Notes: a model not told the origin generated them from the letters alone. A stretch of DNA of 36,977 nt from Candidatus Micrarchaeota archaeon (GCA_038046605.1 JBBSVW010000096.1:1-36977), one strand, 5' to 3'. Shown: positions 1-36,977, numbered from the stretch's first letter. Numbers and translations: made by a program.

Positions 1-138
1 AAAAACTCCTTATACCTCTCCGACAGAACAGGTCTCTGGTCTCACTGGAAAAACGCATTGGTACCTCCTTTTCGCCCTACATTTGGATTCCATGGTATCT
101 TTGGGAGTCTATAAGACAACTGGGGTGAGACCCGGACT

Positions 139-217
139 GTCATTCCTGCAAAAGCAGGAATCCAGTATTTAAGCTACTTTGAAATACCCCTGGATTCCCG
201 ATCAGGCCGGAAAATAC
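139..217. repeat. REP/dRS3-like palindromic doublet
   Basis: GTCATTCCTGCAAAAGCAGGAATCCAG (139-165) and a degenerate inverted partner CTGGATTCCCGATCAGGCCGGAAAATAC (190-217); resembles the bacterial GTCATTCC..GGAATCC REP-type unit. Confidence 0.7.
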
Positions 218-343
218 AGATGTCGGACAGACTCTTGATATTCAAACAGCTTACTGTCAGTCATTGCCTTAGCTTTCCATATTTTCTATAATAGCATATT
301 AGTGGCCAAAATAAAAGTATAGGGGACTGGGGGAATTTTTCTG

Positions 344-514
344 ATGGAAAAAAGGATGATTGATGGGGGTCTTTTGAAAAAAAGCGGCGGGGTTACTGAA
401 AAAGGCTTAGGCGTTTTGAAAACGACATATAGCCATGAAAAAGTAAAAGCGATTATAAGGTTATGGGAAATCAATCGTAAGGATATCAGGGAGAAAAATA
501 CATCCGATCATTAA
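344..514 (+). CDS. possible small hypothetical protein (56 aa) or wHTH remnant
   Basis: Hand-translated ORF MEKRMIDGGLLKKSGGVTEKGLGVLK...; below the ORF-track cutoff; GLL..TEKG resembles a wHTH wing. Confidence 0.25.
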   Translation: MEKRMIDGGLLKKSGGVTEKGLGVLKTTYSHEKVKAIIRLWEINRKDIREKNTSDH

Positions 515-595
515 CTAGTCCTGCGCGGGTCAATATACCAAGTTTAAAAACCATTTTCCCTACTATTTCAATCTAATTATTCAGGGGGGATAAGC

Positions 596-1510
596 ATGGT
601 CCGGCATCTTGTTGGTATGGGCGATTTAACGCCTTTTGAGATTTCCAAAATCATCGATTTAGCAATCGAACTAAAGGCGCATCCGGAAAAATACTATTCC
701 AAATTGGATCATAAAAGCCTGGTGATGCTTTTTGAGAAATCTTCAACACGAACTAGGCTTTCATTTGAAATTGGCATGACGCAGCTTGGTGGCCACGCGG
801 TCAATTTCACCGGATCGCAGCTTTCAGCCGGGAAGGAAGACGTCGCAGATACCGCTCGAACAATTTCCGCATACGCGGATATTTTGATGGCAAGGGTATT
901 CAAGCACGAAACGGTGGCGGGACTTGCCAAATTTTCCAAAATTCCAGTCATCAACGCGCTATCCGACCTGGAGCATCCGTGCCAGGCGCTGGCGGATATA
1001 CAAACAATCAAGGAGCTAAAAGGCTGGAAGGATGCGAAAGTTGCATATGTTGGGGACGGGAATAACGTGTGCAATTCACTGATGCTTGCATGTGCGATGG
1101 TGGGAGTGGATTTTGCTGCTGGAACACCGAAAAATTACATGCCGAATGGGGAGTTGATGAAAAAAGCGGAAAAATATGCGGAGAAATCGAAGGCGAAGCT
1201 CACGTTCACCAACTCCGCTGTTGAAGCCGTAAGGGATGCCGATGTTGTTTACACTGATGTTTGGATCTCGATGGGCGAGGAGCATTTGAAGGAGCAGAAG
1301 ATGAAGGAGTTCGGCGGTTTTCAGGTGAATGGGAAATTGATGGCGCTTGCGAGGAAGGATGCGATCTTCATGCACTGCCTTCCGGCAAAGAAGGGATATG
1401 AGGTTACGAAGGAGGTCATCGAGGGGAAGCAATCGGTGGTTTTCCAGCAGGCGGAAAATAGGATGCATGCACAGAAGGCATTGATGTTATTCTTGCTGGG
1501 GAAGGTATGA
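596..1510 (+). CDS. argF: ornithine carbamoyltransferase
   Basis: SSTRTR, HPCQ, GDGNNV, DVWISMG, FMHCLP and QAENR motifs. Confidence 0.96.
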   Translation: MVRHLVGMGDLTPFEISKIIDLAIELKAHPEKYYSKLDHKSLVMLFEKSSTRTRLSFEIGMTQLGGHAVNFTGSQLSAGKEDVADTARTISAYADILMARVFKHETVAGLAKFSKIPVINALSDLEHPCQALADIQTIKELKGWKDAKVAYVGDGNNVCNSLMLACAMVGVDFAAGTPKNYMPNGELMKKAEKYAEKSKAKLTFTNSAVEAVRDADVVYTDVWISMGEEHLKEQKMKEFGGFQVNGKLMALARKDAIFMHCLPAKKGYEVTKEVIEGKQSVVFQQAENRMHAQKALMLFLLGKV

Positions 1511-1540
1511 AGTTTTGATGAACCTTTTGCTAAAAGGTCC

Positions 1541-1582
1541 GCATAGAAGGCGCTGATGATGTTTTTGATGGGAAAATCTTAA
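1541..1582 (+). repeat. diverged duplicate of the argF 3' end
   Basis: Reads A*KALMMFLMGKS* vs argF 1469-1510 AQKALMLFLLGKV*; 29/42 nt identical; hairpin ACCTTTT-GCT-AAAAGGT (1522-1538) lies between. Confidence 0.85.
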
Positions 1583-1598
1583 TCAAAAAGCTTATAAA

Positions 1599-1624
1599 GT
1601 GGGATATCCCACAAATTAGTGGGA
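1599..1624. promoter_or_regulatory. palindromic operator of the abrB-vapC operon
   Basis: Perfect palindrome GTGGGATATCCCAC overlapping TCCCAC-N6-GTGGGA, directly after TATA-like CTTATAAA. Confidence 0.6.
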
Positions 1625-1633
1625 GGTGGGAAA

Positions 1634-1885
1634 ATGTACCTGAATATGGACGGGAAGGGAAGGTTGCAGATGCCGGCGAAATTGAGGAAAAGGCTGGGGC
1701 TGGGAAGGCGAGTGAAGGCCGAGGAGAAAGGGAAAAACCTGATAATCCATACTGGCAGGGAGGAAAATTTCTGGAATAAGTACGCAGGTTTTTTCAAGGG
1801 CAAGGGAAAGCTGGGCCAATCGGATGACGTGGGCAAACTGGCGGAGGAACAATTCTGGAAGGAAAGCAATGATAAGTTCAGGTGA
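1634..1885 (+). CDS. AbrB/MazE/SpoVT-family antitoxin
   Basis: MDGKGRLQMPAKLRKRLGL motif; SD GGAGGTG; upstream of a PIN gene. Confidence 0.85.
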   Translation: MYLNMDGKGRLQMPAKLRKRLGLGRRVKAEEKGKNLIIHTGREENFWNKYAGFFKGKGKLGQSDDVGKLAEEQFWKESNDKFR

Positions 1886-1891
1886 GCCCGC

Positions 1892-2278
1892 ATGGAATAC
1901 GTAGAAACGAGCATCCTATGGGATTGGACTGCCAAGGGGGAATATGCGGATTACCTGTTGCGTTTGGGACTTGATGGCATCGGCTGCACATCGCTTTTCA
2001 CCCTAACTGAAATGCGCATGGCAATGCTTCGGAAAAATCATGGCATCCGTGAAATCGAAGAGCTTATGAATAGGATTATCAATGATTCGGGGCTGATTTT
2101 TATCAACATGACAGAGGAGGATTTTCAAAAATCGATGGAACTATCAAAAAGGTATTCCCTGACTACATTCGATTCAATCCATGCCGCCATTTGCATCAGT
2201 AACGGGTTTGCATTGTCAACATTGGACAAAGATTACGGGAAAATCGCCGGTTTGAAAACGGTTAGGCCGGAAAGATAA
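1892..2278 (+). CDS. vapC: PIN-domain VapC-like toxin
   Basis: YVETS, TLTE, DSIHAA and TLDKDY PIN motifs. Confidence 0.85.
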   Translation: MEYVETSILWDWTAKGEYADYLLRLGLDGIGCTSLFTLTEMRMAMLRKNHGIREIEELMNRIINDSGLIFINMTEEDFQKSMELSKRYSLTTFDSIHAAICISNGFALSTLDKDYGKIAGLKTVRPER

Positions 2279-3097
2279 CTAAATTATTTCCGAATTGCCC
2301 GGAAGCATCTGCATGAGCTGGTCGAAAGCAAGGTCAATCGAGTCAGCTTGAAGTTTGTTCACGAGCGTTTTCGCGAGGTCTTTTTTCTCAATTTGCCCAG
2401 GTTGTACAATAATTTTCCTGATGAACGCGCGGGGAGAGTTAAGGAAATCGTAATTAGCCGGCACAACCGCCAGCCTTTCCACATTGTTGGTGCGTTCAAC
2501 TGCGATCACGATCTTAAGTTCCATGTTCTTGAACCATTTCTTCTCCCCGCGGATCATGAACCCCCCCTTTGGGACGTATTCGCCCTGGGAATATTTTTCC
2601 ACATGGCCCTTGTCGACATAATAGGTGTTTGCAACGTGAAGATTGCCCTTCCAGGCGCTCGAGTAGCATACGGAAAATTGCGCGGTTTCCTTGAGGCTTT
2701 GCTCATTTGCGGATTTCCCATTCTTCAATATCACGGCGGAAGCGCCATGCACATCCGCATGGAAGAACAAATCATTGGGCTCGAGGTATTTTGAGAATAG
2801 GAGGTCGTTTTGCTGCGCGTCCCTGCCGGCAATCGTTAGGAGCATTTCGGATGTGAAGAAATTGTGGAACTTTTGGTACCATTCACGCTGCTCAAGGATG
2901 CGCACCTTTTTCTTGTGCTCCTCCTTCTCTTCCTGGGAGGCGAATTTTTGCTTGTTTTTCACCCGCTCCAGCTCGCGCTTTGTCTTTTCTATTTCAAAGT
3001 CCAGGTTCTCCTTTTTCTTCTTGGCCTCCTTGCCCTTGCGGAAAAGCGCCTGCGCATTCTCATTTGCGCCCTTCGATATGTCCAATTCGATTTTCAT
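2279..3097 (-). CDS. NFACT-R domain protein (C-terminal half of Rqc2/NEMF), 272 aa
   Basis: ELD..ANENA, WYQKF, IAGRDAQQND, FFHADVHGAS, YSSAW and GEYVPKGGFMIRG; start at 3097 supported by TATA-like TATATAAA about 21 nt upstream. Confidence 0.88.
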   Translation of the reverse strand: MKIELDISKGANENAQALFRKGKEAKKKKENLDFEIEKTKRELERVKNKQKFASQEEKEEHKKKVRILEQREWYQKFHNFFTSEMLLTIAGRDAQQNDLLFSKYLEPNDLFFHADVHGASAVILKNGKSANEQSLKETAQFSVCYSSAWKGNLHVANTYYVDKGHVEKYSQGEYVPKGGFMIRGEKKWFKNMELKIVIAVERTNNVERLAVVPANYDFLNSPRAFIRKIIVQPGQIEKKDLAKTLVNKLQADSIDLAFDQLMQMLPGNSEII

Positions 3098-3370
3098 GGA
3101 GGAAATTAGGCGGGAGATTTTATATAGGTGCTTGATTAAAAAACTCGAATGGAAAACGGATGGGAATTTGCAGATAGGGGATGAGAAGTTGTGGATGCAA
3201 AACCCCAATGGAAAGCCGGATCGAACCAATGGGCTCCAAAAGAAAACAAATGGATTTTAGGGGGTAAAACGGGAATGGAAAAGAATCAGATCTGAAAAGA
3301 AAAAAAAGAAAAAAAAGAAGAATGATTTCAATGAAAAAGATTTTCACCACTTATTTCGCGGCTATAAAAC

Positions 3371-3412
3371 CTATTTCCTCTTCTTCTTCTTTGAGGCCTT
3401 CTTCTTGACCAT
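3371..3412 (-). CDS. Lys-rich micro-peptide MVKKKASKKKKRK (13 aa)
   Basis: ATG..TAG with SD GGGTGAG 5 nt upstream; 7 of 8 Lys codons are AAG; T-rich tract downstream. Confidence 0.6.
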   Translation of the reverse strand: MVKKKASKKKKRK

Positions 3413-3632
3413 TAGTTCTCACCCGCAATTAGTAATGCACCCGGGTATATTTAGCTATCGGTTGGAAAAAAAATAAAAATAATGGAAAATAAAATTAAGC
3501 AAAATGGAAAAAATGGTCCAAACCGGCAACCCTCCTCGTAAATATTGCCTATTTCTTTTTTTTAGCATGGTTTAAAAAAGCGCGAAGGGGATAAAGGGTT
3601 TTCGGAGGCATGATTTGTTGGTGCTGGCAAAA

Positions 3633-4340
3633 TTAGCCGATAGAGGAGAAAGGGGATGCCTCATCTAGAACTTCGGACCTGACAATGCCTCCACAATATT
3701 TTTCAACTAATCCATGCAATTCTTTGGTAGCGACATCAATTTCTTCCCTGCTTACTGGCGGAAGACCTTCAATGACCAGGATACAGTTTTTAGTCTCTTC
3801 GGTCAACTTTGTCCTTTCGGCCTCACGCCAATTCCATCTCCGGCAAATTGCGGAAACTCCGTCCTTGTATATTGCCTCCCCATTCTTTGGGGGCCTAGCC
3901 TCCTTATCTCCAAGTAGCAACACGGGCGCCTCGTTTTCAGCCGCGAACGTCAAAAGTATATCGCCCTCGATTTTGTCCAAGTCCTCTCCACCAACTGGAA
4001 GCATATGCTTTAGGGAAATGAAATTATACAGGTCTACGAGCTTATTGATCCGCCGAAGTCCCGAGCCGCTAAGAACAAGCCTAAATAGATTTTCGACTGA
4101 AGATTTGTGCTCTTTTGGCTTTGCGCCAAATGCGGAGTATGCCTTTCTCCAGGCATCGATTTTAGGCTGCTGGCTTAAAATCTCGGAAGTATGTCTTTGC
4201 CTAATTATCCCTTCAAGGTTTTTGGTTTTATCCGAAATCTCCTCAGGAAAGCCCTTATTCGAGATATTTTTCGCCATCACCACGCCTAAATGAAGCCCTG
4301 AAAACTTTTCGAAAATTTCTTGCTCAATAATTAGTTTCAT
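3633..4340 (-). CDS. stand-alone B3/B4 (PheRS-beta editing-like) domain protein
   Basis: AWRKAY..FG, SSVENL, INKLVDLYN.ISL, PVGGEDLD and ICRRWNWRE motifs. Confidence 0.88.
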   Translation of the reverse strand: MKLIIEQEIFEKFSGLHLGVVMAKNISNKGFPEEISDKTKNLEGIIRQRHTSEILSQQPKIDAWRKAYSAFGAKPKEHKSSVENLFRLVLSGSGLRRINKLVDLYNFISLKHMLPVGGEDLDKIEGDILLTFAAENEAPVLLLGDKEARPPKNGEAIYKDGVSAICRRWNWREAERTKLTEETKNCILVIEGLPPVSREEIDVATKELHGLVEKYCGGIVRSEVLDEASPFSSIG

Positions 4341-4366
4341 GAACATCATCCAGGCAATCAAATGTA

Positions 4367-5539
4367 TTAAGGCTTTTTTATCTGCAGATAGGCGTCCCGG
4401 AAAGGAATACCATTCAGCGCAAGTTTGCTTGCTTTGGCTGCCGAATGCATGTCCTCAGTGACAGAATTCTTCAATTTTTCCTCGTTGACGGCAATATTTT
4501 CCAATACCAGCATTGCAATCGCAACTGATGCCAAAGTGGTCTCGAAGGCCTCGATCAACGGCTTTTTCGTCTCCTGCATGTCGCGGTTGTAGCCGGAAGG
4601 CAAATTTAGGGAAAGCTGACTTATATGGAACGCGCAGGCATGCACTTTGGCTGCTTTTGCCCTTAGCAATTCCAGGGCATCGGGATTTTTCTTATGAGGC
4701 ATGATGCTGCTTCCGGTCGTAAGCTTATCCGGCAACCCTATAAAGCCGTATTCCTCGGTGCCCCAAAGCATAAGGTCGGTTGCGAGCTTATTGATATCGA
4801 GCATCACCTGCAAAAGGGCAAAACAGGTGAGTGCACCGTCCTTCCCCCTTGAATTCTGCGCATGGATCCCATTTGCCTCGGTCCTTGAAAAACCAAGATC
4901 GAGGGCAATTTCCTTCCAATTCAAATCAAGCGGGGAGCCGTAACCAGCGGCAGTCCCCAGTGGGCAGGAATCGTTCTGCTTGAATGCCATCTTCAATATT
5001 TCCAGATCGTTTTCGAAACTTTCTGCAATTCCCGCGCACCAGTAGCCGAAGGTGGTCGGCATGGCTTTTCTCATGTGTGTATAACCGGGCATTGGAACGC
5101 CTTCATATTTTTCCGCCATCCCATAAAGAATCTGAATCAATTTGCCGATCTCCTTTATGGTTTCGGCAAGCATCTTCTTGCTGAACATCCTTACTGCTGC
5201 AAGCGACTGGTCGTTGCGGGATTTCCCAAGATGGATCTTCTTCCCCGTGGCGCCAAGCTGCATTATGAGATGCTCCTCAATTTTCGTATGGGAATCCTCC
5301 TCTTCGGGAAGTATTCTGACAGAACCGCCCAAGGCATTATTTCGCAAATCGTTCAGGCAGCCCTCCAGCTTCCTTAGCTCCTCAAGGCTGATGATGCCCG
5401 CTTGGTGCAATGCCTTGCAGTAGGCAAGGGAAATCTCGCAATCAAAAGGCAACAGCTTCTCGTCCGCCTCGCAATTGTCCTTATTGAGGAAGTCAAGCAA
5501 TTCCTTTTGCATGTTCAATTGTTTTTTCCACAACACCAT
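4367..5539 (-). CDS. argH: argininosuccinate lyase
   Basis: GKSRNDQ, MPGYTH, GSSIMPHKKNPD and GYNRD motifs. Confidence 0.95.
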   Translation of the reverse strand: MVLWKKQLNMQKELLDFLNKDNCEADEKLLPFDCEISLAYCKALHQAGIISLEELRKLEGCLNDLRNNALGGSVRILPEEEDSHTKIEEHLIMQLGATGKKIHLGKSRNDQSLAAVRMFSKKMLAETIKEIGKLIQILYGMAEKYEGVPMPGYTHMRKAMPTTFGYWCAGIAESFENDLEILKMAFKQNDSCPLGTAAGYGSPLDLNWKEIALDLGFSRTEANGIHAQNSRGKDGALTCFALLQVMLDINKLATDLMLWGTEEYGFIGLPDKLTTGSSIMPHKKNPDALELLRAKAAKVHACAFHISQLSLNLPSGYNRDMQETKKPLIEAFETTLASVAIAMLVLENIAVNEEKLKNSVTEDMHSAAKASKLALNGIPFRDAYLQIKKP

Positions 5540-6761
5540 CTTCTTTCACCTTCATTTTGGCAGCCATCCTGGTCTGCAGGCTCCATAGCTCTATGAAACC
5601 CGGCGAGCAGCTTTGATTGAATAGCTGGCCTTTTCCGTAAGTCGCCAGCTTCTTATCATAGAGCAGGTTTTCCGATTTTCTTCCCACTACTCTTGCAATT
5701 CCTTTGAACAATTTCAAATTCACTTCTCCGGATACGTTTTTGTTCCTTGAATCGAAGAATGCATCCAAATTTTCCTTCAGGGGCTCGTTCCACAATCCCG
5801 CATAAACCAAGAACTCCCATTTTTCCTTTAGAATGGACGCAAATTGGTTCTGGTGGATAGTGGAAACGGCCTTCTGCAAATCCTGATGCGCCGCCAATAT
5901 GCAAACCGCCGCCGGGCATTCGTAAAGTTCGCGCGTCTTCAGCCCCACGATGCGGTCTTCCATATGGTCGATTATGCCCACACCGTGTTTTCCGGCGAGC
6001 AAATTGAGCTCGGCGATCAAATCGCATAAAGGCAGCCTTATCCCATTCAAAGCGAGGGGAATTCCATCTTCAAATTCGAGGAGAGCGTGTTCCGGCCGGG
6101 AGGGGGAATTTTCCGGCAACGTGCACCATTCGAATGCCTCATCCGGCGGTTCAGCGTACGGATCTTCCAGGATTCCGCCTTCAATGCTCCTACCCCATAA
6201 GTTCTCATCAACTGAAAATTGGGATTTCGGGGAAATTTCGATGCCGTTTGCAGCCGCGTAGGCAATTTCGTCATCGCGGCTCATCTGCCACGTCCGTACC
6301 GGGGCGATAATCTTCATTTCCGGGGCAAGCGAAAGTATTCCTGACTCCAATCTTACCTGGTCGTTGCCCTTGCCGGTGCAGCCGTGGGCGATTGCATCAG
6401 CGCCTTCTTTTTTTGCGATCTCAACAGCTATTTTTGCGAGGAGCGGCCTACCCAAAGCGGTGCTAAGCGGATAGCTGCCCTCGTAAAGCGCCTCCGCCTT
6501 GATGGCCTTGGAAACATACTCGCCGGCGAATTCGTGCTTGGCATCGATAACAAGTGCCTTCACCGCCCCCAAATCAAGCGCCTTCTGCCTGATTTTTTCG
6601 AAATCCGACGGCTGCCCCAAATCGACGGTGAGTGCGATTATCTCCGCACCGTAGTGCTCCGGAATCCACTTGAGCATGCAGGAGGTGTCGAGGCCGCCGG
6701 AGTAGAGCAGCACTGCCTTTTCTGCGGACTGCGCCTCGTAGCTCGAATAAATATTGTTCAT
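5493..6761 (-). CDS. argG: argininosuccinate synthase
   Basis: YSGGLDTS, HGCTGKGNDQVR and SVDENLWGRS motifs; start chosen at MNNIY. Confidence 0.96.
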   Translation of the reverse strand: MNNIYSSYEAQSAEKAVLLYSGGLDTSCMLKWIPEHYGAEIIALTVDLGQPSDFEKIRQKALDLGAVKALVIDAKHEFAGEYVSKAIKAEALYEGSYPLSTALGRPLLAKIAVEIAKKEGADAIAHGCTGKGNDQVRLESGILSLAPEMKIIAPVRTWQMSRDDEIAYAAANGIEISPKSQFSVDENLWGRSIEGGILEDPYAEPPDEAFEWCTLPENSPSRPEHALLEFEDGIPLALNGIRLPLCDLIAELNLLAGKHGVGIIDHMEDRIVGLKTRELYECPAAVCILAAHQDLQKAVSTIHQNQFASILKEKWEFLVYAGLWNEPLKENLDAFFDSRNKNVSGEVNLKLFKGIARVVGRKSENLLYDKKLATYGKGQLFNQSCSPGFIELWSLQTRMAAKMKVKEDGVVEKTIEHAKGIA

Positions 6762-6877
6762 TTCATCAACCCCCATAAAAGCCAAATGGCTAAAACCTCA
6801 AATTTCCCACAACAAAAAAATGAAAAAATGCAGCGCATGGAAAAAATAAAAAAAGAAGGGATTTGCCCCCTTTGGAT

Positions 6878-6906
6878 AAAAAAAACGCCGCGCTTACGCC
6901 GGCATC
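6878..6906 (-). terminator. GNRA hairpin plus U8, upstream of argG
   Basis: Minus strand GATGCCG-GC-GTAA-GC-G-CGGCG-TTTTTTTT, just after the micro-ORF stop. Confidence 0.55.
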
Positions 6907-6913
6907 AGAAAGA

Positions 6914-6946
6914 TCACTTCTTCTTGTGCTTGGTCTTCTTTGCCAT
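6914..6946 (-). CDS. Lys-rich micro-peptide MAKKTKHKKK (10 aa)
   Basis: ATG..TGA with SD GGGGGTGA 5 nt upstream; all 6 Lys codons are AAG. Confidence 0.6.
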   Translation of the reverse strand: MAKKTKHKKK

Positions 6947-7037
6947 TCGATTCACCCCCTTTCATCTGAAATTTGCAGTATATCTGTTTTTCGGCTAAAA
7001 ACGAACAATTTTAAACATTATTGTCCAAATTTGGTAT

Positions 7038-7673
7038 ATGGGAAAATCAGTCGCGAGGAGGGTGGGTGAGAGGCTGGAGTCGCAGCCCTATTTGCTGAAG
7101 GCGATCGAGGGCGGCTATGCCAACCTTTCGGAGATTGCCCGGAAGCTGCAGCGGGAAATGAGGGAAAGGGGGGAGAGGGGCTCGATTGAAGCGGTGCGGG
7201 CGGCGGTGAAGCGGATAGCTGAGGAGAAGGAAATTGCAGCTGGGAGTTCTGAAAGCAAAATCCGCAAATTGCTGAAGGGAAGCAAGCTGGAATTATCAAC
7301 GAAGATTTCCGTATTGGTGGTTGCAAGCAGGGCCTATGATTCTCTACGCGCGCATCTGCATGAATCGCTCTCAATAGTAAAGAGCCGGAGCGGCGTGACG
7401 ATCGTGCTGCCGGACGAATATGTGCCGGAGTTGAAGAAACACGTGCATTCCCACGACATACTCATTGAGAACAACGATTTGGTGGCGCTGAGCCTTATCA
7501 CATCAGAAAACATCGAGGAGGTGCCGGGCGTGGTGGCATATTTGACGGGCAAGCTCGCGGAAAACGGGATAAACCTGAAGGAATTCCTAAGCAGCTATAG
7601 GGATACGGTGATGATATTGGAGAAAAAAAATTCGCTGAAGGCGTACCAGTTGCTGGAGAGGCTGATAGCGTAG
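7038..7673 (+). CDS. ACT-domain protein with N-terminal HTH-like region (possible regulator)
   Basis: NLSEIAR..L N-terminus; C-terminal PGVVAYLTGKLAENGINL..SSYRD ACT signature; divergent from argG. Confidence 0.8.
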   Translation: MGKSVARRVGERLESQPYLLKAIEGGYANLSEIARKLQREMRERGERGSIEAVRAAVKRIAEEKEIAAGSSESKIRKLLKGSKLELSTKISVLVVASRAYDSLRAHLHESLSIVKSRSGVTIVLPDEYVPELKKHVHSHDILIENNDLVALSLITSENIEEVPGVVAYLTGKLAENGINLKEFLSSYRDTVMILEKKNSLKAYQLLERLIA

Positions 7674-7678
7674 AAATA

Positions 7679-8452
7679 TTGGGATGGTTTAAAAAAGCGC
7701 AAAGAGTAAGGGAATTGGTGCTTATGCAATTCGACCTTGATTTGATGAAGGCGCTTTTCCCCCCGAAGAAAAAACCGGTGCACTTAATGAAATGGGGGTT
7801 GCCTGAAGCGCGCTTCACAACGCCTGTTGAGGATGTGGAAAAGAAAATACCAATCATCAAGGGAAAAACGAAATTTGCCGGCGGAGGGGAATTCCTGGAA
7901 GAGATACATGCCAAGGATTATGGGAATGGGGTTTACTCGTATTTCATCGTGCGCATCGATAAGAAGACAGAGGAGGAAACGGTTTATTCGGAAGCGTATA
8001 TGCTCCGAGAGGATGAAAAGCTGGGGATTGGCGCAATGGACGCATTCAAGATGTCGCAGGATTTTGAGAAATTGGGGTATAAGCATTTGTTTGACCGCGA
8101 AATCACGGTTTGGAGCTTCCGATCACTTCTCAAGGTCGTTAATGCATTCAACGTGACTGATTTTGGTGATTTTGTTGAGGTTGGCCTTCCTGCTACAAAA
8201 TTGGCAACCATGCGGGATATTGATGAAAAATGGAAGGATGGGTTTTTCCTGAAACTAGGAGTGAAAAAAGAGGATGTGATCCCAACGGATCCAATCACAT
8301 TGCAGCTTGTAACGATGATGGATCCGGAAAAGCAGCAGCAATTCGGGGAGCAGCAAAATGCCTCGCTGGGAAACAGCGCCCAAGGCGGGTTATCTTCCCA
8401 ACCGCAGAAAAAGAGCATGGGCTTTGGGAAGGGAAAGGGGAATTTATTTTAG
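7679..8452 (+). CDS. divergent CYTH-like protein
   Basis: FEKLGY...VTDFGDFVEV resembles the CYTH C-terminal strands; EXEXK motif degenerate; TTG start. Confidence 0.45.
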   Translation: MGWFKKAQRVRELVLMQFDLDLMKALFPPKKKPVHLMKWGLPEARFTTPVEDVEKKIPIIKGKTKFAGGGEFLEEIHAKDYGNGVYSYFIVRIDKKTEEETVYSEAYMLREDEKLGIGAMDAFKMSQDFEKLGYKHLFDREITVWSFRSLLKVVNAFNVTDFGDFVEVGLPATKLATMRDIDEKWKDGFFLKLGVKKEDVIPTDPITLQLVTMMDPEKQQQFGEQQNASLGNSAQGGLSSQPQKKSMGFGKGKGNLF

Positions 8453-8475
8453 TAACAATAACTTGACATTCAGTT

Positions 8476-10164
8476 CTAATCTGCATGCGGATACTCAAGA
8501 ACGATGTGCGGCAATCCTTTTACAGGTTTTAGCATACGGTCAACTTCGGGCCTAACAACTGCATGTTTCCGCAAAAACCTCCCTGCCTCCCTATAATCGC
8601 CCTCTCCTTCGATCGTAAGCACTTTCTGGGCAAGCTTAGCGATAGTTTTTTCCATCTTTTCGTAATCGATATCGTAACGGTCCCCTCTTTCGGAAACAGC
8701 GCCAGAATCTAGAAAGTGATTTAGGATATAAGCGTAACCATAGGTATGCGCAGAACCTAATCCATGCCTAAGTGTCCCTAACATACTAGGCACATTTGCA
8801 AAATAAGCCGCTCTTTTCTGCTTCTCCGTAATAAATCCACGGTTTACAAGATTGCTTAGGTGAAAGAGACCTAAAATCTGGGCTTTGCCTTCCTCAATTC
8901 GGTTGTAGTGTTCACCTAACTTAGCATGGATATCGTCATGTGTTCCCCCCTGTAGGCGGCCATGAGAATGGGAGAATTCATGCAACATCGTCACAAGAGT
9001 TGAGGCATCTTGGAGGTCTTTCAAGGAAAATTCGCCTAACTGGTCTTGGGACATCAATTTTCTTGCGATCTTGTAATTGGTTTGGGTGACTCTGACCTCC
9101 TCAGAATTCTTCATAATGAAAATCCTATAGCCGTATTTCCGCTCATTTGGAAGATTGAATGCGATGAAGTGCGGAATGCGATGTGCCTGCCCACCCAAAT
9201 ATATTGCATTAACGACATCAATTGGCGGAGTTGACTGATTTGAATTTTTATAATCATCCTTGCACGGGAGGCTAGACTCGAATTCCCCAGCCAATTTCCG
9301 GTATTTTTGCAATTGGGCAGTGCGGGGCTTGTCCTTGATCATGATTACTGCCCTGGCTGCCCCTTTAAGCCCCATCATATTGTCGTCGTAGGTTTCGACC
9401 CCGGGGCTTAGGACCATATGAATATCAGAATCCAATTTTAGCCATAACCTATCCGATGGATCGTATTTTCCCACATAGCCTTTCCTTAATACTCTGGCTT
9501 TAGCCACCAAATATTTCCTCAATTGCCGATTTGCTGTTACTTTGCTAGCAGCTTCAAGATGGCCTGCAGCTACCTGTAATTGCTGCTTATATTTTTCAGC
9601 ATAAGGAGTTACTTTGAGATCTCCCTTATCAGTCAACGTTAAGACCGAGTGCAAATGCTCCACACCCGGGGTTAGTTTATCATCCCGATGAGTTTCATAT
9701 TCTATAAATTCCCGATCAAGGAGCGGGTGGTAAAAATTTGCCCCTTCAGGTCTTACCGCCTGGAAAGTTCTGGAGAAAATCGGTTGGCGAAGCTCTTCCA
9801 ATGAGGACAGGTATTGAGCACGCGAAGGTTTGGGAGCTCTCGAGAGTATCCCCTGCAAATCCGAGTATGAGAATGTGGGAAATATCTTTCGGTTACCCTC
9901 GGCTTTAGAGTGCGGCCCATGATGTGCGTTTAATTGGAATAAATAACGATTTAGGTGGGGCATTTCTTCTGGTCTTGAATATCTAAGAGCAATTTGGACC
10001 AGATCGCGTATGGACGCAGCAAAAGGCGAGTTTTGGTGCCAATATATCTCGTCTATTTGCCTTCCGGCTTGAACCAGATGCCTTAGCGCTTTTTTCTCAG
10101 TGGCTGGTAAATGCCCTATTTCTGCGGGTATTTGTACGGAAACATAAGCAGGATGTTTTGGCAT
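8476..10164 (-). CDS. M49 family (atypical DPP III-like) zinc peptidase
   Basis: GANFY, ETYDD, IAFNLPN, HEFSH (HEXXH) and EEGKAQILGL motifs. Confidence 0.82.
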   Translation of the reverse strand: MPKHPAYVSVQIPAEIGHLPATEKKALRHLVQAGRQIDEIYWHQNSPFAASIRDLVQIALRYSRPEEMPHLNRYLFQLNAHHGPHSKAEGNRKIFPTFSYSDLQGILSRAPKPSRAQYLSSLEELRQPIFSRTFQAVRPEGANFYHPLLDREFIEYETHRDDKLTPGVEHLHSVLTLTDKGDLKVTPYAEKYKQQLQVAAGHLEAASKVTANRQLRKYLVAKARVLRKGYVGKYDPSDRLWLKLDSDIHMVLSPGVETYDDNMMGLKGAARAVIMIKDKPRTAQLQKYRKLAGEFESSLPCKDDYKNSNQSTPPIDVVNAIYLGGQAHRIPHFIAFNLPNERKYGYRIFIMKNSEEVRVTQTNYKIARKLMSQDQLGEFSLKDLQDASTLVTMLHEFSHSHGRLQGGTHDDIHAKLGEHYNRIEEGKAQILGLFHLSNLVNRGFITEKQKRAAYFANVPSMLGTLRHGLGSAHTYGYAYILNHFLDSGAVSERGDRYDIDYEKMEKTIAKLAQKVLTIEGEGDYREAGRFLRKHAVVRPEVDRMLKPVKGLPHIVLEYPHAD

Positions 10165-10200
10165 GAATAAGAAAAGGAATTGTGAGCTTTAAAAAGATTG

Positions 10201-10623
10201 TTAGGCCGCAACTGCTTTTGCGCTCTTTTCAAGAAGCTTCTTTCCGGCGTTTGTTATTACCCTTCCGGTTTTTTCCTTCTTAACAAGCCCCGCCTTTTCA
10301 AGCTGCTGCATGGCAACACGGATTATCTTTCCGCCAGCTTTCCTGTGGTGGGAGCGCGCAACCGTATGTGAGGTGCGCCCGCCGTATTTGTGCTGGAGCC
10401 TGCGTACGCCCAAATTCTTGCGATCAGTAGTTAGGAGTGTGCGAAGGATTGATGCGCAGCGCTTGAACCAGAAATCATCATCAGTTGGGATGCGCTCGTT
10501 ATGCGATCCGCTTTTTACCATCAAAACCCACTCGGGCGGCTTTATTTCGGGGACTGCCTTGAGATGCTTGGCAGTGGAATCAATCAGCCTTCCTGCCGGG
10601 ACTTCCAAAGACTTCATTACCAT
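10201..10623 (-). CDS. rps19e: 30S ribosomal protein S19e
   Basis: PPEW..VKSG.HNER.P, KYGG, GGKIIR..MQQLEKAG and GRVIT motifs. Confidence 0.96.
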   Translation of the reverse strand: MVMKSLEVPAGRLIDSTAKHLKAVPEIKPPEWVLMVKSGSHNERIPTDDDFWFKRCASILRTLLTTDRKNLGVRRLQHKYGGRTSHTVARSHHRKAGGKIIRVAMQQLEKAGLVKKEKTGRVITNAGKKLLEKSAKAVAA

Positions 10624-10729
10624 AATAGACCACAAAAAGAAGAGTATGCTTTGAGAGAAAATAGATATTTAAAACCTCGTATAGGGAGGTAAGTTGAAGG
10701 AAAGCAAAGGTACGGGCATTAAATAACGA

Positions 10730-11053
10730 TCAGCCCTGCAATTTCGTTTTTTCCTTCCTTTTTGCTTTTTCCTTCGCATATGGATAAATTTTAGTTGCAT
10801 TGCATTTCAGGCACTCGTAAATGACGCCCTTTTTGGAGCTGGCAACCCTAACCTTGAGGGTTTTTCCGGGAATGAAAATGGATCCGCATTTCTTGCAGAA
10901 GGATTTGGAGCCAAGAGGGAGGCGATGCCTCATGGCAATTTTGCGGGCAAGGCTGACGTAGCGCTTTGAAAGCGCCTTGTCTTCATCGTACATTTCCTTT
11001 GCCATCAAGAGGAGCTTTTCACACCGGCCCATAGCAATGTTGTCAAGGTTCAT
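10730..11053 (-). CDS. rnp4: RNase P protein Rpp21
   Basis: KRYVSLARKIAMR plus FCKKC..CLKC Zn ribbon; start MNLDNIA. Confidence 0.9.
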   Translation of the reverse strand: MNLDNIAMGRCEKLLLMAKEMYDEDKALSKRYVSLARKIAMRHRLPLGSKSFCKKCGSIFIPGKTLKVRVASSKKGVIYECLKCNATKIYPYAKEKAKRKEKTKLQG

Positions 11054-11105
11054 GGAAGGGGTACGCATTGGAAGGTTAATAAAGTTTTGAGAGCTGGATT
11101 GTTGC

Positions 11106-12107
11106 ATGGGAGTGCTGGAATCCTTGAAGCGGCTAGAAGAAGTAAAGATCCATACAGGCGCAAGAACAACGCTTGGCAAAGTTAGGGATGATGTGCTTGC
11201 AGGCAATTTATTCAAGCTTGGCCCTAAGGAAATTGTGGCTTTGGCTGTACTTGGTGAATTATCAGCCGGCGGCTCACAGCCAAATCTGATACAAGAGAGT
11301 GACAATTGGCAAATTTCGAGGGGATGGGAACTCGCAAAACACGCAGCAAAATTGCATCCAAGGGACTTAACGCCATATATGCAGCCACAATTCCTTGAGG
11401 CGCTTAACCAAGCTACCGAACATCCGAAATTCAATATTGCGATGCATGCCCAAGATTTTGCCCAATTCCTGCGCATAACAAAGACTGAAACATCCCCAAA
11501 GGAACCGGTTGCAAGGGATTTTCCAAGAGAAGCAGTTTTGGCATATCTTGCGCTTCGAAAAGCCCATCTGGACGTATCATTGCCGCATGGCGAACGCCGC
11601 TATACAAACGGGATCCGCGCAATTTGGTCTGCAAAGCACACAAATCTCTGGAACCTCTTCCGCGATCATAGTGAATTTTTTGGCCGAATTGCTGCATTTG
11701 CTGATCTGGTGCCGACCCTTGATTTGAGGAGGCTCCTAGATCATATGCCTCGAATTAAGGTAATCCCCAAGGAGCAGACGGAATTGTTCAAAAAATGGGA
11801 GGCTTGGGCTTCCGTTGTTTATCATCCCGAATTGGCAAAATACCTGGAAATTTACAAGCACACGCCAGGGCATAATTTTATTATCCGGAATGCTCCTGCA
11901 ATATTAAAAAAATTGAACGGAAACGAGGATTTGCTGATTGACGAGAAACGCGCGCTCTATGCATGGGTAATGAAGGCATACGAAGGGGGGGAAGGTAGGG
12001 AAAAAGTGAGGGAAAGATATCTTTTGGAAAATTTCGACCAAGGCAAGCTCGATATAGAGCAGCTAAATGCAATAAGGGTAAGGCTCGACCAGCGCGCTAA
12101 TGCCTAA
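11106..12107 (+). CDS. hypothetical protein
   Basis: 333-aa ORF with ATG start; no recognised motif. Confidence 0.7.
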   Translation: MGVLESLKRLEEVKIHTGARTTLGKVRDDVLAGNLFKLGPKEIVALAVLGELSAGGSQPNLIQESDNWQISRGWELAKHAAKLHPRDLTPYMQPQFLEALNQATEHPKFNIAMHAQDFAQFLRITKTETSPKEPVARDFPREAVLAYLALRKAHLDVSLPHGERRYTNGIRAIWSAKHTNLWNLFRDHSEFFGRIAAFADLVPTLDLRRLLDHMPRIKVIPKEQTELFKKWEAWASVVYHPELAKYLEIYKHTPGHNFIIRNAPAILKKLNGNEDLLIDEKRALYAWVMKAYEGGEGREKVRERYLLENFDQGKLDIEQLNAIRVRLDQRANA

Positions 12108-12112
12108 AGTGC
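12097..12112 (-). repeat. duplicate of the purH 3' end
   Basis: g cac ttt agg cat tag (HFRH*) vs purH g cat ttt agg cac tag; 14/16 nt identical, both changes synonymous. Confidence 0.65.
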
Positions 12113-12127
12113 AACAATGCAAAAGAG

Positions 12128-13684
12128 CTAGTGCCTAAAATGCCTCCTTCCGGTTAGTACCATCGCAATACCGTGCTCGTTTGCAGCATCAATAACCTCC
12201 TGGTCGCGGATTGAGCCGCCGGGCTGTATGATGGCGGAAATGCCGGCTTTTGCAGCGAAATCAATGGTGTCGCGGAAGGGGAAGAAGGCTTCAGAAGCCA
12301 TTACTGCGCCCTTTACATCGAATTTGGCGCGCGCAGCCTTTTCTATGCAGATCTGGCAAGAATCAACGCGGCTTTGCTGGCCTGCGCCAACTGCAAGCAA
12401 TTTCTCATCGGTTGCAAACACAACGGAATTGCTCTTGATGTGGCCCATGAATTTCCAGGCGAACTCCAAAGCGGAAAGCTCTTTTTCCGTTGGCTTCCTT
12501 TTGGTTGCGATTTTGAATGATTTCATGTCGAATTCGTTTTCAATATAATCTGGCGTTTGCAAAAGCGCGCCTCCGGTAATTGATATGCGGCGCTTTTCGG
12601 CGTAAATGTTTCCGGAGAGGAATTTGTCCGCCTTGATCACTCGCAAATTCTTCTTGGTTTGGAAAACAGCTAGCGCCTCCGCATCAAAATCCGGCGCAAC
12701 AACTATTTCCATGAAATTCTTTATTATTGCCTGCGCGGTTTTGGCGGTTACTTTGCGGTTGAAAACCACTATCCCCCCGTATGCTGAAAGAGAGTCCGCA
12801 GAAAATGCCATTTGGAACGCTTCCAATTGATCCTTGCTTTTCCCCGCTCCAGTGGGATTTGTATGCTTGAAAATAATCGAAATATTCTCCTTTTCGGATT
12901 TGAATTGGTAGATCAGCTCGAGCGCCGCCTGGATGTCAAGGATGTTGTTGTATGAAAGCTCCTTTCCGTTGAGTTTTTCCAGGTGCTCATAAGTGAGGGG
13001 CGCATTATAGAATTTGTATAGTGCCGCTTTTTGGTGCGGGTTTTCGCCGTACCTCAAATCCTGGATTTTGTGGAGCTGAATCGAGGAGATATTTGGGAAT
13101 TCGCCCTCTCCTGAAAGCTGGTTGAAATAATTTGCGATGGAAATATCGTAAGCAGCTACCAAATTGAATGCATCCTTTGCAAGGGATGTGCGCATTTGCT
13201 GGGAAACATCACCCATTTTTTTCATTTCCGCAATTACCCCTTCATATTGATTCGGAGAGGTAACTACAATTACGTCCTCAAAATTCTTTGAGGCGGACCT
13301 TACTAATGCGGGGCCGCCTATGTCGATGTTTTCGATTATTTCTTCAGCGTTCTTGCTTTTTTTAAGTGTTTCATCAAATGGGTAGAAGTTGACGCAGACC
13401 ATGTCAATTGCATGGGAGGAGGCGATTTTGGCATGGGAGGGGTCCTTTCGCCGGTAAAGAATGCCACCGTGCACCTTGGGATGGAGGGTTTTGACCCTCC
13501 CATCAAGCATTTCGGGCGAACCGGTGAAATCAGCAACATCCACAACGGGAATTTTGGCATCTTTTAGCAATTTGGCGGTGTTTCCGGATGCTAAAAGCTC
13601 GTAGTTTGATTTATGGAGGAAGCTGGCAAAGGGCAATAGCCCATCCTTGTTTGAGACGCTAAGAAGCGCGCGCTTTTGAGCCAT
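12128..13684 (-). CDS. purH: bifunctional AICAR transformylase/IMP cyclohydrolase
   Basis: RALLSVS, GRVKTLHP, IDIGG, LRYGENPHQ, KHTNP and RHFRH motifs. Confidence 0.96.
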   Translation of the reverse strand: MAQKRALLSVSNKDGLLPFASFLHKSNYELLASGNTAKLLKDAKIPVVDVADFTGSPEMLDGRVKTLHPKVHGGILYRRKDPSHAKIASSHAIDMVCVNFYPFDETLKKSKNAEEIIENIDIGGPALVRSASKNFEDVIVVTSPNQYEGVIAEMKKMGDVSQQMRTSLAKDAFNLVAAYDISIANYFNQLSGEGEFPNISSIQLHKIQDLRYGENPHQKAALYKFYNAPLTYEHLEKLNGKELSYNNILDIQAALELIYQFKSEKENISIIFKHTNPTGAGKSKDQLEAFQMAFSADSLSAYGGIVVFNRKVTAKTAQAIIKNFMEIVVAPDFDAEALAVFQTKKNLRVIKADKFLSGNIYAEKRRISITGGALLQTPDYIENEFDMKSFKIATKRKPTEKELSALEFAWKFMGHIKSNSVVFATDEKLLAVGAGQQSRVDSCQICIEKAARAKFDVKGAVMASEAFFPFRDTIDFAAKAGISAIIQPGGSIRDQEVIDAANEHGIAMVLTGRRHFRH

Positions 13685-13689
13685 GATTA

Positions 13690-14211
13690 TCACACATCCA
13701 AGCCGAAAGGCGCCCTTCGCCTAGCCGGCTTAATCTCCTTTTCAGTTCTCTTTAATTCCCCAATAGCGAGCCTGATCTGGAATAATTTCCGGCTCGGTCC
13801 ATGGATCTGTATTTCCATGGGCGCGGGATTTTTATCAGAGCCATAAAAATGCCCCTCAATTATTCCTTTGGCCAAAAAGACTTCTGGGCTAGTTGGCCTC
13901 ACATCCCTAATAACGAATTTTCCCTGAACTGAGCTTCCAAGTGAAATTGCCCGCTGGATTTTTGCTTTTAGCTGGGATGCCTTATAATCCGTCCAGCCAT
14001 GCGGAATTTGAAGCACAAGGGCATTCCGGAACACATATTTTTTTGTTTGTTTAGGGGATTGGCCAACAGGTTCACCGCTATTTTCCGGCGTTTTGGCATA
14101 TTGCCATGGCGAGCCAAAGGGCAGCCGCCCCTCGAGCTCAAAGGAAACCCCATTCTTCTTTTCTATGGCCCGCAGTTGTTGCGCTGATTTTTGTGCAGAT
14201 TCGGAAGGCAT
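13690..14211 (-). CDS. hypothetical protein
   Basis: ORF abutting purH; TATA upstream. Confidence 0.6.
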   Translation of the reverse strand: MPSESAQKSAQQLRAIEKKNGVSFELEGRLPFGSPWQYAKTPENSGEPVGQSPKQTKKYVFRNALVLQIPHGWTDYKASQLKAKIQRAISLGSSVQGKFVIRDVRPTSPEVFLAKGIIEGHFYGSDKNPAPMEIQIHGPSRKLFQIRLAIGELKRTEKEIKPARRRAPFGLDV

Positions 14212-14255
14212 AATCAACCCTAACAGTTAAGTTTATATACCAGACCGCATTAGTA

Positions 14256-14278
14256 ATTGTCACGACAATGTCATGACA
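14256..14278. promoter_or_regulatory. tandem TGTC-NN-GACA palindromes
   Basis: TGTCACGACA (14258-67) and TGTCATGACA (14269-78), 11 bp apart, downstream of TATA TTTATATA (14232). Confidence 0.55.
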
Positions 14279-14294
14279 GGTTCATAATACTGGC

Positions 14295-14810
14295 ATGCGA
14301 AAAAACAAACCAGTTCAGCCCACAACAACAGATACGCAAACGAGGTTTAAAAGGATTATGGAGGAGGGGAGTGAGTTCGCAAAGGTAACGGAAGAATTCA
14401 AAAGGTTCCAAGAGCAGATTAGGGACCCCGTGTTCATCGCCACCTTGATGCACAAATTAAGCGAGGAACGAAGCTCAACTAACCTCCTATTCAAGGAACT
14501 CAATGCGAAGCTGGATAGGCTCCTTGCGTTGGAGGATAAAATCAAGGAATTGGAGGCCAAAATCGATGGGAAGGAGGCTCAAATAGCAGCAAAGCCTGCA
14601 ACACGTGATGCAATACTTCTGCCCGAGATTGATGAGGGCATAATTGGATATGCAAGGAAGAAAGGCAAGGTCTGCGCCGAGCAGGTGCAGATGAAATTCA
14701 AGTATAAGGGAAGCAACGCGGCTTCCTCAAGATTGAACAGATTGGTTAAGGAAGGATTATTGCGGAAGGTTCAAGTGGGAAGGAAGGTGTTTTTCCTCCC
14801 AATTTCATAA
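14295..14810 (+). CDS. coiled-coil plus winged-helix protein
   Basis: Heptad-rich N-terminus; AASSRLNRLVKEGLL..VQVGRKVFF wHTH. Confidence 0.75.
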   Translation: MRKNKPVQPTTTDTQTRFKRIMEEGSEFAKVTEEFKRFQEQIRDPVFIATLMHKLSEERSSTNLLFKELNAKLDRLLALEDKIKELEAKIDGKEAQIAAKPATRDAILLPEIDEGIIGYARKKGKVCAEQVQMKFKYKGSNAASSRLNRLVKEGLLRKVQVGRKVFFLPIS

Positions 14811-14882
14811 AAAACAAAAAAATTGACACCATAGGCTTTGATCATCTAATTGAAAATGATAAGCCGACGGTTCAACCCACAT

Positions 14883-14904
14883 TGGGGGTCCTTCGGGGCC
14901 CCCA
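14883..14904 (+). terminator. strong C(UUCG)G hairpin
   Basis: TGGGGGTCC-TTCG-GGGCCCCCA. Confidence 0.45.
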
Positions 14905-15031
14905 CCCCTCTTTTATCCCCCTAGAGTAAAAAATCTCCACATTGCCTTCATTTGCAGATGCTCAAGCTACTTAGGTATAGGAAAATAGCCCCTAGTAACG
15001 CTTAGCACCTTCTCCTCTGACTTTTTCACGG

Positions 15032-15247
15032 CATTCGAAGAGCTTTGGAAAAGGGCACAACCACATAAATGGCATTGAAGGCTTTTGGAGTTATGCGAAA
15101 GAACGCTTCCACAAATATCATGGAATAAACAAGGCAAATTATTTGCCTTACGTGAAGGAGATGGAGTTCCGCTTTAATCATAGGAAAGAAGCGGTTTACC
15201 CGCTTCTGATTGGCGTAATTCGCCAATTTGGTGCGGATTTTCACTAA
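15032..15247 (+). pseudogene. IS1595-family transposase C-terminal remnant
   Basis: Hand translation HNHINGIEGFWSYAKERFHKYHGI...YVKEMEFRFNHR; N-terminus missing. Confidence 0.88.
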
Positions 15248-15372
15248 TCACCAAATTGATGTATTCTGATAGGCAATAAACAAATAGTTGATATTCCATC
15301 AACCGCGCAAATAAATAGCCCTTCCCACAGCGAAATTCTAAGAGCAGCACAAAATGACCGGTAGGTATAAAT

Positions 15373-15406
15373 ATAACCTTTGGTGTTATATAACATATCA
15401 GGTTAT
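15373..15406. promoter_or_regulatory. tandem ATAAC-N7-GTTAT operator of TA pair
   Basis: Two abutting palindromes (15373-89 and 15390-406) after TATAAATA. Confidence 0.6.
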
Positions 15407-15429
15407 GAGGTGGGCTTTGGGGAATTTGA

Positions 15430-15762
15430 GTGAAGGAAGAATATTCAGAATATCCACTGGATTTCGAGGGTTTGCATTTTGTAAGAATAATTGCAAGATA
15501 CGAGAAAGGATTGGCCGATTTTGTGGTAATTTACTTCGCAATCGAAAGGAACGGGCGCATGCCATTGGTCACGTATGATTCTTCGCATGGCTTTTTCCAT
15601 AAGGACCTGCGATATTTGCCACGCGGGTCAATTGGAAGGAAAATGAAACTGCCAGACTTTTCCGTAAAAGATTTGCTTGCCTTTGCAATTGAGGATGTCC
15701 ACCGGAATTGGCAAAAATATTATTCGGAATATCGGCATGAAAAAGAGGCGACAAAACCATGA
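15430..15762 (+). CDS. putative toxin (DUF6516/TumE-like)
   Basis: YDSSHGFFH motif; GTG start; ATGA overlap with an HTH gene. Confidence 0.6.
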   Translation: MKEEYSEYPLDFEGLHFVRIIARYEKGLADFVVIYFAIERNGRMPLVTYDSSHGFFHKDLRYLPRGSIGRKMKLPDFSVKDLLAFAIEDVHRNWQKYYSEYRHEKEATKP

Positions 15763-16100
15763 GATTAAACGCAAACCTAACCATTAAAATTGTTGACAAT
15801 TTCGACGAGTTTAAGCGGGCCGTTATTGGCAAAACGGGCGTAGAGGAAAGCGGTAAAACGATGCTTTACGTGGAACAAAACAAAATGGGGGCGTTATTTA
15901 GCGAGGAAAGAATTCGGCTGCTTAGGGCAATCAACAGCCATCCGGAAGACGGCGCAGTCAAACTTGCAGGACTTCTTGGAAGGAAGCAGGAGGCGGTCTC
16001 ACGGGATTTGGCAGTTCTTCGGGGGCTGGGGATAATAACCGATGGAATGCCAATCAATATTCCCTCCAAAAAGCCCTTTTCCCTGAACATTTTATTTTGA
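15759..16100 (+). CDS. HVO_A0114-like wHTH antitoxin
   Basis: LFSEERIRLL..LAGLLGRKQEAVSRDLAVL..LGII. Confidence 0.7.
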   Translation: MRLNANLTIKIVDNFDEFKRAVIGKTGVEESGKTMLYVEQNKMGALFSEERIRLLRAINSHPEDGAVKLAGLLGRKQEAVSRDLAVLRGLGIITDGMPINIPSKKPFSLNILF

Positions 16101-16141
16101 TTGAAAAGTGATGGTCTAAAACCTCCTCTTTATGGGATTTT

Positions 16142-16208
16142 CTTCCCTCGTAAGGCTGGACGATTCCCAATATCGGTACCGATATGAAAAACGGTTTTTA
16201 CGAGGAAG
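16142..16208. other. long hairpin with a perfect 16-bp palindrome inside
   Basis: CTTCCCTCGTAA / TTACGAGGAAG stem enclosing ATATCGGTACCGATAT (16170-16185). Confidence 0.5.
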
Positions 16209-16308
16209 GGGCGTTATCCTTTCCTATTTTATTGCTTTTTTTCCTTTGATTTGCCTCGGAAAAAGAAACCTTTAAATATCCATCTATTGTATGTACTGAT
16301 GCTTTCAG

Positions 16309-16355
16309 ACACAATATATAGTACCAAGCGAGGCAAAATCCACAATATATAGCAC
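16309..16355. promoter_or_regulatory. tandem NrdR boxes
   Basis: ACACAATATATAGTAC (16309-24) and CCACAATATATAGCAC (16340-55), 31 bp apart, match acaCwAtATaTwGtg; downstream of TATA TTTAAATA (16271). Confidence 0.9.
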
Positions 16356-16393
16356 GCCTTACGCCATTTTTTGTCTGGAAAGAGGTTGGTTTC

Positions 16394-16846
16394 ATGAGGT
16401 GCCCTTACTGCGCGCATATGGAAACGAAGGTTTTGGATTCACGCGATGCGGAGGACCTTGCCGTAACCAGGCGCAGGCGGGAGTGCGAGAAATGCGAAAA
16501 GCGCTTCACCACCTATGAACGGGTTGAATTCATCGACCTGGTTGTCCGCAAGAAGGATGGCAAAACCGAGCCATTCGACAGGGCGAAAATCGAAAGCGGC
16601 GTCCTCAAGGCATGCGAAAAGCGCCCCGTGAGCAGGGAAAAGCTCGAGGAAACAGTGGATGAAATTGAGCGCGACATCCGCAAGAAGGAGGGCACCGAAA
16701 TCACATCAACCGAAATTGGGGAAATGGTCATTGCAAAGCTCAAGAAGCTTGACAAGGTCGCCTATATAAGGTTCGCAAGCGTTTACCGGGAATTCGCCGA
16801 TTTGGATGAATTCGAAGTTGAGGTAAAGAAGCTGTTGAAGAAGTGA
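16394..16846 (+). CDS. nrdR: transcriptional repressor NrdR
   Basis: MRCPYC..VLDSR..RRRREC..RFTTYE, ATP cone, and VAYIRFASVYREF. Confidence 0.97.
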   Translation: MRCPYCAHMETKVLDSRDAEDLAVTRRRRECEKCEKRFTTYERVEFIDLVVRKKDGKTEPFDRAKIESGVLKACEKRPVSREKLEETVDEIERDIRKKEGTEITSTEIGEMVIAKLKKLDKVAYIRFASVYREFADLDEFEVEVKKLLKK

Positions 16847-16860
16847 TGTCGAAATAAGCA

Positions 16861-16970
16861 GTCGGATCAACCTAGAGGGGGTGACGATCCGACATCGGGA
16901 GGGGGAAAACACCTCTCGATGAGCAGATTTAAGTCTGCGAAAAAAGTAGGGGGATGCGTCCCCATAGGTT
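16861..16970 (+). ncRNA. candidate structured RNA or MITE-like four-hairpin insert between nrdR and nrdJ
   Basis: Stems at 16861-93, 16894-920, 16923-38 and 16950-63. Confidence 0.4.
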
Positions 16971-16974
16971 TGTC

Positions 16975-17016
16975 AATGAGTTCGAAGTTGAGGTAAAGAA
17001 ATTGCTGAAAAAATGA
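16975..17016 (+). repeat. diverged duplicate of the nrdR 3' end
   Basis: NEFEVEVKKLLKK* vs 16805-16846 DEFEVEVKKLLKK*; 35/42 nt identical; 6 of 7 changes synonymous. Confidence 0.92.
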
Positions 17017-17174
17017 GTGGATTTTAAAGTAAAAATGGCAAAATGGTCGCACATATGATGAATGTTTTTAGGGGAAAAAACACACATTTTTTATTTTTCA
17101 AAAGTGGTTTGGATGGAATTTTTTATTTTTTTGAATGGGATGGACTCGCAAGCTTCGATACGAGGTGGTAAGGG

Positions 17175-20000
17175 ATGGAGGAGCGTAAAACAGCATATTT
17201 CAATGTGCCAGCAGGTGGGGAGGCCATGACAAGCAACGGAAACACACACATAGGGAAAATCAGGAAGCGCGACGGCAGGATTGTCGAATTCAAGAAGGGC
17301 ATGATAGTTAGCGCCCTTTGGAAGGCTGCAAAGGCCGTTGGGGGAAAGGATAAGGCGCTTGCATCCGCGCTTGCCGATACCGTTGTCGACCAGATGGAAA
17401 AACTATTCGGGGAAGGCGCTACGCCAGGCGTTGAGGATGTGCAGGATATTGTTGAAAAAGTCCTAATCGAAGGCGGTTATGCAAAAACCGCCAAGGCATA
17501 TATCATTTACAGGCAGCAGCGCGCCGAACTTAGGGAGGAAAAAAAGCGCGTGCTTGAGAAGGAGGAAATCGACGAGGTCGACAAGCGCTTTGATTTGAAC
17601 GCCCTAAAAGTGCTAAAGGCGCGCTACCTGCGCAAAAGCGAGGATGGAAAGCTCATAGAAACGCCAAAGCAGCTATTCACAAGGATTGCGGTGCATTCGA
17701 CGCTTCCGAATATCATTTATGACGAAAGGGTCTTTGACCTAAAAGCCGGGCAAAAGGTTGCGCCGCACGAGGAATTCGATACCGCAACGCACGAATTCAA
17801 ATATTCAATTGGGAAATATCTTTTAAACCGCTACCATCTGGAAGCCCTAAAGCGGATGTTTGATCGGATGAACAAACTCCATCAGATGAGGATGCCATTT
17901 AGCAAATTCATGGAACTTTTCGCAACCGGCACATTTGCAGTGCACGAAAAGGAAATGGATGGGAATTACGATGTGATGGTTTCACGCAAGTTCATGCCAA
18001 ACACGCCAGCAATTGCCAACTTTGGGAATTCCCTGGGGATGGGAAGCGCTTGCTTTGTAATTGGTGTTGAAGATTCAATTGAAAGCATCATGGAGGGGCT
18101 CAAGAACACCGCAATTGTATTCAAATCAGGTGGAGGAATGGGCTACAACTTCTCGCAGCTTCGGCCGGAGGGGGATTTTGTTTCCTCCACATCCGGAATA
18201 GCAAGCGGGCCAATAAGCTTCATGCGCCTATTCGACACCATGACAGAAGTAATAAAGCAAGGCGGCATCCGCAGGGGCGCCAATATGGGAATACTTAACA
18301 GCAACCATCCCGACATAGAAAAATTTGTCAAGGCAAAGGAGGGGAACAGGGCGCTTCGCAACTTCAACATTTCCGTTCTTCTGATGCCCGATTTCTGGCA
18401 ATATTACGATAAAAACGAGCCGTATCCACTGGTCAACCCAAGGAGCGGCGAAACCGTGCGGACAATCAATCCAAGACGGCTCTTTGACATGATCGTCTAT
18501 CAGGCTTGGGAATCGGCGGAGCCGGGGGTCATATTCTATGATTCGGTAAACAGGTACAATCCCTTCCTGGATCACCTGGGGCCAATTGTCACAACAAACC
18601 CATGCGGCGAAGTGCTCCTTTACCCCTACGAATCATGCAACCTGGGCTCGATCAACGTTTGGCACTTTGCAAAGGAGGATGAGTTGGGGAAAACCTACTT
18701 CGATTGGGAAGGGCTAAAGGAAACAATCCTGCAAACTACGGAGCTTTTGGATAATGTGATCGATGTGAGCAAGCACCCATTGCAGCAATTCGAGGACATG
18801 ACCCTTGCAACAAGGAAAATCGGGCTTGGCCTCATGGGCTTTGGGGATTTGCTTTATGAAATGCGAATCGCATACAACTCCGATGAGGGCAGGGGTTTTG
18901 CCGAAAAGCTCATGGAATTCATCAACTACTGGAGCAAGGTTGGATCCATTGAACTTGCCAAGAAAAGGGGAAGCCTGCCATATTACAACAAGAGCTTTTA
19001 TCCGGAAGGGAAATTACCGCTCTCTGGGGCTTATGCTGCAAACAAGGAATTGGATTGGGACAAAATTGCGCAGGATGTGAAGAAATACGGCGTAAGAAAC
19101 GGCTACACAACCGTGATTGCCCCAACCGGCAGCATTTCCATGATTGCAGGCTGCAGCTCGGGAATTGAACCGGTCTACGCGCTCGTATTCGAAAAGAATG
19201 TGAAAGTGGGAAGCTTCTATTATGTGGATGGCGCCTTTGAAAAGGCCATGAAGGATGAGGGGCTCTACGATGAAAAATTGATGGCGGAAATCAACGATAG
19301 CGGCGGAAACATCCAAAGCGTCTCTTACATTCCCCCATCCCTGAAAAAGGTTTTCGTAACGGCAATGGATATCAGCCCCGAGGATCACATAAGGATGCTT
19401 GCGGCATTCCAGAATTGGACGGATTCATCCATCAGTAAAACCAACAACTTCCCTGCGGATGCCACAGTTGATGACATGCGCGAAAGCTACCTTCTCGCAT
19501 ACAGGCTTGGATGCAAGGATGTCACGGTCTTTAGGGATACATCAATCAAGGACCAGGTGCTGGTTGCCCCGCCTAAAAAAGTAGTGGCAAGCACGACAGT
19601 ACAGGCAACACATTCAGCAGGAAAAGAAACATCAATGGGTTCTGGCATAGGCGCAGGCAGGGAGGCAACAATGGGCGCAAATATGGCTAAGGGCGCAAAT
19701 GGGCATAGTTCAGCTAACGGAAATTCCAATATCCCCCAAGGTTCGACCCATTCGCAAAAACAGACAATGACAATCACAGCCGATTCGCTCCTCGAAAAGC
19801 ATGAGGCGGCCTACAAGGTCATGTCCGATGGCGGCTCTAGCCTGCCCCAGGCGGGCCCGCAAATGCATACGGGCTTTTCCGAAGTGAATTTTGGCGACAA
19901 GGGCATAACGCAATGCCCCGCCTGCACATCGCAGCAGCTTGAAAAGAAGGAGGGCTGCCTGACATGCGCGGATTGCGGATGGGGATACTGCTCGTCTTAA
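17175..20000 (+). CDS. nrdJ: adenosylcobalamin-dependent (class II) ribonucleotide reductase with ATP cone
   Basis: KRDGR ATP cone, PNTP, SACFV, RRGANM, TNPCGE..CNLGS, APTGSIS and a C-terminal Cys-rich tail; no class I YY motif and no nrdB nearby. Confidence 0.92.
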   Translation: MEERKTAYFNVPAGGEAMTSNGNTHIGKIRKRDGRIVEFKKGMIVSALWKAAKAVGGKDKALASALADTVVDQMEKLFGEGATPGVEDVQDIVEKVLIEGGYAKTAKAYIIYRQQRAELREEKKRVLEKEEIDEVDKRFDLNALKVLKARYLRKSEDGKLIETPKQLFTRIAVHSTLPNIIYDERVFDLKAGQKVAPHEEFDTATHEFKYSIGKYLLNRYHLEALKRMFDRMNKLHQMRMPFSKFMELFATGTFAVHEKEMDGNYDVMVSRKFMPNTPAIANFGNSLGMGSACFVIGVEDSIESIMEGLKNTAIVFKSGGGMGYNFSQLRPEGDFVSSTSGIASGPISFMRLFDTMTEVIKQGGIRRGANMGILNSNHPDIEKFVKAKEGNRALRNFNISVLLMPDFWQYYDKNEPYPLVNPRSGETVRTINPRRLFDMIVYQAWESAEPGVIFYDSVNRYNPFLDHLGPIVTTNPCGEVLLYPYESCNLGSINVWHFAKEDELGKTYFDWEGLKETILQTTELLDNVIDVSKHPLQQFEDMTLATRKIGLGLMGFGDLLYEMRIAYNSDEGRGFAEKLMEFINYWSKVGSIELAKKRGSLPYYNKSFYPEGKLPLSGAYAANKELDWDKIAQDVKKYGVRNGYTTVIAPTGSISMIAGCSSGIEPVYALVFEKNVKVGSFYYVDGAFEKAMKDEGLYDEKLMAEINDSGGNIQSVSYIPPSLKKVFVTAMDISPEDHIRMLAAFQNWTDSSISKTNNFPADATVDDMRESYLLAYRLGCKDVTVFRDTSIKDQVLVAPPKKVVASTTVQATHSAGKETSMGSGIGAGREATMGANMAKGANGHSSANGNSNIPQGSTHSQKQTMTITADSLLEKHEAAYKVMSDGGSSLPQAGPQMHTGFSEVNFGDKGITQCPACTSQQLEKKEGCLTCADCGWGYCSS

Positions 20001-20017
20001 GGAAATCGTGAAGTATA

Positions 20018-20464
20018 GTGAAATTATTTCTTTTTTCCCTTATTTTCCTAGCCACAACTATTTCCCTAATAGGATGCATTGGCTTGCAAAATCAACCGGG
20101 CATTTCAATTGCAACCATAAGCCCTGCGGCTATTCAGGATAATAATAATGCGAGCGCAAACATAACCATAACCCTCATCGTAAACGACGGTAAAATCAGC
20201 ACCACAAGGATAATTGAATCGCAAAGGGGAATTTCCGCACTTGAGGCATTCCAGAGGGTCGCGCAAATCGGCTATAAAAAATACCCCTTCGGCTCCTACG
20301 TCTATTCGGTTGGCGGCCTTAAGGAAAACACGGATAATTCCGGAAAATACTGGCAATACTACGTTGATGGAAGAATAGTCATGGTGGCAGTTGACAACTA
20401 CAAACTGAATTCAGATGCGGAACTAGAGTTCAGGTTCGAGAAGCAGAATCCGGCAATCAAGTGA
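20018..20464 (+). CDS. DUF4430 (transcobalamin beta-domain-like) lipoprotein
   Basis: Signal peptide ending LIGC; YVYSVGG..YWQYYVDG..VAVDNYKL..LEFRF. Confidence 0.8.
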   Translation: MKLFLFSLIFLATTISLIGCIGLQNQPGISIATISPAAIQDNNNASANITITLIVNDGKISTTRIIESQRGISALEAFQRVAQIGYKKYPFGSYVYSVGGLKENTDNSGKYWQYYVDGRIVMVAVDNYKLNSDAELEFRFEKQNPAIK

Positions 20465-20494
20465 TCAGGTTGGAATGATGGGCCGGATATGCAT

Positions 20495-20582
20495 TATAGC
20501 GGTTAAGTAAAATAATGGAACAATCAAATATGACCGCTATATTAGAATAAGGCAACAAAAAGTTCCAATAATTGCCTTATTC
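20495..20582. terminator. two 11-bp stem-loops between convergent genes
   Basis: TATAGCGGTTA/TGACCGCTATA and GAATAAGGCAA/TTGCCTTATTC. Confidence 0.4.
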
Positions 20583-20636
20583 GCTATAAGCAGGGGAAAT
20601 ATCGACTCCTCAATGCTTTGAATAGGGCAACAGCAT

Positions 20637-21251
20637 TCACTTTTGCATCAGGAATATCGCCGCATTCCACGCGCCCCTTTCGGCTGAGAGGCCGTTGTGC
20701 GAATAGCTCAGGATGAGCACGTCGCCGTCCTGCGCATTGAATTCATTCTTCAGTTCCTTTGCTACCTCCCCCCTGACGAAATCGTTGCTTTCGGAGCCGG
20801 GGAACGCGAACCTCCCTTTTTTCACCATCAAAACGGTTGCACCGGAGGCGCCCGCCCGGATTGCCTCATCGCGCTCTTCCAATCCTTTCTTCAATTTCCT
20901 TCCAAGCGCACGCAAATGGATGCCAAATGCAGGGTGATTGAAGGTAATCGGGCTGCCCCTCACGCCGGAAACCTTCAAAACGGATTTTTTTATTGCATGA
21001 ATGAAGCCTAATCCCCGGTTTGTAAGAGTGCATCCTTGCTTTGTTATCCTCACTAGCCCTTTTTTGGAGAAATGCGCCAAAATGCTCCTGGTGCTTCCCT
21101 CGCCAACCGCAAGCTTTTGCGAAAGTGATTTCCGCGAGATTTCTCCCTGTGAGAGTATCCAAAGCGCCCGCGCCAAATCCACCCGCATGAACGATGGGGA
21201 GGGCCCCTTTCCCGCTTTTCCTTTTTTGAGCAATGCGTCGAAAGATCCCAT
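20637..21251 (-). CDS. wHTH plus DUF4443 putative transcriptional regulator
   Basis: ISRKSLSQKLAVGEGSTRSIL..GCTLTNRG wHTH; GLEERDEAIRAGASGAT..DGDVLIL. Confidence 0.75.
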   Translation of the reverse strand: MGSFDALLKKGKAGKGPSPSFMRVDLARALWILSQGEISRKSLSQKLAVGEGSTRSILAHFSKKGLVRITKQGCTLTNRGLGFIHAIKKSVLKVSGVRGSPITFNHPAFGIHLRALGRKLKKGLEERDEAIRAGASGATVLMVKKGRFAFPGSESNDFVRGEVAKELKNEFNAQDGDVLILSYSHNGLSAERGAWNAAIFLMQK

Positions 21252-21407
21252 AACTAACCCGACGCATCCGTAGTTTATATTATTTTTCATCCGGATGGTT
21301 TTGCACAAGAAGTGAGGGCATTATGCCCGGGCTTGGGTTTGGGCATATCCGGTTCCGCAGCCCATTAAACTTTTAATCCGGATGCCGCGCAACCCTTTTA
21401 AACCTTA

Positions 21408-21444
21408 TTGGATATATAATCCAACGGTTGGATGAACCATCCAA
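21408..21444. promoter_or_regulatory. tandem TTGGAT-N5-ATCCAA operators
   Basis: Perfect sites at 21408-24 and 21428-44 (20-bp period) between TATA TTTTAAA (about 21396) and SD GAGGGGGG. Confidence 0.75.
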
Positions 21445-21461
21445 TAAGAGGGGGGATGATT

Positions 21462-22862
21462 ATGTACGATGGAAACAGGAAGGGACGGATCGCATTGGTG
21501 TCAATAATTATTTTTGGGCTAGCATCCGGATTAGTGAACGCGGATGCAAACCTTACTCTTGCGGCGGATTTCCTGAAAGGCAGGCAGCTTGCCGACGGCT
21601 CATTTGATCCATTCTCATCCCCAAATTCAGCGGCTGCCGCAATGGCACTTTTTGCCTTCGAGGGAAATTCCACAAATGTGAGCGCTGCCCTGCAATACCT
21701 CAAATCCGACCTTGAGAACCCTGCGTCATACTCGTGGGCGGAGGCGGATATCCCAGGAATCAGCCTTTTCACGTACGCATTATTTGGGAATATGAGTGGG
21801 TTGAACATAAGCGATGTTTCCGGAAGGCTTATTTCAATGCAAGGAATTGGAGGGGGATTTAAGGGCTATTCCCAATGCGTTGAAAACTGCAAAGATCCCG
21901 ACTGGGCAAAACAGGTGTGGGCGCCATCCGAGGATTCAATTTCAACGGCAATGGCATTGCTCGGGTTGAATGCAGCCGGAGCATTAAATGAGACCATAAA
22001 AAACGAATCCGCAAATTTCCTCATTTCGTTGAAAAATTCCGACGGTTCGTTCAACCTGACAAATAGCGTGATCGTTGGCGATTTCTGGTCGCTTGGGCCC
22101 GATATCTACTCCCAGACGGGATTTGTAACATTGGCATTGAAAGAAATTGGCTACGATGAGGCGGATTTGCTTGGCCCCCTAGCATTCCTTCGAAATTCGA
22201 CGGCCTCAAATTTCAACAACAATTCGAATGCAACATTCGCACCGGCTATTGTCAGCTACGTCCTCTTCCTATTCGGCGACACAAACAATTCACTTATTGC
22301 CGCCCAAAACCTGCGCTGCCTCCAAAACCCCGATGGCGGCTACCGCGATACCCTAAGATTTGGCGCCGGATCAAATGCTTTGGATACTGCTTTTGCAATT
22401 ATGGCCATGAAAAACCACTTTTCCGGCGCGATTATTTGCCATTCTGAAATTCCTCAGTCGCCTAGCCCCACGCCAACTGCAACCTCAACTCCTGCAACGG
22501 ATTCATCAAGTTCCTCATCGGGCCCAAACACCAATTACATCCCCCCGGCAGCCACGCCAACAAGAAGGCCTTCCACCTCGCCATCTCCAACAACAATCGC
22601 ATCGGCATCCCCGCCTGCAAATAAAAAGATAATTCCATCCGCCATTTCCCCCTCCCCCACACCTAAAGTTTCTTTGCAACCCGCAACGAATAATAAGCCA
22701 ACCGCACAAAGCACTCAAGAAGCAAGCGCAAAGGCAATTTCAACAAATGATACAACACCTGCAACAGGATTCTTTTCGGGCGGAGTATCAAGCATAATTT
22801 ACGGCGCAATCCTATTCATGGCGCTTGGCGGGGCATACCTTTACATTTCCAGGAAAAAGTGA
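21462..22862 (+). CDS. secreted, C-terminally anchored prenyltransferase/squalene-cyclase-repeat alpha/alpha barrel
   Basis: Signal peptide; QLADGSF, KNSDGSF and QNPDGGY repeats; DTAFAIMAM; S/T/P linker; TGFF plus TM plus RKK; start could be 21456. Confidence 0.8.
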   Translation: MYDGNRKGRIALVSIIIFGLASGLVNADANLTLAADFLKGRQLADGSFDPFSSPNSAAAAMALFAFEGNSTNVSAALQYLKSDLENPASYSWAEADIPGISLFTYALFGNMSGLNISDVSGRLISMQGIGGGFKGYSQCVENCKDPDWAKQVWAPSEDSISTAMALLGLNAAGALNETIKNESANFLISLKNSDGSFNLTNSVIVGDFWSLGPDIYSQTGFVTLALKEIGYDEADLLGPLAFLRNSTASNFNNNSNATFAPAIVSYVLFLFGDTNNSLIAAQNLRCLQNPDGGYRDTLRFGAGSNALDTAFAIMAMKNHFSGAIICHSEIPQSPSPTPTATSTPATDSSSSSSGPNTNYIPPAATPTRRPSTSPSPTTIASASPPANKKIIPSAISPSPTPKVSLQPATNNKPTAQSTQEASAKAISTNDTTPATGFFSGGVSSIIYGAILFMALGGAYLYISRKK

Positions 22863-22868
22863 AAAAAA

Positions 22869-23417
22869 ATGGCTAACGGACTTAAATTCACCCTCGGGCT
22901 CGCATTCGTTTCACTTATCCGGCTAATCCCAATGCCCCTTCCCAACATGGAGCCAATCATGGCAACAATGCTGCCATTTGCCAGGAAATACGGAAAGGTT
23001 GCCGGCTTTTTGTTTTCATTCCTTGCACTGCTATCATTTGATTTCATTTCGGGAAGGGTTGGGATGTGGACGGTTTACACTGGAATTGCCTACGGAATCA
23101 TTGGATTTGCTGCCGGAAAATACTTCTCAAGCAATAATAGGCAAAAAATGAAATATTACCTCGGATTTGGGCTCGTGGGCACCATATTTTATGATGCAAT
23201 CACAGCGTTCATTTTCGGGATTCAATTTGGTCAGCCACTTGCAATGACAATTGCCGGGCAGATACCTTTCACGATTTACCATCTTATTGGAACTGCCGCA
23301 TTTATCCTAGTGCTTACCCCAGTAGTGAATAGGATTATAGTGGAAAATCCGATGCTCGAATTAGGGGGAGTTGGCGCAAAAAGGCCCTTTGCGGCAAAGC
23401 ATCAGAAGAGGGATTGA
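22869..23417 (+). CDS. ECF S-component-like membrane protein (CbrT/BtuM-like, putative cobalamin)
   Basis: 182 aa, about 6 TM; RLIPMPLPNMEPIMA N-terminal motif; PF..H near the C-terminus. Confidence 0.65.
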   Translation: MANGLKFTLGLAFVSLIRLIPMPLPNMEPIMATMLPFARKYGKVAGFLFSFLALLSFDFISGRVGMWTVYTGIAYGIIGFAAGKYFSSNNRQKMKYYLGFGLVGTIFYDAITAFIFGIQFGQPLAMTIAGQIPFTIYHLIGTAAFILVLTPVVNRIIVENPMLELGGVGAKRPFAAKHQKRD

Positions 23418-23421
23418 GGGC

Positions 23422-23488
23422 ATTTTTCCCTAACTATTTTTCAGCACTAAAAAAGGAATTGAATGAATTTTTCCCTAATTATTTTTCA
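23422..23488. repeat. 22-bp direct repeat duplicating the NYN gene stop region
   Basis: 23422-43 vs 23467-88, 21/22 identical; the mismatch is TAG vs TAA stop on the minus strand. Confidence 0.8.
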
Positions 23489-24126
23489 ATTGCTGCATCA
23501 ACTTTGGATTTTTCCTCGACGGGCTTTTGGGAAATGCTTGGCTCTGATTTTTTGCCAGGTAAATCGGGTTTTTGCTCAATCCTTTCCTCATTGTGCACCC
23601 TACGTTCCCTGCCATAGTCCCTCCTATCTTCCCTAGGTTCCCTTCGCTCCATCAGCGCACCTTCCGCTTTCAAGTCAATCACAATATCGGCGGTGTTCTT
23701 TAGGGCGGATGAAAAATCCGGCTCGGTGCCAACAATTATGGTATCCTTCCCGTGCTCTTTTGCCTTTGTAAGCACTGGCTTGTAATCCGAATCCCTCGAA
23801 ACAATAGTTATGATGTCAATGTACGGCGAAAACATGTATTCCGTTGCCTCAATTGCAAGGGCAACATCAACATCCGAGGGTATGATCACTACCTCATAGC
23901 CCTGGTTTGTGACAGCCTCGATTAGCTTGTCGCTTGCGAATTGGTCAAGGAAGACCTTTGCGACCTTTATTTTCCCGTATTTTTGGAGCTTCTTTTTGAC
24001 CTTGTCAAGATCGATCCCCAGTTCCTTGCGGATCATATTTGGCCCATCCACAAGAACTGCCATGTTCTTCTCTTTGGGCTTTTTTAGAATATCCTTCATC
24101 TGATCCAAAACATTAGCCATGGCCAT
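23479..24126 (-). CDS. NYN domain protein (TIGR00288-like)
   Basis: VDGPN, DVDVALA and SRDSDY motifs. Confidence 0.88.
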   Translation of the reverse strand: MAMANVLDQMKDILKKPKEKNMAVLVDGPNMIRKELGIDLDKVKKKLQKYGKIKVAKVFLDQFASDKLIEAVTNQGYEVVIIPSDVDVALAIEATEYMFSPYIDIITIVSRDSDYKPVLTKAKEHGKDTIIVGTEPDFSSALKNTADIVIDLKAEGALMERREPREDRRDYGRERRVHNEERIEQKPDLPGKKSEPSISQKPVEEKSKVDAAIEK

Positions 24127-24318
24127 GAAAACCACCTTTAAGAAATGATCAAAACAATCGAAATTATGGAATTAAAGTGCAAAATGGGCTTTTTATACCA
24201 GCCTGTTTGTTGAACCTTTAGAATAAGCGCCATATGCGTTGAACGGACGCATTGGAAATGCAACTTCAAAAATACGGGCCTGATCAGACCAAAGCAGCAA
24301 CTTATCCAATTCGAATGC

Positions 24319-24888
24319 CTACTGCCACGTAAGGGAGGCAATCGAAAGCAAATTGTAAAACATATGCGCAAGGATGGGCGCGGCAATCGACTTCCGTTTG
24401 GCAACATAAAAAGAAAGCAATAGCCCAAGGGTGAATGCGCCAACGATTTCGGCAACCGAATTGTAAAGTGCGTGCGAAATGCCAAAGGCGGCGGCGCTAA
24501 AAAGCATGCCAAATCGGCGCTGCAAAAGCCCCCTGAAAAAGACCTCCTCGGCAATTGGCGAAACGAACATTGCAACAATCAAAACGATTGATGTTTGCCT
24601 TTTTATGAGCTCACTCACCTTATCCAAATCCAAAAGCCCAAGCTGGAACAAAACCGCGGATTCGAGGGCGGTTAGTGCCAGCATTGCAATTACGAGGATA
24701 AAGGCATAGGCAATGGTTGCAGGTAGGCCGGAAAATGGCGAATAATCGGACTTGTTGACAAAGAGGTATTGCAGGGATTTTGGCAAGGATTTGCCCCCAA
24801 GTTTTAGGATGAGGAAGGGGATGAAAAAAAGCAGCAAGGGCAGGAATAGCGCATTTGCAAGATCTGCGATTGTTGCCATACCCATCAT
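24319..24888 (-). CDS. CPBP (CAAX/Abi) intramembrane metalloprotease
   Basis: AEEVFFRG, FGISH and AHMFYN motifs. Confidence 0.9.
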   Translation of the reverse strand: MMGMATIADLANALFLPLLLFFIPFLILKLGGKSLPKSLQYLFVNKSDYSPFSGLPATIAYAFILVIAMLALTALESAVLFQLGLLDLDKVSELIKRQTSIVLIVAMFVSPIAEEVFFRGLLQRRFGMLFSAAAFGISHALYNSVAEIVGAFTLGLLLSFYVAKRKSIAAPILAHMFYNLLSIASLTWQ

Positions 24889-24993
24889 CCAAACGCTTGA
24901 GGAATAAAAAAATAAAGCAATAAGGTGAAATATTAGTAAAAATAAAAAAAATAAAGGAAAAAAAAATAAAAAGAAAGGAAAAAGCCAGCGCCC

Positions 24994-26355
24994 TTATTCC
25001 GCGAGTACTATCTTGACGCCGCTTGGCTTCCTTGTTATGTTTCCTGCCCTTATCCCGGCTGCAAATGATACCCCCTTCTGCTCGCACAAATCAAGCAATC
25101 GCTGCGTGACAATCCCATCGAGGATGACCGCAAAAACGCCGGTTGTTTCCGTGAGCACTTTCATGATCTCGCGGATTGGCGCTTCCCCAACCTCATTCAT
25201 GTCTGAATTGTAGAATTTCGCCTTTAGGGAGCCTTCGAGGGTTTTCATGTTCGCGCGAAGGAAATCAACCTTAGCAGTATCCTCCGGGGAAACAACATCC
25301 TGGATTGGAGCTACTGGCGCTTGGGCTTGCTGAATTGGAGCATCCGATTGCAAATCCGCCTGTGGAGCTGGGTCTGATGCTAATGGGCCCCTGGCACCCC
25401 CTATTGGCGCTCCCCCCCCATTTCCGTTTGCTGGCGAACCAACCTTCTGGTACCACCCCTCCTCGCGCTTCTTATCAAAGCGCTTGCGGTTGTCATAGCG
25501 GTTTTCGCGGCCTTCAATCTGCTCTTTTAGTTCCGTTTCCGCCTGCTCGCCAGGTATCTTCCGCCTAAGGGCCATTATGATTTCCTTCCGGGTCAGCTCT
25601 TCAACTTCCTTGCCCGTTGGCGCCCTGGCAACAAAATCAATGTTGCCGGCATGCAGCATTTCGCGAAGGATGATATCCCCGCCCCTATCCCCGTCAAGGA
25701 AGAGGGTCGCATCCTTTTTCTGCGAGAGCTCGACTATGGTTTTGCCAACATTTGCGCCCCCGATTGCTACGACATTTTTCATGCCGTTTCGGAGCATATT
25801 GACAACATCAGCCCTGCCCTCCACGATGATGATTGCCTCGCTCTTTTCAATATCGGGGCCGCATGGCAATTTGTCCTCGCCATATGTTGCGACCTCGGCA
25901 ATCTTGACATCCGCGCGCACCATTTCGGCAAGCTCCTTGCTCTCAGGAATTTCGTCCATGATGACATTCTTGAGAAGCGCTTTTGCGCGGTCAAGAAGCA
26001 TCTTGCGCTTGAGGTTCCTTGTATCCTCGATTTTTTCAGTGTTGATCCTGGCCTCGCACGGCCCAACCCTATCGACAATTTCAAGGCTGGCTGCCAAAAT
26101 TGAAGTTTCGACCATGTCCAGGCTCGAAGGGATCAGGATGTTCCCAAAACTCTTGCCGTTTCGCATCTGCACATTGACCTCAATGCGGCCAATCCGCCCA
26201 TTCTTCTGGAGCTCCCTCAAATCAAGCTCATCCCCAAGGAGCCCTTCGGTTTGCCCGAATATCGCGCCCACAATGTCTGGCTTTTCAACTATCCCATCGA
26301 TTTCGAAATTCGCCTTCACCAAATACTTTACCGTGTCTATGTAAGTCTTTCCCAT
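24994..26355 (-). CDS. dnaG: archaeal DnaG (TOPRIM primase/exosome-associated)
   Basis: KPDIVGAIFGQTEGLLG, IVEGRADV and DGDRGG; SD GGTGAGG. Confidence 0.95.
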   Translation of the reverse strand: MGKTYIDTVKYLVKANFEIDGIVEKPDIVGAIFGQTEGLLGDELDLRELQKNGRIGRIEVNVQMRNGKSFGNILIPSSLDMVETSILAASLEIVDRVGPCEARINTEKIEDTRNLKRKMLLDRAKALLKNVIMDEIPESKELAEMVRADVKIAEVATYGEDKLPCGPDIEKSEAIIIVEGRADVVNMLRNGMKNVVAIGGANVGKTIVELSQKKDATLFLDGDRGGDIILREMLHAGNIDFVARAPTGKEVEELTRKEIIMALRRKIPGEQAETELKEQIEGRENRYDNRKRFDKKREEGWYQKVGSPANGNGGGAPIGGARGPLASDPAPQADLQSDAPIQQAQAPVAPIQDVVSPEDTAKVDFLRANMKTLEGSLKAKFYNSDMNEVGEAPIREIMKVLTETTGVFAVILDGIVTQRLLDLCEQKGVSFAAGIRAGNITRKPSGVKIVLAE

Positions 26356-26431
26356 ATGCCTCACCTGTATTTTCAATGAATGTTTTTGCCATGGAAACCG
26401 CTACGGAAAAAATCAAATGAGAATTAGCCCA

Positions 26432-26509
26432 TTTTGAGCCCTATGCATTGTTGACTCCATTTCATCCAGTAAAGTCCTGGAGCCATCCATGCACAAAGGT
26501 TACTCAAAA
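26432..26509 (-). ncRNA. candidate structured RNA upstream of dnaG
   Basis: Three nested stems, completed by G-U pairs on the minus strand: TTTTGAG/CTCAAAA, CTTTGTGCAT/ATGCATAGGG, TGGCTCCA/TGGAGTCA. Confidence 0.45.
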
Positions 26510-26642
26510 AAACCCAATCATGGCAAAGGAAAAACCCAAAATGGATCTTATTTGCCGCTTCTGATAGGCCAAAAATTTTAGCCCATTCCTAAAAAAATTC
26601 AGAATATGAAAAGGCTCTTTTCTTGATTAATGTGAACTAATT

Positions 26643-27068
26643 CTATCTCAAATGCCCTTCGACTTTTTCCGCAATCAGGTCATACAAACTCGGCGATATC
26701 TTGACGATGTCCTTTTCGGATAGGATGCCTATAAGCTTTCCTTCCCTTAGAACCACCAACCGCCTAAGATCCTCATTTCCCATAAGCTTTGCAGCCTCTG
26801 AAATATCAGAATCAGGAGAAATGCCTACCAATGGCTTGCTTACAAGGGTTGCAATCTTGAAATTGCTCTTTAAGCCCTTTGCAACAGCCTTTTCGACCAG
26901 ATCCCTATCCGTCAAAATCGCATAAATCTTCTTGTTCTTATCCTTGACAAGAAGGCTTCCGATTTCCTTTGACTTCATTATTTTTGCCGCTTCCTGGATC
27001 GTTGCGCTGTCATTGATGGTTACAAGGGATGTCTTCATGATATCCCCGACCTTGATGCCTGTTTCCAT
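26643..27068 (-). CDS. CBS domain pair protein
   Basis: VGDIM..AAKIM..ILTDRD and RRLVV..GILSEKDI. Confidence 0.92.
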   Translation of the reverse strand: METGIKVGDIMKTSLVTINDSATIQEAAKIMKSKEIGSLLVKDKNKKIYAILTDRDLVEKAVAKGLKSNFKIATLVSKPLVGISPDSDISEAAKLMGNEDLRRLVVLREGKLIGILSEKDIVKISPSLYDLIAEKVEGHLR

Positions 27069-27228
27069 GCAACATTTAGGCTGTTGGAGTTTAAATACGT
27101 TGCCCATTAAACTGCGATTCTACGATTGGCGAAGTGAAAAAATCAACTTTTTGTTTCAATTATTTCTACCAAACACTATTATCCCCCATACGCACCCAAC
27201 CCATCAGATACAGTTAAATACTTACGCG

Positions 27229-27244
27229 TACTTACATATAAGTA
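27229..27244. promoter_or_regulatory. palindromic operator of TA pair
   Basis: TACTTA-CATA-TAAGTA after TTAAATA. Confidence 0.5.
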
Positions 27245-27256
27245 TGAGAGATTTGG

Positions 27257-27478
27257 ATGGCGAAAAAGGAATATTATTTTTCGGACCACTACCACCAGGA
27301 AAGGGAGCGCAATGTAAACCAGGGGCTGGTGATCAATTGCGTCCATCAAGGAAAGCGGGAATTGGAGGAGGCGCCTAACAAATTCAAAAGCAGGAAATTT
27401 TTTGAGAGGGGGGAATTGATAGTCATCTTCATGGAATTTGAAGATTATTTTTACATAATTACGGCTTTTGGAACGTGA
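27257..27478 (+). CDS. DUF4258-like (RelE/BrnT-fold) putative toxin
   Basis: FSDH N-terminus and IITAF C-terminus. Confidence 0.6.
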   Translation: MAKKEYYFSDHYHQERERNVNQGLVINCVHQGKRELEEAPNKFKSRKFFERGELIVIFMEFEDYFYIITAFGT

Positions 27479-27490
27479 GAGGCGATAGAT

Positions 27491-27832
27491 ATGAAATTTG
27501 AGGGAAAGGCGTGCCCAATTTGCGGGAAGGGAAAAATGGAGGCAATAAGGCACGAAGCCGATCCAGGCATTTACGTCGATGCCTACAAGTGCAATAAATG
27601 CGGCGAGATCGCATATGCTGAGCGCATAATAAAGATTCTAGAAGCAATAGGAAATCGCGGCAAAGAGGAGCGCCACATGGTCAAAGTGGGTTCATCCCTG
27701 GCGGTGACCATTCCGGCTGCTTTCGTGAAGAAACTGGGGCTTAGGCCAAAGGATCCGGTCCATATCTCGATGGATGAAAATTCGCTCCTCATTACAAGGG
27801 GTCAAAGAATGGGCGCGCTTCGCCAAATATAG
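27491..27832 (+). CDS. Zn-ribbon (YgiT/MqsA-like) plus AbrB-domain antitoxin
   Basis: CPICG..CNKCGE; KVGSSLAVTIP..LGL. Confidence 0.8.
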   Translation: MKFEGKACPICGKGKMEAIRHEADPGIYVDAYKCNKCGEIAYAERIIKILEAIGNRGKEERHMVKVGSSLAVTIPAAFVKKLGLRPKDPVHISMDENSLLITRGQRMGALRQI

Positions 27833-27999
27833 CAACAAATTGCATACTTATTTAAACCTCTTTCACCTCAAATAGTTGCTAATTCTGCTGGTTTTATCCG
27901 GCGATTTTTGGGGGCATTTAGGAATATTTTTGCCTACGCCCCTCCATATATTTATTTCAACCAAAAGGGGTATAATTTTCAACTAAAAGGCAGGTAAAT

Positions 28000-29535
28000 A
28001 TGATAGTAATTCTTGATTTTGGCGGCCAATTCGTCCATTTGATTGCAAGGCGCATCAAGGATTTTGGCGCAAGCGCAAGGATTCTTCCCTACGCAACGCC
28101 TGCAGCCGAAATAAAGAAACTAAAACCGGTTGGGATCATCCTTTCGGGTGGACCGGCTGCAATAACAGGGAAAAATGCGATCCATCCCGACTACAAAATA
28201 TTCGAGCTAGGGGTACCAATCCTTGGGATTTGCTACGGCGAGCAGATGATTGCGCACCATTTTGGGGGTAAACTAGCATTCCGGGGCGACCAGAGGCAAT
28301 ATGGGAAGGAGATGATGAAAACATCCAAGCACTCCGAACTTTTCAAGGGAATGAAAACTGATGAGCAGGTCTGGATGTCCCACGGGGATGCCGTAACGCA
28401 GCTTCCGGCGGGTTTTGAAATCACCGGCTCAACCGAAAAATGCCCGATAGCGGCATTTGAAAACCGCGCCAGGAAATTATACGGGCTGCAGTTCCATCCG
28501 GAAGTCGCGCACACCCTAAATGGAAGCAAAATGTATGAGAATTTCGTATACAATGTTTGTGGCGCTAGGAAAGATTATTCCCTAAAGGGGCTCGACCAAT
28601 TGCTTATTTCTGAAATTCAAAAGGATGCTAAGGGCGCAGGAGTCCTCATTGCTGTTTCCGGCGGCGTTGATTCGCTTGTCACAGCTGCCCTCATCCACAA
28701 GGCGGTTCCCGAGCAGCTCTATAGCGTTTTCATCGACACTGGTTTAATGAGGAAAGGGGAAGTAGAAGAGACGGAAAAATTTTTCAAGCAAATGGGCTTT
28801 AGGCATTTTGAGATGATCAATGCCTCGGCAATTTTCCTTGGGAAGCTTAAGGGAGTGATTGATCCCGAGCAAAAGCGAAAAATTATAGGGCACACATTCA
28901 TCGAGGTTTTTGAAAAGAAGGCGCGCGAGCTTGGAAAAAAAGCGGCAATAGGCTATTTGGCGCAAGGGACGATATATCCCGACCGCATTGAGAGTGCGCA
29001 GGCATCAAAAGCGGCAGACAAAATCAAGAGCCATCACAATTTGACACTTCCGGAAAAGATGAATTTGAAATTGATTGAACCATTAAAAGAGCTCTACAAG
29101 GATGAGGTAAGGGCCCTAGGCGAACTTGTTGGGCTTCCAAAACTGCGTGTTTGGAGGCAGCCATTCCCAGGGCCTGGGCTAGCAATCCGCATTGTTGGGG
29201 AGGTAACTCCAGAGAATGTAAGGATTGTCCGTGAGGCCGATTTCATTTTCAGGGATGAAATCGCAAAAGCTGGTTTGGAGGATAAAATTTGGCAGTATTT
29301 TGCGGCCCTCCTTCCGATCAAGACGGTTGGTGTAATGGCAGATGAGCGCACCTATGAATACATCATTACGCTTCGAGCGGTTACAAGCAAGGATGGCATG
29401 ACTGCTGATTGGGCAAAAATCCCCTACGATGTGCTGGAAAAAATAAGCAGCCGGATTTCAAATGATGTCAGGGGCGTAAACCGTGTCGTGTATGACGTGA
29501 GCCAAAAGCCGCCGGCAACGATTGAATACGAATAG
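28000..29535 (+). CDS. guaA: GMP synthase (fused glutaminase plus synthetase)
   Basis: LDFGGQ, GICYG, QFHPE, SGGVDS, KSHHN and KPPATIEYE motifs. Confidence 0.97.
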   Translation: MIVILDFGGQFVHLIARRIKDFGASARILPYATPAAEIKKLKPVGIILSGGPAAITGKNAIHPDYKIFELGVPILGICYGEQMIAHHFGGKLAFRGDQRQYGKEMMKTSKHSELFKGMKTDEQVWMSHGDAVTQLPAGFEITGSTEKCPIAAFENRARKLYGLQFHPEVAHTLNGSKMYENFVYNVCGARKDYSLKGLDQLLISEIQKDAKGAGVLIAVSGGVDSLVTAALIHKAVPEQLYSVFIDTGLMRKGEVEETEKFFKQMGFRHFEMINASAIFLGKLKGVIDPEQKRKIIGHTFIEVFEKKARELGKKAAIGYLAQGTIYPDRIESAQASKAADKIKSHHNLTLPEKMNLKLIEPLKELYKDEVRALGELVGLPKLRVWRQPFPGPGLAIRIVGEVTPENVRIVREADFIFRDEIAKAGLEDKIWQYFAALLPIKTVGVMADERTYEYIITLRAVTSKDGMTADWAKIPYDVLEKISSRISNDVRGVNRVVYDVSQKPPATIEYE

Positions 29536-29604
29536 AAGAATAGGGATAATCTGGAGAATAGGGAATAAAACCAATTCTGTCCACCAAATTTATCCAGCGC
29601 CATG

Positions 29605-29880
29605 CTAGGGCTTGTAGCGCCTTACTAGTTCGTAAAGCAAATTGATTTCACTTTGCTTGATCCTCCCTTTTTCAAGCATGGATGATCGAAGTGCGCTAAG
29701 GAATGCCGAATGCTCGGGCTCCATGCTGGGCGGCGTGCTCGTTTGCGACTGGGATTCGTGCAATTTCTCCACAGCGCCCCATGCATTCCTGTACCAAAAA
29801 TGATTCCGGGGGTAAATATTATCCCCGCCACCCTTCTTGAAATCCCCGATTTTCCGCCTTCTTTTTTGAGGTTCCGCCAT
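29605..29880 (-). CDS. hypothetical protein
   Basis: SD GGTGA before ATG; 91 aa. Confidence 0.5.
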   Translation of the reverse strand: MAEPQKRRRKIGDFKKGGGDNIYPRNHFWYRNAWGAVEKLHESQSQTSTPPSMEPEHSAFLSALRSSMLEKGRIKQSEINLLYELVRRYKP

Positions 29881-29909
29881 TTCACCACCCAAGGATGTTT
29901 ATCGAAAAA

Positions 29910-30413
29910 TTATTTCTTTTTCGTTTTTATGTCGATTACGTCCGCAACCGTGAAGCTGTCCTTCCCCTTCCCTTGGAAATCGGAAAGCATTTCTTCCCTA
30001 AGCTTATCCACCTTTCCGGGGATGTTTTCTTCGAGCAATTTTATGGTGAGGAATTTTTCGATCTTTTGCGCAACCTTATGCTCGGGCTTTAGGTGCTCGG
30101 CTTCAAGGCGCTCGATCACATTTTCCGTGATGAAAAGCGTGTTTGCAAGCTGGTGCCTTGTGAGGCCCATTTTTTCCCGTGCGTGGGCAATAATTTTACC
30201 ATATCCATCAACAACCGAATACTCATGCGAAATGGCAGTTGAAATGGTTTGGGATGTCTTGGCACTCGTATTAGAAATTGGCCGGCTCGGAATGGGCGAA
30301 CTTACGGGCTTTCCATACTTTACGCAAACGCCGCAAACCTGAACGCGCGCGCCTTCAACAATTGCCTCCCCCATGGCCGGGTTTCCGCAAATATAGCAAT
30401 CTGGAGTTTTCAT
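29910..30413 (-). CDS. archaeal MBF1 (Zn ribbon plus HTH)
   Basis: CYICG..VEGA..VCGVC..YG; AREKMGLT..LA..IEKFL.IKL. Confidence 0.88.
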   Translation of the reverse strand: MKTPDCYICGNPAMGEAIVEGARVQVCGVCVKYGKPVSSPIPSRPISNTSAKTSQTISTAISHEYSVVDGYGKIIAHAREKMGLTRHQLANTLFITENVIERLEAEHLKPEHKVAQKIEKFLTIKLLEENIPGKVDKLREEMLSDFQGKGKDSFTVADVIDIKTKKK

Positions 30414-30497
30414 TTGTGTTTGCACCACATTCGTTTGTTCCTGCCTATTACCTAACTAGTTAAAAGGCTTGAATTTTTAATTTGCTTGGGTTTTCAA

Positions 30498-31514
30498 ATG
30501 GGAGTTGCAATTGGGGATATCATTACGCATGAGAAGCTTACCTTTGATCAGATCCATGGAAAGATCGCAATCGATGCCTACAACGCGCTCTACCAATTCC
30601 TCTCCATAATAAGGCAGCCGGATGGCACCCCGCTTATGGATTCCCAGGGGAGGGTAACTTCGCATCTTTCGGGGCTTTTTTACCGCACATGCAACATGCT
30701 TGAGAAAGGCTTGCAGCCAATTTATGTTTTCGATGGCCCGCCTTCTGAACTTAAGAGGCGCACATTGGATGAACGCAAAGCGCGAAAACAACTAGCTGCG
30801 GAAGAATTTGTTGCCGCCAAGGAAGCCGGAAAGGAGGCGGAGATGAAAATTTTTGCCCAGCAAACAACCAAGTTAACCAAAGAGATGGCGGGGGAGGCAA
30901 CGCACCTTCTTACGCTTCTTGGGGTTCCGGTAATTCAGGCAAAAAGCGAAGGGGAGGCGCAATGCTCCTACATGTGCAAGGAAGGGCTGGTGGATGCCAC
31001 GGGTTCGCAGGATTATGACGCGCTTTTGTTTGGTACTCCGGTGCTGCTTAAAAATTTGACAATTGCCGGAAGGCGAAAACTTCCAAGGAAAAATATTTTT
31101 GTGGAAGTGGTACCAGAAAGGATAGAGCTTGGACCCAACCTCCAAACACTGGGAATCACTCAGCAAAAGCTCATTTGGATTGGAATTCTTGCCGGCACCG
31201 ATTTCAATAAAGGCATTTACGGGATCGGCGCAAAAAAAGCCCTGAAATTGGTTAAGGAGTTTGACACATTTGAAGGGATCACGCAAAAGCTAGGAAAGGA
31301 AGTTGATTACAAACCGGTGGAAGAGCTATTCATGAATCCGGAGGTAAACAAAGTTACGGAATCCGACATCCAATTTCAGGAGCCAAACCGCGATGGGCTA
31401 TTGAATTACATGCTTGAGCGCAATTTCACTCCGGAGCGCGTGCAGGCGGCGCTTGGACGCGCATTCAAGGAGCCCTTTGGGACGAAGCAAAGCTCGCTAA
31501 ACAAATGGTTCTAG
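30498..31514 (+). CDS. fen: flap endonuclease 1
   Basis: MGV.., DAYNALYQFLSIIRQPDG, EGEAQ, SQDYD, GTDFN and PIP box QSSLNKWF. Confidence 0.97.
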   Translation: MGVAIGDIITHEKLTFDQIHGKIAIDAYNALYQFLSIIRQPDGTPLMDSQGRVTSHLSGLFYRTCNMLEKGLQPIYVFDGPPSELKRRTLDERKARKQLAAEEFVAAKEAGKEAEMKIFAQQTTKLTKEMAGEATHLLTLLGVPVIQAKSEGEAQCSYMCKEGLVDATGSQDYDALLFGTPVLLKNLTIAGRRKLPRKNIFVEVVPERIELGPNLQTLGITQQKLIWIGILAGTDFNKGIYGIGAKKALKLVKEFDTFEGITQKLGKEVDYKPVEELFMNPEVNKVTESDIQFQEPNRDGLLNYMLERNFTPERVQAALGRAFKEPFGTKQSSLNKWF

Positions 31515-31680
31515 ATGAAATAAGGATTAAACTTTTCGGATTAAGATTTCAAAACGCGTTTCACTGATTGTCGAAGTTCCAAGGGAAACAAAATCATTAA
31601 TAAACGTTTAGCAGCCTATTAGTTTTGGATATTTTTTTTGTTGTTCGAGTGCAAAAGCATTTTACCCTAGGGTGATTGCC

Positions 31681-31806
31681 ATGCAAGTGATGAGAATGGA
31701 AACAAAGCAAGTGCAAATCAAGAAAAAGAAGCCCGAACTCCCGGTCCTTGAGGATGACACGGATAACCTCTGGGAGGAGGAGAAGGCAGAAAAGGAAGAA
31801 GAGTAG
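31681..31806 (+). CDS. small basic/acidic protein (36-41 aa)
   Basis: MQVMRMETKQVQIKKKKPELPVLEDDTDNLWEEEKAEKEEE*; SD GGTGA; fills an otherwise empty gap. Confidence 0.5.
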   Translation: MQVMRMETKQVQIKKKKPELPVLEDDTDNLWEEEKAEKEEE

Positions 31807-31960
31807 GATTTTGCAAATTGCTTTACTTATTTTACCCCAAAATACCAACCTGACGCCAAATTTTATTTTATAACTAGCCGCCTATTTGCAAAAATGGGAA
31901 AGATTGAAATCAGCAGCAATAATAGCGTAAAACCCGCCCCACCATCCAGAATTTTTTTTG

Positions 31961-32350
31961 CTAATGTATCCGGACTATTCCCCTGAACCTATCAAAATCC
32001 GAATCGTACGATAGGATTTTTGAAATGCCATTTTCCTTCATCACAAGGACGCTTAGGGAATCGCAAAGGCTTAGGCCTGCGTATTTTTTCAATATTTCAA
32101 GCCCCAGCTCGACTTTTTGCTCATCGGCATAAACGATTTTCATGCGCGAATTATCCAGAATGCGTCGCCCAACGCCATAGGCAAATTCGCTACCGCAGTT
32201 ATTCATAAGCCAATCAATGGTTTCTTCCAAGATATGGTCGGTAATTACGCACGTTTCAGATATACCGCTCCAAAGTTCAACCGAACGGGCGTTCCTCTCC
32301 TCTTTATTTGTGAAAAGTGAGATGAGGAAAGAGGAATCGACCATCAACAT
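31961..32350 (-). CDS. vapC: PIN-domain VapC-like toxin
   Basis: VDSS, ILEE, SLCDSLS and SYDSDFD motifs. Confidence 0.88.
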   Translation of the reverse strand: MLMVDSSFLISLFTNKEERNARSVELWSGISETCVITDHILEETIDWLMNNCGSEFAYGVGRRILDNSRMKIVYADEQKVELGLEILKKYAGLSLCDSLSVLVMKENGISKILSYDSDFDRFRGIVRIH

Positions 32351-32362
32351 AACAACCAACCG

Positions 32363-32650
32363 CTAATCAAAGCCCATTTTCTCAAGCTCCTTTTGGGCGT
32401 TGAATTTTTTCAGGCCAACTCCATTTGCAATTCCAACCAAGTCCAACAAATCGTATTTTTTGCCGCTCTTCCTGCTTGGGACCTTTGGCAGATCCAGCTC
32501 GAGTGCAAAATCCATGGCGGAATCGATTGCCTCGATATCCGTCACATCCTTTCCGTTGCGTTCCATGAGCCTCGCCTTATACTTTACAATTTTGGGCGCT
32601 GTGCGCCTTGCTATCTTCTTTGTGATGTATGCCTCCACGCCTACCACCAA
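32363..32650 (-). CDS. putative antitoxin
   Basis: Small ORF directly upstream of vapC; LLDLVGI VapB-like tail. Confidence 0.6.
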   Translation of the reverse strand: MVVGVEAYITKKIARRTAPKIVKYKARLMERNGKDVTDIEAIDSAMDFALELDLPKVPSRKSGKKYDLLDLVGIANGVGLKKFNAQKELEKMGFD

Positions 32651-32763
32651 TTACACTTATTACACCAAAGGATAAAAAGCTTGCGGGGGGTGGCTTCCGG
32701 TGGGCAATAAGAAAAAAATTAGGCAAAGGTTAAATCCCCAAAACGGATTTTCTCGCTTTTCCT

Positions 32764-32802
32764 TCAATAAATAACGAAGTTTATGCAAAGCGCATTGATT
32801 TG
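32764..32802 (-). repeat. diverged duplicate of the glyA 3' end
   Basis: QINALCINFVIY* vs glyA 32879-32917 [12 protein letters not shown]; 26/39 nt identical; five synonymous codon changes. Confidence 0.85.
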
Positions 32803-32878
32803 CCCCATTAATTTGCCCACCTAATTAGGAGGGTGGGCGGCGACACGTGGGAGGGAACCTTAGGTTCCCTTTGGGGTG
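32803..32878. other. multi-hairpin insert between glyA and its duplicated tail
   Basis: CCCCA/TGGGG outer stem enclosing GCCCACC/GGTGGGC and AGGGAACC-TTA-GGTTCCCT. Confidence 0.55.
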
Positions 32879-34108
32879 TCAATAAATCACAAAATTCTTG
32901 CACAATCCCCTAATTTCCTCCCTTACCTTCAATTTGGTTGGCGCATCCGTCCGATTCGTGAGGGTTTTGTGAATTAATCTGGCTATCTCCTTCATTTCGG
33001 ATTCCTTCATTCCCCTGCTTGTGATTGCCGGCGTGCCGAGCCGGATTCCGGATGGATCAAGTGGCGCCCTCTTATCGAATGGGATCATGTTCTTGTTTGT
33101 GTAAATGCCAACCTCATCAAGGACTGCTTCAGCTTCCTTGCCGGTGATTCCCTTCTCGAAAACATCAATGAGCATCAGGTGGTTATCCGTTCCGTTGGAA
33201 ACGAGCCGGTAGCCATAGCCCATGAGCTCTTCCGCAAGCACTTTGGCATTCTTGACAATTTGCCTTGCGTATTCCTTGAATTCCGGCTGGAGCGCCTCCT
33301 TGAAGGCGACTGCTTTTGCCGCATTCACGTGATCATGCGGCCCCCCCTGCAAACCGGGGAAAACCGCCTTGTCGATTTGCTTAGCAAATTGCTCCTTGCA
33401 CATGATCATGGCGCCCCTTGGGCCCCTTAGGGTTTTATGGGTGGTCGTGGAAACCACATCGAAATAGGGAACGGGGTTTTCGTGTACACCAGCTGCGCAT
33501 AATCCGGCGATATGGGCAATATCCGCAAAGGTGTAAGCTCCGATTTCATCTGCAATTTCCTTGAATTTCCTGAAATCGAGGGTTCTGGGGTAGGCGGAAA
33601 AACCTGCCAGGATCATTTTGGGCTTTTCTGCGATTGCAAGGCGCCTAACCTCATCATAGTCAATCAAACCAGTTTCGGGATCTACCCCATAAGGGATGAT
33701 TTTGTAGAACCTTCCGGAGAAGTTGAGTGGGTGCCCGTGGGTGAGATGACCGCCGTGCGCAAGGTTCATTCCAAGCACTTTGTCGCCAATTTCCAATAGG
33801 GCATAATAAACGGCGAAATTCGCCGGCGAACCCGAATAGGGCTGCACGTTCACGTGCTGCGCGTTGAAGAGCAATTTTGCCCTTGCAACCGCAATATCCT
33901 CCATTTGGTCAATGTATTCGTTCCCGCCATAGTAGCGCTTGTGGGGGACGCCTTCGGAGTACTTGTTTGTCATTATGGAGCCTAATGCTTCCAGCACTGC
34001 TTTTGAAACATAATTCTCGGACGGGATCATCTCCACCCCTTCCATCTGGCGCTTTTTCTCGTTTTCGATTGTTGCCGCAATTTCCGGATCGAATTTTTCC
34101 AAGTACAT
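32879..34108 (-). CDS. glyA: serine hydroxymethyltransferase
   Basis: [34 protein letters not shown] and SGIRLGTPA motifs. Confidence 0.97.
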
Positions 34109-34263
34109 GAAAATGCACCCCGCTCAAATCAGAATGAATATAATAATCAAACAGGGAGGAAATTATTAAATATGGGCATGGCATGGCCCGGAACCAACAA
34201 GCCATTTGGATTGGCCCTTCGTCCTCCATTTTTCTGGCGGTGCAAAAGAAAGGAAAAGGCCCC

Positions 34264-34887
34264 TCATATTATTTCACCTGCCGACAACGCAAATTCCCAA
34301 AAACGTTCCTCCCCGGATAAAACCACCCTATCCTTCCAGATGCTTTTGTAGATCGGCTCCTTATGCCAATTCTTGGCAAGGCTTGCAAGGCTTATTACAG
34401 AGGGGGATATGGCATAATTGAACCCCCTCTCGAAGATTTTTACCTCTAGCTCCAATCTCTTTGCAATATTGCCGCCCCCATTAGTGGCCAAAAGAAAGTC
34501 AACATCGCTGGAGCGTGCCGCTTGGTTCCGGGCAGCGCTTCCAAAAAGCAAGGCAAATGCCACGGATCCGTTAAAATCCGATTTAAGTTTTTTTAGCAGT
34601 TCAAAAATCATTGGGGCAATGGGGGTTTGCGAAAGAAAGAATGCTTTCCGCTCAAATTCAAGCACTGCGAGCAATTTTGCAACTGTTTCGTTTCGCCTGT
34701 TTATCGAAAAGAACACCTGCTTTCCTTTTGGTTTTTTTATCAGCACGCCCTCTTTTGAGAGCAAATCAAGGTAATGGAGGGCCCTTTCATGGCTTACCCT
34801 GGTTTCAACCTCAATTTCCTTTGCGTACTTTTCTGCGAACGGGGCAAACAAAAACGCCCCTAGCACCTGGTATTTTGGTTCAAGCAT
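34264..34887 (-). CDS. wHTH plus minimal nucleotidyltransferase (MNT)
   Basis: N-terminal wHTH; LFGSAAR..SDVD. Confidence 0.85.
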   Translation of the reverse strand: MLEPKYQVLGAFLFAPFAEKYAKEIEVETRVSHERALHYLDLLSKEGVLIKKPKGKQVFFSINRRNETVAKLLAVLEFERKAFFLSQTPIAPMIFELLKKLKSDFNGSVAFALLFGSAARNQAARSSDVDFLLATNGGGNIAKRLELEVKIFERGFNYAISPSVISLASLAKNWHKEPIYKSIWKDRVVLSGEERFWEFALSAGEII

Positions 34888-35300
34888 GGGATAATATCCC
34901 AAGCAGCATATTTAAGGGTTTGTTTTCCGACTTTAAAGTTGATTTTCCAACAAGTGTGCATTGGAGGCATGCATGCACCTTGGCCATGCGTAATTGCAGG
35001 CAGCCGGCTTTTGCACATCATAAGTTTTCGCTTGGGATGAGTGGATCGATAGGTTTTGCGCCACGGAACCAATCTTCGCACCACGGACTAGCTGAAAACC
35101 CGGCGATTGGGGGGGTGGTACCGGAAGTGCAATAATACGGCTTTTGGGGGTAGAAGCGGATTTTTGGTTCAATGATGCCGTTTCAAGAGGCAAAGGCAGA
35201 TCAAGGCGGGAACGACGGCTGAGATTGAGGAGGGGGCGGGAAGGCTTCGGGCGTATTTACCAGTAAATTTACCTTAAATTACATTAAATCAATTAAGACT

Positions 35301-36686
35301 TTATGTTTTAATGTTTTCTAGCAAGTATTTTGAGGATCTAAAAAGGCCTATTTTCTTTAGGACCCCTTGCGCTACCAGGTCGTTCAGGTCGGTAATTGCC
35401 GTCGGATGGCTAATACCAGCAAGTTTGGCGTATTCAGGCGCAGTAAGGCTTTTGTGGGCTTTCAAATACGAAATAGCCTTCGACTGGCGTTCGGTCACTA
35501 CCCCATAGGGCCTTGATTTTCTTCCTGACAACGGGCCGTAAAGCGTAACCTTAAACATTCCTCCCAAATTTTCAAACTCCGGATCTGGCAATTTGGTCTC
35601 CCGCAAGGTGCGGTAAATCAGCCTAATCCCCAAGTTTAGGCCCTCGCCCCATTTACTGTAATTCAACAACGTATACGTAATTGGATTCCTGTGCTTTTTC
35701 GTTTTTGCAAAGTTTTTGAGGGTAAGGCCGGGCAGAAGGCTTCCGGGATTTGTAACCTCGAGCCTGTCATCGAAAATTTCAATCAGGGTTCCATTGGGAT
35801 CAAAATAATCCCTGTGCCCAACAGCGTTCGTAAGCACCTCGCGCAACACTTCATCCGGTATCATCGGCGTTTCGACGCGTTTACCATCAACTATGCGCCC
35901 TACTGTGCCGGTTTTTTCCTTAATTGCCTTGAAAATCGCTTCAAGCAATTCCGGCAATGTATCGATAAACCGATGATCGTATTCCCGGGCCTCGAGGCTT
36001 TTTTCCTTACCTCGGTATTTGACTATGCGAACTTCCGGGTTCATGAAGAAGCGTTGGATGTCTTTGGAAAAGAAAAGTACCGCAGCATTCTTCAAAAAGA
36101 ACTCGCCCAAATTGTTCGCCACGCCAAGGCTTGCAAGAAGCGATTCTAACGGGATTGGCTTATGGTCTTTGGAGTCCACGCCCCTTTTTTCCAATAGCCC
36201 GTATATTTTTTCCTTGTCCAGGTCATCCAAAGTGGCAACCGATTTGTTTTCCTCAAAGGTTACCGTCCCTCTTTGCTGCAGAAACTTAACCAAGTTATGC
36301 CCGGAAATTTCTTCATTAACAGAACCCACACGGCGATAAGCAGTTTTTTTGAAAAAACCAACTTCGGATAGGGGTAGGGGTTCGACACGAATTTCCATCA
36401 AAACCTTGCCATCGTGTTTGTGTTCGGTGGGCCGATAATAGGGTTTTGGGTGAATCTGGGAAACAACGGCTGCGAGTTTTTGAAATTCCGAATCGATATC
36501 CTTTATCCCAACAACAAACGACTGCCCTTTTTGTTTTTCGACTCCAATTAACAGGTAACCGCCAAAAGTGTTTGCAAAGGCGCAAATCGTACGGCAAACT
36601 GCTTCCGGGAATTCCAGGCTCTTTTTGAATTCCAGGCTTGTGCCTTCCGATGCTTCAAGCAACTGATTGAACTGGGCTATTTCCAT
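35301..36686 (-). CDS. AlbA_2 (Schlafen-like) plus HATPase_c_4 plus HTH protein
   Basis: EGTSLEFK, AFANTFGGYLLIGV, REVLTNAVGHRDY, NPG, RNP and a C-terminal HTH. Confidence 0.85.
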   Translation of the reverse strand: MEIAQFNQLLEASEGTSLEFKKSLEFPEAVCRTICAFANTFGGYLLIGVEKQKGQSFVVGIKDIDSEFQKLAAVVSQIHPKPYYRPTEHKHDGKVLMEIRVEPLPLSEVGFFKKTAYRRVGSVNEEISGHNLVKFLQQRGTVTFEENKSVATLDDLDKEKIYGLLEKRGVDSKDHKPIPLESLLASLGVANNLGEFFLKNAAVLFFSKDIQRFFMNPEVRIVKYRGKEKSLEAREYDHRFIDTLPELLEAIFKAIKEKTGTVGRIVDGKRVETPMIPDEVLREVLTNAVGHRDYFDPNGTLIEIFDDRLEVTNPGSLLPGLTLKNFAKTKKHRNPITYTLLNYSKWGEGLNLGIRLIYRTLRETKLPDPEFENLGGMFKVTLYGPLSGRKSRPYGVVTERQSKAISYLKAHKSLTAPEYAKLAGISHPTAITDLNDLVAQGVLKKIGLFRSSKYLLENIKT

Positions 36687-36977
36687 ACCTTAAAACATAA
36701 AACCACAATCTATTTAATACTATTTAATGTATATTTGCCTCGAAAACGCCCCCTTATTTCGGTTAGATAAACAATATTTAACCAAGCGCATGGGCTATAG
36801 GTATCACTTGAACGGAACACTCAAGTGACATTTTACCTCTAGGATACCTAAAACGATATCTTTGCAACTTTCAGCTCCGGCTCTGCAAATGGCCCATATT
36901 TTACCCCCTTTCCCCGGTTGTTGTTAGGGAGAGGAAAGGATATTTTGACTTAAAGCCAATCCAAACGAATGGACTAA

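Follow-up and report, generated by a model that had tools for sequence, protein, structure and literature searches.

Duplicated gene ends beside a family-restricted hairpin repeat in a Micrarchaeota genome

Described systems that resemble the duplicated gene ends

Mobile endonuclease ORFs that carry a foreign C-terminus were reportedly recognized in fungal mitochondria by Paquin et al. in 1994. Such ORFs occur in Glomus (atp6, atp9, cox2 and nad3) and Allomyces (atp6), and the atp6 tails of Glomus share 63.5% nucleotide and 91% amino-acid identity (Beaudet et al. 2013, PMC3630166). As described there, each element sits close to the 3′ terminus of a conserved gene, the inserted tail completes the gene and the native tail lies downstream; the tails are far apart in nucleotides and close in amino acids, and the same genes are struck in different species. 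All this holds for a small hairpin repeat, named E, that separates duplicated gene ends in a Micrarchaeota archaeon. Fungal elements in that account are ~1 kb long, code for a homing endonuclease (LAGLIDADG or GIY-YIG) and have one target each, whereas E is a non-coding hairpin of 50–180 nt, found at ~25 different genes in one genome, with no linked nuclease and many identical repeat pairs. Inserted and native tails diverged mainly at synonymous sites are common to both, but the archaeal spacers are too short for an endonuclease ORF inside.

Insertion with long target duplication was reportedly described by Nobusato et al. in 2000. It is documented for bacterial restriction–modification inserts of several kb, and no archaeal case survived the screen of the paper in question (Furuta, Abe and Kobayashi 2010, PMC2853133). 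In that account, and for E, variable direct repeats (>30 bp in the bacterial inserts) occur once in the empty allele, the insert contains neither transposase nor integrase and some repeats overlap gene 3′ ends. E differs as a high-copy archaeal hairpin whose repeats bear a coding signature; empty alleles and variable lengths are found, with repeats of 17–88 nt, part of them below 30 bp. Short non-coding hairpins rule out a restriction–modification system or another gene unit as the insert.

REP/REPIN elements, studied together with RAYT transposases, share with E the short GC-rich palindrome, the GTAG tag before the stem, dozens of clustering extragenic copies, proximity to ORF ends and the occasional stop codon; the word ‘duplication’ is absent from the main text of the account concerned (Di Nocera et al. 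2013, PMC3733652). The E consensus has GTAG before its inner stem, and only 3/65 copies lie inside an ORF. REP/REPIN with RAYT was rejected: the host is archaeal, and Y1_Tnp (PF01797) occurs in just 4/10 other genomes of the family, with none in G002 despite its 60 E matches. The single Y1_Tnp copy of the host genome is flanked by hairpins unlike E, as judged by eye.

MITEs have terminal inverted repeats, a short target duplication of fixed length and an autonomous IS as parent. They were excluded by the variable flanking repeats (17–88 nt), the variable 5′ and fixed 3′ junctions and a search for an autonomous parent of E that found none. IS200/IS605-derived palindromic elements (PATEs) are mobilised by TnpA or TnpB and insert without target duplication. 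They were rejected too, as TnpA and TnpB do not co-occur with E, 58/158 of whose copies have flanking repeats; a TnpB-like domain occurs in 2/10 family genomes and is absent from the host genome. Likewise for a diversity-generating retroelement, whose template/variable repeat at a gene 3′ end goes with a reverse transcriptase and adenine-specific differences: RVT_1 has no match in the 90.7%-complete host genome, and by inspection the differences include every kind, most of them synonymous. Integrative elements with an att site at a gene or tRNA 3′ end have an integrase, kilobases of cargo and one fixed att sequence. As with E, the insert lies between direct repeats of a gene end, which leaves the gene whole; unlike them, E has a locus-specific repeat each time and no recombinase. 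No transposase, integrase, reverse transcriptase or guided nuclease was found to accompany E, and the literature searched contained no description of such an element beside a duplicated gene end.

Gene-tail pairs in the window and across the genome

The window is an entire contig (C96, 36,977 nt) of a metagenome-type assembly (1.64 Mb, 106 contigs). Its host is tiny and comes from groundwater. Second copies of gene tails are a confirmed observation: all five pairs claimed by an earlier, sequence-only reading are present where it placed them (Table 1; 21/22 identical positions for NYN), and Pfam (OTCase, AICARFT/IMPCHase, NrdR, NYN and SHMT) upholds its gene names. The pairs belong to three classes. 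Those of nrdR and glyA are of the E type, that of argF encloses a different small repeated hairpin, and those of purH and NYN are short duplications without an element. Rfam 15 at gathering score gave no match within the window.

Table 1. Coordinates of the duplicated gene ends and associated features in the window
Feature	Position	Strand	Basis
argF-like ornithine/aspartate carbamoyltransferase gene	596–1510	+	ORF; Pfam OTCace_N + OTCace
argF tail copy 1, inside gene	1469–1510	+	29/42 identity to 1541–1582
argF 30-nt spacer, small hairpin, separate repeat distinct from E	1511–1540	+	predicted fold; second copy elsewhere
argF tail copy 2, non-coding, premature stop	1541–1582	+	tail comparison
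VapB-like (MraZ/AbrB fold) and PIN-domain toxin–antitoxin pair, outside the repeat and not in the feature	1619–2278	+	Pfam
purH tail copy 2, 16 nt; 15-nt spacer without hairpin element	12097–12112	-	tail comparison
purH tail copy 1, 16 nt	12128–12143	-	14/16 to 12097–12112
nrdR tail copy 1, inside gene	16805–16846	+	35/42 to copy 2
nrdR spacer, E-type composite repeat with several hairpins	16847–16974	+	fold -50.2 kcal/mol; 3′ module immediately adjoins copy 2
nrdR tail copy 2, non-coding	16975–17016	+	has N, as in relatives
ECF-S/NYN 45-nt tandem duplication, no element	23398–23487	.	repeat search, 80% (23398–23442 / 23443–23487)
glyA tail copy 2, non-coding	32764–32802	-	tail comparison
Extra small hairpin between E and glyA copy 2	32803–32838	.	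sequence
Canonical E, inverted relative to glyA	32824–32880	+	R1 42.9 bits, E-value 8e-10; nhmmer; sequence
glyA tail copy 1, inside gene	32879–32917	-	26/39 to copy 2; 28/42 over 42 nt

That copies differ mostly by synonymous changes, as had been asserted, holds for nrdR, where 6/7 differing bases are protein-neutral and one changes D to N (over the aligned part, 6 codons differ synonymously and 0 non-synonymously), and is only half true for argF, with 4 synonymous and 3 non-synonymous codons. The glyA pair, its codons read by inspection, has 5 of each. A genome search allowing ≤5 substitutions located a second copy of the argF spacer hairpin at C78:2197 (28/30, counted by eye). Toxin–antitoxin operons, noted earlier as following the argF and glyA scars, are positioned outside the repeats, and no third tail copy comes after them; a search past the VapB-like/PIN pair found no third argF tail. 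The nrdR composite (16874–16975) matches C9:50934–51038 at 85%, with further places in G001, G003 and G005; its C9 copy has a perfect 24-nt repeat on both flanks, read as a tRNA 5′ part. The sole canonical E of the window overlaps the glyA stop codon with its 3′ end, and the extra hairpin beside it has no second genomic copy at ≤6 substitutions.

A genome-wide process had also been claimed, and the excess over controls bears this out. The last 42 nt of each ORF were compared, ungapped, with the 300 nt downstream, the controls being other genes' downstream DNA and the reverse complement. At ≥25/42, recurrence was found for 27/1368 ORFs, nrdR, argF and glyA among them, versus 1.8 expected and 2 in the reverse complement; at ≥28/42, 18 ORFs stand against 0.2 and 0, respectively. 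About 25 different genes are affected within the one genome. A same-genus genome with E gave 6/379 versus 0.8 expected, and a control genome without E 1/306 versus 0.6.

The joining in series of tails from co-assembled strains is an explanation to which the assembly type, with its 106 contigs, lends some colour, but which we regard as barely credible: the same architecture occurs in the separately assembled genomes of the relatives examined, and the second copy always begins at the same element base. Besides, a contig from another assembler, belonging to the likely source run, covers 16120–17800 and a 178-nt contig from a different study covers 32788–32965 (glyA tail, element and second copy), both with no difference; because these contigs reproduce the layout, it is not the artefact of one assembly.

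The repeat E and its junctions

Among the best tail-duplication cases, 14/17 spacers contain E, a variant or a composite form. E is a structured repeat of ~52 nt, with 65 copies in the host genome by nhmmer and 59 by covariance model. It comprises a 5-bp outer stem (GACAC/GTGTC), a 3x3 internal loop, which by eye symmetrically separates this stem from one of 7–8 bp, a GC-rich inner stem and an A/T-rich 5′ end that frequently provides a stop codon; composite forms are longer, with additional hairpins. In the alignment 97.9% of cells are paired, 5/13 pairs have compensatory changes and covariation beats 500/500 shuffles. E lies at gene boundaries. It is present in 10/10 other genomes of the host's Micrarchaeota family and 1/50 genomes from other families, and among 185,579 species its motif is restricted to records titled Micrarchaeota, Norongarragalinales or ‘archaeon’.

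A direct repeat of 17–88 nt abuts the 3′ end of E in 58/158 copies, a score reached by only 2/156 mismatched flanks; most copies have none. The 5′ junction varies and the 3′ junction is fixed: the spare copy begins exactly there, and so the gene stays whole. Three coding-like tails are stacked at C73. Duplication extends in the same manner to gene heads and tRNA 5′ parts, so the system is not the tail-specific one that had been supposed. Nor are the spacers a donor's own downstream DNA; they hold a conserved, structured, family-restricted repeat with the second copy at its 3′ end.

These findings bear on the mechanism first put forward, in which one-sided homology-facilitated recombination imports a relative's allele together with the sequence that follows it, leaving the old tail stranded, with no mobile element. 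The coding signature of both copies speaks for it, as does C18, where the two endings differ as much as orthologues' endings in relatives. It is improbable all the same: one repeat family between the copies at 14/17 loci, with a fixed 3′ junction, contradicts it as a complete account, 59–65 family copies mostly lack a flanking repeat, the duplications include heads and tRNA ends, and identical repeats exist at sites empty in all 6 relatives. From the sequence-only interpretation, the coding signature and the genome-wide process stand, while element-free tail replacement does not. Instead, we think it probable that a mobile hairpin element, restricted to this lineage and producing a long target duplication, is at work, together with exchange or repair between diverged alleles.

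Origin of the second copies

In 18 tail pairs from the host and its relatives, differences are distributed 10/5/57 over codon positions 1/2/3; 53 codons differ synonymously and 8 non-synonymously, and 8/9 changed stop codons switched to another stop. Free drift of copy 2 would give ~39% synonymous changes by our estimate, derived from 24% for random changes, and relative to this estimate the excess has P ~1e-14. Second copies are therefore not neutrally decayed, as the sequence-only reading held; the synonymous bias and stop-to-stop changes indicate that both copies evolved as working gene ends. Since differences are almost exclusively of these kinds, the spare copy, judged by its sequence, must recently have been a working end in another genome or allele, or have been renewed through recombination with such alleles. 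The bias is weaker in head-type pairs (8 synonymous versus 8 non-synonymous, frames uncertain), and the visibly decayed pair at C76:9891 has 1 versus 7.

Empty sites occur in relatives. In G001, G002 and G005 the C34 gene carries only one tail and E is missing, and the C55:19984 gene lacks E in 6/6 relatives, its copy 2 in the host retaining the ancestral ending. E with a repeat recurs on orthologues 8 times in ~55 comparisons (~1.1 expected), with boundaries that differ at nrdR, C34, C23 and C79. No donor allele was identified among the sampled species; because both copies share lineage-specific residues, any donor would have to be closer than all of these. The contigs compared contain no E-less allele of the host organism, a result of little weight, as contigs drop rare variants.

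Plain insertion by a transposition-like reaction with staggered cuts 17–88 nt apart would produce copies born identical, of which copy 2 is kept by function in place; it might, for example, be translated after removal or bypass of copy 1 and E, or be exposed upon E loss between the repeats. Identical flanking repeats (12/58), from which a smooth series descends to 74%, fit a duplication made in place, and 50/58 alignments are ungapped. In addition, two genes carry E at matching or almost matching sites in G000 and G005, and in one of these genes all four tail copies are coding-like at 74–83% identity. This suggests old insertions whose copy 2 stayed coding-like in place, and simple allele import fails to explain them unless renewal was repeated. 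We nevertheless consider that plain insertion alone is unlikely. A stop ends copy 1, E in phase with its 3′ end contains stops by our reading, and copy-to-copy spacing follows no multiple-of-3 rule. Archaeal bulge–helix–bulge splicing uses two 3-nt bulges with a 4-bp helix between them at the two splice sites, and direct repeats should be unable to provide the exon pairing. Decayed second copies, including the premature stop of argF and C76:9891, also count against function in place. Elsewhere, E copies, which can be 96–100% identical at unrelated loci, have flanking repeats of their own just 75–88% alike, which fits copies born different and also gene conversion among E copies.

With a mobile element plus exchange or repair, the favoured reading, duplicated gene ends would be footprints of E, a family-restricted small structured repeat, reached by two putative routes. 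In the first, E would enter with a long, variable target duplication. In the second, a break at the 3′ side of the hairpin would be repaired from a second gene copy, with or without E; synthesis would run beyond the insertion point before the ends are joined. Entry would duplicate the gene end on which E lands and break nothing. It is tempting to go further and propose a homing-like system of ultrasmall archaea, in which a cassette of recoded gene end plus hairpin passes from one diverged genome to another, enters the same gene there and displaces the resident end, not by an element-encoded nuclease but by hairpin breakage and repair from a second allele. This proposal is tentative and rather less than probable; if true, E is a non-coding selfish element spreading via host recombination, and stacked old tails document past exchange of DNA among related cells.

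Small compact genomes are generally considered to offer mobile DNA little room. The working-code marks of the spare ends suggest that exchange or repair between diverged genomes is frequent in these organisms, which cannot yet be cultivated alone, and, if exchange holds, the repeats would be a built-in record of recombination. At a practical level, E gives rise to spurious ‘gene fragments’ and could lead gene callers astray at ~2% of host gene ends.

Hairpins stall replication forks, and replication slippage or template switching at pre-existing hairpins could leave repeats as by-products beside an immobile E. This is quite improbable for E: empty sites in relatives have neither hairpin nor repeat, E is 96–100% identical across unrelated loci, and slippage yields identical copies, leaving the synonymous divergence unexplained. 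The element-free cases of the window are those it suits, namely the purH repeat and the ECF-S/NYN tandem. The former failed the 42-nt test; with 16-mers (≥14/16 within 100 nt), 5/1401 genes recur versus 0.0 expected. The NYN tail pair exists as a duplication but is in fact part of the 45-nt tandem, which takes in only 9 nt of NYN, besides the final 20 nt of ECF-S; lying between these two convergent genes, the tandem leaves a spare tail for each.

Tail duplication in the window and across the genome

The 3' end (tail) of a gene can occur twice in this genome: as copy 1 within the working gene, and as copy 2, a spare non-coding tail downstream. E denotes a family of ~52-nt hairpin-forming DNA repeats found between the two. 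The five recoded tail pairs that a sequence-only reading had named are all present in the window, in genes whose names are backed by Pfam; copy 1 and copy 2 agree at 29/42 positions in the argF-like gene, 14/16 in purH, 35/42 in nrdR, 21/22 in NYN and 26/39 in glyA.

The genome behind the window comprises 1.64 Mb in 106 contigs, of which the window is contig C96 in full. The 1368 ORFs with a length of 100 aa or more and 300 nt of downstream sequence were scanned by ungapped comparison of the last 42 nt of each with its own 300 nt downstream. Such a scan, proposed by the same reading, reveals clear enrichment: at a score of at least 25/42, 27/1368 ORFs match, against 1.8 expected from tails paired with the downstream DNA of other genes and two in the reverse complement. 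At 28/42 or more, 18 matches stand against 0.2 with swapped downstream DNA and 0 in the reverse complement. Among 457 long ORFs (scores of at least 25), the tail matches downstream DNA in 11 cases and the gene's own upstream part in one, while mid-gene segments match downstream DNA in three. Gene heads (5' ends) match at 28/42 or better in 1/754 ORFs versus 15/754 for tails, a value too low as a measure of head duplication, probably owing to guessed ORF starts; head-type repeats exist. A same-genus genome yields 6/379 tail duplicates vs 0.8 expected, and a 400-kb stretch of a genome where E was not found, from another family of the same order, 1/306 vs 0.6. The scan confirms tail duplication, with a strength that the sequence-only reading could not see.

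A recoded tail duplicate also occurs in another family, at G016:C1:241213-242184 (L277-L296), in a genome where E was not found. It lies 75 nt downstream with 31/42 identities and mostly synonymous differences, and its spacer is not E. The duplicated peptide resembles that of the gene at C3:15733-16632 in the present genome (G000), which itself scores 25/42.

Spacers, repeats and toxin-antitoxin (TA) genes associated with the five window cases
Feature	Position	Description	Remarks
E at glyA	32824-32880	canonical E, inverted relative to glyA	E-value 8e-10; only canonical E in the window
nrdR spacer		128-nt composite element	second copy on contig C9
argF spacer		30-nt hairpin, distinct from E	second genomic copy within at most 5 substitutions (28/30 counted by eye)
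purH		16-nt repeat, 15-nt spacer	without element
NYN/ECF-S		45-nt tandem, 80%	without element
TA pair	1619-2278	directly behind argF repeat	
MraZ/AbrB-like gene	1619-1885	partner of PIN gene	
PIN domain	1892-2278		confirmed
TA pair	31961-32650	directly behind glyA repeat	
PIN domain	31961-32359		confirmed
Second partner	32363-32650		putative

At glyA, an additional hairpin accompanies E. The C9 copy of the nrdR composite is bounded by a perfect 24-nt repeat, read as the 5' part of a tRNA. The repeats at purH and NYN/ECF-S may have been left by elements since lost, or may result from plain slippage. The TA operons said to follow the argF and glyA scars are real according to Pfam, but they lie beyond the repeats. 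As cargo they are rejected, since a third tail copy is missing behind them.

A structured, lineage-restricted repeat at gene ends

The spacers of 14 of the 17 best cases contain E, an E variant or a longer composite ending in an E module. The consensus, from an alignment of 22 copies, measures 52 nt. It is A/T-rich at the 5' end and includes a conserved G-rich arm; besides the outer stem GACAC/GTGTC it has a 3x3 internal loop and, with GTAG in front of it, a GC inner stem. The hairpin is paired in 97.9% of cells, compensatory changes occur in 5/13 pairs, and the covariation score of 0.335 exceeds 500/500 shuffles. The genome holds 65 copies by nhmmer and 59 by covariance model, and just 3/65 lie within an ORF. 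The covariance model detects E in 10/10 other genomes of the family (5-60 matches each); outside the family, 50 genomes representing ten further families of the order give a single, weak match. A 23-nt E motif retrieves only 35 stretches from 185,579 species genomes, all titled Candidatus Micrarchaeota, Norongarragalinales or archaeon. No Rfam family matches in the window. E is a lineage-restricted structured repeat. A 51-nt variant element occurs in identical form at C42:2721-3995 and C29:117-602, with flanking repeats 93% and 75% alike.

Flanks were analyzed around 158 E copies with enough flanking sequence, of which 65 lie in this genome and 93 at loci of relatives. At a score cut-off of at least 36, 58/158 are enclosed by a direct repeat whose downstream copy begins -3 to +8 nt from the last base of E, versus 2/156 with mismatched flanks. 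The repeats are 17-88 nt long and 74-100% identical (12 identical pairs), and 50/58 align without gaps. The 3' junction of E with the spare copy is fixed, and 0 to >100 extra bases separate the upstream copy from the conserved 5' end of E. Where tails are duplicated, the end of the upstream copy is usually near the stop codon, from ~24 nt beyond to 14 nt short of it (with an outlier 55 nt beyond), even where 23-384 nt of intergenic DNA come next; where it ends within the gene, E provides the last codon or the stop. Besides tails, the duplicated segments include heads of opposite-strand genes and 5' parts of tRNA genes, here and in relatives. Shares of each type drawn from ORF classes are ambiguous, as spurious ORFs blur the assignment. 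Both orientations of E relative to the gene occur, glyA exemplifying the inverted one. The first duplicated base is G in 16/22 cases, a preference too weak to qualify as a target motif for E; the junction falls between codons in 13/23, a phase bias that may be a by-product of the G preference. Differences along the flanking repeat show no polarity (mean relative position 0.53).

Coding signature of the two copies and comparison with relatives

Both copy 1 and copy 2 evolved as working code. The 17 best pairs here cover 219 codons; differences at codon positions 1/2/3 number 25/11/70, and 64 codons differ synonymously vs 25 non-synonymously, where random single changes would be synonymous in 24% of cases. 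When pairs are chosen by the element instead, 18 ungapped ones for tails in this genome and relatives, spanning 248 codons, give 10/5/57, with 53 synonymous vs 8 non-synonymous differences and the bias present in every identity class. The stop codon of copy 2 is identical in seven cases, switched to another stop in eight and replaced by a non-stop in two (P ~2e-5); in one of these two, E provides the new stop. The claim that both copies were under coding selection, already made from the sequence, is borne out by the synonymous excess and the stop switches. Free drift of copy 2, with copy 1 changing only synonymously, would give ~39% synonymous differences by the author's estimate and is rejected (P ~1e-14 and 3e-10). 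The main rival explanation, less probable, is that copy 2 functions in place; it would account for a tail evolving as code, but offers no route to translation.

On contig C18, the copies are identical over 47 bases and beyond these diverge in the manner of orthologues, both in sequence and in ending length; both ending styles are present in relatives. A gene shared with the same-genus relative G005 has four tail copies in total, with 74-83% likeness in all pairings, and all remain coding-like. Lineage-specific residues are common to both copies within one genome; therefore, copy 1 and copy 2 separated after the divergence from the nearest sampled species. A metagenome search for close nrdR relatives yielded only proteins at 93% and 88%, a distance at which no donor can be named. 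Behind the C18 orthologue in G002 (L269, contig C60), a small zinc-ribbon gene carries E and a 66-nt second tail with, by eye, 11 synonymous and two conservative changes and a stop switch.

Some orthologous sites in genomes of the genus are empty. The C34 gene has one tail and no E in G001, G002 and G005; in G003 its E belongs to another subfamily and the left boundary differs. At C55:19984, E is absent in 6/6 relatives and the protein ends in all of them as in copy 2, which keeps the ancestral ending at this gene. Other gene ends carry E in more than one genome. In G002, nrdR has its own E with a perfect ~60-nt repeat reaching 18 nt past the stop. G005 has E at the same site in the C55:24155 gene and shares a composite E in the C86:17174 gene, its left boundary 4 nt off. 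The C73 gene has three stacked tails in this genome; in G003 its E shares the left boundary and comes with a 41/42 repeat. The C23 gene has E and repeat in G002 too. The C79 gene, which we take to be part of an RNA-polymerase operon, has both in G002 as well and, judged by eye, in G006, with three differing boundaries. Altogether, ~55 orthologue comparisons yield eight cases of E with repeat vs ~1.1 expected at 2% per gene (P ~3e-5, computed with n = 59), and therefore some gene ends were struck repeatedly. In the assembled contigs, no join skipping E and no E-less allele was seen.

Two loci deserve separate mention. At C73:31386-31827 (L025/L078), four E copies in series follow a 774-aa gene with three stacked coding-like tail copies, and may record successive events at one site. 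Behind the C53 orthologue in G005 (L361, contig C27), a variant element occurs with no detectable tail duplicate; the corresponding site in G000 has E and repeat.

Possible origin and relation to known systems

Collectively, E is confined to one lineage and has a fixed 3' junction, the adjoining gene end is duplicated, empty alleles exist and the same genes are hit again. The sequence-only reading had attributed the tails to replacement by a relative's allele: the involvement of two working alleles stands, but the duplication is attributed to a family of mobile hairpin elements, not to plain allele replacement.

A two-part account is favoured over its rivals. In the first step, E would arrive at a gene boundary and the adjoining segment would become duplicated, either through entry of E with a long, variable target duplication, or through breakage at the hairpin's 3' foot and repair on a second copy of the locus, with the ends joined only after synthesis has passed the insertion point. 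This break-and-repair route would account for a 3' junction that is fixed, for repeats of variable length and for a boundary that coincides with the gene end. In the second step, the template or a later recombination partner would often be a diverged allele, so that the spare copy would be a recent working tail. Cycles in which E is lost via the repeats and enters again would maintain this state, and would also explain the sites shared with G005 and the C73 stack.

The closest analogue is the fungal mitochondrial mobile endonuclease ORFs, which bring a foreign, synonymously diverged C-terminus while the native one stays downstream (PMC3630166); an endonuclease drives that process, whereas none is seen with E. 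Insertion with long target duplication, described for restriction-modification genes in bacteria, produces long, variable repeats, with no archaeal case reported in the cited excerpt (PMC2853133); such repeats and an unexplained mechanism are common to both systems. REP elements resemble E in shape, GTAG tag, ORF-end position and donated stop codons, and the excerpt cited leaves duplication unmentioned (PMC3733652); REP has a RAYT partner, whereas E has none. The literature searched returned no account of such elements in archaea.

Several candidate movers were rejected. A RAYT/IS200 link fails, as Y1 transposase does not co-occur with E (4/10 family genomes). The TnpB-type domain of a guided nuclease using copy 2 as guide is absent here and occurs in 2/10 family genomes. 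A virus or plasmid carrier is rejected on 0 matches of the E motif in viral contigs, and no reverse transcriptase match was found in this genome. Identity between E copies is not decisive as a clock for copies 'born different', as copies of E may become homogenised or be replaced by one another. At an orthologous site, the G000 E is 96% identical to other G000 copies, closer than to its G005 orthologue (the latter by eye). The single IS200/IS605-type Y1 transposase gene of G000 (C9:24297-24650, L001) is flanked by GC hairpins, by eye unlike E; an E copy lies 1.1 kb from it, beside an apparent tRNA gene.
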